A stretch of DNA of 62,992 nt, counting the filler, from Stramenopiles sp. TOSAG23-6 (Eukaryota), in NCBI GenBank assembly GCA_900128565.1. It is 9 parts of 9 records of this genome, joined end to end, with 100 filler letters (N's around TTAATTAATTAA, not from the genome) between each part and the next. Parts side by side here need not be neighbours in the genome. Positions count along the whole stretch, not along the records: positions 1 to 9,733 come from LT636355.1; 8 more parts are not named here. One strand, given 5' to 3'. Made by a program: the position numbers and the translations under genes. The notes below the pieces were generated by a model. That model made no database searches, was not told the DNA's origin, and saw only the letters and a program-made list of their open reading frames with translations. Of the stretch, positions 1-62,992 are shown piece after piece; positions within the stretch are counted from its first letter, which is position 1; every line of letters begins with the position of its first letter.

Positions 1-2291
1 TTCGACCGTCTTCATCCCAATCCATGTGTTTTGGAAAAATATTTCAAAAAAAAAAAATCGTTAGGTACAAAATTTCGTACGAAAAAAAAACGAATTTGAA
101 AAAAAATTAAAACATACATCATCATTGCAGCAGCTTTTAGAACACCACCACCACCACCACCACCACTATCAGGAAATTGATCATCTTTTTTCACACCACT
201 AACATTTTGTAGAAACAAAAGTGGATGTATTGTGAAAAATATTGTTTTGTAAAAAAATCGTTAGGTACAAAATTCCGTACGAAAAAACTTAAATTTGAAA
301 TTCATTGTGAAAACGTACAATATCTCGATTCTCGCAAAGATTAACAAATTGAGCCCCTTTTCGAGCTCCTTGAGCACATAGCAATGTTTCACTATTTGCA
401 ATAATACCTACTGGGTTACCATTAATTTCAGAAAACCCAGTCATTAGAGAATTCCCATATGGATTATGAAAAAATATTTCAAAAACATCTAAAAAAAAAT
501 GTTACGTACAAAATTTTTTTACCAAAAAAAAAAAATACAAATTCGAAATTAAAATGAAAACGTACACTCGCCTTTACATTCTCGAAAAATAGAATCATCC
601 ACAATTCTACTAATTATTGCTTCCATTTCGGGTCTTTTAATTAAAGAAGAATCATTTGGTGGAATTAAATGTAGTAAATCTATAAGCTTTAATTTGGGTT
701 CTGTCACAGAATCTTTTCGCTTCCATAATTTTTGTATCTTTGAATCATATATTGTAAAAAAATATTTTTTTTCTTTAAGAAAAAAAAATTTAGGTACAAA
801 ATTACATACGAAAAAAAAAAAAAATTCAACATTCATGATGAAAACGTATGTAATTTGTTTCTTCAATCAGTTCTCGAACCATTCTCGAAGCATCTAACTC
901 ATCCACTGCCAATTGATCAGTTAAACCAGACCATGAACGGTAAAAAAAAACAATTTCAGAAAAACAAAAAAAATGTTAGGTACGAAATTTCGTATGAAAA
1001 AAAAAANAANTNAAANTNCATAATGAAAATGTACATGAGCAGTGAACGCGTGCACCACCTAAATCTTCGGCAGTTACAATTTCACCTGTAGCTGCTGCAA
1101 CTAGAGGAGGTCCACCTAAAAATATTGTGCCAATTTTGTCCACAATTATGTTTGCATCTGCCATGGCTGGGACGTATGTATTGTGAAAAAAAAATATATA
1201 TAAAAATCATTAGGTATAAAATTTGGTACGAAATATTTTTTTTCCAATTTTTTTTTTTCGAAAAAAAAAGTGAACCTACATGCCCCACCGGCAGTGCAAG
1301 AGCCTGAAACGACTGCAACAGACGGTATACCACGAGATGACATAATAGCTTCATTATAAAACACACGGCCTCCATGGATTATGAAAAAATATTTCAATAA
1401 AAATTCGTTAGGTACAAAATTTCGTACGAAAAAAAAATTCGAAATCGAAAAAAAAATAAAACAAACATGATCTCGGTCAGGAAATATATCTGCTTGGAGC
1501 GGAAGGAACGCTCCCCCCGAATCAACAAGATAGATGTTTTGAATGAAAATATTTCAAAAATTTGATTTTTTTTTTGTTAGGTACAAAATTAACTACGAAA
1601 AAAAATAAATTGAAATGATATAAATAAACATACATAACTGGTAAGTCATTTTCCATTGCGACTTCCTGTGCTCTGTTATTTATGAGATTTTAAGATGATT
1701 TGAGATTGTGAGTCACATGTGTAAAAATAGTAGTATGATACACTATATCACAAATATAGCAGAAATATTTCAGAAAATTGTACAAAGTATTAAAAAAAAA
1801 TGGATTGTGATGAAATACCGCAATTGTTTCTTTACCCCAATGGGGAAAAGAGTACCACCCTTTACCGTTGCATCATTCGCAATAATCATGCAATCTATGC
1901 CACTGACTTGACCAATACCAGCAACAACACCAGCAGAAGGAACTGTCATTCGTGGCTTTCCAGGTCCTTGTGAATATAACTCAAGTCCAGCCAAAGGTGC
2001 AAGCTCCAAGAATTCAGAATTTGCGTCTAGAACCATACGGATTCTATCACGAGGAAGAATTTTTTTGTTCTTCTTGACATGTCGTTCTATAGCTTTCTCT
2101 CCACCCCCGAGGAATGCCACATTAATATGTTTCGAAAGTTCCTCTTTCAAAGCTTTGTTTTTTTTTAAATTATCATTTTGTGAAACACAGTTTAGATCAA
2201 CCGCAGGACCACTTAAAACTTTAAAACGCGATGAAAACGTAGACGTCGAGAATCCACGAGTCAAACGAATCCTAACATTAATTCTCCACAT
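1..2291 (-). CDS. MCCC2: Methylcrotonyl-CoA carboxylase beta-type carboxyltransferase, 3'-truncated; exons 2291-1819, 1672-1634, 1533-1467, 1373-1280, 1175-1035, 932-850, 746-566, 458-319, 224-118, 23-<1
   Basis: The spliced translation gives [63 protein letters not shown] and IPLLFLQN. The N-terminus resembles a mitochondrial presequence. All exon phases are consistent. Confidence 0.9.
24..117 (-). mobile_element. Introner-like family intron, GT-AT, 94 nt
   Basis: AT|GTATGTTTT...TTTCGTACGAAATTTTGTACCTAAC...AAAACACAT|G. Confidence 0.8.
225..318 (-). mobile_element. Introner-like family intron, GT-AT, 94 nt
   Basis: Removal gives GAT ATT|CCA CTT (D-I-P-L-L-F-L-Q-N). Confidence 0.9.
459..565 (-). 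mobile_element. Introner-like family intron, GT-AT, 107 nt
   Basis: Removal gives GAG T|AT GGG (E-Y-G). An internal AG at 489-490 would also be in frame but would insert 10 aa. Confidence 0.8.
747..849 (-). mobile_element. Introner-like family intron, AT-AT variant, 103 nt
   Basis: TAC|ATACGTTTTC...ACAATATAT|GAT keeps the frame between the flanking exons. Confidence 0.75.
933..1034 (-). mobile_element. Introner-like family intron, GT-AT, 102 nt
   Basis: Removal gives VHCS-W-SGLTD. Confidence 0.85.
1176..1279 (-). mobile_element. Introner-like family intron, GT-AT, 104 nt
   Basis: Removal gives GCA T|AC GTC and restores TAGGAYVPAM. Confidence 0.9.
1374..1466 (-). mobile_element. Introner-like family intron, GT-AT, 93 nt
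   Basis: Removal gives CAT|GGA and restores [13 protein letters not shown]. Confidence 0.9.
1534..1633 (-). mobile_element. Introner-like family intron, GT-AT, 100 nt
   Basis: Removal gives AT|C and restores [11 protein letters not shown]. Confidence 0.9.
1673..1818 (-). other. Canonical GT-AG intron, 146 nt
   Basis: CG|GTATTT...AACAG|A restores KKQLRAQE. Confidence 0.85.
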
Positions 2292-2534
2292 TATATTTTG
2301 TTGTAGACTTAATAAAGTTGATGAATTATCAGTTAGTACATGACATTGTTTGATTTTATTCCATTAATGATTATTATGTTGGAAAAAAAGAACAAGACTT
2401 CAAAAAGTGCCTGATTGGCCAAAATTTGATTTGCCATCCATCAAATGATTCAAATCGGCAATCAGCGCTCACTCGCATCATCTCGATTAAACTACCTGAC
2501 CTCAGGCAACTAACAGCAGACATTCGCTTTTCTG

Positions 2535-5099
2535 ATGACGAATCCATGTAACTGCGCTAAATATATCGTTTACATTTGCATCTTTGTCTTGTTCAGTTCT
2601 ACCCACTCTATGCAGATCAATTCTACACAAGCAGACGCTGACGCGACCGCTGACGCCAGTGCTGGCCCAAGCGAGTCAATGTTGACACAGTTAGGTCTAC
2701 GGTTGGGTGTAGTTTCATATGTTAAGCAAGTCAAACCTGAAGAAGCCGAACCTGAACCCGAAGATCATGCTATCGAAGCAAAAGGAGTCTCGGTCGACAA
2801 TAATGAACATATTCTTCAAACTTTCATTAGTCTTTGCGTTAGAGTATCGTTGAGTCACTATGATGCATATAAGATTGAACCGGAAAAGTATGGATACACT
2901 CAACAAGACATGGTCTATGATGAGGAAGTAGATCTAGAAGCAAGTATCAGGCGTGACTGGTGGTACATTGTGGATAAGACTAGAAATGAATCTAATGGAA
3001 GCAAAATTAGAGAGAGAAAAGAAGCAAACGAAGACGTCATTTTTCCTCCGTGGATTGTAGCTCTTTTAGGTCCAATTAGAGGCCCCATAATGAGTCATTT
3101 CGTCAAAGAAATTCGAAACTTTGAACGTCTGGATGATCAAAAATTGGAAATACCTAGGCCAGTACTGGATAAAATCATTCCTTGGAGTATTGATCATCGC
3201 GCTGGAGTCTTCAATCGATCCGAACGCAGAGGTTTAGTCTTATGGACGGGTTACTCATCCAGTGGTTTAAAAGAGAGTCGGCGACATATGATGTACTTCA
3301 AAAGCTATATCAAACGCTTAGCTGAGTCAGGGGTTTTTGGGACGTACTTGTTTAATAATAATTTGGATGATCCTCATTATCATTCAACCCCGATGTCGTT
3401 AATCGCGAAGCATCCTGCAATTCAACGTTGGGGTCTAGGTCTTTCATGGATGCCAAGACCTAATGGTTCTACCCAGTTCTGGCATTATGTGAGCAGAGCA
3501 TTCATTGAAGGGACTGACACCACTAATGTGAAAGATGTTTTCATACAGATATTTCCGCGTCCGGATAAGGTTCTTGAAGAGACAATTCTCGTACGCTTCG
3601 AATTACCAGCGCTTGCCCGAAAAATTAATAAGGGGTACAAACCCAAAATCAAGATTGTCGTCTCATTGGATGAAGGTTCAACGGCAAAGCTCGAGTCTGG
3701 TGCAGAATTGAGTTTGGGAGATATTAGTGGATTCATCAAAAAGTGCATCATTGGGACAATAGAAAAGCTTCCTGTACCAGAAATTTCAAAGGAAGAAATA
3801 GATCAATTTTGGAATGAAAATGTCACAACTGTTGATGCAACATTTGACACATTAAATGCCATATGGGAAACAGGAGGATATCCTCCTGTGGCATCTCTGT
3901 TAAAGAAAGAGAGAGCTAAGGATAGAGAAGAACTAGTCAAAACTCTTTTCGAGCCTTCAATTGAGAAAATGACGCGTTTTGCAGGATGGCGTAAAAAAGA
4001 CAATATTCACTTAAAAATGGATATTGCAAAAGTGAATGATTATGTGACGACAGACGGTAGAGCTATTGAAGTGTTTGTCAATGAGTGCCGTACTCCATCT
4101 ACTCAAAGGATTGCAAATGTACGCAATCAGTCAGGCGAATTAATGGAGGTACTTGTTATAGTGAATGTTATGCCATGGTCGCTCGGATGGCGTGCATGGT
4201 ATGTGCTTGAAGATAGTGCTGGCTCATTGACACTATTTGAGTACTTTTTAGAAAATGATGCTGCTGTTCGTCAAAATATGGATCGAGGATATCTGCGTAT
4301 TGGCGATTTATTAATGGGTTCAGACAGTGTTCAAACGCATCTTTGGCAACCTGAACCGAAGCCTCTACCTCTCGATGACTATCTCAAAGGCGATGGCCTT
4401 TCTGAAAATCAATTTCTTGGCATATTTTCGAGTGTTTTGAAGTTTGCTCCAGGTAAATCGCTTTGGCGAAACCGAGCAAGGGAAGAGATTATACAGCTTG
4501 AATTTATTCTCAACGGGGAGTATTCAAAAATGTCTGCTGTAATTAACCCTGAATTAGATGAAACCTGCACTGTTGGTGATACCCTGCGCATGGTTGGTAA
4601 TGGGGGTGTGTTGCTACCAAGGGGTTCCAAAGGTGTTGTAATCATGGATGGCAACCAAACATATATTCGTTTTAATGATGTCAATAGTCAGGAACAAAAT
4701 GTTGTGGTTTCAACAAAAGAAAACTTCGACCAGACACTTTTCCAGAAAACGTTCGGATCATCTCGAAGCTTCAAAGTTACTCATTATGCACTTCGTATTG
4801 GACGTTGGAGTCCTGAGGCAAATTGGGATGCCTCGAAGACAGCGAATGTACAGTCAGATCTTGGAATGGATGAAAACAAACTGTTTCTCATCATTGCTTT
4901 ACGGTTACAAGTTGGTTGGAGGTTCATGTATTACAATGAAAAATGGAAACAGTTGCATGAGTATGAAGTAAACATGTCTTTTGATCATAATATGGGAGAT
5001 TTATTGAAGTCTGAAGTAATACCACTTGTAGGCTACCCTATTCATAGATGGCGCCATCGAGATGATTTTTATAGGACTGACCTCCCATGGCACTCATAG
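2535..5099 (+). CDS. Hypothetical protein, 854 aa, probable signal peptide, intronless
   Basis: Long open ORF with a hydrophobic N-terminal segment (YIVYICIFVLFSSTHS); no family recognised. Confidence 0.75.
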   Translation: MTNPCNCAKYIVYICIFVLFSSTHSMQINSTQADADATADASAGPSESMLTQLGLRLGVVSYVKQVKPEEAEPEPEDHAIEAKGVSVDNNEHILQTFISLCVRVSLSHYDAYKIEPEKYGYTQQDMVYDEEVDLEASIRRDWWYIVDKTRNESNGSKIRERKEANEDVIFPPWIVALLGPIRGPIMSHFVKEIRNFERLDDQKLEIPRPVLDKIIPWSIDHRAGVFNRSERRGLVLWTGYSSSGLKESRRHMMYFKSYIKRLAESGVFGTYLFNNNLDDPHYHSTPMSLIAKHPAIQRWGLGLSWMPRPNGSTQFWHYVSRAFIEGTDTTNVKDVFIQIFPRPDKVLEETILVRFELPALARKINKGYKPKIKIVVSLDEGSTAKLESGAELSLGDISGFIKKCIIGTIEKLPVPEISKEEIDQFWNENVTTVDATFDTLNAIWETGGYPPVASLLKKERAKDREELVKTLFEPSIEKMTRFAGWRKKDNIHLKMDIAKVNDYVTTDGRAIEVFVNECRTPSTQRIANVRNQSGELMEVLVIVNVMPWSLGWRAWYVLEDSAGSLTLFEYFLENDAAVRQNMDRGYLRIGDLLMGSDSVQTHLWQPEPKPLPLDDYLKGDGLSENQFLGIFSSVLKFAPGKSLWRNRAREEIIQLEFILNGEYSKMSAVINPELDETCTVGDTLRMVGNGGVLLPRGSKGVVIMDGNQTYIRFNDVNSQEQNVVVSTKENFDQTLFQKTFGSSRSFKVTHYALRIGRWSPEANWDASKTANVQSDLGMDENKLFLIIALRLQVGWRFMYYNEKWKQLHEYEVNMSFDHNMGDLLKSEVIPLVGYPIHRWRHRDDFYRTDLPWHS

Positions 5100-5104
5100 A
5101 TAAA

Positions 5105-5692
5105 TTATGATTTCTTTTTCTTCTTTTTCTTCTTCTTACGTCTTTTGAGGTGGTTTCGAGGTGGTGGTGTAAGGATAGTCACTTCTTCCATCTGAATCAC
5201 TCCATCAAACAATGAAAGAGGCTCAGGGGTAGATCCTTGTTCTGTTCCATCATGACCAAAATATTCATTGCTGAGTCGATTCATGGCGTCATTGCTAGTG
5301 GGAATTTCTTGATCTTTATCCATTTTTTCGTCTTGCTTCGCTGCTGCCAGGTATTCTGCAAACATTTTACGAGCCTCAAATGCATCTTCACCATCATTTT
5401 CCCTGTTTTGCTGCTTTGTTGTGGATATTGTCTCTGCTATTTTACTTTCCAACATTTTACGCACCTCAATTGCACCTTCATCTTCATTTTCCCTGTTTTG
5501 TTGCTCTCTTTTCGATATTGGCTCCGCTATTAAGTTTTTACTTTCTGATTCATCATCAGAACTTGCTTCAAATGGATACACATCTATATTTTGGGGTTTG
5601 CTTTTAACTCGGAAATAGCGTTCGCGTTTCACAATAATACAAAGAGAAATCACAATTAATGCAGGGACTATTGTCCATAAATAGGCCTTCAT
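5105..5692 (-). CDS. Hypothetical protein, 195 aa, N-terminal membrane anchor, internal duplication, basic tail
   Basis: ORF with a hydrophobic N-terminus and a twice-repeated IAE.IS...QQNREN..E.A.E.RKM segment. Confidence 0.6.
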   Translation of the reverse strand: MKAYLWTIVPALIVISLCIIVKRERYFRVKSKPQNIDVYPFEASSDDESESKNLIAEPISKREQQNRENEDEGAIEVRKMLESKIAETISTTKQQNRENDGEDAFEARKMFAEYLAAAKQDEKMDKDQEIPTSNDAMNRLSNEYFGHDGTEQGSTPEPLSLFDGVIQMEEVTILTPPPRNHLKRRKKKKKKKKKS

Positions 5693-5958
5693 GTGGAATT
5701 ATGATTTCCGTAAGTTTGTATTTGAAGTATTTATAATATGGTATCAATTTGCAAAAGTAGCAAATCTTGATAGCCAATAATGTGGCCAACGTGGCAACGT
5801 CAGATGTGACCGGGTCAATCTGCTATCAAGTTCTGATTCTGAACCAACCCACCAGTCCTATTAGAGCAAAGAAGCACTATAGCGATTCGCGATGAAGGAA
5901 TGACTCTTTGGAGGTTGTTCATTACTGGTAGTAATACTGGTTTAACTGTGTCTTTTGT

Positions 5959-6993
5959 ATGCCTAATATGAGTTATTTAAAAGGTGTGATGTTAATCTTT
6001 TGGGGTGTGGTCCTTAGTTTTCTGATAGTTTTGATAGTCTTTGTGCCTCAGAATTCTCCACTTCGTGGACTTCTCAATCACGGAAAAACCAGAGTTTTAA
6101 AGAGAACTATTGAACCCTCCATTCTATCACAATTTTTGAATATGAGTGTCAGCAAATGTTACTTTGCCCACTTTTACATATTTGGTATTGTCTGGCATAT
6201 TTGCGTCGTTGCTTGGTTTGTTCACTTAATCGTGACAACTCCTGGAAATTTATGTTCTGTAATGCTTAAAAGAGAATGCCTCTTTTCTATTTCGTTAGTG
6301 ATGATAAGTTATTTTCTTCATATTTTGCGAAGAGCTCTAGAAACAATTCCCATGATTAATGGATCTGTAGTTAATCTTAAACATGGAGAAATGCATATAT
6401 GCCATTATTGCTATGGTATGCTTTTTTATTTTGCTATGCCTCTTACTTACATTGCCCACCCTGAGTTGACACAGGAAATATTTAATACAAAAGAAAACGC
6501 GTCATGCAAATTTATAATGTATGAATTAATCTACAGTGTACAGATAAAGCATGTATTAGGCATACTTATGTTTTTTTATGCCAGTGTACATCAGTATCGG
6601 TGTCACAGAATTTTGTATAATATGAAAAAGTCAATGATTATCAAACGAGTTGAAAGAGGATACAAAAAATGTAGCCTTTTTTATGATATACAAGATCAGG
6701 AAACAACAATGAGTATACAAAGCAATACATTGAGCAAAATAGTATACAATAAGTATGCCATTCCTTTTGGTGACTGGTTTAGTTTGGTATCAAATCCTCA
6801 CTTTCTGGCTGAAATACTCATTTATCTTAGCCTCGCTGTTATAAGTCCGGGAAATTTGTGTGTGTGGTTAGCATTGGCTAGTGTAATATGTAATTTGACA
6901 TGCAGTGCGGCGCAAAACCACACCTGGTATAAGAATACTTTCAAAGAGCTTTATCCAAAGCACCGCCGAGCTTTAGTCCCACTTATATTTTAA
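5959..6993 (+). CDS. SRD5A3: Polyprenol reductase / steroid 5-alpha-reductase 3 family
   Basis: HGKT, FAHFY, RRALE, HQYRCH, IPFGDWFSLVSNPHFLAEILIY and YPKHRRALVP motifs; multiple transmembrane segments. Confidence 0.85.
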   Translation: MPNMSYLKGVMLIFWGVVLSFLIVLIVFVPQNSPLRGLLNHGKTRVLKRTIEPSILSQFLNMSVSKCYFAHFYIFGIVWHICVVAWFVHLIVTTPGNLCSVMLKRECLFSISLVMISYFLHILRRALETIPMINGSVVNLKHGEMHICHYCYGMLFYFAMPLTYIAHPELTQEIFNTKENASCKFIMYELIYSVQIKHVLGILMFFYASVHQYRCHRILYNMKKSMIIKRVERGYKKCSLFYDIQDQETTMSIQSNTLSKIVYNKYAIPFGDWFSLVSNPHFLAEILIYLSLAVISPGNLCVWLALASVICNLTCSAAQNHTWYKNTFKELYPKHRRALVPLIF

Positions 6994-7063
6994 ATAATTG
7001 TCTTGTTATTACGTTATTAAATTTTATAGTTATTAAAATATCAATGAAACATTCACTCATTTC

Positions 7064-7246
7064 TCAATCTTCATTTTCTTTGGTTTTATCTTGTTGTTTT
7101 AAAGCTTCTCGCTGTTTTTGTCGATCTTGGTCTATTTTTAACCACTTCCTTGTCTGTTCTTTAACCAGACCAGACCACAAATAATCCAAAGAAGCTAAAC
7201 CGGCAAAGGTTCCACCCATAACTCCAAACATTCCTAGTATTCTCAT
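7064..7246 (-). CDS. Possible small single-pass membrane protein, 60 aa
   Basis: ATG-initiated ORF with one hydrophobic stretch followed by a charged tail. Confidence 0.4.
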   Translation of the reverse strand: MRILGMFGVMGGTFAGLASLDYLWSGLVKEQTRKWLKIDQDRQKQREALKQQDKTKENED

Positions 7247-7613
7247 TTTATCTAATTATACTCTTTGATATATCACAATGAACTAATATTGCACACTTGT
7301 GGTACCTTAAACGCCGCTCTTCTTCTTTGTCAAACCACTTTGAGTTCTTTACAGAACCTGGTTGTGTGTGTGTGTGGCAGACTTGGACTTCGGTTCGGCG
7401 CAGTGATCAGGTATACGACGTGTCAAAATTTTATTTATGACACGTGGCGTGGCGAAATTGAAAATATTTGGCGCCGCGGGTTTGTTTATTCAATATTCAA
7501 TATAGATGAGATTAGAAGTATATTTTTTAAGGCAATTATAAACAGTAAAAATTTTTGACAATCATTTATAGTTATGTTATTATCTAATCAAACACTTATA
7601 CTTCATATTTTTT

Positions 7614-8288
7614 TTAACTCTTTTTAGAACCACCAAACGTCCCAAACCCCATCATTTTCATCATTTCTTCATCATCTTTTCCTCCAATATTCTTCAGTTC
7701 GTCTTTGGCCGCTTTTTCAGCAGCCTTTTTACGTTTTTTTTCTTCTTTCTTTTGTCGGCGAAGTTTCTCGCGTTCTTGAAGGCGAAGCCTCTGTTTTTCG
7801 TCAATATCGGAAAGGGTAACTTTTTTTTTGGGATTTTTTTTAATCTCCTCTTCTTCGCGCTTGCGCTTTGCATGGTGTTTGAACCGTTCTCGAACACTTT
7901 CTACGGTTGATCTCTCAGTACGCATAGTAAAACCAAGTTTTCTCTGATGTCTCCTACCATTAATATGACAAAGCCAAAAATGAGAGTCATGCAAAAGACA
8001 TTCGCACACTGGACACCAAAAACCGCCACCTTTCATTATAGGTGTATTGGCATTAACTAAAAGCGATTTATTCAAGTTCTTTTCTACATCTACTGCGTGT
8101 TTTCTTGGTTGCAAATATGCCCGTGTCGATCCAGCAGGTTTAGGGAGACCCTCCGCGGCGGCTACGAATATACTATTGCTCCCACTCTTCTTTGAGCTCT
8201 CCCGTTCTTTAGCCTTTTTTGCATATTCCTCTTTATCCCATGTACGCCGCTGAACATTCAAAGCCCCTTGTTTTTCTACTGATGCCAT
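7614..8288 (-). CDS. ZMAT2: Zinc finger matrin-type 2 / Snu23, spliceosomal B-complex protein
   Basis: RRTWDKEEY, CxxC...HINGRRHQ zinc finger, ERST..VRERF and C-terminal MMGFGTFG. Confidence 0.9.
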   Translation of the reverse strand: MASVEKQGALNVQRRTWDKEEYAKKAKERESSKKSGSNSIFVAAAEGLPKPAGSTRAYLQPRKHAVDVEKNLNKSLLVNANTPIMKGGGFWCPVCECLLHDSHFWLCHINGRRHQRKLGFTMRTERSTVESVRERFKHHAKRKREEEEIKKNPKKKVTLSDIDEKQRLRLQEREKLRRQKKEEKKRKKAAEKAAKDELKNIGGKDDEEMMKMMGFGTFGGSKKS

Positions 8289-8610
8289 CGTCGCTACAAT
8301 CGCTTAAAATCCTCGTGACTAAACTTGAAGCTAATGTTAATTAATTGTAGAAGGTGCAAATTTTCGTATTGTTGTCTCCCTTCCAAATCTGTGCACTCCT
8401 CGCTGTTAATGGTCCCAGGACTAGTACTGTAGTAATATGCTTCCAACTAGGTAGGACGAGATTTTTTTCGATTATTTTGAGTGTGTTTTTTGGAATAAAA
8501 TTCGAAATTTTCGATCCGAGGACAGGGAGGAGGCAGAATGTACCTACACACGTATACACCACGTATCTTCACGAACGAGGAGCATTACGTAGTGTAAACA
8601 CAAACAATAA

Positions 8611-9733
<1,123 letters not shown>

Positions 9734-9833
9734 NNNNNNNNNNNNNNNNNNNNNNNNNNNNNNNNNNNNNNNNNNNNTTAATTAATTAANNNNNNNNNNN
9801 NNNNNNNNNNNNNNNNNNNNNNNNNNNNNNNNN
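9734..9833. other. Artificial contig linker; also at 19532-19631, 29320-29419, 39100-39199, 48852-48951, 58596-58695, 60063-60162 and 61529-61628
   Basis: Identical 100-nt N-run/TTAATTAATTAA/N-run spacer with stops in all frames; contig lengths decrease in order. Confidence 0.97.
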
Positions 9834-9863
9834 TAGAAAACTATATTTATTTTTTTACAAAAA

Positions 9864-12800
9864 TTATGAATCAATTACAGCAGCAACACCTTTAATTTGG
9901 CTTGCATCAACACCTTGTTGTTCTTTTGCAAATCCAAGGAATATTTGTTCAAGTGTTGTTTGTCCAACACAATATTCACTTAGTCCAAGGGCATCTTTAT
10001 TACGTTCCAAGAGGCCAAATACTTTTCCAAGAGGAACCTTTGTGTCATTTCCAACATCCATACTACCACCATTATTACCCATACTACCACCATTATTACC
10101 AATACTACCACCATTATTACCAATACTACCACCATTATTACCCATACTACCACCATTATTACTACCACCATTATTACCAATACTACCAACATTATTACTA
10201 CCACCATTATTACCAACACCCATACTACCATTATCAACATCCTCACTAAATGGTAAAGAAAGACGTAACGAATTACCATGTTGTTCAACTAAAACAGCAT
10301 CAGGTGATATATTTTGTTTACACCAAGCAAGTAAATTATCAAGTACATCTTCTGCAATCCACCACTCAATAAATGATGGTACATNAACACTATTTTGCTG
10401 CAAAAGNAGATCTTGTAACACCCATGAAGATGATCCAGGTATACTGAATGATTCATATCGTGCAGCGTTACCTAGTTGTTGACATGCATTTAAAAGTTGA
10501 TTTGAAGGTATTTTTAAGTCTGTAGCACTTTGTGCACCGTCAATATTTCCTGTTGTATTTGTTTTTATATTTCCTACACAAAGTGACTGAATTGCTGTAA
10601 TTAATTGTACACTTTTCTCTCGACTACCTGGAGCAACGCGAACTTCTAATTGATATCCATGTCCATATCTATCCTTTAAATGCTGCTCTGATCCAATGCA
10701 CCGTAATCGACCATCCACCATGATTCCAATACGGGTACAAAGCGCAGAACATTCTTCCATTGAATGAGTCGTCAAGATAATAGTAGCCTCCCTATTCTGT
10801 GTTGATATTTCTGATATGAGAGACCACATGAAACGTTTTGCCACTGGATCCATTCCTGCTGATGGTTCATCCAGAAAGATAATTGGTGGTGCACCAATTA
10901 ATGCAATGGCTACACATAATTTACGTTTATTTCCTCCAGATAATGATCCAGCAGATTTATCTGCAAACTCAACTAAATCCATCTTTTTAATTTTCTCTTC
11001 AATCTCCATATTCAATGAATCGCCTTGAACACCTTTAATCATTCCGAATATTCTTAAATGCTGTCGAACAGTCACCTTTGGTAACAATGCATTGTGTTGC
11101 GGACAATAACCAATAAGTCGTCGGACTGCAATCTGCTCACTTAATATATCTCGGCCACCCATAGCTGCCGTACCAACAGTAGGTAAATGATCACCACTCA
11201 ACATTCGAAATACTGTCGTTTTGCCGGCACCATTTGTACCTAAAAATCCAAACACTTCACCACGTTTAATACCAAACCACATATCTTTAACAGCAACCTT
11301 TTTAAACCTTTTTCCATCTTTATTTTTTGATCTAAATACCTTTCGAAGTCCGCGTGCTTCCACCATATTCTTACCAATCGATTGTTCCTTCACACGATTC
11401 CGTTCATTTATAACATCGGCATCTTCACCGTGAAATGGAGCATCAACAATATTCGGTTCCATACATGAACACAAAAAGCGTTGTATAGAAGGTAGAGATA
11501 AGACAATATCAATTGTAAATGCAAGTAACGGAAAGAGTATTGCACCCAACAACATACCGCGTATTTCAGGCCATGCAACTGCTTCATCCATGCCAGATAC
11601 TGGAGCTGTACTGTTATAACATGATGTTGTAATATTCACAGTACATTCACGACAATTTAAAGGGAGATCCGCATGATACTCTGTCGAACCTTGAGGTGCG
11701 CCAGCAATAAATCCCTTTTTTACAAGATCTCTTGGACACACAAGACATTGGTGGTACTGAGAAGCAAGAAATCCTTTCAATGCTAATGAAAAGAATGCAG
11801 ACGGTAAGGCAAATTGAGGAAGGAAACTTACAAATTTCTTTGACCAAAAACCATACTTACAAGTACTTTCAACAAGCTGTAACGTTCCCATTACAATACA
11901 CAATACTATACTCATCACACCAATACTTATTGTAACTGTAACAGCTGTACTGGGTGACTTGAACAAGTATGAAGTTAAATATGATAATCCAAATACAGCT
12001 GGACCATACAAAAGTATTGCAAGTCTTGTTGCATCCCAATTATCATCAGCAGTCGTTGTATATGCAGTTAAATCTTCATCCCAAATATTAAATATCAATA
12101 TGGTCCCCCATGCAGGAATCATATACAACAACACATCCCATAACCATGCTGTAAACCAATATGCTGTCAATGATACACCAGACACCAATTGTTGATGTTT
12201 GAAACCCAATGATCTCTCACGTACAATAAATTCAATCACGGGTGCTGGAATAAATGAAAAGGCTAAACCAATTAAAAATACGACAACAAAAGTTAAATTT
12301 GCTTTCTGTTCATCTTCCAATTTAATTGTTAATGGTAATGGATGAAGTGTTACATCAATTGTTCCAGCATTTCCAGGGTCAAACATTTTCCAAAATGATG
12401 ATGATAATATAGACTGAAATAATGGAACACCAAATGTCGCTGTTGAATTTGTCATTAAAAGCAAATTATAGAAATTATCATCTGGTACTGAACCTTTTAG
12501 TCCTTCTATTGGCGGCAAAATACCCCATGCGCCATATATACTATCAGGCCTCTCGGATTTCAAATTCAACATCCACTTCGATGTTGCACATTGCCAAGAG
12601 CCTGAATCGTCAGCGCCTGCACAAACATCAGTTGTCCAATTATTATCATCACCTCCGCCCTCTTGATCGCCATACAATGAAGATGAACATATTTCGCCCG
12701 AATACTTTGTAATTAAATCAGTGAAACTAGTACTACTGTCTACATAATGACTACCCTGTAAACTGCTACCTTTTGTTCCTACGGTTGTTCGTGCTGTTTT

Positions 12801-15800
12801 CATTGCAACAGATTCGGATGTGCCTACATATGCATTTGGAAATAAAGAAGAACCTGCCTTCATACTACCAGACCCACGAGGGTTATATGCACCTGTTGAT
12901 GGCGTGATTGCACTATAATATGGATTAGATGTTGTCAAGGCATACAGACCAAGTGTTACAAGTAATAAAGGCAATACAACCATAAATAATATTGATTTCA
13001 TATCTCTAATAAACCAATAAAATCGTTTCATAAGCATCGCTAGAATATGTAATCCTAATGAAAAAGAACTTGATGTACTGCGCTTCTTTATCTCTTTGTT
13101 AAATGCCAATGTATTTTGGCGAACTAGCTTCTTTTTTGCACCATTTATTTCATGTTTGGTATTTGTTTCGTTATTATCAACTACCTTTTGATTATTATCA
13201 GTACTTTTTACATCATCATTATATTTTTCTTCTTTTGCAACAATACCTGTATCTTTACTTTTACTAACACTTGCTTGTTTCCTATGTGCCCCTTGCGCTG
13301 ACTTGATAAATACTTCTTCTACTGTTGTTACACTGACATTAAATGTCTCTAATTTATTTGGATCTTTTGCTTTTAACTGTTCCAATTCTGTAAACAAAGC
13401 CTCAAACGAATGACTCGCGCCAAGCGGCAATTGAAAAGAAAGTTCTTGGCCGAAATTACTCAATACTTTAGCTTCGGGTACATATTTTTGTACCAACAAA
13501 GTAAGATCATCAAGACACGTAGATGATGTAGCAAGATTAGGTGCCGTACATATCATAGAATATCCTACACCATACCGCTGTTTAAGAAACATTGGAGTAC
13601 CGCAACATATCATCCGACCTTCAGACATAATACCAATGCGATCAGCTAATACATCAGCTTCTTCCATTGAATGTGTTGTTAATAAAATGATACGACCCTG
13701 TTTCGATTTTTGTAACATATTCCACGTTGAACGTTGAGCAAATACATCCATTCCACTTGTTGGTTCATCAAGCATCAGTACAGGTGAATTGCCTATTAAA
13801 GCAATAGCAAGACACGCCTTTCGCTTTTGTCCTCCAGATAAATTACTTGTCTTTGCATGTGTCTTCTCAGTCAATGCTACGCCATCTAATACCTCCTTGA
13901 TTGCAGAGTCGCGTTTGGCCTTTGGTACGAGCTTTATATTTGCATATAACTGTAAATGTTCATTCACTGTTAGTTCATCATATAAAACATTCATCTGCGG
14001 ACAAATTCCCATTAGTTTACGAATCTCTGTCATTTGATTACGTATTGATAAACCAAATATCGTTGCATCACCTGACGATGGGGCAATAAGACCACATAGT
14101 TGAGAAATTGTAGTCGTTTTACCTGCGCCATTATGACCCAACAATACAAATATTTCGCCCTTGAAAAATGCTGCATGTAAATTATCAGTGGCTACTTTTA
14201 TACTCCCATCAGCAGTTTGAAATTGTTTCGTTAAACCTCTAACATGCACACAATCATTTCGATGTAATAATGCTTCCTGCTGTTTACTGAGGCGTTCAAA
14301 ATTTTCAGTATCAGTATATGTTTGATCGCCATATAATAGCTCAATATCATTAGCATCCACTAGATCTTGCTTTTCATGTTGACTTTCGATATCATTTATA
14401 GTATCAACGCTTTTAGACTGGTCAACAGGTGTCACAGATGATGAGCATTTTGAGTAAAACGATGGTAGTAAACAAAACCATGGAGGTGATCGTATACCAA
14501 ATTCTGAAGGCAAAATTCGAGATAAATACATACCCAACACAACCCAAATTCCTGCTCCAATGTATAACATCTGCATTGCCAAACCCATACTATAATTTTC
14601 TTGTAAATCATAATACGATGACCATGTTACTGGTACAAATTTACCATTGACCAGTTTACAATAATCAATTGCTAAGCCTAGTCCTGTTGCTGGGAGTAAC
14701 GAACAGAGAGCTTTCAATGATACAGACCATGTAGGTTTCACAGCAAATGTTGGAATAAATCCCACAAAGAAACTTACAGCACCAATAACTGCAGCTGTAC
14801 CTGCTTTATCGAAGCATTGTGATACCATAAAGCAGAAGCATGAAGCATTCAATCCAAACCCAAAAAATAAGAAAAACATCATCAATATTGGAACATCAAA
14901 TAAGCCATCAATAACATCTTTTGTCAATAATATTGCGCATATTACACTATGAAATGTAAACCGTTTCATATATGATGCAATCCATGATACTGCCACTGAG
15001 GAAGGAAATAATCCCATCATTTTCATACCTTCACGAATACGTGATTCTTTCTCGTATACTAACCGTTTCACCATAAAAAAAACTGGTATAGTAAATGCCA
15101 CAACAAATAAGGTAGTCATAATCTCAGGAATTGGACTCGCATAAAATGGATCAGTCCTGAATTCAGTTGATGGAAATGGAGTCACTCGAATACTTTGAGG
15201 GAAATATGTGTGAATCTTCATGAAATCAAACATGGCTTTATCAATTTCTGTTTGCTTATCTTTTGCAAGTAATCCATATGCTGTATCAAATGCTTGGTGA
15301 TAAGATGTTTTTGTATCCGCGCCATCGAGACCAATCATTGTTTTTATTGCTTTCTTATGCTCATCATTGCCTAAACTTCCGTATCCACATTTATCATTAT
15401 CCCAATCACATCGACGATATTCCCAATAACACTCACAGCTACTGGGACCTCGACAGTTCCTTTCACATGATTCTTCAGTCATATATGACACAGATTCTGC
15501 TGCTTTACCAGTACCTGCAGGACAAGCTTTCTCCGAGTCTTGTGTCGGCGCCTTGCATTTATCTGCATCACGCCAATGGATTTTACATTTATAATTCTTT
15601 TCGTGAAATAAAGCGCCACCAAATACGGATAGATTACACACTGCAGCAAGTGAATCAAGATATGTTGTCACCTGATTATCAATGTCTTTCTGATCACATA
15701 TACCATAATCAAGTAATGTTGATGGTGTTGCATTCTTCAGCTGCTTGTTAATATAATATTTATCTACTAGTAACTGTATTGTAGATAATGCAGGTAATGG

Positions 15801-17369
15801 ATAAGCATGTGTCATTGTTGTTATCTTCCCATCTTTAAATGTACAAGGTTTCATTACATTTTTTTCCCAATATTCATTACATTCCCATTGCGATTTATCA
15901 CATGTTGTCATATCAAGACTTGTATGAAGATACATGAATGGCATTGATCGTGTACCGCGCTCAAGAGATACTTCAGGGTCGGTGGACGCTGGTAGAAATA
16001 TCTCCTCACCTTTTGATTGTGGACGAATTGTATAACTTACATCACCATTGGATGATTTTGTAAACGATAAACCAAATATTATACGGGGCTGCTGAGGTGA
16101 CTCACCATGTCCCTGCTGACGTACAGCTGCATCTACTGCACTCGAGGACTCAAATATTTGTATTTGATCCGCAAGTGAAGGCACATTCATTGAAGTAAAC
16201 TGTTTTGACGTAAACACATTATCAAAATCAATACCAGGTATTACTGTTTTTACCCAAGCATGAAACGCTTTTGTCTCTGCATTATTTGGATACAATGCAA
16301 TTATAAAATTATTATCTTTCATTGTCGAGGCTTGTAATTCTAAGCGTTGCGTCCAACCTCGATTTCTATACCTTTCGTAATCATTCTTCGAATTCGTGCT
16401 TGTGCATACTTGTTTATTTCCTCGAACTTTTGCAATTTCTTGCTTGACTGAAGTCCAGGGGTGCTTTGTTGGATCGTGAATGAGTCCACCTCCAAATCCA
16501 AGACCTAAGCCGACAGATGGAGCACCTCCGTTATAGCTACCACGTTGAAACTCATTGCCCCACTTCCAACCATTGTGCCAAAATCCAGGCTCAATCCAAG
16601 ACGGTAACCATTGTGGTAATATATTCCAAGCTACTCCCTCTGATGGTACACTCATTTCACACTGTTGTGACTTTTGATCACAATACTTTCTTGCATTGTT
16701 ACCATTGCGTAGCTCCCAATTTTGTGTATTTGGATCAGGCCATATATATTGATTTGTTATATCATCGCAAATATTCACACAACGCCCAATAGTCCATTTA
16801 TGACCTTTACCTTCACAATCTTCTTTGCTACTGTGGTTTCCGTTCGTTGGTTTTGGACTACCTCCAATGACGGCGCCATTTGAGTCTGTACAAAGTCCTC
16901 TTCCATGACAATTGTTATCTTTATTATGGTCCCAATGATTATAGTCACACTTCCATTCACATCCTGATTTAGTATTACATGCATTTACGTCACTTATCAA
17001 GGATGGAGCAGAACATACTGTAGCCGTCTTTTGTATACATCGAGCTGCTTTTAAACTATCATCTTTATATGTGTTTTGCAACAAGAAATACACCACTGTA
17101 AATAGGCCAATAAAAAATAAAGGACATAATAACTCACAACATAATGCACAACAATGACGTCTACTAATTTTTGAATTTTTCGTTGTTAAAGCTCGCACGT
17201 GTGTTATCCACGCTTTTGCTGCAGATTCTTGAGGCTTTGACAAACTCTGTTGAATTACATCGTTTTGAGACTCACCGTTTACTCCAGAATCGGGTGGTAA
17301 AGCTGAAATTTCAATTTCACGTGTCTCCAATTGATCCTTTATGTTTTTGTTTGATACTTTAGCTTCCAT
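9864..17369 (-). CDS. ABCA-family full transporter, 2501 aa, intronless
   Basis: Two TMD-NBD halves: GHNGAGKTT/LSGGQKRK/LDEPTSGMD and GTNGAGKTT/LSGGNKRK/LDEPSAGMD, EKESRIREGMKMMG and QTTLEQIF. Confidence 0.95.
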   Translation of the reverse strand: MEAKVSNKNIKDQLETREIEISALPPDSGVNGESQNDVIQQSLSKPQESAAKAWITHVRALTTKNSKISRRHCCALCCELLCPLFFIGLFTVVYFLLQNTYKDDSLKAARCIQKTATVCSAPSLISDVNACNTKSGCEWKCDYNHWDHNKDNNCHGRGLCTDSNGAVIGGSPKPTNGNHSSKEDCEGKGHKWTIGRCVNICDDITNQYIWPDPNTQNWELRNGNNARKYCDQKSQQCEMSVPSEGVAWNILPQWLPSWIEPGFWHNGWKWGNEFQRGSYNGGAPSVGLGLGFGGGLIHDPTKHPWTSVKQEIAKVRGNKQVCTSTNSKNDYERYRNRGWTQRLELQASTMKDNNFIIALYPNNAETKAFHAWVKTVIPGIDFDNVFTSKQFTSMNVPSLADQIQIFESSSAVDAAVRQQGHGESPQQPRIIFGLSFTKSSNGDVSYTIRPQSKGEEIFLPASTDPEVSLERGTRSMPFMYLHTSLDMTTCDKSQWECNEYWEKNVMKPCTFKDGKITTMTHAYPLPALSTIQLLVDKYYINKQLKNATPSTLLDYGICDQKDIDNQVTTYLDSLAAVCNLSVFGGALFHEKNYKCKIHWRDADKCKAPTQDSEKACPAGTGKAAESVSYMTEESCERNCRGPSSCECYWEYRRCDWDNDKCGYGSLGNDEHKKAIKTMIGLDGADTKTSYHQAFDTAYGLLAKDKQTEIDKAMFDFMKIHTYFPQSIRVTPFPSTEFRTDPFYASPIPEIMTTLFVVAFTIPVFFMVKRLVYEKESRIREGMKMMGLFPSSVAVSWIASYMKRFTFHSVICAILLTKDVIDGLFDVPILMMFFLFFGFGLNASCFCFMVSQCFDKAGTAAVIGAVSFFVGFIPTFAVKPTWSVSLKALCSLLPATGLGLAIDYCKLVNGKFVPVTWSSYYDLQENYSMGLAMQMLYIGAGIWVVLGMYLSRILPSEFGIRSPPWFCLLPSFYSKCSSSVTPVDQSKSVDTINDIESQHEKQDLVDANDIELLYGDQTYTDTENFERLSKQQEALLHRNDCVHVRGLTKQFQTADGSIKVATDNLHAAFFKGEIFVLLGHNGAGKTTTISQLCGLIAPSSGDATIFGLSIRNQMTEIRKLMGICPQMNVLYDELTVNEHLQLYANIKLVPKAKRDSAIKEVLDGVALTEKTHAKTSNLSGGQKRKACLAIALIGNSPVLMLDEPTSGMDVFAQRSTWNMLQKSKQGRIILLTTHSMEEADVLADRIGIMSEGRMICCGTPMFLKQRYGVGYSMICTAPNLATSSTCLDDLTLLVQKYVPEAKVLSNFGQELSFQLPLGASHSFEALFTELEQLKAKDPNKLETFNVSVTTVEEVFIKSAQGAHRKQASVSKSKDTGIVAKEEKYNDDVKSTDNNQKVVDNNETNTKHEINGAKKKLVRQNTLAFNKEIKKRSTSSSFSLGLHILAMLMKRFYWFIRDMKSILFMVVLPLLLVTLGLYALTTSNPYYSAITPSTGAYNPRGSGSMKAGSSLFPNAYVGTSESVAMKTARTTVGTKGSSLQGSHYVDSSTSFTDLITKYSGEICSSSLYGDQEGGGDDNNWTTDVCAGADDSGSWQCATSKWMLNLKSERPDSIYGAWGILPPIEGLKGSVPDDNFYNLLLMTNSTATFGVPLFQSILSSSFWKMFDPGNAGTIDVTLHPLPLTIKLEDEQKANLTFVVVFLIGLAFSFIPAPVIEFIVRERSLGFKHQQLVSGVSLTAYWFTAWLWDVLLYMIPAWGTILIFNIWDEDLTAYTTTADDNWDATRLAILLYGPAVFGLSYLTSYLFKSPSTAVTVTISIGVMSIVLCIVMGTLQLVESTCKYGFWSKKFVSFLPQFALPSAFFSLALKGFLASQYHQCLVCPRDLVKKGFIAGAPQGSTEYHADLPLNCRECTVNITTSCYNSTAPVSGMDEAVAWPEIRGMLLGAILFPLLAFTIDIVLSLPSIQRFLCSCMEPNIVDAPFHGEDADVINERNRVKEQSIGKNMVEARGLRKVFRSKNKDGKRFKKVAVKDMWFGIKRGEVFGFLGTNGAGKTTVFRMLSGDHLPTVGTAAMGGRDILSEQIAVRRLIGYCPQHNALLPKVTVRQHLRIFGMIKGVQGDSLNMEIEEKIKKMDLVEFADKSAGSLSGGNKRKLCVAIALIGAPPIIFLDEPSAGMDPVAKRFMWSLISEISTQNREATIILTTHSMEECSALCTRIGIMVDGRLRCIGSEQHLKDRYGHGYQLEVRVAPGSREKSVQLITAIQSLCVGNIKTNTTGNIDGAQSATDLKIPSNQLLNACQQLGNAARYESFSIPGSSSWVLQDXLLQQNSVXVPSFIEWWIAEDVLDNLLAWCKQNISPDAVLVEQHGNSLRLSLPFSEDVDNGSMGVGNNGGSNNVGSIGNNGGSNNGGSMGNNGGSIGNNGGSIGNNGGSMGNNGGSMDVGNDTKVPLGKVFGLLERNKDALGLSEYCVGQTTLEQIFLGFAKEQQGVDASQIKGVAAVIDS
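10058..10231 (-). repeat. 21-24 nt coding tandem repeat (GNNGGS[M/I]) in the ABCA C-terminus
   Basis: Repeated CATACTACCACCATTATTACC units. Confidence 0.85.
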
Positions 17370-17903
17370 TTTGCAACCTTTGTAATAAAAGTGCCAGATT
17401 ATTTAAAAACTAGAACGAAACAAAATCAAAAGATAGTGTAGTAGACTCTGTTCAAGAAGCCAATTGGTCGCAGCTTATATAGATACGTTTGCGATACGTT
17501 TTAAGGGCCGGTCTCCGCTAAGAGATCGGCCGCGGACATCAAATCGGGTCGCACTATAACGTANCACTTTCATTTTTTCCTTATCGAACGTGTCTCTACG
17601 ATTCAGTAACGTGATAATTATATTGTATAAAAAGTTGTGTTGACCCTTCCTATAGGTCTTATAAAGATCTCCAGGTATTGGCCTTGCTGTAGGTTATTTC
17701 TATCTTTTGCTATTAGTATTAACCTAGTCTCCCTTCATTATACCTCAACCACATATTCAGAATCTACGCGCAAGTTTATATTCTAAGCATAGTTAGACTC
17801 CTATCACTGTTTAGTGCAATTATCTATCAAAAGTCAGTGCCAATACCATTTGCTGTAGCGCCATATATTTTTTTTTGCCCAAAAGTGTTGAGATTAGGTG
17901 AAT

Positions 17904-19531
17904 ATGCCTAATAAGCGACAGCATCAACCTAATTCCGGAAGAACACCAGGATCGAAGAAATCTAGGAGTGTCCTTGGAGCCACTTATCTGAAAAATTGTC
18001 CAGCTGGTGGACAATGTGCGGCTATAAGGTGTCATAACGATGTGTCAAAGACATGGTATGATGTTCTCAACAACAGAACAGATCTCCAAAGTATTTGTCC
18101 AATAAATATTCATGCTGGTCGTCATTTTGTCTGTTTCGGTTGCGCACAAAGTGCAAATATTGGTCAAGTTGTAAGTTGAGTGTACATCTTCATTTTTTAC
18201 TGTACGAACTCGATTTTTTAATATGTTGTACCTAACTATACAATAACCATTCTGTACTAGGCCTGAGTTCTAACTAATCGGCATTCAATTTATATATTCA
18301 TTTTTTTGTAGGGTGCTGAATTATGGTGCAGTAGAAAAGGCTGTAGTCATGGCCCGTGCGGAAAGGCTGCAATACTTGGAAAAAAAATGACAAATTGGCC
18401 CGGCAAAAGTGGTAAATTATGTCAGCTAAAGTCGTTACCAATGAATTGGGTAGTGAACAGAGCAAATTTAGTAAGAAGCACGAGGCCTGAATTATATAAC
18501 GGAAAAGTATGTCAATGCTGCTTTTCTGATTTCTTGGCTGAACATCGTTTAAAGGAGAACGAAAGAAATCGTGTCAATGAGTCCACCAAAAGAGCAGCAA
18601 GAAGACTGAAAACGAGTATAAAAAATAGTCAAACTCAGGTGTCTGATTCTGGTCACAAAGAAGATGTCCCTGTTGCAGCTGTTGACAATGGTACATTGGA
18701 AAAACATAATCAGCTAACACCGCATGATGATCAGCTAACACCGCGTGCTACTAGTACTAGTAGTTGTAACAGTCCCACACACCCCAAAACGCCTGTTGCA
18801 TCTAGAAGAGTTAATATTGATCGTAGTAGTACTGAAAGTGATAGTAGTACAGTAATTAATAGTAGTGTGGTGAGTGATATTCATTTAGTAGTAGATGGTG
18901 AAATTTCTTTACAATCACCAATTGTGCCTATCAGAACACCTTTGGACACAAATAGTAATAATATTGATGATAGTAGAAATAGTATTAGTGATTATAGTGT
19001 AGTAAGAGCAACAAATAATAATAATAATGATAATAGCACCAAAATTAGTAATAATAATAGCAATGTAATTAGTAATATTATTAATAAAAAAAATGATAAC
19101 CATAATCCATCTATGGTTTTATCAACCACCCCATCACGTCCCAAAACCAAAAACTCTGCTACTTTTCGCACAGCTGGGAAAATATTTGATAAAAAGCACA
19201 AAACGACAAGATATAAAAAAGCCACACCATTAAGCAAAAATGCACCAGGACGTCTAGCAAGAAAATCTACATTGATGCAACGAAAAAGTCAAAGTAAAGT
19301 GTATCTTGACTTGGACAATTTACCAGCAGATCTTACAGGGTCAATAACAGTTGAAACCCATTTAATCTTAGAAGAATGGACAAAACAAACATGCCCCAAT
19401 TGCCAATTCACAGGAGATGATAATGGTCATGTCTTTTCATTCCATCATCATGAGTGGAAAAGTTGTGTTTGTTTTAATTTTTTTTCAAATTCGAATTTTT
19501 TTTCGTACGAAATTTTGTACCTAACGATTTT
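17904..19531 (+). CDS. Cys-rich hypothetical protein, 3'-truncated; exons 17904-18170 and 18312-19466
   Basis: A canonical GTAAGT...TGTAG intron (18171-18311) joins two ORFs in frame; several CxxC clusters and an N/S-rich linker. Confidence 0.65.
19467..19531 (+). mobile_element. Introner-like family copy truncated by contig end
   Basis: GTTTGTTTT, CAAATTCGAATTT and the core motif. Confidence 0.8.
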
Positions 19532-20116
19532 NNNNNNNNNNNNNNNNNNNNNNNNNNNNNNNNNNNNNNNNNNNNTTAATTAATTAANNNNNNNNNNNNN
19601 NNNNNNNNNNNNNNNNNNNNNNNNNNNNNNNACAATATAGTTAGAGCTTCTTTTTCCAATAAATTACGATGTTTCACTTCTACACGCCTTAACCATTCGG
19701 CACAGGTTTCGTTTTCTTTTTTTGTAAAGGTTGTTTCTACGTTGAAGCGAACAGAACTTTCAAAAAACATTCTGAAAACTCTTTTAACACGGTCATAGTA
19801 GTACAGTACTGCGTCACTCAATACAATAATGCCTCTCGAAGGAGTCGTTATATTATTATTATTGTGAATTGCAGTTTTCTAAAAATGTATACAGTGTTCT
19901 ACGTACAAAAAAGTGGTATTGAATCCAAAGATACGTAGAACGCTGAATGTATAGCAATATGTAAAGCATTAAAAGAAATACAAAACATCTTAAATTAAAT
20001 TCGTTTATTTAACTGTACACTGTACACATTGTAAAAGTATATAGATCTAAATTGTACCTATCATAATTATTAAGTTCTCACATCCTTCTAGAATAAATTA
20101 TAAACATCAAAGATCA

Positions 20117-23100
20117 TTAATGTTGGCTTGACTTTGAAATTTCTCGGAGTCTTCGTCTTGCTCCCGACGGTAGGCGCAAAGCTCCACCTCTACTTTCAAC
20201 AGGAAGCATTGTTAAAGCAAGAACTGCTGGCGGACCCGCTGATGCAACTAAACGGCGCCAGTTTCCATAGGGCATCTCACGTTGCAGCGGTGGAGCATCT
20301 TTACCACGCGCTACTTCAATCTCATCTAGAAGACTAGAGAGAAGTTTTGGAGGGATTCCAAAGTGAGCAGCATCAAAGTGAATAATTTTGGTTTTAGTAT
20401 CATCCCGGATACCATTTTTATTACTTTCAGTCGAATCACTCAAAACATTTGATGCCTCAGCCACCAAAGCAGCAGCGGCAATATTTACAGGTAAGACCCC
20501 AACACTGCGCTTTTTAGAGGTCAACCCAGCGGGGCTTGCACCTGTTACCTCTACAGCAGATAGCAAGAGTGAGAGCCAATCACGACGCTCTGAACGCGGT
20601 GTATAGTGAGAAATATTTTCATTGCATTCAAAAGAAGAATTCATATTTTGTTTGGATGAAACTGGAGGACCAATCAGCCCAAGACGGACAATAACAAGTT
20701 GTATTTTCCCACGAGCTGTATTTTGGAAAAATATTTGAAAAAAAACGTTAGGTACAAAATTTCGTACGAAAAAAATATCGAATTTGAAAAAAAATAAAAC
20801 ATACATGCTGCAGCAGCAAAGAGATGTTCAGCAACCATTTTACTACGGGCGTATCCACTACCTAAAGACATTGCACATGATGATGGAACCAATGAGTCAA
20901 CTGGGTCTCTCCAGTCTGCTACTTTCGCTGCCGCGGCAACTGGAATCACACTCATAGTAGATACAAATACAACAAGTGGTTTTGTATACTTGCTAATGTA
21001 ATTGTTGTTCTTATTTACATTGATTGCTCGCGAGGAACTTGGAGATATGAGGTCAACTAGAGCTGCAACAGAGGCAACATTAGTTGCACGAAGTGAATTA
21101 TAGGGTCGAGCATGATCAACTGATGCACCGCTATGTAAAACAGCGCCAAAGTGCATTGCCTGAATGGTTGAGAAGTCAGATGTTGAAAGACCAAGTTGAG
21201 GTTTTGACAAATCATATTCAAACACAAGCAAACGACCAGACGTTTTTGCTTCATTCGTTGCACAGCTTTTACAAATACGATCAAGTGGGCTACGCGTCAA
21301 AACTACTATGGTTTTCCATGAATTATTCAAAATTGCATCAAGAAGATGAGGACCAAGGAATCCAGTGGCTCCAGTGAGAAGTATACAGGGTGATTTTACT
21401 TCATTATTGCTTACACATACTTTTTCTACTGGAACCTTTTGAAGAGCTTGCCAAGCAACATCGAAAGAAACCTCCTCTTTCCAAAATATGGTAGATTCCG
21501 TCTTGGTAGATTCCGTCTTGGGTATGCACTGCGCATCGATGTTATCAAAGTTTGACTGCTCAATTGCTTGCACAGTATCATTCTTGAAAGAATGGATGTA
21601 AAACTGCGCCTTTCTTCGAAGATCCCAGGGTAAGAGGGCATATATATCCCTCACGGAAATCCTTTCAATAGACATTGAGGTTGAATTTCTTATATATTGT
21701 TGATCCCAAGCAGCTACAAGTAAAGTTGCAGCAATACTGTCACCACCTAATAATGTCCACCATTCTCCAGGATCTAATTCCTTGGAATTTACCAAGGCTT
21801 CAGGTAATAACTTTATTGCCTCTTTATCAGTTTCTGCTACTAAAAACGCTAATATTCTTTCGACTACATCATTACTACCATGATCTATATTGTTACTAAT
21901 GCTTGAGTTCACTGTTGACGTTGTCGTTGTAGTAATGATACCTGGGTGTCGACTTGCAATAACATTTCGCCTGAGCTTTCCATGAGAAGAACAACAGCCA
22001 CTTGTCTCATCCCACGGACCACTGTCAATCGAAACACGATCAGGACACTCCCAACTTCTTAGTCCAGCTTCAGATGCTGCTAATCTCATTTCTCTAATAA
22101 TTTTACGAGCTACATCAGCTGTTGTTTTTACCGGGACCTCGTTTTGTTTTACTGTAGAAATGCTCGTATTTGCAACAATGACAATAGCAATTGGTTTCAC
22201 ATCACCAGGTCTTGCAATTAGCACACAACTTTCGATAGAGGGACAGTGCTCTTCATATACCCATTCCACAGTCTGCGGTGAAAAAAATTCACCATTATCT
22301 AGTTTGACGGTAAAGCTAACACGTTCACAAACTTCTAGAAGTTTTCGTTCTGGTTCATTCTCATTTCCAGGGCGAACAATCCAACGACCAAGGTCTCCAG
22401 TATGGAACCATCCAGCAGCATCCAATACCACTGCATCGGTGCCTCCATTTTGTAAAGGTTTCTTCACTAGAATCTCACCTAAATCATCCCGGTATTTGTG
22501 TTTTAACAACTTGATATGTACACCTTTCAGTGGAACACCATCGCGTGTAATGCCACCAATTTCAGTCATGGCATATCCATTCGAAACAACAGCGTTACCA
22601 CCGCCTTTACCACCTTTTCCAAAACATTTTCGAAGAAAATCTAATAATGGTGGAGGAACAACTGCACCACCAATAGCCACTAGTCGAAGACGAGATCCAC
22701 CAAGACGCCGAATTATTCCAAAAGCAGTTGTTGTAGCTTTTTCAACAGTTTTACTTTCTTTACATAAATTATGTAACTCGATTTCATACCGACGTTGATA
22801 TAGAGAATAGAAGCGCGGTGCTGCTGAGAGTGTGGTTGGTGCAATAGCAAAGATCTGATCAAGAATATCTATTTCTCTACACTTATTATCGCTTTTTCTA
22901 TCACTAGTACCTCTCGGATTTGTTTCACTATTATTAGATATATTACTATTACTATAACACACACCGCGAGTATTACAAAGGCCAAGACGCCCGCCATGTA
23001 GCAACTCACCCCATGACGTTCTACGAGCTAACGCATGAGACAATGGTGCAAATAGTGCAGCACAAGATACTCGAATACTTCGACGAGCAAGAGCAAGTCT

Positions 23101-24027
23101 GCCCCGTCTAGAAATTGGTGGATTTTGCTCTCCCCAAGACGCCCAACGATTAGAATCGAACCATATCGGTTTTGGTTTACCAGTTGAACCAAAGGAAAAA
23201 AGACAAGTAACCAAATCATTACCTGTTGTTTCGACCAAAGTATTGGTTTTAGTAAAATCAGCAATTTTGTTTCTTAAGGGAGACGACAAGGTTACTTTTG
23301 TTTGTTCTTTTACTAGTAAATTACGAGAATACATTGTTGTAAATATGGAAATTCNCGTTTCACTTAAAAGTTCTTGCCATTCANCTTCGCAGGCNGCATC
23401 GACAATAACTGCTCCAATCACACGTCCCACAATTTTGGCAGCTTCCTGAGCTGATAAAAATACACTATTCGNATCTACTGATGAATCTGCAGCAATTGAC
23501 GGAAGTCCAGCCAATGTACAAGCCCAATCTGAAATAAGCCAGCCAACTGAATTTGTTGCACAAATTAGGATAGCAACTCTATCGGGGTTGAAAATGGCAC
23601 AACTTTGATATAATTCAGACGCAAATGTTTGAGTGGCAATGCCACAATCATGGTAATTGAACCAATGTACTGAGCCGTCGTTGCATGGCTCACCTAGTAG
23701 AGGTCGCTCAGCGTATGTTACAAAAGCTCGTCTAACCATTTCCCGAGGATGCACTACTGTCGAAGAATCGATATTATTAGACTCAAACGATTCGCGAAAG
23801 CATCTGGCTCGCAGTACATACGGCGATGCATCATCACGGTACATACATGCACTACACTGCGGACAAGTAATACCACATGAAGTACACAAATGTATGTCGT
23901 CACACTGTGTCCTTTGGCAGCGACGGCGGGGTGATATTGCTAGAATTTCAGCTTTGCACGCGTCGCATGTGCTATCCGCTCCCTGGCACCACATTTTAGG
24001 ATTTCGACTGAAAGCCAGTGGTGCCAT
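20117..24027 (-). CDS. Carboxylic acid reductase-like / NRPS-like enzyme (adenylation, carrier and terminal reductase domains); exons 24027-20805 and 20715-20117
   Basis: YAERPLLG, GSTGKPK, NGYAMTE, WFHTGDLG and KLDNGEF (adenylation); LGGDS (phosphopantetheine site); LLTGATGFLG, LRATNV, GYARSKMVAE and IVRLGLIG (reductase). Confidence 0.85.
20716..20804 (-). mobile_element. Introner-like family intron, GT-AG variant, 89 nt
   Basis: Near-consensus copy ending AAAATACAG; removal joins the two parts of the reductase domain in frame. Confidence 0.9.
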
Positions 24028-24426
24028 ACTTTAAATAACTTCCTTATAGTTTAAGATAAGAAGTATAATTATAGCGAATGCTGAATATTTAGCTCACTAC
24101 TACTACTAGAAAAATAAAGGCTACTAAAAGCCAGAAAGTACAAAGCGTGGTGTTGTGATGTCTAGTCGAACCAATTATTGACCGGAGCCGACTATTTTCA
24201 TTGTTTTTTTTCTGGATTTCGTGTGCATCTTGGAGCGATATTGTACTACATACTATTTAATTGAATTATAACATTTAAACATTGTGTTTCGATAATATGG
24301 TAGTCACAAGTATAATGCTTGTGATGATATAGAGTGTATGAAGTTACAGTGATTTGATTTTCATATTTTTACATTTTGAAAGTTCGTTTATAAATAATCA
24401 AGTGTTATGAAAAATAAATAAGAACG

Positions 24427-24654
24427 TATTCTCACACACAACCACTCTTTGTTATATATATACTTCATTTTATTCTCACACATAACCACTCTTTGTTATA
24501 TATATATTTCATTTTATATACTCACACACAACCACTCTTTGTTATATATATACTTCATTTTATATTCTCACACACAACCACTCTTTGTTATATATATTTC
24601 ATTTTATTCTCACACACAACCACTCTTTGTTATATATATACTTCATTTTATATA
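24427..24654 (+). repeat. Tandem repeat, about five units of 42-47 nt
   Basis: TATTCTCACACACAACCACTCTTTGTTATATATATACTTCATTT units with no spacers. Confidence 0.9.
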
Positions 24655-27011
24655 CGAACTCCGTTGGCTTCAATAATAGCATTTTCTCCAGCATTCAAAN
24701 CATTTGCTGGTGTTGGAGCAGGTGTTTGTTTCTGTTCATCTGCAGCAAGTTGGTTAAAGGCTCCTGCAAGATTGACATTCTCTCCATATGTGAAAGGAAC
24801 TGGATCATGGTTGTCGCCACTTGCATCTGTGTCACTCTCACTTGCATCTGTCTCACTCTCACTTGCATCTGTCTGACTCTCACTTGCATCTGTGTCACTC
24901 TCACTTGCATCTGTGTCACTTTCATCTGCGACTTCTTCTTCCAATTTTCTTCGATCATCCCAGTTTGCATTAGTAAAATACGATTCAGCCTCTGCAGAAA
25001 AATTGATACTCGGTGATTCACCATTAGAAATGGCATTAGCATTCGCATCAACAAAAGTGTTCTCATTAACATCAGTCGCATCAGTGGCATCACCATCAAT
25101 GGATTCCGCAAAGCCACTATTATCCATGGACTCAGATTCTGCAAAACTATTATCATCAGCATTTCCTTCATCAAGTGCAATGTCACCAGCATTTTCTCCA
25201 TCAAATGTAGTGTCATTCGCATTTTCTTCACCAAGTGTATCATCATTAATGTTTGTTTCAGCAGGATTGCCCATGATATCAAAACCATCAGCCCCACTGA
25301 AGGATTCACCACCAAAATCATCAAAATCATCAAAATCATCATCAGCAAAGTCATCAAGATCATCATTCAAGAAGTAATCATCAACTGTATCATCGATATT
25401 ATTTTCTATATCAATGGAATCCAAAGTATCATTACTGGACTGTAAAGCATTTTTCATATCTTGAAGCACGTCGGCTTCCAAAGAATCTACTANAGATGTA
25501 CCAGGGGCTGAAGTAGTATTCTGGCTATTACTTTCGGGGGTTGCTTCCAATCTCCTTTCTTCGCCGTTTTCNAATGCACTATTGATTGCAGTATTAGCCT
25601 TGTCAACATTTGCTTGTGTGCATATACACNTTATTTCATCGTTATCCTCGAAGACCTGACCTTCATAAGAACATCCATATAGGAGCTCTCCAACACAGTC
25701 ATAATTTCCAGATTCTTCACCAGAATAGTCATCAGATTCATCATCAGATTCACTTTTGCCACCATCTCCAGATTCTTCACCAGAATAGTCATTTATGAGA
25801 TCATCATACATGTCTAATCTTCTTTTGCCATTGTTACCACCATCATCAGCACCACCGGTACCATCATCACTACCACCACCATCGCCAACACCAGNGGCAG
25901 CACCACCACTATCACCAGTATCACTACCACCAGTATCACTACCACCAGTATCACTACCACCTGTATCACCACCGGTACCATCCTCATTGTTACCATCATC
26001 ACCTGCAGCATCACCACCACCACCATAAATGCCACTATTGGCACGCTCAACTTCTTCCTCGGTGCATCCTTCGCTACAAGGAATCCCATTAGCATCTTTA
26101 AGGACTTGATCTTTAATCAAACAAGTATCTACAAGACTTTCTCTGTTTTGGCATTCTAAAGAAACACCATCATCATTGTTACCACCATCATCAATTGCAT
26201 CATCACCATAATTATCACCATCATCAATTACATCATCACCTGCATCATCACCTGAATCATCACCTGCATCACCATAATTATCACCATCATCACCATAATT
26301 ATCACCATCATCACCATAATTATCACCATCATCAATTGCATCATCATCTGCATCATCAACTGCATCACCATCGTAATCATCACCATCATAATCATCACTA
26401 TCATAAACACCACCATCATCACTTACATCATCACCATCATCATCAACTGCATCACCATCGTAATCAGCACCTAAATCATCACTTGAATCATCACAATCAT
26501 CACCACCATCATCATCAATCGCATCAATCATTCTTTCAATTTTTTGAGCGTTGTCTATAAGAGCTTGTGTACATTTGCACAACTCATTACCCTCGACATC
26601 TGTGAGTGGTTGACCTACAGATTCACATGTGATACACTTGGCGAATTCCACGTTTTCCTTGGAGCATACACACACATTGCCACAGGTATCTTCGACTTCC
26701 AGATCAACAGAGTCACAGCTATATAGGACGATTCCTATAGCGCAATCACTCTCAGAAGGCTCAGAAGTATAGTTATTACCGTTGTTATCAGCATCTTCAC
26801 CCTCACTAACTTCAATAACAGGAGTACTTTGATCGTTTTCCGTTTTATCCTCAAGTACCCTCAATTTTCTTAAAACGTTTGTGCTTCCTGTGCTTCTTAT
26901 TCTTGATTGAGTTTCATATGCGATGATAGTGAAAGCAAATAATGTTACAATCAAAACCCCTTTCGCAAATGGTTTATGTTGAGCATAAGATTTTTGCTTC
27001 GCTTTTGTCAT
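24648..27011 (-). CDS. Very acidic D/G/S-rich membrane-anchored or secreted protein with Cys modules and RXL motifs, 787 aa
   Basis: N-terminal hydrophobic segment; GDDGDNY, GGSDT and ASESDTD repeats. Confidence 0.8.
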   Translation of the reverse strand: MTKAKQKSYAQHKPFAKGVLIVTLFAFTIIAYETQSRIRSTGSTNVLRKLRVLEDKTENDQSTPVIEVSEGEDADNNGNNYTSEPSESDCAIGIVLYSCDSVDLEVEDTCGNVCVCSKENVEFAKCITCESVGQPLTDVEGNELCKCTQALIDNAQKIERMIDAIDDDGGDDCDDSSDDLGADYDGDAVDDDGDDVSDDGGVYDSDDYDGDDYDGDAVDDADDDAIDDGDNYGDDGDNYGDDGDNYGDAGDDSGDDAGDDVIDDGDNYGDDAIDDGGNNDDGVSLECQNRESLVDTCLIKDQVLKDANGIPCSEGCTEEEVERANSGIYGGGGDAAGDDGNNEDGTGGDTGGSDTGGSDTGGSDTGDSGGAAXGVGDGGGSDDGTGGADDGGNNGKRRLDMYDDLINDYSGEESGDGGKSESDDESDDYSGEESGNYDCVGELLYGCSYEGQVFEDNDEIXCICTQANVDKANTAINSAXENGEERRLEATPESNSQNTTSAPGTSXVDSLEADVLQDMKNALQSSNDTLDSIDIENNIDDTVDDYFLNDDLDDFADDDFDDFDDFGGESFSGADGFDIMGNPAETNINDDTLGEENANDTTFDGENAGDIALDEGNADDNSFAESESMDNSGFAESIDGDATDATDVNENTFVDANANAISNGESPSINFSAEAESYFTNANWDDRRKLEEEVADESDTDASESDTDASESQTDASESETDASESDTDASGDNHDPVPFTYGENVNLAGAFNQLAADEQKQTPAPTPANXLNAGENAIIEANGVRI

Positions 27012-27311
27012 TGTCTTTTTCTTTGTCTCGTAAAGGTTCGCTTTCCTTAGAGTACTAAGTTGTCTACAGAACGCCGACCGTTAAAATAACACAAAAACAA
27101 GGAAACAAGAACAGAATGTAACGTCAATTTTTTGCGCATTTGTTACCCGGTACTTTATATTTTAAAATGAAAAAATTGACAGCTATTTTGAGCCACACAC
27201 GAATCTATCATCAACACTGTTAACTTTGACTACGTAATCCAGTAAGTAGGTACAAGTGTCAAGTGCTCAGCATACAATAATTCTTCTTTTTCTCTATAAA
27301 GGTGGTCTACA

Positions 27312-29319
27312 ATGACGGACTACATGGCAGAACTGATTACAGAGACAGGGTTGGCTGTGCCTGCACCGAATACTATGCGAGGGCATCGTACTCCTATTTC
27401 TGTAAACGCTAAAGATGGGGACACGTTTGCATACGGCGCAAAAAAGATGACAGTCATCCGTAGTTTACGTACGCCGTCTACTTCTTTGGTTGACACGAAT
27501 CATCAAGAAACAGTCCGTGTTGCTCGATTTGATAAAAGTGGTTCTTGGGTAGCAAGTGCAGACGTAACAGGAGTACTCCGCGTGTGGGCTTGGAAACGGG
27601 AGGATCATTTATTGAAAAAGGAAAGTCGACCAATTGCAGGAGAGGTTACAGATTTGGCTTGGGATTCCGACTCAAAGCGCATCGCTGTAGTTGGAAAAGC
27701 CCGGGGATGCAAAGGCAAAGTTGTTGGATGGGACACAGGATCGGCGATGGGTGAGCTTACGCAACACACTAAAAATATCAATTGTTGTTCTTTCCGTCAA
27801 TCTCGTCCGTTTCGTGTGTGTACTGGAGGAGAAGATAGAAATGTCATTTTGCATCAAGGACCTCCGTTCAAAGTGCTTTTGCGTAATAAGGCCGGACATA
27901 AAAATTATGTAAATGCTATGGCATACAGTCCTGATGATTCTGTATTTGCTACGGGATCATCAGATACTCGTATTCGCATATGGGACGGGAAAACTGGAGA
28001 AAAACTAAAGCAAATGGCCTGTACGTTTTTCAACCAAATGTCTACTTTTTTTTGTTACGAAATTTCATACCTAACATTTTTTTTTTCCCTTTTCAAATGA
28101 ATGACTAGAATGTATCGTTCAATTTGAAGTTTATTTTTATACCACATTCTCTGTATCTAAACATATTTTCGAATTGTGCATATTTCTTTACTGTACACGG
28201 AAAGGTGAAAATCCTGGACACGTAGGTTCCGTGATGGATTTGTGCTGGTCAGAGGATGGAAAAACAGTAATTTCCTGTGGTAGTGACAAAAAACTTTGCT
28301 GGTATGATCTTGAAACACGAGCGTGTTTGAATGAGTGTATTGTCCGTGATAAAGTTACCGTGACTTCGTTTCCAGATCTAAAACCGCAAGTCCATCATCA
28401 GCTGGTTAGTGTTTCTCGGTGCGTTTTCATTTCAATTTCGAATTTGGTTTTTTTTTCGTACGAAATTTTGTACCTAACGATTTTTTTTGAAATATTTTTT
28501 CATAATCCATGTGCGGCGATAAATTATTAGTAGGCTCTCTTGCTGGAGATATCAATGTCATTGAAGCTACAGATGGCACATTTGTCGACACTATATATAG
28601 TCATACATCTATGGTATCTAAAAATAGTCTTGTACTCGCATCCGATGGGAAAACAGTTTATTCAGGAGATCTTGGTGGTATGATTTTCTGTTGGGATGTT
28701 ACTGCTGATTACCTTCAGCTTTCACGATTACCTGGTTATGCTGTGCCTGACGATAACCGAATGGCACATGATGGTTGTGTGCAAGGTATCGCAGCTCTTA
28801 CTAACAATTGTCTTTTGTCTGTTGGTAATGATGACACGTGTCGTGTTTGGATGAATGGAGTCTCAGCAGGTGTTGGGGATAAACTTGGAGGCCAACCACG
28901 TTCTATGGTGTCTGTTGGTCCTTCTGATAAGGCTACTATGGCCATTATTGTGACTTCGAAAAATAAAGTTCTTACGGTCAATGGGTCAGGGAAAATTATT
29001 TCATCATTCGATTTACCTTATTCTGCTAGTAATGCTCTTGCTGTGTCTGTAACTGGAACTGAAATTGCTATTGGTTCATCTCAAAGAGGTAGAGGTGTAA
29101 TGCATAGATATGAACTTGTTGATGGCGTAATTGGCAATGAGCTTCAAAAAGTCTGTGGTAATGCAGAATATTATGAGAATGCTGAAGACGCAGAGTATTC
29201 TCCGGATGGCACGATGTTGGCTGTTGGCTGGGGAAAAGGAGAAGTTTCGCTATATGAAAGTGTATGTTTTATTTTTTTTCAAATTCGAATTTTTTTTTCG
29301 TACGAAATTTTGTACCTAA
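27312..29319 (+). CDS. WDR1: Actin-interacting protein 1 / WD repeat protein 1, 3'-truncated; exons 27312-28020, 28199-28418 and 28511-29261
   Basis: WD40 repeats with RPFRVCTGGED, GPPFK and WDTGSAMGE. Confidence 0.85.
28021..28198 (+). mobile_element. Compound family intron (two back-to-back degenerate copies), GT-AC overall
   Basis: Two core-like motifs (TACGAAATTTCATACCTAAC and TACCACATTCTCTGTATCTAAAC); removal restores the frame. Confidence 0.65.
28419..28510 (+). mobile_element. Introner-like family intron, GT-AT, 92 nt
   Basis: CG|GTGCGTTTTC...ATAATCCAT|G, in frame. Confidence 0.85.
29262..29319 (+). mobile_element. Introner-like family copy truncated by contig end
   Basis: Consensus 5' half and core. 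Confidence 0.85.
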
Positions 29320-29419
29320 NNNNNNNNNNNNNNNNNNNNNNNNNNNNNNNNNNNNNNNNNNNNTTAATTAATTAANNNNNNNNNNNNNNNNNNNNNNNNN
29401 NNNNNNNNNNNNNNNNNNN

Positions 29420-29473
29420 TACGAAATTTTGTACCTAACGAATTTTTTTTTGAAATATTTTTCCAAAATACAC
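29420..29473 (+). mobile_element. 3' half of a family copy, ending in AC
   Basis: Core followed by GAAATATTTTTCCAAAATACAC. Confidence 0.75.
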
Positions 29474-32400
29474 GAATCAAAATTTTTCATGGACAGGCCA
29501 AAAATTATTACAAATGCATGAAATCGATATGACGCATATTTTGCCAAGTAAAAAACATATTACAGGTTCTGTTTCTATGTACGTTTCCATGATAAATTTC
29601 AAATATGTTTTTTTCGTACGAAATTCCGTACCTAACAATTTTTTTCTAAAATATTTTTTCACAATACATACATGTACAATCAGTATTACCTAAAATACGG
29701 GATTACGTTGCTTCTTCCATTACATTTCAATGTGAAGGTATTGGTCTTAGTATGATTGATAGTAAACCTCGTGAAGTTTTATATTTCAGTATTGATGGTT
29801 TAAAATGTGAACATAAGCAGTTTCGTTCTGGTCGATCTAATTTTAAATTTAGTATTCGTCGTGTTCAGATTGATAATTCTCTACAAAGCGCAGTATATCC
29901 TACAGTATTAGCTTGGAAATATGACAGAAAAACCGAAAATGTACAAAAAAACAAAACAATCAAAGATAAGAAGAAAACACAACAAAAAACTGCTGGTTTT
30001 CGAAAGCACACGCCTCTACCCGAGGATGATATTATTAACATTACTATTGACATGGACACACCTGCTCCAGGTTATACACATTTTTATTTGTTAGATTTTT
30101 GTTTTCATCCGATGACTCTTCACGTGGATTTGGAATTTATACTTGCCTTACTTGGTTTGATTCAGAATGTCATGACAGATACATCAGATGATACTAAAGT
30201 TAATAAGTCATTAACCTTGGACAATCAGCATAAACTATTAGCAATCGCGTTGTTTACACCACTCGTTGACACGAATCATTGTATCAAATCTACTATAGTT
30301 GATGGAGGTATTTATGTAGATAAATTAGAAATCGGCGATATTGAGTTGGACATTACTGTAAAAGTTGGCGACGGTGACGCTTTAAGTCATCAGTTGAATG
30401 TGATGAATATTGACGGAGTAACAAGAACGTTTGTAAATGTATTGGCGTCTATGGTAGCAAATATAGATAACGCACCACTTCGTCTTAAGTCGTATTCTGA
30501 CAAAGACAACGCAACAACAATAGGTACTCTCAGCAATAGTTTGATTAGTTTTTATACTGCAAGTATTTTAAGACAATCTTTTGCTCTTCTTGGGTCAATT
30601 AGCTTTCTTGGAGACCCTGGTGGTTTAGTGAGAAATGTAGGAACTGGAGTCAGTGATTTTTTTATGATACCCGCTGAGGCTTTACAAAGTGGCAATTTGA
30701 AAAATGCTGCTCAGGCAATGGCATTAGGAACATCATCTTTGCTAAGTCACACAGCATATGGTGTGACCCACTCACTTGCTTCTGTTGCGAAAACAGCAAA
30801 TATGGGTTTGACAAAGCTTGCACTTGATGATAAATATAGTCAATCAAGAGCCGAAGAAAATCGTGAAAATCAAAAAAATAACCTCACATTTCTTACCACT
30901 GATACAACTGTAACGAAAGGAGCAAGTATGTTTTTATCATCAATTTTAAATTTATTTTGTTTCCATTGAAAATTCCATATGTAACGAATTTCTGTTCTAA
31001 AAATATGTTTTCACAGTACATCCACTCGTAAAGATCTTGATGCGGCAGTGCAAGGATTTGGTAGAGGTTTCTTACAAGGTGTTACAGGATTATTTACAAA
31101 ACCAGTTGATGGTATAAAAAAGGAAGGTGTATTAGGAGGTGTAAAAGGAATAGGAAAAGGCGTACTAGGATTAATTGTAAAACCCACAGCTGGTTTACTT
31201 GATTTATTGAGTGGGACTCTGGATGGTGTAAGTCATTTTGCAAAACAAGAATACCATGTCACCCGTGTCAGATTGCCACGCGTTATAGATTCTCAAGGCA
31301 CAGTAACATTATATAGTGAAAGAGAAGCCATTGGTTGTACTGTCATGACGATGAAGCAAAAATTGTCTACAAAGGAAGTTTACATATACCATTCTCTTGA
31401 ATCTATATTGATGAGCGAAGGTAGCGTTAAGCGACTGGCTTTAGTCACAAATATGTTTGTTTATTTGTATGAAATAGCTACAAAGTCTGCAGGAGAATTA
31501 GAGGAAATTTGGAAATTAAAAATACATGGTATTAATGAGATATCTATCTTTGGAAAACAAAAAATAATTCTGAATGAATCAGAAAGTGCAACACAAACAA
31601 AAGGAGTGGTGAAGTCATATACAATTGAGTATAATACTAAAGAATCTAAAAATGATGAGAATAATCTTATTTTGATGATTGATGTTTTGACTGCTTTAAC
31701 TGGAGTTGAAGTTACCGACACAGCAACATCAAGTGTCACAGGAACATCAAGTGACAAAGTGGACAATTCTTCGGAGATAGAATTAAATTCAGAAAATAGA
31801 GGCATCCAAACTGATTCTATACAATGGTTGAGTATTGTCCAGGCTGAAAAACAAAAATTGAGAAATATTGAAAGGATGAAACAATTTGAATACAGTAGAA
31901 AAATTGTAAAGGATTCTGTGCACAAATCTATTTTGAAACAATTTTTGCACCAACCTGAAACAAATGATAATGGGAATACGTGGAATATGATTTCACCGTG
32001 TAAGTTTTCAAAATTGTTCTTTTTTACCATTTTTGAATTTTGTTTTTCAAGAAATTTTGTACCTTACAAAAAATAAAACTTAAAATATATTTTCACAATA
32101 CATCAAAACGAAGAAATTCTAGAAATTCTAAACGAAGAAATTCTAGACATTCTAAACGAAGAAATTCTAGACATTCTAAACGATTGTCAGATACGTCATC
32201 TATTAACTCTATAACATCACCGATGTTCTCTATTTTGAATGAAAAACCAGATGTCATTATTGACAACGCTTTCCGGCAAATGAAGTCTACAAAGCTACAC
32301 GTAGAAGCTTCAAAGGAAGGAAGAGGTTTATTTCTATCTTTGATTGACCTCAGAGTGTTACGAGCTGAACGAAAACACGATAGTTCTAAAAAAGGATTGA

Positions 32401-32966
32401 AAAAAAAAGATTTTTTTACATATGTTGTGGAGGTAACTGCACATGTCTCTCAGTCGTTACATTCTCCAGAAAGTGACAAAAATGATACACAAATGGATGA
32501 CAATGATTTCCCTGGTATTTCAGTTGATCATGGTATCACATACAAATGGTATTGCGCAAGAAGATATTCAGAATTTGAATTACTGTCAAAGTTTCCAAAT
32601 TGGGAATTAGGTTTTTTAGATTATCGAGAGCCTATATCGAATACTCCAGAAAAGTCTGAGAATAAAGAACAAATTCAAAAAATTTCTGAAATTAAAACAA
32701 ATGCGGCAAACAAGACTCGGTCTATTTTGAATACACTAATGCCAAGCAAAGGTCGCTTTGCTTTAAGTAGAAATTACGGTATGAAAGCTACTGTCGTTGG
32801 TGAAAGAAAAAAAGGATTTTCTTTATTATTGGAAAATTTGCTCCAATTGAGTAAAGCAACAAAGATTTTGCTCTCTACTAACCAGGCAAGTTACAGAAAT
32901 GAAAATATCGAAAGTATTTTGCTCCAGTTTTTTGAGGAGAACAGGAAAGATCTTCAAGTGGTTTGA
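29474..32966 (+). CDS. VPS13: VPS13-family lipid transfer protein, C-terminal part; exons 29474-29578, 29670-30925, 31022-31999 and 32104-32966
   Basis: GIGLSMID..PRE, QIDN, NIDNAPLRL, LGDPGGLV and Gly-rich GVTGLFTKPVDG..GLIVKPTAG..RVRLPR. Confidence 0.88.
29579..29669 (+). mobile_element. Introner-like family intron, GT-AT, 91 nt
   Basis: AT|GTACG...AATACAT|A, in frame. Confidence 0.85.
30926..31021 (+). mobile_element. Degenerate family intron, GT-AT, 96 nt
   Basis: A|GTATGTTTT...CAGTACAT|CC is in frame; the AG 5 nt upstream of the end would frameshift. Confidence 0.8.
32000..32103 (+). mobile_element. Degenerate family intron, GT-AT, 104 nt
   Basis: T|GTAAGTTTT...AATACAT|CA, in frame. 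Confidence 0.8.
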
Positions 32967-33169
32967 AGAATGATAAATTATATGGAATGACACTTGGTAA
33001 AATTCGAAATTGAATCTGTATTAAATACATAATGAATCAATCAAAAAATCAATAAAAACATCCTATAGAGTAGAATTAAGTGGTCATAATATTCTTTATT
33101 GCGTGAGTCATAAACAAAGACTGGCAATATTCTAAAGCAATATTAATATTTATCTAGATTCGTAAGCTT

Positions 33170-34104
33170 TCAACAGCAGTTTTTTTTCTTGCGGTTTCCA
33201 CCCTGAAGATTTGCTATCCTATTATTCCCGGCGCCATTGCTCGTAGTAGGATTTTTTTCCTGCTCTTCTTTAGCTTCAATTAGCATTGATGCCATATTAA
33301 GGAATGCAGCTTCAACATTCACAGCATTCTTTGCGCTTGTCTCGAAGAATGGTACATCAAGTTGGTTAGCAAAGTCTTTCCCTTCTTTAAAATTAACAGC
33401 TCTGTCAGTGCGATCACATTTGTTCCCTATCAGAAGTTTTTTACACAATCCTTGTTTCGCATAACGTTCGACTTCATTTAACCAATCTTGTACATGGTCA
33501 AACGAGTCCCTACGTGTGACATCATATACCATAATTATACCATCAGCTCCTCTGTAATAGGCCGAAGTGATAGTTCGAAATCGTTCCTGACCGGCAGTAT
33601 CCCATATTTGTAACTTCACTGTTTTCCCCCCAATCTTGACAGTACGAAATCGAAAGTCAACGCCGATTGTGCTAATATAACTCTCAGTAAATGAATTATC
33701 AGCAAATCGAAGAAGCAAACACGATTTACCAACACTAGAGTCTCCAATCAATACTAGTTTAAAGAGGTGGTCGCTGTGGATACGTTATACATCAAAGAAT
33801 ATATGTGTTAGGAAACATTCCTCTCGGATATTGGAGTAATTATAAGCATGAATGAAGACAATACTTTTACGAGTATTAGAACTCTTCATATTGAGAGAAA
33901 CATAGAGGAGACTACATCATAGGATATACACAACTTCACGTAAGGAAAGACTCAAAGTACACCAGATAATACATACAAAAGAAACGCAACACAAAAATAC
34001 AATTCGATACGAGTAGATAGTGGAAAACAACATCGATGAAAAATATAGTGAGGGAAATACAAGATCACTTACTAGTCTCTCTTGACGGCACCTGAATGAG
34101 CCAT
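33170..34104 (-). CDS. RAB1: Rab1/Ypt1 small GTPase; exons 34104-34073 and 33773-33170, canonical GT-AG intron 33774-34072
   Basis: [51 protein letters not shown] and C-terminal CC. Confidence 0.95.
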
Positions 34105-34368
34105 TCTACCTTGCCCTTATATTATATTGATAATATCAAGATAGGCTTACAAATTTTTTAACAGTCTCTGGAGTTGGAGTAATTTGGAAGAAAGGTTCGA
34201 GCGAGGATCTTAAGGATCCGCGCAAACCTGCTTCAAAAATGAAAAATTTTTAATCATTATCATCGAGCCAGTTCCTTTGAAATCAGCCTCCGATCAACTA
34301 GAGTCGCTTCATAGTAGTTTGCATAAAAAAAGTGTGTGTGTGATCTCATCATTCACTGATCTTCAACT

Positions 34369-35514
34369 ATGCCTCGTCAAGGATCAAAGAGAAAAAAGAC
34401 ACGTACGCATGTGGTATCTGATACTTCAAAGATAGAATCTATACCTCGCTCATTCGTAGTAAAACAAGGTCACTGTGGTCGTGGCATTCAATGTCTTGTT
34501 CGTGATATGCGCCAAGTCATGATGCCTCACACGGCAGCATCGCTCAAAGAAAGCCGTAAAGCTAAGATAAAAGATTATGTTGCCATTGCTGGTCCTATTG
34601 GAGTATCACATCTATTAATGTTTGCTCAGACACCTGATGGGAATAGCTCACTAAGAGTTGGTACTTTTCCCAGAGGTCCTACATGTTGGTACTCTGTTCA
34701 GAACTATTCACTTATGAAAAGTGTACATGGCATAACGAAACGTCCAATGTCACAAAAAGGATTATACCAAACTCCTCCTCTTGTTGTTATTAATAACTTT
34801 GATGTAAAAAAACCACACCAGAAACTTGCAACACTTACGTGGCAATCGCTTTTTCCAGCTCTCAATGTTGCGGATTTGAGGCTGTCTTCTTGCCGACGAG
34901 TAGTGCTGTTGGATTATGATAAAAAAACTGATTTGATTAAGTTTCGTCACTACGGAATCACACTAAAACCAGCTGGTTTATCAAGAAATGTGCGTAAGTT
35001 AGCCGCAGAGGCACAAATACCAAATATGCGAGGTGCCAAAGATATCAGTGAATTACTTTTAGGCGGTGGTGGAGGCGGTGGATCTGATAGTGAATTTGAA
35101 GATGAGACGTGTCAAGTTAAAATGACTGGAAATATTGGTCGAGGGAATATTGATGGGAATCAGAGTGCTGTTAGACTCGTTGAACTTGGTCCTCGTATGA
35201 ATTTGAAACTTGTAAAGATAGAGCAGGAGCTTTGTGCTGGTGAAGTTATGTATCATGCATATAAAACAAAATCTGTTGAAGAAAAAACAGCATTGAGAAC
35301 GAAAGCTATGGAAAAGAAACAACGCCGTGAGCAACAGAATGAAAATGTAAAACGAAAGCGTGAAGCAGAGGCAGCTAAAATTGCGGCAAAGAAACAAAGA
35401 CGTGATGAGAAAATGAAATTAAAGGAGACAAAAAAGAAAAGTAGTGATATCAATGCTGAAACAGAAGAAACAGAAGAAAGTATTTTGGAATGGAGTAATG
35501 ATGAGGATGAATGA
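34369..35514 (+). CDS. PPAN: Peter Pan / Ssf1 Brix-domain ribosome biogenesis protein
   Basis: RKKTRTH, VMMPHTA, PRGPT and VRLVELGPRMNLKLVKIE. Confidence 0.9.
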   Translation: MPRQGSKRKKTRTHVVSDTSKIESIPRSFVVKQGHCGRGIQCLVRDMRQVMMPHTAASLKESRKAKIKDYVAIAGPIGVSHLLMFAQTPDGNSSLRVGTFPRGPTCWYSVQNYSLMKSVHGITKRPMSQKGLYQTPPLVVINNFDVKKPHQKLATLTWQSLFPALNVADLRLSSCRRVVLLDYDKKTDLIKFRHYGITLKPAGLSRNVRKLAAEAQIPNMRGAKDISELLLGGGGGGGSDSEFEDETCQVKMTGNIGRGNIDGNQSAVRLVELGPRMNLKLVKIEQELCAGEVMYHAYKTKSVEEKTALRTKAMEKKQRREQQNENVKRKREAEAAKIAAKKQRRDEKMKLKETKKKSSDINAETEETEESILEWSNDEDE

Positions 35515-35679
35515 GTAATAAACTAGTATATAACTATAATATTTCGGAATTTTATTTTATTTTATTTATGTGTTGTGAAGAAAATGTCATAATAAAAAAT
35601 AGCAACTTTTTCAAATTCGATTTTTTTTTCGTACGGAATTTTGTACCTAACAAATTTAAGTTTTTTTTTTTAAATAGTA

Positions 35680-37366
35680 TTATTGGTCAGCAAGCTCTTG
35701 GAGATATCGACCAAGTAACTTAATTCCATTGAAATAATTCGTACAATTAATCTTTTCATTTTGAGAGTGCGCCATATCATCACCTGCTCCAATAGGTAGC
35801 AACAATACTTGTTTCTTTAGTGCTTTTTCAAATACTATTGTGATAGGTATAGAACCACCTTCACGTGTCAAATCTGGTTCAATGTATTGTGAAAAAATAT
35901 ATTTTTTTAAATTTGTTAGGTACAAAATTTCGTACGAAAAAAAAATAGACAAAAAAAATGAAAACGTACATTCCGTAGACTTTCTTAATAGCTAATCTAC
36001 CAGCTAAAAAATTGTTCCCATCTGGATTTGTCACCCAAGCAGGGGATCCTTTATCCATAATTAATGTATTTTGGAAAAATATTTCAAAATTTTCTTAAAA
36101 AAAAAATTGTTAGGTACAACATTTCGTACGAAAAAAAAAATCGATTTTTTTGTTAAAAAAAAAATTAAACATACATTCATATCTGTTAGGAGAATCTAGT
36201 TTACACCATTCAGAAGCAATATGTGCTTGAACGAGTTCATTGACACGAGATGGAGTCATATCGGGAACTAAGCGCAACGAAAACTTTGCAATCACTTTCC
36301 GCGGAATAACAGTTTTCGAACCACATCCATAAAAAGCGCCTTCAATTCCATGTATACTCAGCGTAGGAAACCGCCATCGATGCATCAATACATTTTTTTT
36401 TGTAGTATGAAGTAGTCTATTACTAATACCATTCACTCCAACATCAATTTGATACTGTTTAAGATCAAAATCAATTGTATTATAGGTATCTTCTTCTTCT
36501 TGAGTCACTGGTTTTACATCATCATAAATACCAGCCACACAAATTCGTCCCTGAGAATCAACTAAACCCGATAACAAAATGGTTAAATCCGTCATAGCTT
36601 CATGAACACTTCCTCCAATAACGCCACTATGTAAATCCTTTGAAGAGCATTCTACACTCAAATGAAAATATGAAAGACCTCTTAAACCGTACGTTAAGCA
36701 TGGCTTTGTACACCCCAACCAATAATTATCACTAATACAACAAAAGTCAATTGTCGAAGGATCCAAAAACTCTTTTGATGTAGCTAATGATTTCACTAAA
36801 GTTGGGAGACCAACACTTCCACTCTCTTCCATACCTTCAAAAATACACTTCACGTTTAATGGTAAGTCAATACCACAACGTTGAAACGCTTCAATCGCCC
36901 AGAGCCAACAAAGCATTGGCCCCTTATCATCAGTAGATCCACGGCCATAGAGCTTACCATCCTTTTCAGTCAAAACCCAAGGATCTGTTGACCATCCATC
37001 ACTGACATAGGCGGGTTGAACATCTAGATGACCATATACTAAAATTGTCTTCTTTTCTGGATCATTTCCGAACTGGGCACAAAGTACTGGTGGGAGTGCA
37101 ATTTCATCACCATTTGCATGTTTTTGCATTCCTAAATACTCTAATTTTGTCGTTGCACCAAGTTTTTTACACCATGATTGGCAAGTCTTTACCATCTTTA
37201 CAACTTCAGGCCTTTTTTCTGGTTCCGCTGATACACTGCGAATGGCCACAGCTTCTTCTAATCGTTTTATATAACTATCAGTATTTGCATCTACATATGC
37301 CGAAAAAATATCAAAATTTTTTTCTTTCGTTGAATGTGCCACCTTTTGCCGCTTATTAGAAGACAT
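35680..37366 (-). CDS. CNDP2: Cytosolic non-specific dipeptidase (M20); exons 37366-36175, 36063-35970 and 35881-35680
   Basis: [42 protein letters not shown] and AHSQNEK. Confidence 0.93.
35882..35969 (-). mobile_element. Introner-like family intron, GT-AT, 88 nt
   Basis: Removal restores [16 protein letters not shown]. Confidence 0.9.
36064..36174 (-). mobile_element. Introner-like family intron, GT-AT, 111 nt
   Basis: GAA T|GTATG...AATACAT|TA, in frame. Confidence 0.88.
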
Positions 37367-37717
37367 ACTGTCTCAAGGAGTAAAATGTAATGCTACAACC
37401 TGCAGTTTTTTTTAACTAAAAAAAACTATAAAAAAAACTATTTTCATTTCATTTGTACGAAGAAAGCGAAAGGTCCTTCCTAAAGAGGAGCGGCCGAGCA
37501 AACCGAACAAACCTGCTTTGTTGCGATTTTTTGACGTCGAGTCGTCGACTACGACTAGAGGAGTGGACACTAAAAAAAAGGAGGAGGAGCAGACAGCAGA
37601 GAGATTGAAGAGTACGTAGACCACAAATGCGCTATAAAACACAAATGTCTGACTAATGCTCTGATTAAATCCCAGTATATACATCACTTAGGTCGGTAAA
37701 TTTAAATAGATTACACG

Positions 37718-39099
37718 ATGCATTTACAGCATATATCGTTGTGTATATTTGTATCATTGAACATCCTTTCAAGTTGTGGTTTACAAACATCAACGGGCAA
37801 AGAGCCACCTTCTCTGATTGAGAAACCTCCACAAATAATAGAAAAAAATGTGAACAATCGTTCTGTACAATGCGCATCAAACAGAAACTCCCACTTAAAT
37901 TTGATTGTTTTTACACTTTTCTTTGATCAGCCGATATTATTCTCAAATACCGCTCTACCTGATGTTTTGCGAGATATGACGGCTTTGAGGAAAATGGATC
38001 ACTTGTTTACTTTACAGTGCCAGCACAAGTATTATCGTCCAGGTTTGTCTCGGTATCAAAGCGAAAGGCAGCCTATTTTATTTGTTATTCCACTTGAGCA
38101 AGTAATATCTGAATATCAAAAGAAGTTTCAGATTCAGAATATAGAAAATATCCCAAATCCTTCAAATACAACACATACAAAAAGCACAAAAAGTAAAATA
38201 GAGCCTAGTCAAATGCTTCAAATAGCACTTGCTCACCCACCACATACTGTACAGGTTAATCCACAAAATTGTAAACTACTTTATCGGCCCTATACGGAAA
38301 AAGGAAAGAATCGATATTCATTGAAAAGTGTTACAGACATAGAATTTAGTCAAAATATTATCCGTTTTAATTTTCCAAAGAAACCCTTATCAAAATTATT
38401 CACTAGGAAAATTCGGAAGTTTTCTTATCATCACATTATTCCATATTTACTTGCTCAAACAACAGATGCAAATGCTACACTGAACACTATAAAACCTATA
38501 AAATTGAGCACAGAAGATGTCAGTATTACAAAAGAAGACAATGATTTAAATGTAAAGATGGAAGAAAAACATACTTCAAAATATTTTATAAATAAAAAAA
38601 AAGCAAATGATATTCATTCCGGAAGTCGAACATTACTCACTGTATTAGATGATGCACCATTGAGAACAATTCCTGAAATACAAAGTCTTCAAATGTCTCG
38701 CCAAATAAATAATAATCAAATTTATGAAATGACAGAAATGGATGAATCAATGCTAAGTTTACTAGAGATTTCTAATAAATTACGTACCTTAACAAGTACG
38801 TTTTCATTATGAATTTCAATTTTTTTTTTAGTTTTCGTACGNNNNNNNNNTTTCGAATTTAATTTTTTTTAACAATACATGTAGTGGCGAAAAGGTTTCA
38901 ATGAAAACGATAGAGGAGGTCATAATAAACCCTATAGGATTCGTTGCAGGCAATATCATACCTACCGTTCTTTTCTGGATTTTGAAAGAACCTTGTGTTG
39001 TTTTAATTGAATGGATTTTAGAAAATATGCTAATGCCCCCTTTCACACAACCTGTCTTGGATAATTTAGATAGTAATGGCGATATTTCATATGAAATTC
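37718..39099 (+). CDS. Hypothetical secreted protein, 3'-truncated; family intron at 38796-38880 (GT-AT, contains Ns)
   Basis: Signal-peptide-like N-terminus; intron removal joins ORFs 37718 and 38901 in frame. Confidence 0.6.
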
Positions 39100-39199
39100 N
39101 NNNNNNNNNNNNNNNNNNNNNNNNNNNNNNNNNNNNNNNNNNNTTAATTAATTAANNNNNNNNNNNNNNNNNNNNNNNNNNNNNNNNNNNNNNNNNNNN

Positions 39200-39586
39200 A
39201 AAAAAACGAGGTGTTGATTACTACACGTTATGTATGTTTTATTTTTTTTTTTTTATGATTTTTTTTTTCATACGAAATTTTGTACCTAACAATTTTTTTT
39301 TTTTTTTGAAAATTTTTTCCAAGGATATGTCTGCGCAAGACGAGCAGCAAGATTTCCAGTCTCAAATGAAGCTCAACGTGTTGTTCAAAATCATCGAGAT
39401 TTTGAAAATCTTCGCCAAATTGATGAGAGAGAAAAAAAAGTCCGAGATTGGCATTTACAATCAGGATTTTGTGAATATGGAGAACTGCCTAATACATTTA
39501 AATATGCATTATTATGGGATAAAATGTTAACAACACCAGAAAAAGATCGACTTGTTGCATCACAACCGATGACGTCACTTTTCTAA
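39200..39586 (+). CDS. 3' fragment of an unknown gene with a family intron at 39232-39328
   Basis: TAT|GTATG...GATAT|GTC gives an open frame to TAA at 39586; frame assignment is uncertain. Confidence 0.45.
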
Positions 39587-39935
39587 AAATAAATAAATTA
39601 ATTGAATTTTCAAACAGATTATCATAGAAACTTTGTCAATATTCCATTAGGTTCATTTTCAAAAAAAGGTAGGTACGTTTTCAAAATTCTAATAATTCTA
39701 TATACTGTAGTTATAAAATTAATATAGGTATTTCAAATTTTTGGTATGTACGTTTTCATCTGGATTTCGTGTATAGCTTAACGTACGTTTTGATCAGTCG
39801 ATCAGTCCGTTTTCTACGATACACATGGTATCCTTGTTTTGTGAGTGTGTGTATGTGTGTGTGTATACAGCACTTTTTACACACGAGAGCATAATAAGAG
39901 CATAGTAATTTATTACATAAGTTGTAACATCTAGT

Positions 39936-42005
39936 ATGAGGTATTGCAGTATGCGCGTCCTGTTAGTTGTTGTGTTGATGTCTCTGTCAGGTGTATTTGT
40001 ATATGCTAGTGGTTCCGTCTCATCTGCAAGAAGTCTTTCGCGGAAGAAGGAAAGACCTTTTGTTACAGATGTTTTGACCAAATCTCCTTCGTCGAGTCTA
40101 CGTACTGAAATGATACATGATGGTGGAACATATTCTGGAGCTGAAGCTGCCATCGACAACTTTAGAGACATTTTGCTTAATCAAATCGACAAATTCTATG
40201 AAGAAAATCCTGGCATCAAAAATGGTACGCGCTCAGTTTGTAGTTTGTATGCGGGTAAAAGCATTCGTGAATTGGTCGAAATTGTGGACACATCTGAACC
40301 CAACAACTTCGAACATATACAGAGGTGTCTATTTCGGGGTAGTCGAGATGATCAATGGTCAGTGTTTTTTTCTCGTGTAGATGGAGAACCCTCAGTACCC
40401 TCCTCTGATTCGGAATTGACAACTACTTTTCTAAGCACTATGTATGAATCGGAAATTGGCTGGTCACGCAGAATAATCTGGAACAAAAGAAGAGTTTATA
40501 CTACGTTAGGTGTAGATACAAGACACCTAAACAGTATTCAACACGATGCTGAGTACGAATATGTATGGAAGTCCCTTCAACACTTTTTGCCATATGTAAA
40601 CTTTAATTTTGACGAATTAAAATATAGAAAGAGTGTCATGATATGCGTAATAAGGTTTGCGCTGTTTGCGGGGCAACTTTCTAAAGAACTACATAATTTA
40701 ATGCAACATGTTCAAAAACAAGACGTCGACATATTACGGAAAGGTAGGTTTTTATATCATGTCACGTGTAATGCCTTTGATGAATTTACTACACCCAACA
40801 CGTGGTTTGGGATGGATGTTTCTCAGGGCATTGGTTTAAAAATGAAACAATGTAGTATGAAATATAAGCAGATGTATATAAAACAGTGTACGGTAAATCA
40901 AAATATCGAGTTATACACTCTTTCTACACAGACAGAAGCAAAATGGAAACTCTTTGGTGAAAGCAACCTTTTTCCCATCATTGAAGACTGGTATACTCTA
41001 AGAGTAGGCTTCACTCAGGTATATCCTATTTTAACAATTTATCAGAAAACTGATGGATGGTATAATTTTATTGACCAGAATGAGGTGATGCTAAATTCAA
41101 AGGGTATTCAAAAGGTTTCCTGTGACACGTTTTTAGTAATACCCAACGCAAACCTAACTCAATTACCATATCAGGGCCGAGGATTATCTAGTGGCTCTGA
41201 GCTGTATAGGCTATACGCGTTAAAAGAAGAACAAGATGACACAGGCATATCAGTAAGAGTGAGAACGACACCCGCTTGGGCACCCAATGAAACATGGAGT
41301 TTTTTAGAGACAGAACTGTCCAAGCAATCGACAACACCAAAACAAAATTTACAGTTGAAAAGGGCAATTTGTTTATCAGAGAAAATATATAATCAGTTAG
41401 ACAAGGTCGAATTTCAAACACCTATAAAAATCCTTCAAGCACCTAAGAATACACATCAAGCACCTATGAATATATTTTACCCTTTAACAAAAATGCAGTA
41501 TGCTATTTTCGATAAATGTATATGTTATTGTGATCGCACAGGGTTTGATGTCTGTAGGTTTTTGCATCATAACGGAGAAGGTTCTCTGAAAAAGCTCATT
41601 ACACAAGAGAACAATACGGAATTATTCCTTCTTTTGTGTTCACATTACGATTACGAGAGTGACAAGTTGAGTAATCTCCAAGATGATATGTTGGAAACAG
41701 CTGGTGTTTCCAAGATTTTCTGGAGAAGAAGAATACTTCGATGGGCTTCGCAACATGGTGGAGTACGAGCAGTGCCAGAACGAAACTCTATGTTACGCTT
41801 ACCTCAAAGACCGTATGGTGCTTTGCGAAATAAAACAGTAGAAACAGTGCCGGAACAACCAGAGTTTAGCATTACAATAAATAAGATTCATAACAATTGG
41901 GATAATGGTAAGAAGCATACGTTTTCAAACAATGATGTATATCCTCTAATGGAATTTATTTTGAAGGAGTTTCCTACACACACATCGAACAAAAAATATT
42001 TATAA
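39936..42005 (+). CDS. Secreted hypothetical protein, 689 aa, possible ADP-ribosyltransferase-like region and SAM-like C-terminal motif
   Basis: Signal peptide; LYH...WF...DGW...QNEV spacing; LQDDMLETAGVSKIFWRRRILR. Confidence 0.7.
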   Translation: MRYCSMRVLLVVVLMSLSGVFVYASGSVSSARSLSRKKERPFVTDVLTKSPSSSLRTEMIHDGGTYSGAEAAIDNFRDILLNQIDKFYEENPGIKNGTRSVCSLYAGKSIRELVEIVDTSEPNNFEHIQRCLFRGSRDDQWSVFFSRVDGEPSVPSSDSELTTTFLSTMYESEIGWSRRIIWNKRRVYTTLGVDTRHLNSIQHDAEYEYVWKSLQHFLPYVNFNFDELKYRKSVMICVIRFALFAGQLSKELHNLMQHVQKQDVDILRKGRFLYHVTCNAFDEFTTPNTWFGMDVSQGIGLKMKQCSMKYKQMYIKQCTVNQNIELYTLSTQTEAKWKLFGESNLFPIIEDWYTLRVGFTQVYPILTIYQKTDGWYNFIDQNEVMLNSKGIQKVSCDTFLVIPNANLTQLPYQGRGLSSGSELYRLYALKEEQDDTGISVRVRTTPAWAPNETWSFLETELSKQSTTPKQNLQLKRAICLSEKIYNQLDKVEFQTPIKILQAPKNTHQAPMNIFYPLTKMQYAIFDKCICYCDRTGFDVCRFLHHNGEGSLKKLITQENNTELFLLLCSHYDYESDKLSNLQDDMLETAGVSKIFWRRRILRWASQHGGVRAVPERNSMLRLPQRPYGALRNKTVETVPEQPEFSITINKIHNNWDNGKKHTFSNNDVYPLMEFILKEFPTHTSNKKYL

Positions 42006-42420
42006 AGTTTTTATTTTATTATAAAAAAATTATTTCTGCAGTCAATTTTTAGTATATATATTTGATTGCTGAGTGTGTAGTACCACTTGCCTTGCTACTT
42101 TTTTTTTTTTTAAACTAATAAGAAAGCAATCTAGTTCATCTTAATATCAATATATAAGAAGATGTTATATGGATAAACGAAAATCATAAGTAACAAGATG
42201 CATTTAAAATATTTTTAATCATTGAACTTAACTGTATTCAATGACGAATTTTATTTTTCATAATAATAATAGCTATAAATAATATTTTAGGGTTAGGGTT
42301 TTCTTTTTTTGACTCCTTAAAATCTTGACTTTGTGAGAGAAATTGCGAGAGGAATAAAAAATTGGAAAAATTAATTGTTATAAAAATCACGTCAAGGTAG
42401 GTGTGAGTGTTTTGTCGAAA

Positions 42421-43707
42421 ATGTCTTTAAATGCTTCCCCCAGTATTGCTTCAGTTTCTGTAGATGTTGCCACTGAGGATTTGTTTAGCATAGAAGATAA
42501 TCCATTTGGTGATTCCCCTAAAAATGATTCCGCCTCGACACAAGTCAACTTGGAAAGTTTTCCAAAATCCTCTCTCAGTTCTCCGGCCCTTGCGTCTGTT
42601 GTTAGCGTTGCTTCTAGTGTAGATGGTGGTTTAGAAAACGATCAACTTTTGCATGAGCGAACCAATTCATTTGGTGGTGCTAACTGTGGTGGTCGCATTC
42701 AGGATGATGGGGAAGATTTCCATGTCTGTAGAGAAGGTATGTTCGATTATCCCCCAGATCGAAACTTTGGTGGAGATACAGATGGAATGATTGGGCTTCC
42801 TCGTTGTTGTTATAAACGTAGAATAGGCCGAGCATATATATGTTGGGAATCGAAACGTAGAAAAGATAAATCAAATATAAAATGTATGATAGGTGCATGC
42901 TGGCCAATGATGTTTTTCACTATAGCTTTGATTATTGGAATCGCCAGTTTTGTCTATTTCACGGCATTACCTAATTTATCCTGGCCTTTTTGGGTTGCTT
43001 CATTTCTTGTCACTGGACTAACTGTAGGTGCATTGTCATGTACATCATGTTCGGATCCTGGTATTTTCCCGAGATACACATCTCCTGAAGGCGATCATTG
43101 GCGATATTGCGAGCGTTCAGATTCCTATCGACCTCCAGGTGTACGTTTTATATGAATTTTTTTTTCTATAATTTTTTTTTCATACGAAATTTCGTACCTA
43201 ACGATTTTTTTTACAATAATTTTTTTTCTATAATTTTTTTTTCATACGAAATTTCGTACCTAACGATTTTTTTACAATAATTTTTTTTTGTGTACAACAC
43301 ATGTCGTGTTCTGTCATGAAAGTCAGTTTCTTGTAAAGGACATTGATCACTTCTGTCCCTGGACTGGGACTACAATTGCTAAAGATAATCTCATATATTT
43401 TCAATGTTTTGTTAGTATGCTTTGTTTTCACATTGTATTTCTAGTTTTTATCAGTCTAATGGCAGTAGAGCCACATGTATGTTAATTTTTTTTTCAATTT
43501 CGAATTTATTTATTTTTTATAGTAAACTTTGTACCTAACAATTTTTTTTTTAAACTTTGTACCTAAAAATTTTTTTTTTTTTTTTTTTTGAAATATTTTT
43601 CAAAAAAAATCGAATTTTTTTTTGATTTTTTATAGTAAATTTTGTACCTAACAAATTTTATATATATTTTTTTCACAATACATGTTCGAAATAATGTTTC
43701 GCCTTAG
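42421..43707 (+). CDS. DHHC-type palmitoyltransferase (DHFC variant); exons 42421-43140, 43303-43476 and 43684-43707
   Basis: SDPGI, C..SDSYRPPG..C....DHFCPWTGTTIAKDN..F; transmembrane helices. Confidence 0.85.
43141..43302 (+). mobile_element. Family intron, GT-AT, 162 nt, with internal tandem duplication
   Basis: Core present twice; removal restores RPPG-VVFC. Confidence 0.85.
43477..43683 (+). mobile_element. Family intron, GT-AT, 207 nt, three TTTGTACCTAA cores
   Basis: CAT|GTATG...AATACAT|GTT. Confidence 0.75.
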
Positions 43708-44197
43708 GGTTATAGGGTTCCTAACCCTAATACACGAAATTCTGTTTCACATTAAATTATAAATATTCATACACAAAACTTTTATTGTTATATATTTTAT
43801 TTATGATTGTAATTGATTTTATTTTAAATATATTGTATCTGTTTTTAATATTTTTTTTCCATTTTTTTTTTTCCAGAATATATGGACACAACCAACATAC
43901 ATTCATTTATTATCCCAATATTTTTTTTTTTAACTTTTTCCAATTTTTATATATTTTTTTTACATTGTATTTCTACTTTTTTTTTTTCGCATATTTTTTT
44001 TTTAACTTTTTTCCAGTTTTTTTTTTTTTTTTGTTCATTGCGATTGTTCCCGATTTCACTTTTTTTTTTTCCCCAATTTTTATATTTTTTCCATCTTTGT
44101 ATTTTTTTTCCCAGTTTTTATATTTTTTTTTATTTTTCCCAATTTTTATATTTTTTTTTATTTTTCTCATTTTTTTTCTTTTGATCTATTGTATTTC

Positions 44198-45259
44198 TCA
44201 CATCCCTAATTTTCCCAACCAACGGTCAACTGTACTTGGTTGTCGGCTTTGCTTAATTATTTCGGCCATTTCAGCAAAATTTCGTGCACCGCTTTCCATC
44301 TGGTTAATTCTATTACTTAACTCTGCAACACTCTCTACATTACCTTCTGCATTCATTAAAAGATTATTCATAGCTCCAGCTGATGTGGTGCCAGCTGCTG
44401 CAGCTGGCACCGCAGGAGCTGCAGCTGACACCGCAGGAGCTACAGCTGGGTTCCCAGCAGCTGCAGCTCCTCTCACGTTAAAACCACCTGGGCACTTACT
44501 GTCAGAATTTTTTCCTGCCAGATTAAAACAATGTTGCAGATCAGATCCAATCACTGGTGCTCTACACCAGACGCAATCTTTTTTCAAATGTCTTACAGAT
44601 TCTTCACTCCTGAAAATTTTTGCCAGACGAAATATAACTGGTCTCTCTTGAACAGCTGCACCCAAGCAATCTGGCTCAATTGTATAATTCTTACAATCCG
44701 AAATAAAGTCTGTATCTTTTCTAACTTCATCTATTCCTTTTATAAGTTCATTTAGATATTTTCCGCGGTGCCAATCTTCTGATGGTTGATTCTGTGGCAC
44801 AAAAGGATCCACTCCCTGTTGTGCTCCTGTGGGTTCGATTCTGAGCAGTTCTTGCTGATCTGCTTGGACTTCTGGCTGAGGTTCTGGTTCTGGCTGAGTT
44901 TCTGGCTGAAGTTTTTGTCGCAACCGTGTAATAAATCCCCCATTCCGAATCTGGTTTTTTTGCGTCCTTGCTGGTGCTGCGAAGTTTTCAGACGCATTTT
45001 CAAGATATTTCACATTCTCCAGCGCGTTTCCCATTTGTCGTACATCTGAAGAAAAAAAATAACCAGCCAACTTATTTTGAAGATTCTCCTTCTGTTCTTC
45101 CAGTCGTAACTCTGCCAACCCATTTTCAATACCTCTCACCTTCTGATGCAGAAGTTCCAGTCGTTGTTGTCGTTCATTATCACCACTATCCGCTCCCATA
45201 CAAATTCCCATGGTAAAACCAACCGCGATCAAAATCTGAAAACATTTTCTTGTATTCAT
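44198..45259 (-). CDS. Secreted hypothetical protein with coiled coil and Ala-rich linker
   Basis: Signal-peptide-like CFQILIAVGFTMGICMG; open ORF. Confidence 0.65.
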   Translation of the reverse strand: MNTRKCFQILIAVGFTMGICMGADSGDNERQQRLELLHQKVRGIENGLAELRLEEQKENLQNKLAGYFFSSDVRQMGNALENVKYLENASENFAAPARTQKNQIRNGGFITRLRQKLQPETQPEPEPQPEVQADQQELLRIEPTGAQQGVDPFVPQNQPSEDWHRGKYLNELIKGIDEVRKDTDFISDCKNYTIEPDCLGAAVQERPVIFRLAKIFRSEESVRHLKKDCVWCRAPVIGSDLQHCFNLAGKNSDSKCPGGFNVRGAAAAGNPAVAPAVSAAAPAVPAAAAGTTSAGAMNNLLMNAEGNVESVAELSNRINQMESGARNFAEMAEIIKQSRQPSTVDRWLGKLGM

Positions 45260-45663
45260 TTCCTTTAATTTGTCTTCTTTGTAAATGCTTGAATTCAAGA
45301 TACGACAAGACGAAGTACTATTTTCAAAATACGTTGAATTTTGTATCCAAAATCGTATCCAAAATTTGATTTATATAAGTGTACCAAAATTGTTAGATAT
45401 TTTCGTGTTTACAGCATCACAGAAAAGATACTGTTTTTGATTTTCATCATGTGTACTTTTTAGATTGTAAAAGTCTGTAAAAGTTGAGTGGATAATGTAT
45501 TTATTATATGTAACATTGTAACACTCCCATCAAAGACTAAACAATATATGTATACTCTACTAAAAAAACATCAAAATTTCGTACCAAACCAAAAAAAACA
45601 TCTTTAAAAATATTTATATAAAAAAATCTAAATTTTTTACCAAACTAAAAAAACAACTCTTAA

Positions 45664-48600
45664 TTAAATATGTCTTATTGGAGGTAATGTCAATGATCGC
45701 GATGTGTAATTTTTTGACTTGACTTTACGTATATTTGAAATCATGGAATCTTTTGACCATGCAACATTTGAATGAATATTTGAATGAACATTTGAATGAA
45801 CATTTGAATATCGGTGTAGAGGTTCCGATGAATGTTTATCCACAGCTGCACTTATTTCATCAAAAAAGTTTCCAGCAAATGCAACACCATCATCATCAAT
45901 TTTATGTGAATCATGTCCATACCCATCAAATTCATGTATATATAAATTACTCTCGGTATTTCGAGTATTTTGAGTATTTTGAGTATTTTGAATATTTTGT
46001 TTTTTGTTTTTTTTATCTCCTCTTTTCGCTTTCGTCCTCGACTTTATTTGTTTTTTACGATTTTTATTATTACCTCTCTTAAATTTTCTTTTACGTTTCA
46101 TCATCAACAATAAAGTTTCTCTATTATTTATTCCCCATTCTTTACCAAGGGCAGCTAATTTTGATTCCTTTTTTGTATTTTTAAGGGTGTTTTGGTTGAG
46201 TTTTACTTCCTGTAAGCCTTCATTGAGAACTGTACGACCATCACTAACATGATTACTATTAAAGTTAGGGTTACTTTGTTTTGGTAAAAGAAGTATATTT
46301 GACTTAGGGTTTGTGGTCATCGACTTGGAAGTAGGTGCAGTTTTCTTTAATGAGACATGACGGTATGACTCACTTTGATTCGATGATTGCATATCATCAA
46401 AATCATTAAAATCATCAAAATCATTAAAATTATCAAAATCGTCATTGATATCTAAGTCATCATTGATATCAAGAAATGAATTAATATCTACTTCATCATA
46501 ATTAAAATCATCTTCATCAAAATATTTTGCACCGTCTCGTGCCGTAGACAAAACCTTCCGTAGAATATACCCTCTGAAAAGACTTTGTATACATACAACT
46601 GCGGCATTCATTGTGGACTTGTTTTTCTTAATTTGACTATTATGTACCTCATTGTTGACCAAAGCTCGAAGTTCAAAGGCACCTCGGGCTCCACCACCAC
46701 GAGCACGCGATCCTCGATTGAGCGTAGCAGTGAGTGTTGCAGACGATTGAGGTGAACCAGGTAAAGCACACGCAACAGCTTCTGCAGCAGATCGTAATTC
46801 ATTTGCTTTGATATGGAATTCTCTTTCAGAAATTTTTCCAATATCAAGAAAATGATTTAATTGAGTTAGTGTAGTATTGACATTATCTCTATCACTAACA
46901 CTTTCTAGTGTAATATTAACATTATCTCTATCACTAACACGTTCTAGTGTAGTATTGACATTATCTCTATCACTGACATTTTCAAATATACTTTTTGTTA
47001 TTTTTGAGATTGTTGTATGCTTAGTTTCATCATTTTGTTTTGTATGTTTTTTTTCATTATTGTTTTTCTGAGTTATTTCCAAATTCCCTCCCCATGCTAC
47101 TACAGGAGTTCTATAATGACTATGTTTTTGTTTTTCTTCATTTTGAATTTCAGTACCTATACTTGCTCTACTTTTTTTTTTTTGTCTTTGAATTTGTTCC
47201 CTTTTTTGCTGCTTTTGGATTTCATCTGCTTTTTCTTTTTCTTTTCGTAAACGTTCCATTTCAAATAATCTTTGTTGTTCTGCTTCTTTTTCTTTTCGCA
47301 AACGTTCCATTTCAANTAATCTNTNTTGTTCTTTTTCTTTTTCTTTTCGCAAACGTTCCATTTCAAATAATCTATGTTGTTCCGCGCGTTCCAATTCTTG
47401 TTGAACTTTCCGTTGATATATCTCCTTTCTTTTCTTAATTTCTTCACGTTTTTGCTTTTCTAATTTTAGTCTATTTTGCACATATTCTTTATGCTTTTCG
47501 TGTCTCATTTGTGCTACAATTTTCCTTGCCATTCTTCCACGCTGATTTGTTTGAATGAGTATGTATTTTGGAAGAATATTTCAAAAAAAAAAGATGTTAG
47601 GTATAAAATTTCGTACGAAAAAAAATTCATACAAAAAAAAATAAAACATACATTGCAGCAATTCTTCTTTGGATTTGTTTTTTTTTTGATTCTCTAAATA
47701 GCTTTTGCAATCCCAAAGATGCAATTATTTTCTTTTTATATCTAATTTGTTCTTGGAATCTAAATACCTTTCTATCATACATTTCCTTTCTATATTTTTC
47801 ACGTCGGAGATTTTCTTCTTTTTCCAAACGTTTTCTTTGTAACATATTTCGTGTTTGCTCTTCTTCTCGGTGTTTTTCTCTTTTTTTTGCCATCGTTTCA
47901 CGTGCGAGTCTCCAACGTTCTTCATCTTTTTGAAGCTTTATAATTCTATTTTGTATTTCTTTTTCTTTCAATTTTTCTTCTTGGCGTTTTTGTTTAANNN
48001 NNNNNNNNNNNNNNNNNNNNNNNNNNNNNNNNNNNNNNNNNNNNNNNNNNNNNNNNNNNNNNNNNNNNNNNNNNNNNNNNNNNNNNNNNNNNNNNNNACA
48101 TACATATTCCTCAGCATTACATTTTGCTTCTTGTAATCGAAGATCCCGGGCCACCTTAATTTGTATCTCCAACTCTTCATCCTGTTGACGATGTTTTTCA
48201 TCAATTTTATAGTTGTCTTCGATTATAGTGTTCACAGCTGTTTGGCATTCACTTACAATATCATGTATTGATTTTTCATGTTTATTTTGTAGATTATTTT
48301 TTTCAGCTAGGGTTAGGTCTATACTAGGGTTAGTGTTTATATTTATTTTTGTGTCTTTTGTACTATTTGATGAAAGTTCAACAATATTGTCATTATTGTC
48401 ATTTTGTACAGAATATATTGTCGATTTGGGTATTGTATTTATTTGATTAGTGGTCATTTTTGTCTCCTGTTCTTCTACAGTCTTCACAAATGAATGTGTA
48501 CTAGGGTTAGGGCTTGATGGCATTGTGGTTGATGTTGTATTTGTTATTTCTTTCTGTTTGTCTATATTAGTTGACATTGGTAAATCATTTTCATGTTTTA

Positions 48601-48851
48601 TTTCCTGAAAGTCTAAATGCATTTGATTCAAAACGGTATCATTCTTTTTGACTACTCCCATTAAAGCTGCCCACGCACTAACACCATTAAGTATACTATG
48701 GTTAGGGTTAGGATCCAACGGATCATTCGGCGGCGTTGAAGTAGACTCAAGACTTTGAACAACTAAAGCTTTCCCTACAGCTGCTGTATCTGATCCAGAA
48801 AGTACACTTGTATCCGCATGTATTGGTGTACGGAGTAATGAACGCCACCGT
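45664..48851 (-). CDS. IQ-motif coiled-coil protein, 5'-truncated; family introns at 47561-47651 and one starting at 48103 (runs into a gap)
   Basis: The splice creates AAILIQTNQRGRMARK; second IQ motif CIQSLFRGYILRK. Confidence 0.75.
47561..47651 (-). mobile_element. Introner-like family intron, GT-AT, 91 nt
   Basis: GCA AT|GTATG...AATACAT|A CTC restores the IQ motif. Confidence 0.88.
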
Positions 48852-48951
48852 NNNNNNNNNNNNNNNNNNNNNNNNNNNNNNNNNNNNNNNNNNNNTTAAT
48901 TAATTAANNNNNNNNNNNNNNNNNNNNNNNNNNNNNNNNNNNNNNNNNNNN

Positions 48952-49692
48952 GGTACAAAATTTCGTACGAAAAAAAATCGAATTTGAAAAAAAATAAAAC
49001 ATACATATTTTTCCCTTTTAATCTACTAAAATTCCAATTAAAACTTTGAGATTTTTGTGATCCGACTCCCGTATACATGTATTTTAGAAACATATTTCAA
49101 AAAAAATTCTAAAAAAATTTGTTAGGTACAAAATTTCGTACGAAAAAAAAAATCGTTTTTTTTTGTAAAAAAAAAATAAAACATACATTGGAACATAAAT
49201 AATTAACCACTCAGCATCTGTGTTTTCTATCTTTTTTATCCATTTTCGAATTTTTGGCTCTACATCTTCTTTATAAGTATTCATATCCTCTGCTTTTGAT
49301 ATAAATATATGAAGATATGGTTCTTGATACCAAGTGTCAGGATTTGTAAACGAAGGCCAAGATGGATCGTTTTCATGCTTATAGTGCAATTGCAAGGAAC
49401 TAATATCACGACAAATTTTGGATGGTGTCATTTTATTTGGTGACAGAATGAAATTTGAAGGTTTACCCGATATACCTGGTATTTTCTTTAGGGGAGAAGA
49501 TAACGATTGATTTTCATTCTGACTTGCTGACCAATGAAGAGAAAGATGTACGTCTTTAAGAATTTCTCCAATTCCAAGTTGAAGAAGTGTTGGCCAAAGT
49601 GACCACTCGTCATTATACGATATTGCAACCCGTGGGCATAATTTTGACTCACTGTCAACTAATGAAGAATAACTTTCAGGGAGAAATGACAT
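48952..49692 (-). CDS. TRAPPC10: TRAPP II subunit TRAPPC10/Trs130 N-terminus, truncated; family introns 49077-49186 (GT-AT) and 48952-49004; mirror copy at 57855-58595 (+)
   Basis: PYLHIFI..ED..TYK..V.PKIRKW.....EWLIIYV resembles the Trs130 N-terminal domain. Confidence 0.6.
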
Positions 49693-50177
49693 TGTATCGT
49701 ACTCTTACAACAAATTCTTGACCTATATACATATATATATGATTACGATGAATCGGATGATGAATAATACTGTTTTCGTTTTTGTTTGTTTTTTTTTGAC
49801 GCTTTTGCTTGTTTTTGGCTTTTGAGCTTTTTTTTTTTTGGATGAATGAATGTCGTCAATTTGCAATTTGCAAACAAGCATTTTCACCTCGCAGCAAAAG
49901 GGCAAGCAAAAGGGCAAGCAAAAGGGCAGCAAAAGGGCAGCAAAAGGGTGCTGCGTGAAGGGAATAGTGCGGACCAAGTTGATGAAATTAATTCAGGGGT
50001 TAAAAGAGACTTATGACATGATGCGAAACGCTTGAGACAGAAATATAATATCATGATATAAATTACAAATAGTCAAAAATAAATCAAAAGTTTNAAAACT
50101 ATTTATTGTTTCATATCTATTTTTTTTCTTTTTCCTAAATTTTGTATTGTTTTTTCTTTTTCCCAATTTTGCTTGCA

Positions 50178-52226
50178 TTATTTTTCGGCTCCATTTTCAA
50201 CGAGTTGTTGAACTATTTGTGTATGTCCATTCATTGAAGCAACATACAATGGGGTAAATCCATTATTCCTAGCCAGATTGACATCAGCACCAGCAGCAAT
50301 AAGTTTTTCAACTACTCCAACATGACCTTTCATTGAAGCAATAAACAATGGGGGATATCCGTAGTTATTAGTCTTATTGATATCAATGTCATCCGCATTG
50401 ACAAGTAGCTGAACTACTCCAACATTACCATATTTAGCAGCCGTCATAAGTGCTGTATCGCCTTTGCAATTCACCTTGTCAATATCGGCACCACTTTTAA
50501 TAAGTTGTTCAACTATTTCTGTATGCCCATATTCAGCTGCATGAATTAATGGTGTATATATGCCATAGCCAACCATATCAACATCAGCACCAGCAGCGAT
50601 AAGTTTTTCAACTACTCCAACATTACCAGTCCCTGAAGAAGAAAGCAATGCAATGTTTTTTTTGCTCTCTGACAAGACGCTAATGTCAGCACCAACATCG
50701 ATAAGTTTTTCAACTACTCCAACATGGCCATGATGTGAAGCAATACGCAATGGGGTAATTTTATCGAATTTAGCAACATTGACATTAGCACCAGCAGCAA
50801 TTAGTTGTGCAACTACTTCCGCATGACCATGATATGAAGCAATATATAATGGCGTAGCTCCCTCTTTTGTAGCCTTCTCAACATCAGCACCAGCGGCGAG
50901 AAGTCTTTCAACTATTTTTTCATGAGCTTTAATTGAAGCTGTATATAATGGGGTAAGTCCGCGTTCATCAGCAGCCAGATCGACACCAGCATCAGAACTG
51001 ATAAGTTCTTCAACTATTCCTTCATGGCCATTCTGTGAAGCATAATACAATGGGGTAAATCCCATGCTATCAGCCTTATTGACATCAGCACCAGCAGCGA
51101 TAACTTTTTGAACTATTTCTAAACGTCCATAACAAACAGCTTTTATAAGTGCATCATTCACATCAGCGCCTGAATCTATAAGCAATTGGACGACATCTGT
51201 TGATCCATTTATAGTAGCCAAAACTAGTGATGTCCGTCCTTGATTATCTGAATGATGTACGTCAGCACCAGAAGCAATAAGTACCTTTACAACTTCTTCA
51301 CACGCATTTTCGCACGCGTAGAGCAACGCCGTCGATCCATAATGATCTGAATAATTCACGTCAGCCCCATTCTCAAGAAGTACATTAATTACTTCTATAC
51401 TTCGTATTTGTGATTCACTGCGGGCTGCTTCAATCAAAGCAGTACGTTCTCCGACCCACTGATCATCTCCTTCTGACACTTCATTAACATCAACACCTAT
51501 AGCAAGAAGAACAGTGATAATTTCCATATAACCCCTACAAGAAGCCATAACAAGTGGATTAAATTTGCGATGTCTTATTGCAGGACGGTTTTTAAATGGT
51601 GCATGAAAAAATCCTGTGAAATGTATCAGTGCCACACCCATTTCTGCAGCTTTTTCTCGATATATTTGATTCTTCTCATCTGATGATAACTTTAAAAACG
51701 TTTTCCAATCATTGGCTTTTTTTTTCATTTCAGTGTATTTTCGAAATTCTTCATGTACTACATGACACGCAGAGTGTGCACCGGACTTGATTCGTGCTCT
51801 CAAAACTGCTGGATGGACGTCGAACTTCAATAGTGGAGCATTTACCGATGGTGGAATTTTCGAAGCGGTTTGAAGTACTTTGAGCAGAGATTGACGAGTC
51901 CAAGGATTCAAGGTTAACAATCCCGCAAAGTGAAGAATGTTATTCATAATTAGAGGGATTTCGGGAACATAAAACTGTTTTGATTTCTTTAAGGCACATA
52001 AGAAAGTTATCTTTGCCTTACGCGCACTCGTGAGATCCACCGTGTACGCGTCTTCATACTTTTTGCGTTGTTCTTTCCAATGAGACTCTATTACAATTTG
52101 ACTATTTCCTCGTAGTTTTTTCGCCTTGGGACCATCAGTTCTATCGGGACCAACATTCTTTTTGGGACGATCAGAAGCGTGAATTACAGTAAGGGATAAC
52201 AATACGATAAATATGGAAATATTCAT
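50178..52226 (-). CDS. Ankyrin-repeat protein with signal peptide
   Basis: More than 10 TPL..AS..GH..IV..LI.AGADV repeats; MNISIFIVLLSLTVIHA. Confidence 0.9.
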   Translation of the reverse strand: MNISIFIVLLSLTVIHASDRPKKNVGPDRTDGPKAKKLRGNSQIVIESHWKEQRKKYEDAYTVDLTSARKAKITFLCALKKSKQFYVPEIPLIMNNILHFAGLLTLNPWTRQSLLKVLQTASKIPPSVNAPLLKFDVHPAVLRARIKSGAHSACHVVHEEFRKYTEMKKKANDWKTFLKLSSDEKNQIYREKAAEMGVALIHFTGFFHAPFKNRPAIRHRKFNPLVMASCRGYMEIITVLLAIGVDVNEVSEGDDQWVGERTALIEAARSESQIRSIEVINVLLENGADVNYSDHYGSTALLYACENACEEVVKVLIASGADVHHSDNQGRTSLVLATINGSTDVVQLLIDSGADVNDALIKAVCYGRLEIVQKVIAAGADVNKADSMGFTPLYYASQNGHEGIVEELISSDAGVDLAADERGLTPLYTASIKAHEKIVERLLAAGADVEKATKEGATPLYIASYHGHAEVVAQLIAAGANVNVAKFDKITPLRIASHHGHVGVVEKLIDVGADISVLSESKKNIALLSSSGTGNVGVVEKLIAAGADVDMVGYGIYTPLIHAAEYGHTEIVEQLIKSGADIDKVNCKGDTALMTAAKYGNVGVVQLLVNADDIDINKTNNYGYPPLFIASMKGHVGVVEKLIAAGADVNLARNNGFTPLYVASMNGHTQIVQQLVENGAEK

Positions 52227-52531
52227 TTTAAGGTTTGGAATGTACCTAGCTAGACACTCCCTATAGCTAGAGGTACTCTGTAGGCCTACGCAAGTACAAG
52301 TTTTGGGATATTCGGAATTTCGGACCAATTGCACTGACTTTATTGTGATTTTATTTTTTTCCTGGAATTTATTAATTTATTTTTTTTCAAATGCTTGATT
52401 CGACTTCAAAATCAAAATGAATCAAAATCAATGTGATGACCGTAAAGTCCGTTCGTTCTCCTCCTCCACGTAAAATATATTAATTATTATTGTCGGAGCA
52501 AAAATACACATCATTGTGTGCGGTGACGACA

Positions 52532-53667
52532 ATGTGGAAGTCAGATGGACACACAATATTTAGATCAGCCCAGCCATTTCCAAAACAAATCCCTGATATA
52601 GTAGTTGCGTGTGTAGATAACTTGCGAACGAAAGCTCTAGATGTAGTGGGCCTCTTTCGCATACCTGCGGCCATGACTCTTGTATTTGATTATAAACAGA
52701 AAATAGACGAAGCTGGTGAAAATAGTAGTACAATAATCTATAATATAGATGATCCACACATAGTGGCTGGGTTACTTACGCTATACATTAAATTGTTGCC
52801 AACTTCTCCGCTACCATTCAAGGAGATACAAGAAGTTGGTTTAAGGAAGCAATTAGAAGACTTTGATGCAATTTGTGAGCTCCTGACAGGTTTGTCTTTA
52901 CCAAAGTGGAATATACTCAAGTTTATATTAAATTTCCTTAGTGATGTCGCGGCAAAATCCGAATTAAATGAAATGTCGGTGTCAGAGCTAGCAAAAGTGT
53001 TTGGCCCGCTTCTTTGTCGTCCGACAAAAGGGACGTATATGTCTCTCATGCACTGCAATGGCCTGAGTAATATTCAAGTGTTAGTCCATGTATTCCTTGA
53101 AAATCACGAAAAAGTAATTGAAAAAGTCGAAATAAATCGAAAATCTGAACTTGATAAATCAAAACATTCAGATATCTCAAAAGAGAAAAAATGTGACACA
53201 TCATCATCATCAAATGCATCTGTCAATGATGTTTCACAAGTGTCTCCAAAAAATGTTGATACTTTTATAGAAAACGAAAGCAAATATTCTGACAATTCTG
53301 ACAACAAAAACAATAATTTTGATGCATCATTATCTTCGCCAAGTGATGCTACAACTGATGATGCATCCATGTCGCCGAATCAATCTGATATTGATAACAA
53401 TACACGAGTATTTTTTAATCATTTTTTTATCATTTTTTTTTTCATACGAAATTTTGTACCTAACGATTTTTTTTTGAAAATTTTCAAAAAAAAAAAAAAA
53501 AAAAAAAAAATAAATATTTTTGACAATATAGGATAATGTAGAAAAATTGAAAAAAATTAAAAAACAAGTGAAAGAAGAAGGAAAAACGACTCATCCACTA
53601 AAAGTAAATACAAATATTCAAAAAAGTATCTCAACGAAATTATCATCGTCAAGAAGAAATACCGATA
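52532..53667 (+). CDS. RhoGAP-domain protein, truncated; family intron 53408-53531 (GT-AG) and a copy from 53668
   Basis: GLFRIP arginine finger, DPHIVAGLL and N.M....LAKVFGPLL; start codon uncertain. Confidence 0.85.
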
Positions 53668-53879
53668 GTACGTTTCCATTATGAAATTTACATTTTTTTT
53701 TTCTTTTTTTTTTTCATACGAAATTTTGTACCTAACGATTTTTTTTTACGAAAAAAAAAAAAAAAAAAAAAAATTTTTTTTTTTTTTTTTTTTTTTCGTA
53801 AAAAAAAATCGTTAGGTACAAAATTTCGTATGAAAAAAAAAAAGAAAAAAAAAATGTAAATTTCATAATGGAAACGTAC

Positions 53880-55015
53880 TATCGGTATTTCTTCTTGACG
53901 ATGATAATTTCGTTGAGATACTTTTTTGAATATTTGTATTTACTTTTAGTGGATGAGTCGTTTTTCCTTCTTCTTTCACTTGTTTTTTAATTTTTTTCAA
54001 TTTTTCTACATTATCCTATATTGTCAAAAATATTTATTTTTTTTTTTTTTTTTTTTTTTTTGAAAATTTTCAAAAAAAAATCGTTAGGTACAAAATTTCG
54101 TATGAAAAAAAAAATGATAAAAAAATGATTAAAAAATACTCGTGTATTGTTATCAATATCAGATTGATTCGGCGACATGGATGCATCATCAGTTGTAGCA
54201 TCACTTGGCGAAGATAATGATGCATCAAAATTATTGTTTTTGTTGTCAGAATTGTCAGAATATTTGCTTTCGTTTTCTATAAAAGTATCAACATTTTTTG
54301 GAGACACTTGTGAAACATCATTGACAGATGCATTTGATGATGATGATGTGTCACATTTTTTCTCTTTTGAGATATCTGAATGTTTTGATTTATCAAGTTC
54401 AGATTTTCGATTTATTTCGACTTTTTCAATTACTTTTTCGTGATTTTCAAGGAATACATGGACTAACACTTGAATATTACTCAGGCCATTGCAGTGCATG
54501 AGAGACATATACGTCCCTTTTGTCGGACGACAAAGAAGCGGGCCAAACACTTTTGCTAGCTCTGACACCGACATTTCATTTAATTCGGATTTTGCCGCGA
54601 CATCACTAAGGAAATTTAATATAAACTTGAGTATATTCCACTTTGGTAAAGACAAACCTGTCAGGAGCTCACAAATTGCATCAAAGTCTTCTAATTGCTT
54701 CCTTAAACCAACTTCTTGTATCTCCTTGAATGGTAGCGGAGAAGTTGGCAACAATTTAATGTATAGCGTAAGTAACCCAGCCACTATGTGTGGATCATCT
54801 ATATTATAGATTATTGTACTACTATTTTCACCAGCTTCGTCTATTTTCTGTTTATAATCAAATACAAGAGTCATGGCCGCAGGTATGCGAAAGAGGCCCA
54901 CTACATCTAGAGCTTTCGTTCGCAAGTTATCTACACACGCAACTACTATATCAGGGATTTGTTTTGGAAATGGCTGGGCTGATCTAAATATTGTGTGTCC
55001 ATCTGACTTCCACAT
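53880..55015 (-). CDS. RhoGAP-domain protein, mirror copy
   Basis: Exact reverse complement of 52532-53667. Confidence 0.6.
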
Positions 55016-55320
55016 TGTCGTCACCGCACACAATGATGTGTATTTTTGCTCCGACAATAATAATTAATATATTTTACGTGGAGGAGGAGAACGAACGGAC
55101 TTTACGGTCATCACATTGATTTTGATTCATTTTGATTTTGAAGTCGAATCAAGCATTTGAAAAAAAATAAATTAATAAATTCCAGGAAAAAAATAAAATC
55201 ACAATAAAGTCAGTGCAATTGGTCCGAAATTCCGAATATCCCAAAACTTGTACTTGCGTAGGCCTACAGAGTACCTCTAGCTATAGGGAGTGTCTAGCTA
55301 GGTACATTCCAAACCTTAAA

Positions 55321-57369
55321 ATGAATATTTCCATATTTATCGTATTGTTATCCCTTACTGTAATTCACGCTTCTGATCGTCCCAAAAAGAATGTTGGTCC
55401 CGATAGAACTGATGGTCCCAAGGCGAAAAAACTACGAGGAAATAGTCAAATTGTAATAGAGTCTCATTGGAAAGAACAACGCAAAAAGTATGAAGACGCG
55501 TACACGGTGGATCTCACGAGTGCGCGTAAGGCAAAGATAACTTTCTTATGTGCCTTAAAGAAATCAAAACAGTTTTATGTTCCCGAAATCCCTCTAATTA
55601 TGAATAACATTCTTCACTTTGCGGGATTGTTAACCTTGAATCCTTGGACTCGTCAATCTCTGCTCAAAGTACTTCAAACCGCTTCGAAAATTCCACCATC
55701 GGTAAATGCTCCACTATTGAAGTTCGACGTCCATCCAGCAGTTTTGAGAGCACGAATCAAGTCCGGTGCACACTCTGCGTGTCATGTAGTACATGAAGAA
55801 TTTCGAAAATACACTGAAATGAAAAAAAAAGCCAATGATTGGAAAACGTTTTTAAAGTTATCATCAGATGAGAAGAATCAAATATATCGAGAAAAAGCTG
55901 CAGAAATGGGTGTGGCACTGATACATTTCACAGGATTTTTTCATGCACCATTTAAAAACCGTCCTGCAATAAGACATCGCAAATTTAATCCACTTGTTAT
56001 GGCTTCTTGTAGGGGTTATATGGAAATTATCACTGTTCTTCTTGCTATAGGTGTTGATGTTAATGAAGTGTCAGAAGGAGATGATCAGTGGGTCGGAGAA
56101 CGTACTGCTTTGATTGAAGCAGCCCGCAGTGAATCACAAATACGAAGTATAGAAGTAATTAATGTACTTCTTGAGAATGGGGCTGACGTGAATTATTCAG
56201 ATCATTATGGATCGACGGCGTTGCTCTACGCGTGCGAAAATGCGTGTGAAGAAGTTGTAAAGGTACTTATTGCTTCTGGTGCTGACGTACATCATTCAGA
56301 TAATCAAGGACGGACATCACTAGTTTTGGCTACTATAAATGGATCAACAGATGTCGTCCAATTGCTTATAGATTCAGGCGCTGATGTGAATGATGCACTT
56401 ATAAAAGCTGTTTGTTATGGACGTTTAGAAATAGTTCAAAAAGTTATCGCTGCTGGTGCTGATGTCAATAAGGCTGATAGCATGGGATTTACCCCATTGT
56501 ATTATGCTTCACAGAATGGCCATGAAGGAATAGTTGAAGAACTTATCAGTTCTGATGCTGGTGTCGATCTGGCTGCTGATGAACGCGGACTTACCCCATT
56601 ATATACAGCTTCAATTAAAGCTCATGAAAAAATAGTTGAAAGACTTCTCGCCGCTGGTGCTGATGTTGAGAAGGCTACAAAAGAGGGAGCTACGCCATTA
56701 TATATTGCTTCATATCATGGTCATGCGGAAGTAGTTGCACAACTAATTGCTGCTGGTGCTAATGTCAATGTTGCTAAATTCGATAAAATTACCCCATTGC
56801 GTATTGCTTCACATCATGGCCATGTTGGAGTAGTTGAAAAACTTATCGATGTTGGTGCTGACATTAGCGTCTTGTCAGAGAGCAAAAAAAACATTGCATT
56901 GCTTTCTTCTTCAGGGACTGGTAATGTTGGAGTAGTTGAAAAACTTATCGCTGCTGGTGCTGATGTTGATATGGTTGGCTATGGCATATATACACCATTA
57001 ATTCATGCAGCTGAATATGGGCATACAGAAATAGTTGAACAACTTATTAAAAGTGGTGCCGATATTGACAAGGTGAATTGCAAAGGCGATACAGCACTTA
57101 TGACGGCTGCTAAATATGGTAATGTTGGAGTAGTTCAGCTACTTGTCAATGCGGATGACATTGATATCAATAAGACTAATAACTACGGATATCCCCCATT
57201 GTTTATTGCTTCAATGAAAGGTCATGTTGGAGTAGTTGAAAAACTTATTGCTGCTGGTGCTGATGTCAATCTGGCTAGGAATAATGGATTTACCCCATTG
57301 TATGTTGCTTCAATGAATGGACATACACAAATAGTTCAACAACTCGTTGAAAATGGAGCCGAAAAATAA
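55321..57369 (+). CDS. Ankyrin-repeat protein, mirror copy
   Basis: Exact reverse complement of 50178-52226. Confidence 0.6.
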   Translation: MNISIFIVLLSLTVIHASDRPKKNVGPDRTDGPKAKKLRGNSQIVIESHWKEQRKKYEDAYTVDLTSARKAKITFLCALKKSKQFYVPEIPLIMNNILHFAGLLTLNPWTRQSLLKVLQTASKIPPSVNAPLLKFDVHPAVLRARIKSGAHSACHVVHEEFRKYTEMKKKANDWKTFLKLSSDEKNQIYREKAAEMGVALIHFTGFFHAPFKNRPAIRHRKFNPLVMASCRGYMEIITVLLAIGVDVNEVSEGDDQWVGERTALIEAARSESQIRSIEVINVLLENGADVNYSDHYGSTALLYACENACEEVVKVLIASGADVHHSDNQGRTSLVLATINGSTDVVQLLIDSGADVNDALIKAVCYGRLEIVQKVIAAGADVNKADSMGFTPLYYASQNGHEGIVEELISSDAGVDLAADERGLTPLYTASIKAHEKIVERLLAAGADVEKATKEGATPLYIASYHGHAEVVAQLIAAGANVNVAKFDKITPLRIASHHGHVGVVEKLIDVGADISVLSESKKNIALLSSSGTGNVGVVEKLIAAGADVDMVGYGIYTPLIHAAEYGHTEIVEQLIKSGADIDKVNCKGDTALMTAAKYGNVGVVQLLVNADDIDINKTNNYGYPPLFIASMKGHVGVVEKLIAAGADVNLARNNGFTPLYVASMNGHTQIVQQLVENGAEK

Positions 57370-58695
57370 TGCAAGCAAAATTGGGAAAAAGAAAAAACAA
57401 TACAAAATTTAGGAAAAAGAAAAAAAATAGATATGAAACAATAAATAGTTTTNAAACTTTTGATTTATTTTTGACTATTTGTAATTTATATCATGATATT
57501 ATATTTCTGTCTCAAGCGTTTCGCATCATGTCATAAGTCTCTTTTAACCCCTGAATTAATTTCATCAACTTGGTCCGCACTATTCCCTTCACGCAGCACC
57601 CTTTTGCTGCCCTTTTGCTGCCCTTTTGCTTGCCCTTTTGCTTGCCCTTTTGCTGCGAGGTGAAAATGCTTGTTTGCAAATTGCAAATTGACGACATTCA
57701 TTCATCCAAAAAAAAAAAAGCTCAAAAGCCAAAAACAAGCAAAAGCGTCAAAAAAAAACAAACAAAAACGAAAACAGTATTATTCATCATCCGATTCATC
57801 GTAATCATATATATATGTATATAGGTCAAGAATTTGTTGTAAGAGTACGATACAATGTCATTTCTCCCTGAAAGTTATTCTTCATTAGTTGACAGTGAGT
57901 CAAAATTATGCCCACGGGTTGCAATATCGTATAATGACGAGTGGTCACTTTGGCCAACACTTCTTCAACTTGGAATTGGAGAAATTCTTAAAGACGTACA
58001 TCTTTCTCTTCATTGGTCAGCAAGTCAGAATGAAAATCAATCGTTATCTTCTCCCCTAAAGAAAATACCAGGTATATCGGGTAAACCTTCAAATTTCATT
58101 CTGTCACCAAATAAAATGACACCATCCAAAATTTGTCGTGATATTAGTTCCTTGCAATTGCACTATAAGCATGAAAACGATCCATCTTGGCCTTCGTTTA
58201 CAAATCCTGACACTTGGTATCAAGAACCATATCTTCATATATTTATATCAAAAGCAGAGGATATGAATACTTATAAAGAAGATGTAGAGCCAAAAATTCG
58301 AAAATGGATAAAAAAGATAGAAAACACAGATGCTGAGTGGTTAATTATTTATGTTCCAATGTATGTTTTATTTTTTTTTTACAAAAAAAAACGATTTTTT
58401 TTTTCGTACGAAATTTTGTACCTAACAAATTTTTTTAGAATTTTTTTTGAAATATGTTTCTAAAATACATGTATACGGGAGTCGGATCACAAAAATCTCA
58501 AAGTTTTAATTGGAATTTTAGTAGATTAAAAGGGAAAAATATGTATGTTTTATTTTTTTTCAAATTCGATTTTTTTTCGTACGAAATTTTGTACCNNNNN
58601 NNNNNNNNNNNNNNNNNNNNNNNNNNNNNNNNNNNNNNNTTAATTAATTAANNNNNNNNNNNNNNNNNNNNNNNNNNNNNNNNNNNNNNNNNNNN

Positions 58696-59897
58696 TTCAG
58701 AAAAAGAAAAAAAAAACATACATGCCCAATAACTGCCATGAATCTGTAAATAATTCAGATACATAAAGTCCTAGACTACCTGCTATAGATGCAATCATAA
58801 TACTATATCCTAACCATTGACCACCAACATGTCGTGCAATTTTTGGAAAACTACCCTCATCCCAATCTTGCCATGCAGGCTTATTTACCCCAGCGGCAAT
58901 TGCTAATGGAAGAATTGTCATGAAACTGACAATAAGTAAAGCAAATAATAATCCATTGGGTACATTCTGTTTCGCATTTTTTATTTCTCCTGCACTTGTT
59001 GAAACGGCATCAAATCCTGAATAACTCCAATATAAAATACTTAATAAATTTCTATAATTGGAAATATTTGCATTGACATTAATCTCATCATATTTTATTT
59101 CAATAGTATCATTTGGACCTTTACTTACAAACAAATTTCGTATGTCCACTTGAGGAAGACCAATCATTATAAACAGTATAAATGGTACAATGACTATAAT
59201 TGAAAGAATACTCATATATAAGCCTATTTTCTTCAATAATAAAAGATTAGGTAAAGCGAAAACATGTACTGTAAAAAAAATATTTCCAAACATTTCAAAA
59301 ATTGGTTTTTTTGTTAGGTACAAAATTTCGTACGAAAAAAAAAATTGAAATATATTTTTTTTTTTTCAAATTTTGAAAACCTACAATGGCAAGAGAAATT
59401 GTAGCTATATTTTTCCACAGAGGTGATAATTCAACGTCAAATGCGGATGAACATGAATGATATACAATGACAGGATAAATTGCATTGTCAACAACACCAC
59501 TACACCAAGACCACCAAGATTGTTGGATACCCCAAAATGTACCAAATGCTTCAGTCACCCAAATACTATAGCCACCGTCATCTGGAAATGTTGTGGAGAG
59601 CTCAGCAGTCATAAATGCAACTGGAGTAGCCCAAACAAGTGGGAAAAGTAAAAGACCTAAAATACCAGGTAAAGGACCCGCTGATGATATGACACCTTCT
59701 GAGCCGTACGGTCCACCGCTTACACTAAAAAATGTCAGACTTATCACAAATAATCGACCTAAAACACGTTTATGTTGATGTTGATCACCACCACCACCTG
59801 ATTCTGAAGGAGAACGACTGCGAGAAAATTCGTCTTTTTCTCCTTTTAAAGTATACTCCTCTGGATATTCATGTATATACTCTTTAGATGAAATCAT
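58696..59897 (-). CDS. APC-superfamily polyamine/amino acid transporter, 3'-truncated; exons 59897-59385 and 59263-58722
   Basis: FFSVSGGPYGSE, AELSTTFPDDGGY..WV..AFG and WSYSGFD...AGE. Confidence 0.88.
59264..59384 (-). mobile_element. Introner-like family intron, GT-AT, 121 nt
   Basis: ATT|GTAGGTTTTC...CAGTACAT|GTT is in frame; the AG 5 nt upstream of the end would frameshift. Confidence 0.85.
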
Positions 59898-60257
59898 TTT
59901 TTAACAAGAATATTTCCAAGATATTTTAGTGGCAAGAAAAAAACATCTGGAGAGATTCAAGAAAAAGAAGAAGAATTGAAGTATAAAACTATTCGTAGCC
60001 TATTTTGGTTTTTTTGCTGAATTCGAATTTCAAATTTAAAATGTCTTTTTCCGTTACATGAANNNNNNNNNNNNNNNNNNNNNNNNNNNNNNNNNNNNNN
60101 NNNNNNTTAATTAATTAANNNNNNNNNNNNNNNNNNNNNNNNNNNNNNNNNNNNNNNNNNNNTATCATTCATTTCAATTTCGGATTTTTTTTTGTACCAA
60201 ATTTCGTACCTAACAAAAAAACAATCAAATTTTTGAAATATTTTTCTAAAATTACAT

Positions 60258-60795
60258 GTATTCTCCCGATCAAAAGGAATCAATTCCTCCAGGATCTTTT
60301 CTTTTCGAGTATATAGGAATGCATATACTCAGCAATGACGTTCCGTATGGGGAAAATTTTTATGAATTTGCGTTACCAAATACCGCGAATTTTTCAATCG
60401 ATGCTAGATATTTTGGTAATATAAGCAGATTTGTGAACCATCAGTGTGGACAAAATAATACAGCAGTCAAGAGTTTATACAGTGAAGCAACACCGTTTGA
60501 GAGATTGACTTTCTATGCAACGAAAAATATCCATCCTGGTGATTGGTTAACATTTAATTATTCACAAGGTCAAATAACAAAAAAAACGAAAAAANNNNNN
60601 NNNNNNNNNNNNNNNNNNNNNNNNNNNNNNNNNNNNNNNNNNNNNNNNNNNNNNNNNNNNNNNNNNNNNNNNNNNNNNNNNNNNNNNNNNNNNNNNNNNN
60701 NNNNNNNNNNNNNNNNNNNNNNNNNNNNNNNNNNNNNNNNNNNNNNNNNNNNCACAAGGTCAAATAACAAAAAAAACGAAAAATTTAGGTTTTGA
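60258..60795 (+). CDS. SET-domain methyltransferase, 3' fragment, preceded by the 3' part of a family intron (60163-60257)
   Basis: FEYIG, IDARYFGNISRFVNH.C and LTFNY. Confidence 0.8.
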
Positions 60796-61628
60796 ATGTA
60801 AATGTATGGTATGTCTAAATAAATCAAGGTAATATGATTTAGATTTTGAGTGTTTCTAAATACAAGGTATATGAAATTGGACATTTTCAAGTAGTATTAT
60901 ATTTTATTTCTTCAATAATAAACTTAGATTATATCCACTTCAAACCATTGCGAATTAATCTTTTAATAGATATAGCTTTGAAATATAATGGAGAATCATC
61001 AACTCGTGCCCAAGATAAACGATTTAAATGAGCAATAAATTCAATAATTATTTTTCCATGTATTGTTTTCGAATTTATATTTTGTGTTTCTCCTTTTCTT
61101 GGTTTTTTTTTTTCTTTTTTTGTTTAATTGTATTTTTTTCAGTCATTTTATGATGATTTGTACGTTCACTAGTTGATAGTATAGATGAAAGAGCAGATAA
61201 TCGTAAGTCTGATCGTCGTAAAATGTATATTGTGACATGAAGTTTTTCATTTTCTGTGAAAACTCTCTGAAACCTGTCATGGTCAATTGAGTTCCACTCA
61301 ATTATAATTTCTCCAGATCTAAATGTATTTGAATTTGTCTCATTTTCTTTATATATATCGCGTTGTGCTACACCCCTTATATATTTTCCAGAATTTGAAA
61401 TGAATACAGTATTTTTATCATTGTGACGAAAAGAATCGACTAATGTTTCAGTAGTTTTATAACTCAAAGGAAACTGATTACTATTATTGGTATTTGGTTG
61501 GATAGAATCGATATTCACAAAGAAGCGGNNNNNNNNNNNNNNNNNNNNNNNNNNNNNNNNNNNNNNNNNNNNTTAATTAATTAANNNNNNNNNNNNNNNN
61601 NNNNNNNNNNNNNNNNNNNNNNNNNNNN

Positions 61629-62125
61629 ATTTGCTTTATTTTTGAAACTTCTTTGTATGATTTGTCATGTTTCTCTTTACATATACTAAACAATGTGTCT
61701 AATGCCGATTTGACTGCGTCGTTATAATTACTTTCGCCAACAAAAACGGATTTTAACTTATTGAGACGAGACATTTGAAGGACGCACGAATCAGATTGTG
61801 TAACTAAATCTACCATTTGTGTAATGATTTTAATGATTTCTTCCGGCTTATTTGCTTGTATACACATCATCCACAATACTTCTAAATCGCTTTTATTCCT
61901 AGTTTGTTGTTCCTTCCACTCAATACATTGTGATTTCATACGAACGTTTGGCACAAGATTTTTATGTGGCAATACTTCATTTGTTACAGGCGACGTATTT
62001 TTTGTATGAAAATGTAGTAAAATTGCAGCTCGTTCATATGTTTGACCATCAGCGGTAAACACTGGATCTTCGAAAATATCTTGTGTTATAGGACATAGTA
62101 AGTCATTAGGTATTTCCTGTGGCAT
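61629..62125 (-). CDS. U-box domain protein, 3'-truncated
   Basis: LLCPITQDIFEDPV.TADGQTYER.AI...SPVTN..L....LVPN. Confidence 0.9.
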
Positions 62126-62377
62126 ATTCTCTTTTGCTAGAGTAAATTTTATAGCGAGAGAGACACAATTATTGTGATATCGATAATAATTTGATATCCA
62201 AAAGTTGACAATTTCTCTTTTACATTTTTTGACCGCTTCCCCTAACCCTAATTTCTAATTTCAATTTCAAATTTCCCAAAAATAACCGACAGACCGTTCT
62301 TTGCTATTTTGACAAATATTTTTTCTCAGAGAGAGACAGATAAAATTTAGATAAAGTTGATACTTTATAAATGAGCA

Positions 62378-62906
62378 ATGCGGTTACTTTACATTGCTCT
62401 CGGTATAGTATCCTTCACACAGGCTCTTCTTTCGAGTATATTTGGTGCATATTCAACTCGTATATTTAATGAAGTCTTTGGTCTTGAGCCACTAGGTTTC
62501 ACTGTAGCTCACGTGTTTTTCCTCGTAACGAATGCAGTCAACGATCCAATTATTGGAATATACCTCGACGTACAAGTAAGAAAGAAAAAAAGCACACTTG
62601 AAAAACTTAAAACTCGTGCGTATTCACTCATTAGTAGTGGTTTCGGGCTTGTCTTTGTATTTGTAGTATTACCGTGGTATCAATGGGGAAATTCTGACTC
62701 ATCTTCACAAAGTGTATTAGCCATTCATTTCTTTTCTTCGCTTTTCTTTTTTGATTGTTTCTTTACTGCCTTTACACTTACTGAATCAGCGTTATCAGCA
62801 GAATGTACTACCTATTCTGAAACAAAACGAGCGTCATTGACACATTGGAGAACTTTATGTAGTGGAATTGGTGTTTTATTTGGGCTTCCATTAGCTGAAG
62901 TTGCAT
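62378..62906 (+). CDS. MFS transporter (GPH/MFSD13A-like), first exon; absent from the ORF track
   Basis: Manual translation MRLLYIALG...NAVNDPIIGIYLD...HFFSSLFFFDCFFT; multiple hydrophobic segments. Confidence 0.7.
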
Positions 62907-62992
62907 GTATGTTTTATTTTTTTTCAAATTCTAAAAATTTTTTTTCGTACGAAATTTTGTACCTAACAATTTTTTTAGATTTTTTTTTGAAA
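62907..62992 (+). mobile_element. Introner-like family copy truncated by window end
   Basis: GCAT|GTATGTTTT plus core. Confidence 0.85.

Follow-up and report, generated by a model that had tools for sequence, protein, structure and literature searches.

A repeated family of probable introner-like introns, mostly with GT-AT ends, in a stramenopile genome

The window analyzed here, a stretch of 62,992 nt made up of nine contigs of an AT-rich eukaryote, an uncultured marine protist, carries a family of short repeated elements. They are probably spliceosomal introns of an introner-like kind whose 3' splice site is not AG, belonging to one non-autonomous family and mostly of GT-AT type. The comparisons below support that exact removal of the copies is required for the correct protein reading of their host genes. 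Two exons in the window exactly match EukProt models that bear the label GSMAST32, which we take to denote a MAST-3 stramenopile.

A family HMM built from 11 regex-picked copies yields 39 nhmmer matches in the window at E<1e-3. Four of them are mirror images within a perfectly palindromic contig, leaving 35 unique matches, found in ~58 kb of unique sequence and in about 16 genes (Table 1), much as in the first-pass annotation, which had counted about 35 related insertions in about 15 genes. Composite introns account for two pairs of matches. The 5' motif GTAYGTTTT alone occurs 25 times in the window against 2.1 expected, a number reached in 0/100 shuffles. The family length is 85-120 nt, and similarity fills the copies to both boundaries, with conservation falling at exon positions -3 and +2. 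Many contigs end within a family copy. The 22 complete copies that could be delimited (85-207 nt) comprise 20 GT..AT, one AT..AT (849-747) and one GT..AG (20804-20716); additional to these are two degenerate copies, at 28021 and 39232, which probably have AG or AC ends, the former ending at 28198 (..AC) or 28204 (..AG), both in frame. These numbers are close to an earlier manual tally of 21 GT-AT, 2 GT-AG, 1 GT-AC and 1 AT-AT. The hosts belong to at least 10 Pfam families in all, which are unrelated: carboxyl transferase, M20 peptidase, Cys_Met_Meta_PP, WD40, VPS13_C, AMP-binding/NAD_binding_4, AA_permease, SET, MFS_2 and RhoGAP. Among the hosts named previously, MCC beta and the MET17-like, CNDP2-like and VPS13-like genes were found again, whereas the supposed WDR1 is recognizable as a WD40 gene but not as WDR1 specifically. 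In the five well-defined genes (MCCB, CNDP2-like, MET17-like, WD40 and VPS13-like), 19/20 delimitable introns are family copies, and the intron content of the organism would therefore stem largely from one element. Rfam and tRNA scans of the window returned nothing.

Table 1. Family copies in the window, with one ordinary intron as comparator
Position	Strand	Copy and termini	Length (nt)	Host gene and remarks
24..117	-	complete, GT..AT	94	MCCB intron 8; exon flank AT
225..318	-	complete, GT..AT	94	MCCB intron 7; flank TT, register-discriminating
459..565	-	complete, GT..AT (end ATCCAT)	107	MCCB intron 6; flank GT
747..849	-	complete, AT..AT (ATACG...ATATAT)	103	MCCB intron 5
933..1034	-	complete (GTACA...GTTCAT)	102	MCCB intron 4; single Ns inside
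1176..1279	-	complete (GTAGG...ATACAT)	104	MCCB intron 3
1374..1466	-	complete (GTTTG...ATCCAT)	93	MCCB intron 2
1534..1633	-	complete (GTATG...AAACAT)	100	MCCB intron 1
1673..1818	-	ordinary intron, GT..AG	146	MCCB; non-member by nhmmer, comparator
9490..9588	+	complete, GT..AT	99	Cys_Met_Meta_PP (MET17-like)
9656..9733	+	5' part		Cys_Met_Meta_PP (MET17-like); cut by contig end
19467..19531	+	5' part (GTTTG...)		cut by contig end
20716..20804	-	complete, GT..AG (ATACAG where others have ATACAT)	89	AMP-binding/NAD_binding_4
28021..28204	+	family 5' half and branch motif; 3' part diverged		WD40
28419..28510	+	complete (GTGCG...ATCCAT)	92	WD40; flank CG
29262..29319	+	5' part		WD40; cut by contig end
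29420..29473	+	3' part, end ATACAC		cut by contig start
29579..29669	+	complete, GT..AT	91	VPS13-like
30926..31021	+	complete, GT..AT (CACAGTACAT)	96	flank AA
32000..32103	+	complete (GTAAG...ATACAT)	104	VPS13_C-bearing gene
35617..35659	+	internal fragment, model positions 24-66		between two convergent genes
35882..35969	-	complete, GT..AT	88	CNDP2-like intron 2; read through in published P0001
36064..36174	-	complete, GT..AT	111	CNDP2-like intron 1
38796..38880	+	complete, GT..AT		9 Ns inside; flank AA
39232..39323	+	end CCAAG; probably GT..AG intron in 5' UTR		just upstream of ATG
43141..43302	+	GT..AT (ACACAT), internal tandem duplication of branch-motif region	162	flank GT
43477..43683	+	two-copy composite, GT..AT	207	
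47561..47651	-	complete, GT..AT	91	
48952..49004	-	5' part		at contig start; mirror 58543-58595
49077..49186	-	complete, GT..AT	110	mirror 58361-58470
53427..53749	+	two partial copies (53427-53483, 53668-53749)		3' end of RhoGAP gene
58696..58721	-	5' end		AA_permease; at contig start
59264..59384	-	complete (GTAGG...ACAGTACAT)	121	AA_permease
60163..60257	+	3' part, end TTACAT		SET-domain gene; at contig start
62907..62992	+	5' part		MFS_2; at window end

All intragenic copies had been described as lying in the sense orientation of their hosts, and this holds: a clearly antisense copy was not found among the 35. By a crude longest-ORF rule, 30/35 are sense; three of the five exceptions sit in MCCB, where homology fixes the strand, and of the remaining two, one is an intergenic fragment and one a tie at the palindrome center. 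The binomial p is 2e-10 counting 33/33 and 2e-5 for the crude 30/35. When the interval from GT to the final T is taken out, the longest ORFs on both sides are joined in frame in 20/22 complete copies (p=3e-8 against 1/3), with copy lengths distributed over the residues modulo 3 as 7/9/6, while retention leads to a stop inside the element in 15/22. The spliced MCCB model aligns with 12 full-length homologues without gaps over junctions 1-7, and a junction-spanning stretch of it is identical to P0220. The CNDP2 model is gap-free against 8/8 homologues, and the AA_permease Pfam profile continues across the 59264-59384 junction (..123 / 114..). The claim of the first-pass annotation that removal restores the frame, and often conserved motifs, is borne out by the joins and by both protein products. 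MCCB also holds an ordinary GT-AG intron (1818-1673), so AG introns coexist with the family.

The splice signals are highly uniform. At the 5' end, +1 is G in 30/31 copies, +2 T in 31/31, +3 A in 28/31, +5 G in 30/31 and +6 T in 31/31; at the 3' end, -3 is C in 23/24, -2 A in 24/24 and -1 T in 22/24, the two exceptions being one G and one C (1/24 each). The conserved GT start and CAT rather than CAG end noted previously were recovered by these counts. A at +1 occurs only in copy 849-747, as does T at -3, and one copy has CAG at the exact position of CAT in the others. In 21/22 copies, a CCTAAC-like branch motif of the form ACCTAAC lies 32-50 nt before the 3' end (~30-45 nt had been claimed), and a T-rich tract is seen in the copy alignment. 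Downstream of the branch motif, 14/21 copies contain no AG. Introns ending in CAG are near-universal, and introns without a final AG (or AC) are rare exceptions. The family thus has the 5' site and the branch site and tract of U2-type introns but not their 3' AG. Hemiascomycete-type U2 introns, which read GTATGT ... TACTAAC ... YAG, are among the closest known systems: both combine a strong GTAYGT 5' site with a CTAAC branch core that lies tens of nucleotides before the 3' end. The elements differ in ending in CAT instead of YAG, and the first CAT or AG past the branch is not always used: a 'first CAT after branch' rule fails in 4 copies with an earlier CAT to skip, and a 'first AG after branch' rule fails in 6.

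We propose that each copy equips the coding exon it enters with all the linear splice signals, namely a yeast-like 5' site GTAYGTTTT, the branch motif TTTGTACCTAAC, a T-rich tract and the 3' terminus AAWMCAT. Cleavage of the pre-mRNA would fall immediately 5' of GT and immediately 3' of CAT, giving mostly GT-AT introns; AG would be dispensable for 3' site definition, and ordinary GT-AG introns would be processed alongside. Removal would take place at the RNA level by the major spliceosome, which in this organism may no longer need the terminal G. A further step, which we put forward tentatively, is that the introns of the lineage as a whole are mostly one introner family and that the second step occurs on ..CAT/, chosen by element-borne sequence and not by AG.

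The exact register of the cut deserves closer attention. Exonic AT precedes 17/31 copies (p=1e-9), a feature that the first-pass annotation had missed. With this flank, GT..AT, TG..CA and AT..AC excision yield the same mRNA, and the register is therefore ambiguous in these 17 copies. The elements could accordingly be spliceosomal introns in the AT-AC (or TG-CA) register, with the exonic AT being intronic and a minor-type spliceosome possibly acting on them. We regard this as unlikely, but it is the alternative that survives best. Its termini would read ATGTA...TACAT, and A(+1) is known to be compatible with C(-1), which counts in its favor. However, the AT flank is absent from 14/31 copies, and cutting in the AT-AC register would make 3 copies end in CC, 1 in AT and 1 in TC. 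The protein comparisons point the same way: at junction 318-225, where the flank is TT, GT-AT removal gives Ile in RDI/PLLFLQN, and 11/11 alignable homologues have I/L/V at this position, whereas the AT-AC register gives Asn; at 849-747 it gives a stop. The TG..CA register is compatible with every protein comparison but has lower invariance, with T at exon -1 in only 25/31. From terminal invariance and the Ile at junction 318-225, GT-AT appears to be the best of the three possible registers, and we adopt it as part of the preferred explanation. Membership in the U12 type was rejected. U12-type introns have the 5' consensus RTATCCTT, lack a pyrimidine tract and place their branch site, TCCTTAAC, 10-26 nt before the 3' end, whereas the family has GTAYGTTTT, with its G at +5 and T at +6, and ACCTAAC farther upstream, with a T tract. 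In support of a minor-type process, U12-type splicing tolerates GT-AT and AT-AN ends (PMC1557818), and the stramenopile Blastocystis is reported to have hundreds of mostly AT-AC minor introns (10.1101/2022.09.24.509304).

But could the elements be spliced at a nearby canonical AG, or simply be read through, giving proteins with insertions or truncations? Both public models matching the window (P0001, P0217) read through or mis-splice the elements in this way, and six copies do have an AG between branch motif and end. Yet these models hold translated element sequence and lose conserved blocks. Splicing at five of the six earlier AGs would disrupt the frame or introduce a stop; only the remaining one, the internal TAG of 565-459, keeps the frame, and it is used by the published model, but adds 10 residues absent from 12/12 homologues. 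At 30926-31021, a CAG lies 5 nt upstream of the end and would break the frame. Together with the majority of copies that have no AG past the branch motif, this makes the use of nearby AGs improbable. Transcript-derived peptides gave only the published model in a 'longer' search with the MCCB exon, and a 'shorter' search based on the last part of CNDP2 exon 1 returned 96 matches, none above 86% identity and none from this organism.

Equally improbable is that no splicing is involved, the elements being removed at the DNA level, as in ciliate-type elimination, or being recent insertions absent from the expressed copies. In favor of this, the termini of the consensus make up an inverted repeat of 5 bp and an AT direct repeat of 2 bp is found in many copies, as in cut-and-paste elements, and an element is retained in an RNA-library contig. 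DNA-level removal, however, gives no reason for the strict sense orientation or for 5' site, branch and T-tract motifs in proper order and spacing, and the direct repeat is missing from 14/31 copies. Stramenopiles are not known to have nuclear dualism, which also counts against it. Least probable of all is that nothing is removed, the hosts being dead genes or the insertions having arisen as artefacts of amplification or assembly: the palindromic contig is consistent with amplified single-cell DNA, but the ~16 unrelated genes have long open exons and in-frame joins, the copies differ from each other, and contigs with similar elements are present in independent public RNA libraries.

Metatranscriptome data, proposed in the first-pass annotation as a check on splicing, gave one contig on either side. 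A 156-nt contig from a poly(A) metatranscriptome (X3 record 22) matches 36175-36302 with no mismatch and departs from the genome exactly at the 5' boundary 36174/36175, with 23 nt beyond, while the retaining contig (X1 record 1, depth 2.1) is unspliced across the 3' boundary 29669/29670. The latter may represent pre-mRNA or DNA carry-over, as may the very high summed depth of element cores in the RNA libraries. None of the joints listed from these libraries skips an element exactly; they connect element cores of different loci instead and were rejected as splice junctions. The exons of 29420-39099 have mostly little or no cover in four RNA runs, which are uninformative here, and five seawater metatranscriptomes contain 6-16% of the sampled words, shares too small for a habitat claim. 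In metagenome contigs, a 20-nt family core had 0 matches, and a looser two-part pattern hit 19 loci by chance, with an nhmmer family match in 0/19; no relatives were found among these contigs.

We would like to place the family into the context of known intron systems. No description of it was found in the literature searched, in line with the first-pass annotation, which recognized no described family with this consensus. The introners of Micromonas, Aureococcus, Parmales and other eukaryotes are intron-generating transposons (PMC12130899; 10.1101/2022.06.06.494994). Like them, the elements form a multi-copy family with subfamilies, short and non-autonomous, that fills whole introns in unrelated genes (PMC12130899). 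The introners of that survey have GT-AG (or other accepted) sites, in contrast to the AT at 22/24 3' ends here, and families with unfamiliar sites were discarded there unless supported by RNA-seq (PMC12130899). Transposon hallmarks (TSD/TIR) are also weak here in comparison, the AT repeat being limited to 17/31 copies and the 5-bp end complementarity lacking covariation. Invasive, repeated non-GT-AG introns with short boundary-overlapping direct repeats and inverted ends are likewise known from Amoebophrya, where standard gene finders failed on them (PMC7789003). Their termini are reported to be highly variable, with inverted repeats of 8-20 nt that form hairpins (PMC7789003), whereas the present family has uniform GT/CAT ends, a classical branch motif and no conserved hairpin. 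In the animal Fritillaria borealis, the majority of introns lack GT/AG ends, and the 3' site must similarly be recognized in a way that departs from the norm, but the termini are diverse, U2AF subunits are duplicated and snRNA m6A is altered (10.1101/2025.08.15.670264); here, the 5' GT is kept. Identical terminal dinucleotides are found in sporadic GT-AT introns of animals (U2-type DGCR2 and seven U12-type cases), which are single conserved introns, neither a repeated family nor the dominant type (PMC1557818).

By the same source, GT-AT is only sporadic among known U2-type introns (PMC1557818), which counts against the preferred reading. If the broader, tentative reading of the lineage as a whole is true, this would be the first organism with GT-AT as the prevailing intron type, and the published gene sets of the lineage would be systematically broken. 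For this uncultured group, bias may affect gene counts, completeness scores and the functions inferred, and introner surveys starting from annotated introns would miss the family. How the second step selects its 3' site could be studied cleanly in such a family, given its conserved CAT end, normal GT start and classical branch site.

Structure does not appear to define these introns. Folds of six of seven copies have z-scores from -0.63 to +0.88, with one at -2.92, and RNAalifold predicts 0 pairs on the copies. The terminal 5-bp helix (ATGTA/TACAT) is no better than shuffles, with 85.5% paired against 85.1% (174/500 for cells paired). Copy 849-747 has the only double change, G:C to A:U at +1/-3, which lacks significance, as 143/500 shuffles have at least one. 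Conserved RNA structure was rejected on these grounds, and so, given the uniform termini, were structure-defined introns of the euglenid or Amoebophrya type, in which a conserved helix joins the two ends and the terminal dinucleotides vary. In bypass elements such as T4 gene 60 or mitochondrial byps, matching take-off and landing codons flank a short gap. Translational bypass was discarded here, as the repeat has only 2 nt, all three phases occur (6/8/8) and the elements span 85-207 nt.

Copy number, subfamily structure and contig breaks suggest that the elements were mobile in the past, and the AT before GT, equal to the terminal AT, is a possible target-site repeat. Neither an empty site nor an autonomous partner was seen, the latter sought as a transposase in Pfam scans of 20 ORFs. 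The description of the family as recently expanded is doubtful at a median pairwise identity of 73% among 18 copies. The partial copies at 53427-53749 adjoin the palindrome center and have their mirrors at 53798-54120.

In a heterotrophic stramenopile, our analysis confirms a repeated family overlooked by existing annotation and partly supports its reading as introner-like elements whose 3' ends are uniformly non-AG. The motif GTAYGTTTT occurs 25 times in the window against 2.1 occurrences expected. A family HMM, trained on 11 copies chosen by regular expression, gave 39 nhmmer hits (E<1e-3); subtracting four mirror images leaves 35, in agreement with the roughly 35 related insertions of the first-pass annotation, and two pairs of hits are accounted for by composite introns. 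At many contigs the start or end falls inside a copy, as is usual for assemblers at a high-copy repeat. Twenty-two complete copies, 85-207 nt long, could be delimited, and their termini are mostly GT-AT, as had been claimed: 20 GT..AT, one AT..AT and one GT..AG. Two further copies join the family 5' half to a diverged 3' part and probably end in AG or AC. A CCTAAC-like motif, earlier described as branch-point-like, lies 32-50 nt from the 3' end in 21/22 complete copies, with no AG between motif and 3' end in 14/21.

The insertions sit in unrelated genes, also as first proposed: the host ORFs carry unrelated Pfam assignments, namely M20 peptidase, AMP-binding/NAD_binding_4, Cys_Met_Meta_PP, WD40, VPS13_C, AA_permease, SET, MFS_2, RhoGAP and, from the MCCB-like gene at 1-2291 (-), carboxyl transferase. 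When strand is assigned crudely, from the longest ORF that touches a copy, the sense orientation ascribed to all intragenic copies holds for 30/35 (binomial p=2e-5); none of the 35 is clearly antisense. Among the five exceptions, three lie in MCCB, whose exons are so short that chance ORFs come out longest and whose strand is fixed by homology; the others are an internal fragment between convergent genes and a tie at the centre of a palindromic contig. Counted as 33/33 sense, the orientation has a binomial p of 2e-10. When each element is cut out, initial G through terminal T, the longest ORFs upstream and downstream are joined in 20/22 complete copies against one third expected (p=3e-8), which upholds the reported restoration of frame. 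Both non-joining copies have very short downstream exons; in one of them, the MET17-like copy 9490-9588, the matching frame still reads ..SYH|GMNFWE... Where a copy is internally duplicated or fused to another, the flanking ORF frames are still joined, or the copy ends the gene. Complete-copy lengths modulo 3 are distributed 7/9/6 and phases 6/8/8, and retention would place a stop inside the element in 15/22. Intron density is very uneven: MCCB holds eight family copies in 1.6 kb, and two ORFs hold none (see table).

Composite copies, ORFs free of family copies, and glycine runs in the window
Feature	Positions	Strand	Remark
Internally duplicated copy	43141-43302		tandem, branch-motif region
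Fusion of two copies	43477-43683		
ABCA-type ORF	9864-17402	-	2512 codons; family copies absent
Rab-like ORF	33170-33784	-	family copies absent
Seven-glycine run, MCCB	120-224	-	GGGGGGG, inserted in otherwise conserved protein
Seven-glycine run, second gene	34360-35514	+	GGGGGGG, inserted in otherwise conserved protein

Homology speaks for removal of the elements from both genes that we aligned. For MCCB, the first exon retrieved 12 full-length homologues; against these, the spliced reading assembled by window coordinates is gap-free at 7/7 testable family junctions, and at several junctions it matches the closest homologue, P0220, residue for residue (e.g. a 26-residue stretch and TAGGAYVPAM). 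In the CNDP2-like reading (M20 dipeptidase gene at 35680-37366, -), both junctions are gap-free against 8/8 homologues, so the recovery of conserved motifs noted earlier for MCC beta and CNDP2 stands. The public EukProt gene models at these loci contain translated element sequence and are missing conserved blocks. In P0001, at the CNDP2-like locus, copy 35969-35882 is read through and a conserved block is lost; in P0217, at the MCCB locus, copy 1633-1534 is likewise read through, a TAG within copy 565-459 is used, adding ten residues found in 0/12 homologues, and the model stops within copy 318-225. This reading-through and mis-splicing indicates that the family was unrecognised when the models were made, and gene sets of the TOSAG23-6 assembly are probably affected throughout. 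The one ordinary GT..AG intron of MCCB, 1673-1818 (-), begins GTATTTCATCACAATCCAT and contains GAAATATTTCTGC; both look like sequence from the family's 3' part, and judged by sequence the intron may be a rearranged old copy.

Where exactly are the elements cut? Exonic AT precedes 17/31 5' ends (p=1e-9) and the element itself ends in AT; in these 17 copies GT..AT, TG..CA and AT..AC cuts therefore yield the same mRNA. On the element side the bases are nearly invariant (+1 G 30/31, +2 T 31/31, -2 A 24/24, -3 C 23/24), and the exon side is less fixed (-2 A 21/31, -1 T 25/31). The resulting C(-3) A(-2) N(-1) pattern mirrors the usual YAG, with one copy carrying CAG and one CAC at the same place. 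Copy 318-225 has the flank TT; cut as GT..AT, it yields RDI|PLLFLQN, and the Ile falls at a position occupied by I, L or V in 11/11 alignable homologues. The invariance, the YAG-like end and this copy favour a GT..AT register. The boundaries may alternatively be TG..CA, which produces an mRNA identical to that of GT..AT wherever exon -1 is T. They may even be AT..AC, but the AT flank is missing before 14/31 copies, the terminal dinucleotide would be CC in three copies, AT in one and TC in one, copy 318-225 would encode Asn in place of I/L/V, and copy 849-747 would gain a stop.

What is conserved in the copies is a series of linear motifs, ordered and spaced as in major-type introns: GTAYGTTTT, TTTGTACCTAAC, a T-rich tract and AAWMCAT. 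The strong 5' site and the branch site would be recognised by the major spliceosome, and the second splicing step would accept U at the last intron position. An earlier CAT in four copies and an earlier AG in six must each be passed over to reach the 3' end. We found no conserved secondary structure: 6/7 single-copy folds had z from -0.63 to +0.88 and one z -2.92, RNAalifold predicted no pair in 18 copies, and pairing between the complementary 5-bp consensus ends (ATGTA/TACAT, exonic AT included) reached 85.5% versus 85.1% in shuffles. Copy 849-747 shows the only double change, with G:C replaced by A:U at +1 and -3, and this is no more than suggestive. Linear motifs and the lack of conserved structure thus favour recognition by a major spliceosome whose second step would tolerate a terminal U. 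Processing by the minor spliceosome is a live alternative, as it tolerates GT-AT according to PMC1557818; its consensus is matched neither by the family 5' motif nor by the branch distance.

Small shares of contig 29420-39099 occur in five seawater metatranscriptome runs, four of which were compared as assembled contigs. Summed depth over element cores is in the thousands in two runs, and exons have 1-8; since many loci add to the core depth, it says nothing about splicing. X3 record 22, an assembled contig from a poly(A) library (156 nt, depth 12.1), matches 36175-36302 with no mismatch from its position 24 on, and its first 23 letters diverge from the genome, with the break precisely at the predicted 5' boundary 36174|36175. 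A splice junction would fit this pattern but is not proven by it. X1 record 1, from another library (170 nt, depth 2.1), runs unbroken over 29621-29786, past the 3' end of copy 29579-29669, and is unspliced RNA or DNA carry-over. Among the joints listed for the four runs, none skips an element exactly, and searches with the CNDP2 exon 1 end and an MCCB exon found no transcript-derived peptides across junctions. RNA-level removal is therefore inferred from orientation, signals, frame and homology. Overall, the initial observation is confirmed, and its interpretation supported in part.

Alignments separate subfamilies with linked 5' and 3' variants: GTATG.. goes with ..CCAAAATACAT, GTACG..CAT.. 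with ..CACAATACAT, and other copies carry ..CATAATCCAT. Tandem and nested copies are present, and insertion favours sites flanked by AT upstream and G downstream (13/24, p=7e-5). Together with the copy number, these sequence features point to a mobile element, as first suggested; an autonomous partner was not seen within the window. The proposed recent expansion is doubtful, since pairwise identity of 18 simple copies has a median of 73% (range 57-89%), and the expansion was thus not very recent. The family may have originated by cut-and-paste, with a 2-bp AT duplication and short inverted ends, or by reverse splicing into AT|G sites.

Several lineages are known to have introners; according to PMC12130899, systematic surveys begin from annotated introns and discard a family whose splice sites are unfamiliar, except where RNA-seq backs it. 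Descriptions of repeated non-canonical introns come from Amoebophrya, with variable ends and 8-20 nt inverted repeats (PMC7789003), and from Fritillaria, where 95% of introns are non-GT/AG and U2AF and snRNA m6A are altered (10.1101/2025.08.15.670264). For GT-AT, reports are limited to isolated introns of U2 and U12 type (PMC1557818). In the passages covered, published MAST genome accounts make no mention of unusual introns. Searches of main texts found no paper joining introners with MAST-3 or GT-AT with introners, and no account matching the family, in line with the first-pass annotation; on Incisomonas introns, nothing was relevant by title or abstract. The introner kind is already known, and the uniform non-AG 3' end is what this introner-like family would add.

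The nine contigs (62,992 bases) have a GC content of 25-39% and are separated by N44-TTAATTAATTAA-N44 spacers. The M20 dipeptidase first exon (36176-37366, -) is identical to one EukProt GSMAST32.* coding sequence and a carboxyl-transferase exon (319-456, -) to a second; we take the GSMAST32 label to denote a co-assembly of single-cell data from a marine stramenopile of the MAST-3 group. At 9644/9644 positions, contig 48952-58595 forms a perfect reverse-complement palindrome, with its centre near 53773 within an A/T run and each gene and element present twice; its mirrored family copies were accordingly counted once. The palindrome is most likely a fold-back chimera of whole-genome amplification or assembly. 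Lone single Ns occur inside contigs (e.g. 1007-1018, 23355-25895, 47316-47325), and N blocks of 100-158 nt lie at 47998-48097 and 60595-60752. Shortly after the fused copy, at 43703-43733, telomere-like units form a small inverted pair (TTAGGG.. facing ..CCCTAA).

Follow-up and report, generated by a model that had tools for sequence, protein, structure and literature searches.

Introners are the best current explanation of intron-gain bursts, and the described families mostly have GT..AG borders. As described for Micromonas and Aureococcus, one short sequence family provides many introns in unrelated genes, each copy running in the sense of its gene and bearing splice signals. Huff et al. (2016) is reportedly a mechanism paper on introner elements. 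The elements analyzed here share these properties, and their host is marine and labelled a stramenopile, like Aureococcus. On the other hand, the introners of Micromonas, Aureococcus and the large surveys are described with canonical splice motifs, whereas the present family ends in AT. Some introner families are reported with clear target-site duplications and terminal inverted repeats, and introner surveys, as outlined in the same reports, start at annotated introns and drop unfamiliar splice sites unless transcripts confirm them (PMC9860276, PMC12130899, PMC7789003), so the present family would probably escape such surveys.

Two further systems have unusual borders. The introners of the dinoflagellate Amoebophrya are, like the present elements, reported to be repeated introns whose borders are not GT-AG and whose exon-intron boundaries are overlapped by short direct repeats, and they likewise mislead standard gene prediction (PMC7789003). 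The tunicate Fritillaria borealis likewise has non-AG 3′ ends, which are spliced routinely there, as those described below would be here; they have been tied to divergent U2AF paralogues (PMC13326754). In Fritillaria, which belongs to the animals, 95% of introns are reported to escape GT/AG at both ends (PMC13326754), whereas the present family retains 5′ GT and differs in the last base alone.

The terminal pair GT..AT itself is known from U12-type introns. Seven of 66 reported non-canonical U12-type introns have GT-AT termini and 12 have AT-AT (PMC1557818), and GT-AT accounts for 17% of such introns reported in Physarum, which also had a mass gain of unusual introns (10.1101/2020.10.12.336362). 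These accounts treat GT..AT chiefly as a tolerated minor-type pair (PMC1557818, 10.1101/2020.10.12.336362). The introns that they describe have the terminal pairs seen here but occur singly at scattered sites and do not form a repeat family. No description of the present GT..AT repeat-intron family was found.

A repeat family within a carboxylase gene

The window is the whole stretch of DNA analyzed, 62,992 nt (filler included) of Stramenopiles sp. TOSAG23-6. A repeat search of its DNA detected an 8-copy family at 1-2400, and a profile made from the copies gave 40 matches across the whole window (E ≤ 0.01). Eight of these, all minus-strand, fall within 15-1641 and have E values between 4.7e-10 and 1.3e-22. 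A 13-mer core occurs 33 times with at most one mismatch, against 0.15 expected from shuffles. The eight copies (93-107 nt, spanning 1633 to 24) fall in a minus-strand methylcrotonoyl-CoA carboxylase (MCC) beta gene with its ATG at 2291, together with one GT..AG intron (Table 1). The first-pass annotation had placed eight family introns in 1.6 kb of this gene, which both searches bear out; the three intervals that it quoted and its outer limits, 24 and 1633, coincide exactly with the boundaries set by profile alignment. The boundaries of intron A were adjusted by 2 nt by eye.

Removal of the eight copies at the family ends yields an open frame of 449 codons, in which all the protein motifs listed in that annotation are present. 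The alignment with MCC-beta orthologues that it had called for gives 547.3 bits with a profile of 109 orthologues, compared with 339.2 bits for the public gene model P0001 of the same locus. The spliced product is colinear with the orthologues over profile positions 11-387 of 535, the C-terminal part lying beyond the window, and the best named matches to exon 1 are MCC-beta chains with PF01039. Single Ns occur at 1007-1018 within the gene, and intron D (933-1034) contains five.

Could the family copies instead be transposon insertions that stay unspliced because the gene copy is dead, or could amplification and assembly have produced them? The assembly does contain amplification chimeras, the piece 48952-58595 being an inverted duplication, and it breaks at family copies. 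However, the exons of the spliced model stay open for 449 codons, with a chance of ~4e-14, although median identity among the introns is down to 61%, which argues against a dead copy, as the absence of stops had already been taken to do; MCC-beta would be a living gene. The complete copies are all sense and mostly in phase (18 of 20 informative ones), at least 10 other genes with Pfam domains have a like pattern, and one independent environmental contig holds intron A together with exon 2 and the adjoining intron in an unbroken stretch. We consider this explanation barely credible.

Table 1 Predicted gene parts and family copies in the window
Feature	Position	Strand	Basis
MCC-beta exon 1, ATG at 2291	1819..2291	-	157-aa translation matches PF01039-bearing MCC-beta chains; tblastn with orthologues
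Ordinary GT..AG intron, 146 nt, internal control	1673..1818	-	top score of 972 in-frame variants
Exon 2	1634..1672	-	spliced model
Family intron A, GT..AT, 100 nt	1534..1633	-	0/1036 variants higher; no GT/GC..AG alternative within 30 nt
Exon 3	1467..1533	-	spliced model
Family intron B, GT..AT, 93 nt	1374..1466	-	0/1215 variants higher; +4/+4 GT..AG 4.1 bits lower
Exon 4	1280..1373	-	spliced model
Family intron C, GT..AT, 104 nt	1176..1279	-	0/1227 variants higher; best GT..AG 21.3 bits lower
Exon 5	1035..1175	-	spliced model
Family intron D, GT..AT, 102 nt	933..1034	-	1/1204 variants higher, by 0.5 bit; best GT..AG 28.1 bits lower
Exon 6	850..932	-	spliced model
Family intron E, AT..AT at family ends, 103 nt	747..849	-	33/1023 variants higher; best GT..AG (+4/-26) 8.9 bits lower
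Exon 7, lineage-specific linker	566..746	-	spliced model; sole match in protein collection is P0001
Family intron F, GT..AT, 107 nt	459..565	-	2/925 variants higher, by 1.2 bits; best GT..AG 10.1 bits lower
Exon 8	319..458	-	spliced model
Family intron G, GT..AT, 94 nt	225..318	-	0/1193 variants higher; no GT/GC..AG alternative within 30 nt
Exon 9, with Gly7 run	118..224	-	spliced model
Family intron H, GT..AT, 94 nt	24..117	-	strongest family match in window, 75 bits; 369/848 variants higher
Exon 10 start, cut by window end	1..23	-	no alignment to orthologues
Family copy, O-acetylhomoserine sulfhydrylase-like gene, GT..AT	9490..9588	+	0/1168 variants higher; best GT..AG 14.9 bits lower
Family copy ending AG (GT..AG), between 849- and 198-codon in-phase frames	20716..20804	-	profile alignment and flanking frames
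Family copy, WD40 gene, GT..AT, in phase	28419..28510	+	flanking frames, Pfam
Family copy, GT..AT, in phase	29579..29669	+	flanking frames
Family copy, in phase, flanked by frames of 425 and 350 codons	30926..31021	+	flanking frames
Family copy, VPS13_C-bearing gene, in phase	32000..32103	+	flanking frames, Pfam
Family copy, peptidase M20 gene, in phase	35882..35969	-	flanking frames, Pfam
Family copy, same peptidase M20 gene as 35882..35969, in phase	36064..36174	-	flanking frames, Pfam
Family copy, in phase	47561..47651	-	flanking frames
Family copy, TRAPPC10-like gene, in phase, duplicated at 58354-58479	49077..49186	-	flanking frames, Pfam
Family copy, amino-acid permease gene, in phase	59264..59384	-	flanking frames, Pfam

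Homology constrains the junctions

All in-frame junctions within 30 nt of the family ends were scored with the orthologue profile. In introns A, B, C and G no variant outscores the family end, and in D and F it lies within two variants of the top. The only shifts common to these six introns are 0 (GT..AT) and -1 (TG..CA), the same two that alone keep the protein at intron G. That homology fixes the putative borders as GT..AT or TG..CA is supported for these six introns and for one further gene. An AT..AC reading of the borders is excluded, as intron G permits shifts 0 and -1 only. The junction of intron E sits in a variable linker, and the scan of intron H rests on only 23 nt of the next exon in the window. 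The earlier claim that the gene fixes its junctions at the family ends is supported for A, B, C, D, F and G; at E and H, 33 of 1023 and 369 of 848 variants score higher than the family end.

Public gene models assume that ordinary cryptic GT..AG sites near the elements are used, the proteins tolerating the resulting insertions and deletions. In-frame GT/GC..AG alternatives are indeed available for B, C, D, E and F, and P0001 and P0123 are constructed in this way. However, A and G have no such in-frame pair within 30 nt, and elsewhere invariant carboxyltransferase residues are lost or replaced at a cost of 4-28 bits (14.9 bits in the second gene). Moreover, the would-be intronic stretches still code for conserved residues in frame, and no more than 4 of the 20 informative copies have a first AG downstream of the core that is both in frame and open. 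Use of cryptic sites is therefore judged quite improbable.

The first-pass annotation had warned that the next downstream AG would delete conserved residues at intron C, and this AG (+9 nt) does cost 21.3 bits. At intron B the next AG (+4) causes the frameshift that it named as long as the donor is fixed, but shifting both sites by +4 gives a GT..AG pair that is in frame and only 4.1 bits lower; if retained, intron B itself is in frame without a stop. In-frame internal AG alternatives exist in introns E and F. The one in F, the annotation's own caveat, lies at -30; if the donor is kept, its score drops by 13.6 bits.

In the three public gene models checked (P0001, P0122 and P0123), the element is read through or conserved residues are deleted. 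As judged from the sequence, the public gene models for the window DNA are probably wrong wherever a family copy sits, so that the proteomes of uncultured protists of this kind may be distorted at such copies.

Family copies in other genes

Each of the 24 complete copies has the same sense as the long frames beside it (two-sided P 1.2e-7), and these frames carry Pfam domains. Twenty of the 24 are informative for phase, and at the family ends 18 of these keep it (P = 2.3e-7). This phase fit and the second gene, the O-acetylhomoserine sulfhydrylase-like one, back the junctions that had been proposed for MCC-beta, and in both genes removal at the family ends restores conserved protein sequence. 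An exon of the second gene matches PDB chains at 2.2e-98, and next to the copy at 20716..20804 a NAD_binding_4 domain reaches the exon end.

The two informative copies that are out of phase at the profile-placed ends are those at 9490 and 28021. The exon following copy 9490 is merely 25 codons long. Copy 28021 is degenerate at its 3′ end, and two ends there would be in frame, AT at 28111 and AG at 28129. The 25-aa exon gave no match among PDB sequences, and together with three other exon translations it gave no significant match in Pfam at E ≤ 10.

Outside the family, the ordinary introns at 1673-1818 and 18171-18311 matched a relaxed family profile no better than by chance (E 54 and 2.1), and no derivation from the family is proposed for them. 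Among 19,017 candidates for other introns, gathered via flanking open frames, there was no signal.

The sense orientation of all 24 complete copies argues for a strand-specific, RNA-level process. This bears on another explanation, precise programmed DNA excision with the assembly representing the unprocessed genome. The internal eliminated sequences of ciliates are short, AT-rich, located in coding sequence and exactly removed from DNA, TA-bounded and independent of orientation. The present elements are also short and AT-rich, their removal is exact, their ends form a short inverted repeat (TGTAY...RTACA after a one-base shift), and no spliced RNA was seen among the contigs of four seawater runs for 1019-2400. 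A DNA excision system needs no orientation, however, whereas the 24 complete copies are all sense to the genes and the copies have splice-like signals, namely a branch-like core and an end resembling a 5′ splice site; nor are the family boundaries, ..T|GT...AT|.., TA-bounded. Programmed DNA excision of this type is not known in stramenopiles. Excision at the DNA level is thus very improbable.

Candidate splice signals of the family

With a probability of roughly 0.7, the copies would be spliceosomal introns of one introner-like family, spread through the genes of this organism and cut at their GT..AT ends. As with introners, many similar copies occur as putative introns in unrelated genes (40 matches, 24 complete copies). 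GT..AT is rare for major-type introns, which counts against this reading.

Despite their divergence, the copies stay conserved in the core and at both the 5′ and 3′ ends, which suggests selection on these candidate splice signals. The 5′ site is GTAYGTTTT (consensus GTA.GTTTT), with conservation extending through position +9. An invariant T-rich core terminating in TACCTAAC lies 31-49 nt upstream of the 3′ end and is followed by a T tract, and the conserved 3′ block ends in ..AYAATACAT. With profile-placed ends, 23 of 24 complete copies begin with GT and 23 of 24 end with AT (including the misplaced, out-of-frame copy 28021), the remaining one ending with AG. Direct repetition at the borders covers just 0-4 nt, and inverted repetition at the ends ~5 nt. 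The 5′ exon ends in T at 20 of 24 copies and in AT at 14 of 24, repeating the last bases of the intron.

Each copy would thereby bring its own splice signals, namely a 5′ site, a branch-like core, a T tract and a 3′ block. The core ending in TACCTAAC may act as the branch site, as its resemblance suggests; a CAYAAT motif 5-7 nt upstream of the 3′ end is the other candidate. Pre-mRNA would be cut precisely at the family ends, generating a GT..AT intron with a 3′ terminal dinucleotide of AU rather than AG. We infer that the copies are excised from RNA, by a spliceosome that would recognize this AU, and that the family has spread by copying.

A conserved RNA fold, including an end-pairing hairpin, was ruled out by shuffle z-scores and RNAalifold. 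Folding of 13 of 14 copies is no better than that of shuffles (z from -1.71 to +0.42), one copy reaching z -3.86, and RNAalifold predicts no consensus pairs over 19 copies. The Amoebophrya elements, by comparison, are described with 8-20 nt inverted repeats and a hairpin uniting the ends, and without fixed terminal dinucleotides (PMC7789003). The present family differs in having no end-pairing fold, in its uniform GT..AT termini, and in retaining a branch-like motif along with a 5′ site of classical type. The core has no match in viral contigs.

Which machinery would act on these introns is a separate matter. A minor (U12-like) spliceosome, or one altered in some other way, could remove the same introns and choose the 3′ site via its position or the conserved 3′ block and not via AG; this is a variant of the main explanation that differs in machinery only. 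U12-type introns have the 5′ site consensus RTATCCTT and the branch motif TCCTTAAC ~10-20 nt from the 3′ end, without a pyrimidine tract. The family matches the consensus at 7 of 9 positions in the 5′ site and 6 of 8 in the core; conservation of the 5′ site reaches +9, and the termini GT-AT (most copies), AT-AT (intron E) and GT-AG (20716-20804) are all among the pairs listed for U12-type introns. Yet 5′ site positions +5 and +6 deviate from the consensus, the core-to-3′-end spacing is unlike the U12 type, being far above the expected ~10-20 nt, the copies have long T tracts, and an Rfam search of the whole window returned no match. A minor-type or otherwise altered machinery is thus unlikely, though it deserves some weight.

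Transcript and environmental searches

Seven seawater RNA runs contained small shares of the sequence words of the gene. The contigs of four seawater RNA runs, compared with 1019-2400, bridged no MCC-beta junction. Among these RNA contigs, the joints listed have short sides and connect the family core of one locus to that of another. Record 29 of X4, an environmental contig, spans 1567-1799 with one mismatch and is the sole contig over an intron-exon border, which it carries unspliced. Because this contig is independent of the assembly, this arrangement is no assembly artefact.

When the protein collection was queried with exon 7 for transcript-derived proteins, P0001 was the only match among longer proteins, none was of similar length, and no transcript-derived protein crossed any junction. 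A metagenome search for relatives that would provide empty sites or dN/dS returned 80 loci, the best at 57% identity, none close enough for either purpose.

Discussion

The present family is, as a putative introner family, one that adds a non-AG 3′ end to the known kind. If true, a spreading intron family can carry such an end beside ordinary GT..AG introns in the same genes. Recognition of the 3′ site would then become testable in a natural setting, the candidates being U2AF, the contact that the intron's first base makes with its last, or a minor-like spliceosome.

A further proposal goes beyond the window. Most introns of this uncultured marine protist might be spliced by a lineage-specific rule, the 3′ terminal AU of an expanding introner family, with AU being read via the conserved ..AYAAUACAU block, or else by an altered U2AF or a minor-like spliceosome. 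We hold this only tentatively, with the odds somewhat against it. If it is true, the organism would be a system in which to ask how the second splicing step dispenses with the terminal G, and standard annotation would mis-model every gene bearing a copy.

Predicted family introns in the MCC-beta gene

Exon 1 of the methylcrotonoyl-CoA carboxylase beta (MCC-beta) gene finds, as named relatives in a protein search, methylcrotonoyl-CoA carboxylase beta chains with PF01039. After an ordinary intron, the gene carries eight copies of one repeat family (introns A–H), each 93–107 nt, reaching down to position 24. A repeat search groups them as one 8-copy family, and the coordinates in the first-pass annotation all match the profile-placed family ends.

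When MCC-beta is spliced in silico at the family ends, 1348 nt remain with a 449-codon frame without stops, as had been claimed for the exons, and every motif named earlier is present. The orthologue alignment suggested at that time was run on the predicted spliced protein, which is colinear with gibbon and coral orthologues, gapless at junctions A–G, and scores 547.3 bits with a profile of 109 orthologues. If this were a dead MCC-beta copy, the frame would not stay open.

The sole near-identical protein in the collection searched is P0001, plainly, to judge by its sequence, a gene model of the same DNA, since some stretches are 100% identical, including read-through of intron A. It scores 339.2 bits on the same profile because the elements are read through or trimmed at GT..AG sites. 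P0001 (1–2291, minus) additionally drops 18 conserved residues within exon 1.

Intron B, 93 nt long, has no stops and keeps the frame on retention, which would add 31 mostly hydrophobic residues without truncating MCC-beta. A (GGT)7 run in exon 9 (143–165, minus) encodes a seven-glycine insert, where orthologues are gapped.

Coordinates of features, with junction scan results for the introns of MCC-beta
Feature	Position	Strand	Placement or detail	Variants above family end	Best GT/GC..AG alternative
MCC-beta exon 1	2291–1819	minus	ATG at 2291; 157 residues
Ordinary intron	1818–1673	minus	GT..AG; directly after exon 1
Intron A	1534–1633	minus	profile alignment, shifted 2 nt by eye	0/1036	none within 30 nt
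Intron B	1374–1466	minus	profile alignment	0/1215	4.1 bits lower
Intron C	1176–1279	minus	profile alignment	0/1227	21.3 bits lower
Intron D	933–1034	minus	profile alignment	1/1204, by 0.5 bit	28.1 bits lower
Intron E	747–849	minus	profile alignment	33/1023	8.9 bits lower
Intron F	459–565	minus	profile alignment	2/925, by 1.2 bits	10.1 bits lower
Intron G	225–318	minus	profile alignment	0/1193	none within 30 nt
Intron H	24–117	minus	profile alignment	369/848	0.5 bit higher; uninformative
Spacers	9734–9833, 19532–19631, 29320–29419, 39100–39199, 48852–48951, 58596–58695, 60063–60162, 61529–61628
ORF pair in piece 48952–58595	50181–52376 / 55171–57366	minus / plus
ORF pair in piece 48952–58595	52484–53533 / 54014–55063	plus / minus
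Family-copy pair in piece 48952–58595	49077–49186 / 58354–58479	minus / plus

Junction scan

All donor/acceptor pairs up to 30 nt away from the family ends, in frame and adding no stop (9643 variants), were ranked by bits against the MCC-beta orthologue profile. The ordinary GT..AG intron of MCC-beta, used as the scan control, came top among its 972 variants. For six of the eight introns (A, B, C, D, F, and G), the scan supports the first-pass reading that MCC-beta conservation constrains the junctions at the family ends. Junction E is not fixed, because this intron sits in a variable linker; at intron H, the following exon has only 23 nt in the window and fails to align with orthologues.

The upstream exon frequently finishes on the bases that also close the intron, so that several different shifts leave an identical product. 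Introns A, B, C, D, F, and G share just two of them, 0 (GT..AT) and −1 (TG..CA), and an AT..AC reading of the borders is ruled out by intron G. Cryptic GT..AG splicing finds no in-frame site pair within 30 nt at A and G, and elsewhere it is costly. The expectation that a downstream AG damages the conserved motif at intron C holds, as does the caveat that intron F has an in-frame internal AG alternative, both at a loss of bits. For intron B, the next AG does frameshift with a fixed donor, but a GT..AG pair shifted +4/+4 is in frame.

A Cys_Met_Meta_PP gene was scanned in the same way, against a profile built from 46 full-length homologues. For its copy 9490–9588, the family end is top of 1168 variants, with the best GT..AG 14.9 bits lower. 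The public models of this gene, P0122 and P0123 (8611–9663, plus), read through or trim the family element. Across P0001, P0122, and P0123, either forced GT..AG sites delete conserved residues or family introns are read through.

The family across the window

A profile built from core-anchored copies (cut-off E ≤ 0.01) has 40 matches in the window, the eight in MCC-beta with E of 4.7e-10 to 1.3e-22. The 13-base core, a conserved branch-like motif, occurs 33 times with at most one mismatch vs 0.15 expected from shuffles. Adjacent frames contain NAD_binding_4, AA_permease, Cys_Met_Meta_PP, DHHC, TRAPPC10, peptidase M20, VPS13_C, and WD40 domains (Pfam).

Each of the 24 complete copies lies in sense orientation relative to adjacent long frames. 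Twenty are informative, being flanked on each side by 30 or more open codons, and 18 of these join in-phase frames at the family ends, against a chance expectation of one third (P = 2.3e-7); the first AG past the core would give an open, in-frame join in 4 of the 20 at most. One misfit, 9490–9588, has a next exon of just 25 codons. The other, at 28021, has a degenerate 3′ end, with an in-frame AT end (28111) and an in-frame AG end (28129) both present. Phases 0, 1, and 2 are all represented.

Copies concentrate in MCC-beta, a hotspot where 8 are seen vs 0.96 expected (P = 7.5e-6; 2.7e-4 allowing for all windows), and an ABC-transporter frame of 2331 uninterrupted codons (10410–17402, minus) has zero copies. 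Insertion or retention is very uneven between genes, from eight in 1.6 kb to none.

Two long copies in a DHHC palmitoyltransferase gene, 43141–43302 and 43477–43683 (plus; 162 and 207 nt), contain two and three cores, which marks them from sequence as putative internal duplications or nested copies. Partial copies with one or both ends missing (35605–35671, 53401–53483, and 53661–53751, all plus) sit in sense orientation just past long-ORF ends (Brix-domain gene, RhoGAP gene), and may be in 3′ untranslated regions.

Family copies lie in many of the assembly pieces, which are chained by N-linker-N spacers (44 N, a 12-base all-frame stop linker, and 44 N). Since 7 of 16 piece ends abut a copy, the repeat is where assembly breaks. 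Piece 48952–58595 is an inverted duplication of itself and looks like an amplification chimera, not biology.

Anatomy of the family

Aligning 19–20 complete copies reveals three conserved blocks: GTA.GTTTT at the 5′ end, the core ending in TACCTAAC with a central T tract before it, and AAATA-TTTTT..A.AATACAT at the 3′ end. Pairwise identity has a median of 61% (range 46–87%). The nearest relative lies in another gene for 6 of the 8 MCC-beta copies, so these copies were inserted separately and did not arise by local duplication.

As placed by the profile, 5′ termini are GT in 23/24 copies (AT in intron E), and 3′ termini are AT in 23/24 (one misplaced), with AG in 20716–20804. The last base of the upstream exon is T in 20/24 copies, and its last two are AT in 14/24. 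The 3′ end lies 31–49 nt from the core end, and a second branch-like motif, CAYAAT, is 5–7 nt upstream of it. RNA folds of 13 among 14 copies are no better than shuffles, and RNAalifold predicts zero pairs on 19 copies, so no conserved fold is present among them.

An ordinary intron, 18171–18311 (plus; GT..AG, 141 nt), lies between in-phase frames and contains a 13-mer one mismatch off the core (18224–18236), its profile match being at chance level (E 2.1). The core motif could serve this organism as a general branch signal; alternatively, the intron may be an old family copy.

RNA and metagenome searches

Small shares of the stretch's words are found in seven seawater polyA RNA runs. Over 1019–2400, contigs of four runs match parts of MCC-beta exon 1 with 0–1 mismatch, and none bridges a junction. 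One environmental contig (X4, record 29) is unspliced: it starts in intron A, crosses exon 2, and enters the ordinary intron. Hundreds of contigs from two runs, at summed depths of ~55,000 and ~40,000, match the 39-nt family core (1399–1437) alone and diverge beyond it. In environmental RNA, or in DNA carried in those libraries, the family or its relatives are abundant. The protein collection has no transcript-derived protein containing MCC-beta exon 7, and a search of metagenome contigs gave no close relative (best 57% identity).

Probable spliceosomal removal and comparison with known introns

The sequences point to removal of the copies from RNA by the spliceosome, exactly at the family ends, which would make them GT..AT introns. 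Strict sense orientation with in-phase placement argues for it, as do a conserved 5′ site akin to the classical GUAUGU, a conserved branch-like core, and exons that stay open while introns drifted. Excision at the DNA level would be indifferent to orientation, yet the copies are strictly sense. Copies could have spread through reverse splicing, or as a DNA transposon that makes a very short duplication.

The 5′ site and core resemble U12 consensus sequences, whereas the core-to-3′-end spacing and T tracts are unlike U12-type introns. The termini GT-AT and AT-AT are pairs on record among U12-type introns, described as competent in U12-type splicing (PMC1557818), and in Physarum both are frequent among minor introns with non-canonical ends (10.1101/2020.10.12.336362). 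Descriptions of classical introners give canonical splice motifs (PMC9860276, PMC12130899, PMC7789003), whereas the family here has a predicted AT 3′ end. Repeated non-canonical introns of Amoebophrya pair their ends in hairpins and lack fixed termini (PMC7789003), unlike this family without a conserved fold. Fritillaria is reported to splice non-AG ends by means of divergent U2AF paralogues (PMC13326754).

Introner surveys begin with annotated introns, and families with unfamiliar splice sites are dropped unless transcript-confirmed. By word search, a paper on uncultured stramenopile single-cell genomes names introns just twice, in its methods, with splice, non-canonical, and repeat unmentioned; one on a MAST-3 relative in culture mentions none of intron, splice, non-canonical, and introner. 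Full-text literature searches gave no description of a GT..AT introner family, with 2022 survey supplements covered in part.

The repeat observation itself is confirmed, and the sequence evidence supports reading the family as introner-like introns with a predicted non-AG (AT) 3′ end. The GT..AT family would then be an AT-ending variation on known introner-like introns.

What the first reader, a model, noticed from the sequence alone, without database searches (positions are those of the whole stretch)
1176..1281. AT|GT...AT| architecture: target-site duplication plus terminal inverted repeat
By manual count, 18 of 33 readable 5' junctions are preceded by exonic AT and 26 of 33 by T. Some exceptions fall at synonymous positions (GAG T, CCG T, GCC T). 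The typical copy reads AT-GTAT...ATAC-AT, i.e. inverted ends ATGTA...TACAT. This fits a MITE-like DNA element whose duplicated AT target is co-opted as the acceptor, analogous to introners that co-opt a duplicated AG. Because of this redundancy the true boundaries could slide by one base to TG...CA, the classic integrase/transposase terminus. Some sites (ATT|CCA in a conserved Ile) cannot be a simple AT duplication.
Basis: partly seen in the sequence, partly recalled or inferred. Interest (0 to 1): 0.8.

Follow-up and report, generated by a model that had tools for sequence, protein, structure and literature searches.

The report
Repeated introns that end in AT
A roughly 100-base repeat sits as an intron in many genes of this marine protist, appears to be cut out at GT...AT instead of the usual GT...AG, and tends to lie behind an exonic AT, but that AT looks like a preferred landing site rather than a proven duplication.

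Summary
The pattern is real. The window holds 33 distinct copies of an AT-rich repeat, 88-207 nt long. All copies lie in the sense orientation inside coding ORFs. At unique junctions the upstream exon ends in AT in 16 of 30 cases and in T in 24 of 30. The coding background is 0.097 for AT and 0.30 for T, giving p about 2e-9 and 2e-8.

Removing each complete copy keeps both flanking ORFs open. Conserved residues fix the cutting register. Arg at copy #14 rejects TG..CA, and Ile at #2 rejects AT..AC. Tyr at #3 and stop codons at #19 and #22 reject later registers. Only GT...A(T/C/G) fits every copy.

The duplication (TSD) reading is not supported. No position shows a locus-specific 5'/3' match. 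All 9 complete copies with a non-AT flank still end in AT or AC. The inverted ends are only 5-6 bp.

My reading is an introner-like family that carries both splice sites, including a non-canonical CAT acceptor, and inserts preferentially at (C)AT|G(TA). No cDNA covered a family junction. This is a new variant of a known kind.

The parts
1176..1279 (-). Focal copy #6: 104-nt intron, GTAGGT...CAATACAT
   Evidence: Removing it joins ...SGSCTAGGA + Y + VPAMADAN... in one frame. It is a profile hit with E = 5e-15.
1280..1281 (-). Exonic AT in front of copy #6 (the claimed 5' copy of a duplication)
   Evidence: Read directly. It supplies the last base of the Ala codon (GCA) and the first base of the Tyr codon (T|AC).
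1214..1229 (-). Central palindrome of copy #6 (family consensus GTACGAAATTTYGTAC)
   Evidence: It has 3 mismatches in this copy.
1209..1214 (-). Branch-like motif CCTAAT (family consensus CCTAAC) just 3' of the palindrome
   Evidence: The cDNA-supported Rab intron has the similar motif tttcctaac.
24..117 (-). Copy #1, gat|GT..CACAT|gg
225..318 (-). Copy #2, att|GT..ACAT|cca. The Ile codon ATT ends the exon.
   Evidence: The Ile aligns with Ile in chains 8j4z_J and 4q0g_A. A slide of -2 would give Asn.
459..565 (-). Copy #3, gagt|GT..CCAT|atggg
   Evidence: The Tyr of E-Y-G is conserved in 3 of 3 printed alignments. A slide of +1 would give Cys.
747..849 (-). Copy #4, the variant tac|AT..ATAT|gat (A instead of G at +1)
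   Evidence: It is the only copy of 30 that lacks G at +1.
933..1034 (-). Copy #5, cat|GT..TCAT|gg (holds single Ns)
1374..1466 (-). Copy #7, cat|GT..CCAT|gg
   Evidence: It joins FPDRDH + GGRVFYNEA.
1534..1633 (-). Copy #8, tat|GT..ACAT|ct
   Evidence: It joins [15 protein letters not shown].
9490..9588 (+). Copy #9, cat|GT..ACAT|gg, in a Cys/Met PLP-enzyme gene
9656..9733 (+). Copy #10, tac|GT.., cut by the contig end
19467..19531 (+). Copy #11, tgt|GT.., cut by the contig end
20716..20804 (-). Copy #12, cat|GT..ACAG|ct. The only copy ending in AG.
   Evidence: It lies in an AMP-binding/NAD_binding_4 gene.
28021..28198 (+). Copy #13, cct|GT..GTACAC|gg, 178 nt. The 3' end was placed by likeness to #31 and by homologue length and is not certain.
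28419..28510 (+). Copy #14, tcg|GTGCG..CCAT|gtgcg. This junction decides the register.
   Evidence: Homologue P0121 has Arg here. Slides of -1 and -2 would give Leu and Met.
29262..29319 (+). Copy #15, agt|GT.., cut by the contig end
29420..29473 (+). Copy #16, 3' part only, ..ATACAC|ga
29579..29669 (+). Copy #17, tat|GT..ACAT|acat
   Evidence: One RNA-run contig (29621-29786) runs unspliced across its 3' junction.
30926..31021 (+). Copy #18, caa|GT..CAGTACAT|cc, in a VPS13-like gene. A CAG lying 5 nt upstream is skipped.
32000..32103 (+). Copy #19, cgt|GT..ACAT|ca
   Evidence: A slide of +1 gives a stop codon.
35604..35702 (+). Copy #20, a partial copy without the 5' end, between two convergent genes. 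It is the only copy not inside an ORF.
35882..35969 (-). Copy #21, aat|GT..ACAT|tg, in a peptidase M20 gene
36064..36174 (-). Copy #22, aat|GT..ACAT|ta
   Evidence: A slide of +1 gives a stop codon.
39232..39328 (+). Copy #23, tat|GT..GATAT|gt
43141..43302 (+). Copy #24, ggt|GT..ACAT|gt, with its core duplicated in tandem
43477..43683 (+). Copy #25, cat|GT..ACAT|gt, 207 nt, with repeated core pieces
47561..47651 (-). Copy #26, aat|GT..ACAT|ac
58361..58470 (+). Copy #28, aat|GT..ACAT|gta (mirror image at 49077-49186)
58543..58595 (+). Copy #27, tat|GT.., cut by the contig end (mirror image at 48952-49004)
53408..53483 (+). Copy #29, cga|GTATTT.., 3' end not defined (mirror image at about 54064-54139)
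53668..53749 (+). Copy #30, ata|GT.., at the centre of the palindromic contig, 3' end unknown (mirror image at about 53798-53879)
59264..59384 (-). Copy #31, att|GT..CAGTACAT|gt, in an amino-acid permease gene. A CAG lying 5 nt upstream is skipped.
60163..60257 (+). Copy #32, 3' part only, ..TTACAT|gta
62907..62992 (+). Copy #33, cat|GT.., cut by the window end
1673..1818 (-). For comparison: an ordinary GT-AG intron outside the family, in the same gene as copy #6 (gcg|GTATTT..AACAG|ag)
   Evidence: The exon ends at ...VKKQLR as in human MCCC2. The sequence is and the next exon, AQEVAMEN.
33774..34072 (-). For comparison: an ordinary GT-AG intron in the Rab gene (cta|GTAAGT..CACAG|cg)
   Evidence: Seen spliced in RNA contigs of 2 runs from 2 studies.

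Best explanation
The stretch is one copy of a high-copy, introner-like intron family. There are 33 distinct copies in about 57 kb of unique sequence, typically 88-121 nt long. The genome is gene-dense and AT-rich. Its closest protein match, at 91% identity, carries a EukProt label beginning GSMAST32, which I read as pointing to a MAST-3-like marine stramenopile.

Each copy brings its own splicing signals:
- a 5' splice site, GTAYGTTTT;
- a weak hairpin-forming palindrome followed directly by a branch-like CCTAAC;
- a T-rich tract;
- its own non-canonical 3' end, CA(T), 32-50 nt after the branch motif in the copies of 88-121 nt.

The transcript is cut at GT...A(T/C/G). This is the only register that fits every copy. 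The exonic AT in front is best read as a landing-site preference. The upstream exon tends to end like the element's 3' end (C-A-T) and the downstream exon tends to start like its 5' end (G-T-A). It is not a demonstrable target-site duplication, and the acceptor AT belongs to the element.

Shown:
- the repeat family and its sense-only, genic placement;
- restoration of the reading frame and of conserved residues when a copy is removed;
- the flank statistics;
- the absence of a locus-specific 5'/3' match.

Inferred:
- removal by a U2-type spliceosome that tolerates a non-G last base;
- how copies spread. I lean slightly (about 55:45) towards DNA-level insertion with no or minimal duplication over an RNA route (reverse splicing or a circular intermediate).
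For: Family:
- 33 core matches against 0.38 expected; 39 profile hits.
- The types of 5' and 3' end go together in subfamilies: GTATGT with CAAAATACAT, GTACGT with CACAATACAT or CATAATCCAT.

Placement:
- 31 of 32 copies are sense by flanking-ORF length. The remaining one, #4, is sense by gene homology.
- Intron phases 0, 1 and 2 all occur.

Excision:
- 22 complete copies keep both flanking ORFs open when removed (judging #7 in the homology frame). #13 also does after its 3' end was re-placed.
- Register: #14 Arg = CG|G matches homologue P0121; #2 Ile and #3 Tyr are conserved in solved structures; #19 and #22 give stop codons at +1.

Conservation:
- G at +1 in 29/30, T at +2 in 30/30, A at -2 in 25/25, last base T in 22/25.
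- By contrast, exon -1 is T in 24/30 and exon -2 is A in 19/30.

Against a duplication:
- Shuffle test.
- 9/9 copies with a non-AT flank keep AT or AC at the 3' end.

Host signals:
- Two ordinary GT-AG introns are present, one of them seen spliced in cDNA, and that one has a similar CCTAAC branch motif.
Against: - No RNA contig joined exons across any family intron. The GT...AT cut therefore rests on reading frames and homology only.
- The register decision between 0 and -1 rests on one junction (#14) and one homologue of 47-58% identity.
- At #13 the -1 register (Arg) reads at least as naturally as register 0 (Trp).
- An AG lies between the branch motif and the proposed acceptor in 8 of the 21 complete AT/AC-ending copies whose branch motif was located. 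In addition #18, whose branch motif was not located, ends CACAGTACAT. In #18 and #31 a good CAG sits 5 nt upstream. An ordinary spliceosome would be expected to use these AGs.
- The ends, the centre and some inner blocks show dyad symmetry. The mean z is about 2 over 19 related copies. This, together with the AT bias, is what a MITE with an AT duplication would also give.
- Only 57 kb of one genome were seen.
Confidence: 0.6

Rival explanations
1. This is a MITE-like DNA transposon that duplicates an AT target. The element proper is GTAY...ATAC with inverted ends, and the second AT copy has been co-opted as the splice acceptor.
For: - AT precedes 16/30 unique junctions against a background of 0.097.
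- The ends read ATGTA...TACAT, and there is weak overall dyad symmetry.
- Three exceptions lie at synonymous third positions.
- A DNA transposon group with a 2-bp duplication, 'typically AT', exists: ISL2EU (passage in PMC4122938).
- Most introner families show DNA-transposon signatures (passages in PMC9860276).
Against: - No within-locus match at -1 or -2 beyond what the shared consensus gives.
- All 9 complete copies with non-AT flanks keep AT or AC at the 3' end.
- The conserved Ile (#2) and Arg (#14) show that the target was not AT there.
- 14 of 30 flanks are not AT, although ordinary intron positions in the family are about 80% conserved.
- The inverted repeat is only 5-6 bp.
- No antisense copy was found, and only one partial copy lies outside an ORF.
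- No transposase-like ORF is in the window.
Confidence: 0.2
2. RNA-level spread. Excised introns, as lariats or true circles, are put back into other transcripts by reverse splicing and then copied into the genome. There is no duplication, and landing sites simply look like spliced exon junctions.
For: - Placement is sense-only and genic: 32/32, with one further partial copy outside an ORF. A crude model of random DNA insertion expects about 7 intergenic copies of 33 (p = 0.004 for one or fewer).
- There is no duplication.
- Both exon flanks resemble the joined element ends CAT|GTA.
- Family sequences have summed depths in the thousands in RNA libraries.
- Fungal introner-like elements without TSD or TIR have been read this way (passage in PMC9860276).
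Against: - The 16-nt palindrome and the dyad symmetry have no clear RNA role. Folds are weak: 5 of 6 copies have z between -1.0 and +0.4.
- A genic, sense bias is also seen for DNA introners under selection.
- The high RNA depth may be unspliced pre-mRNA or DNA carry-over.
Confidence: 0.15
3. The true cut sites are shifted. The introns would be TG...CA (integrase-like ends) or AT...AC (minor-intron-like ends), and GT...AT is an artefact of the AT redundancy.
For: - In 16/30 copies the three registers give the same mRNA.
- CA at -3/-2 is more constant than the last T.
- At #13 the -1 register gives a plausible Arg.
Against: - At #14 the -1 register gives Leu and -2 gives Met, where the homologue has Arg inside a block with 19 of 22 identical residues.
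- At #2 the -2 register gives Asn where Ile is conserved.
- Under -1 the first intron base would be T in only 24/30 copies.
- The 5' motif GTAYGTTTT is not the U12-type RTATCCTT (recalled consensus). The branch motif lies 32-50 nt from the 3' end, not 10-20 nt.
Confidence: 0.04
4. These are not introns at all. They are recent repeat insertions that have broken the genes, or products of a faulty amplified or chimeric assembly.
For: - The assembly has artefacts: one 9.6-kb piece is a perfect palindrome, and contigs break inside copies.
- One RNA contig is unspliced across a junction, and no spliced family junction was seen.
Against: - One essential-looking gene carries 8 copies, and about 20 genes are hit, all in the sense orientation.
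- Copies have diverged from one another (about 80% conservation per position) while the flanking ORFs stay open and conserved.
- Family sequence is abundant in independent RNA data sets from 3 studies.
Confidence: 0.01

Closest known systems
Introners / introner elements (Micromonas, Aureococcus, dinoflagellates and others)
   Same: - Many near-identical short introns at unrelated positions in unrelated genes.
- All intron phases occur.
- The host is aquatic.
- Some families carry both splice sites.
- When all copies share the same flank (for example AG|gy...ag), a duplication cannot be told from a site preference. This ambiguity is stated in the methods passage of PMC9860276.
   Different: - The acceptor here is CAT, not AG.
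- Surveys that start from annotated introns and accept only AG or AC as 3' sites (passage in PMC12130899) would not pick up such a family.
- No locus-specific duplication and only 5-6 bp of inverted ends.
Non-canonical, MITE-derived introns of the tunicate Fritillaria borealis
   Same: - Transposon-like introns with non-AG 3' ends (AG-AC, AG-AT).
- The exon in front repeats the intron's 3' end (exonic TAC).
- GT-AG introns are the minority.
- These points are taken from the review PMC11282704, section 6. The original paper was not held.
   Different: - The 5' end here is a normal GTAYGT, not AG.
- The repeated motif is (C)AT, not TAC.
- The host is a protist, not an animal.
- One dominant family is seen here, rather than highly diverse boundaries.
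- U2AF duplication and snRNA m6A changes (abstract of bioRxiv 10.1101/2025.08.15.670264) could not be tested here.
Invasive non-canonical introns of Amoebophrya (parasitic dinoflagellates)
   Same: Multi-copy introns with non-canonical borders and transposon hallmarks in a marine protist (review PMC11282704).
   Different: - In Amoebophrya the TSDs are 3-5 nt and variable, the TIRs are clear, and U1 snRNA seems to be missing.
- Here the 5' site looks like a standard U1/U6-type site, and no variable duplication is seen.
Physarum U12-type introns with rtatctt...aagATAT ends and flanking TA
   Same: - Splice signals that double as short inverted repeats, next to a dinucleotide direct repeat.
- GT-AT boundaries occur there, as 17% of the non-canonical set (passages in bioRxiv 10.1101/2020.10.12.336362).
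   Different: - Those are minor-spliceosome introns with U12-type motifs.
- The 5' motif and the branch-to-3' distance here do not fit U12 type.
ISL2EU DNA transposons (PHIS superfamily)
   Same: The only group I found in print with a 2-bp duplication that is 'typically AT' (passage in PMC4122938).
   Different: - No ISL2EU-like transposase, THAP or YqaJ ORF is in the window.
- The duplication is not demonstrable here.
- Terminal sequences could not be compared.
Fungal introner-like elements, and intron-circle or reverse-splicing models
   Same: No TSD or TIR, a strong genic bias, and a proposed RNA route (passage in PMC9860276). For PMC10996645 I saw only the start of the abstract in a search listing.
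   Different: - Those introns are GT-AG.
- The palindromic core and dyad symmetry seen here are not a reported feature of them, as far as I saw.

Membership tests
Introner (high-copy intron family) | Many similar copies at non-homologous positions in unrelated genes | tested here: met
   33 distinct copies in about 20 genes.
Introner (high-copy intron family) | Each copy is a whole intron: removing it restores the reading frame and the conserved protein | tested here: met
   22 complete copies restore the frame, and #13 does so after revision. Conserved residues are restored at #2, #3 and #14.
Introner (high-copy intron family) | Seen spliced out of RNA | tested here: inconclusive
   No contig of the 4 RNA runs bridged a family intron. 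One contig was unspliced. An ordinary intron nearby was seen spliced.
MITE / cut-and-paste DNA transposon | Target-site duplication: the two flanking repeats match within a locus | tested here: not met
   The shuffle test finds no excess at -1 or -2. The excess at -3 (11 vs 8.6, p = 0.04) is uncorrected for 12 tests. All 9 of 9 copies with a non-AT flank end in AT or AC.
MITE / cut-and-paste DNA transposon | Terminal inverted repeats (usually 10 bp or more) | tested here: inconclusive
   Only ATGTA(T)/(A)TACAT, 5-6 bp, and one side includes the exonic AT. Weak whole-element dyad symmetry: mean z about 2.
MITE / cut-and-paste DNA transposon | Copies in both orientations and outside genes; an autonomous partner with the same ends | tested here: not met
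   0 antisense copies of 32. One partial copy lies outside an ORF. No transposase-like ORF was found. This holds for the window only, because no genome is held.
U12-type (minor) introns | 5' motif RTATCCTT and a branch motif 10-20 nt from the 3' end (consensus recalled, not from a call) | tested here: not met
   The 5' consensus is GTAYGTTTT. The branch-like motif lies 32-50 nt from the 3' end in copies of ordinary length.
Euglenid nonconventional introns | Stable pairing that brings the two intron ends together | tested here: not met
   Folds of 6 copies show no end-to-end helix. Only a 6-bp central hairpin is predicted in some copies. Five of the 6 have z between -1.0 and +0.4.
ISL2EU transposons | DDE transposase with THAP, a YqaJ-like second ORF, and a 2-bp AT duplication | not testable with these tools
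   No such ORF is in the window. The rest of the genome is not available.

The most novel reading that the evidence does not exclude
A spliceosome in an uncultured marine stramenopile routinely uses a non-AG acceptor (CA-T/C/G). It chooses the acceptor by position, even when a good CAG lies 5 nt upstream. The intron family that exploits this spreads as unit-length copies with no duplication, into sites that mimic its own joined ends (CAT|GTA). That is the footprint expected of a circular or reverse-spliced intermediate rather than of a cut-and-paste transposon.
Probability: 0.2. Interest if true: 0.85.

Novelty: new variant of a known kind. Interest (0 to 1): 0.68.

Why it matters
Intron families that invade genes are the best current explanation for bursts of intron gain. 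A few lineages (Fritillaria, Amoebophrya) show that such invasions can go together with a loosened splicing code. This window adds a likely third kind. Here the donor and branch signals are textbook, only the acceptor's last base is free, and the family makes up most of the introns seen (33 family copies, against 2 ordinary introns identified).

This has two practical consequences:
- Gene finders that demand AG will break or miss most genes of such genomes. That would lower gene counts and completeness scores for these abundant, uncultured grazers.
- The flanks give a clean test between duplication, site preference and an RNA or circle route, which is still an open question for introners.

Searches, and passages, found no description of GT-AT introners or of such introns in MAST-3 genomes. 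Supplements were not looked at and could bear on this.

Tried and rejected
- Whole genome: none is held, so no genome-wide flank logos, no search for a long autonomous element and no snRNA or U2AF survey.
- JGI metagenome scan for the 21-nt core: 0 matches.
- Fetching the locus of a 68% identical relative (P0002): nothing confirmed.
- Rfam on the window: 0 matches.
- Protein search with the VPS13-like exon, near lengths: 0 hits.
- Exhaustive representative search: only relatives of 55% identity or less, whose alignments start 3 or more residues after junction #18, with none ending near the donor. Thr versus Ser there stays open.
- WD40 exon against solved structures: only generic repeats.
- Exon after copy #2 against solved structures: no useful hit, so the Pro after the Ile is not tool-checked.
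- ESM Atlas: no taxonomic help.
- Copy #13: my first guesses for its 3' end (28147 from the motif scan, then 28111) were replaced by 28198. The first shuffle test used 28111 and was repeated.
- Considered and dropped:
  - ciliate-type DNA excision: the standard genetic code is used, the sequences are present in RNA, and ordinary introns of 146 and 299 nt exist;
  - a 4-bp ATGT duplication: both flanks fit in only 3 of 23 complete copies, about what independence gives;
  - a 3-bp NAT duplication: 2 supporting copies against at least 7 contrary ones.
- Covariation in the central hairpin was not tested formally.


Full report
**What the window is**

The 62,992-base window is a chain of separate contigs joined by N44-TTAATTAATTAA-N44 linkers. 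There are six pieces of about 9.7 kb and three of about 1.4 kb. GC content runs from 0.24 to 0.42.

Long ORFs under the standard code encode ordinary eukaryotic proteins:
- a carboxyltransferase whose best match among solved structures is human MCCC2;
- a 2,512-aa ABC transporter in one ORF;
- VPS13-like, Rab, Brix, WD40, RhoGAP and ankyrin proteins, and others.

The Brix ORF is 91% identical to a EukProt entry whose label begins GSMAST32. The next hits are 68% identical or less. I therefore take the organism to be a MAST-3-like marine stramenopile. This is a taxon hint only.

No whole genome is held. Piece 48952-58595 is 100% identical to its own reverse complement. It is an assembly or amplification artefact, so four repeat copies in it are mirror duplicates.

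**The observation**

The stretch 1176-1281 is one copy (#6) of a repeat, read on the minus strand as ggggcAT|GTAGGT...CAATACAT|acgtcc.
- The 16-nt palindromic core GTACGAAATTTCGTAC has 33 matches with up to 3 mismatches, against 0.38 expected.
- A profile built from 27 copies finds 39 hits. After removing 4 mirror images and merging two introns that take two hits each, 33 distinct copies remain.
- Of these, 30 have a readable 5' junction, 25 a readable 3' junction, and 23 have both.
- Several contigs end inside a copy.

At unique 5' junctions the upstream exon ends in AT in 16/30 and in T in 24/30. It has A at -2 in 19/30 and C at -3 in 11/30. The background in 26 long ORFs of the window is AT 0.097, T 0.299, A 0.326 and C 0.167. 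The p-values are 2e-9, 2e-8, 5e-4 and 7e-3. That background set includes mirrored ORFs and possibly some chance ORFs.

The downstream exon is biased too: G at +1 in 14/25 (p = 1e-4), T at +2 in 10/25, A at +3 in 13/25 and GT in 7/25 (p = 6e-4). So the upstream exon tends to end like the intron's 3' end (CAT), and the downstream exon tends to start like its 5' end (GTA).

**Are they introns, and where are they cut?**

All copies lie in the sense orientation of their flanking ORFs. By ORF length this holds for 31 of 32, and #4 is sense by homology of its gene.

Removing each of the 22 complete copies tested under the GT..AT register leaves long open frames on both sides. For #7 the right frame is the one given by homology, [15 protein letters not shown]. 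All three intron phases occur. Copy #13 was re-placed later (3' end at 28198..CTGTACAC|gg, 178 nt). That placement rests on likeness to #31 and on the length of the homologue and is not certain.

One MCCC2-like gene alone carries eight copies plus one ordinary GT-AG intron.

Because of the AT redundancy, most junctions cannot tell the registers apart. A few can:
- **#14** (tcg|GTGCG...CCAT|gtgcg): a 47-58% identical WD40 homologue, P0121, reads QVHHQLVSIARCGDKLLVGSLG across the junction. The window's exons read QVHHQLVSVS + x + CGDKLLVGSLA. Register 0 gives x = Arg (CG|G), -1 gives Leu and -2 gives Met. Registers +1 to +5 give the same mRNA there, because GTGCG is repeated.
- **#2**: register -2 would turn a conserved Ile into Asn. 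The Ile aligns with Ile in human MCCC2 and in M. tuberculosis AccD1.
- **#3**: register +1 would turn a Tyr into Cys. That Tyr is conserved in all three printed alignments.
- **#19 and #22**: register +1 gives a stop codon.

The only register shared by all copies is GT...A(T/C/G). Conservation agrees with this. Position +1 is G in 29/30, +2 is T in 30/30, -2 is A in 25/25 and the last base is T in 22/25 (C twice, G once). The exonic -1 is T in only 24/30.

Weak points:
- Only one homologue decides between registers 0 and -1.
- At #13, register -1 (Arg) reads at least as well as register 0 (Trp).
- #18 (Thr versus Ser) and #12 (Ser versus Ala) stay open.

**Duplication and inverted repeat**

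I used the test applied in the introner literature, which asks for a match within a locus beyond what the shared consensus gives (method passage in PMC9860276).
- Over the 23 complete copies, upstream exon against intron 3' end gives 18 matches against 18.3 expected at -1 and 16 against 16.0 at -2.
- At -3 the result is 11 against 8.6 (p = 0.04, uncorrected for 12 tests).
- Intron start against downstream exon shows nothing.

All nine complete copies whose 5' flank is not AT (flanks TT, GT, AC, CT, CG, AA, GT, GT, TT) end in AT (8) or AC (1). None ends in a copy of its own flank. At #2 and #14 the conserved Ile and Arg show that the site was not AT before insertion.

Fourteen of 30 flanks are not AT, although unconstrained-looking intron positions are about 80% conserved. 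So the acceptor AT is best read as part of the element, and the exonic (C)AT as a site preference. By the literature's own criterion, a duplication is at best 'ambiguous'.

C at -3 and A at -2 are also what ordinary U1 pairing favours (established knowledge, not tested here). The T at -1 is therefore the real oddity.

The inverted ends are ATGTA(T)/(A)TACAT, 5-6 bp, and one side includes the exonic AT. Aligning whole copies to their own reverse complement gives z from -0.4 to 4.8, with a mean of 2.1, over 19 related copies. This is driven by the ends, the centre and a TCAAA..TCG / CGA..TTTGA block. The dyad symmetry is real but modest. Both halves are T-rich on the sense strand, so the element is not a foldback.

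**Signals and how it probably works**

The sense consensus runs as follows: GTAYGTTTT, a T-rich stretch, CGTACGAAATTTTGTAC, CCTAAC, a T-tract, then (C/A)AATACAT.
- The CCTAAC motif resembles the tttcctaac that lies 38 nt before the AG of the Rab intron. That intron (299 nt, GTAAGT...CACAG) is seen spliced in RNA contigs of two runs from two studies.
- The distance from the branch motif to the 3' end is 32-50 nt in copies of 88-121 nt.
- AG dinucleotides lie between the branch motif and the proposed acceptor in 8 of the 21 AT/AC-ending complete copies in which the motif was located. Copy #18, whose motif the pattern missed, ends CACAGTACAT.
- In #18 and #31 a CAG sits 5 nt upstream, yet only the CAT site keeps the frame.
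- RNA folds show only a 6-bp central hairpin in some copies and no pairing of the two ends. Five of 6 copies have z between -1.0 and +0.4.

I infer removal by the major spliceosome, with a normal first step and an acceptor chosen at CA-N by position. How that choice is made is unknown.

**RNA data**

Ten seawater metatranscriptome runs from 3 studies hold parts of a neighbouring contig. Four runs were laid on 29420-38841.
- Exon bins have summed depths of about 0-7, with one bin reaching 27.
- Bins with family copies reach 1,992-6,827 in two of the runs. The family is therefore very abundant in RNA libraries, whether as many copies, as unspliced RNA or as DNA carry-over.
- One contig (29621-29786) runs unspliced across the 3' junction of #17.
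- No contig bridged a family intron, so there is no direct evidence for or against the cut sites.

**Comparison with what is known**

- The family works like an introner family (PMC9860276 and PMC12130899, passages).
- It resembles the transposon-derived non-canonical introns of Fritillaria (AG-AC and AG-AT, preceded by exonic TAC) and of Amoebophrya (review PMC11282704, section 6).
- Physarum minor introns show splice motifs that double as inverted repeats beside a TA repeat, and they include GT-AT boundaries (bioRxiv 10.1101/2020.10.12.336362, passages).
- ISL2EU transposons make a 2-bp duplication that is 'typically AT' (PMC4122938, passage). No such transposase is in the window.
- The family differs from all of these in combining textbook donor and branch signals with a CAT acceptor.
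- Passages on introns in a paper on MAST single-cell genomes (PMC5778133) concern gene prediction only.
- A 2026 preprint on protist single-cell genomes (passages) does not mention such introns.
- Searches found no description. Supplements were not read.

**Verdict**

The TG..CA slide is rejected. The target-site-duplication reading is not supported, though it is not excluded for part of the copies. The 'terminal inverted repeat' is short.

The larger point is a dominant intron family with a non-AG acceptor in an uncultured marine grazer. That is a new variant of a known kind, and it needs cDNA to be settled.

Noticed in passing
window 48952-58595: This 9,644-base piece is 100% identical to its own reverse complement, with its centre near 53774. 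It is most likely an amplification or assembly chimera. It doubles four repeat copies and several ORFs, so raw counts over the window are inflated.
   Followed up: yes
window 9734-9833, 19532-19631, 29320-29419, 39100-39199, 48852-48951, 58596-58695, 60063-60162, 61529-61628: N44-TTAATTAATTAA-N44 linkers join unrelated contigs, which are ordered by falling length. Four piece ends, not counting the mirrored ones, fall inside a repeat copy, so the repeat breaks the assembly.
   Followed up: yes
window 747-849 (-): Copy #4 starts with ATACGT instead of GTACGT and ends in ATAT, yet its flanking exons are intact. It is either an AT...AT intron that still works, a dead intron in a live gene, or a sequence error.
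   Followed up: partly
window 30926-31021 (+) and 59264-59384 (-): Both copies end in ..CAGTACAT. A well-placed CAG 5 nt before the frame-keeping CAT would shift the frame if it were used. This makes them a good test for how the acceptor is chosen.
   Followed up: partly
window 43141-43302 and 43477-43683 (+): These two introns, of 162 and 207 nt, hold tandem repeats of the core plus branch motif. They look like internal duplications rather than one element nested in another.
   Followed up: partly
window 35604-35702 (+): The only copy outside an ORF is a partial copy lacking the 5' end. It lies in the short spacer between the convergent Brix and peptidase M20 genes.
   Followed up: no
window 29420-29734 and 35405-36349: Repeat-bearing bins reach summed depths of about 740 to 6,800 in two poly(A) or total-RNA seawater libraries, against about 0-7 on most exons. 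The family must be present in very many transcribed copies, or be retained or stable after excision.
   Followed up: partly
window 9864-17402 (-): A 2,512-aa ABC-A-type transporter ORF has no intron at all, although a neighbouring 2.4-kb gene has nine. Intron load is very uneven between genes.
   Followed up: no
window 20117-24030 (-): An AMP-binding plus NAD_binding_4 (thioester-reductase-type) gene, possibly a Lys2- or carboxylate-reductase-like enzyme. This suggests a protist rather than an animal host.
   Followed up: no
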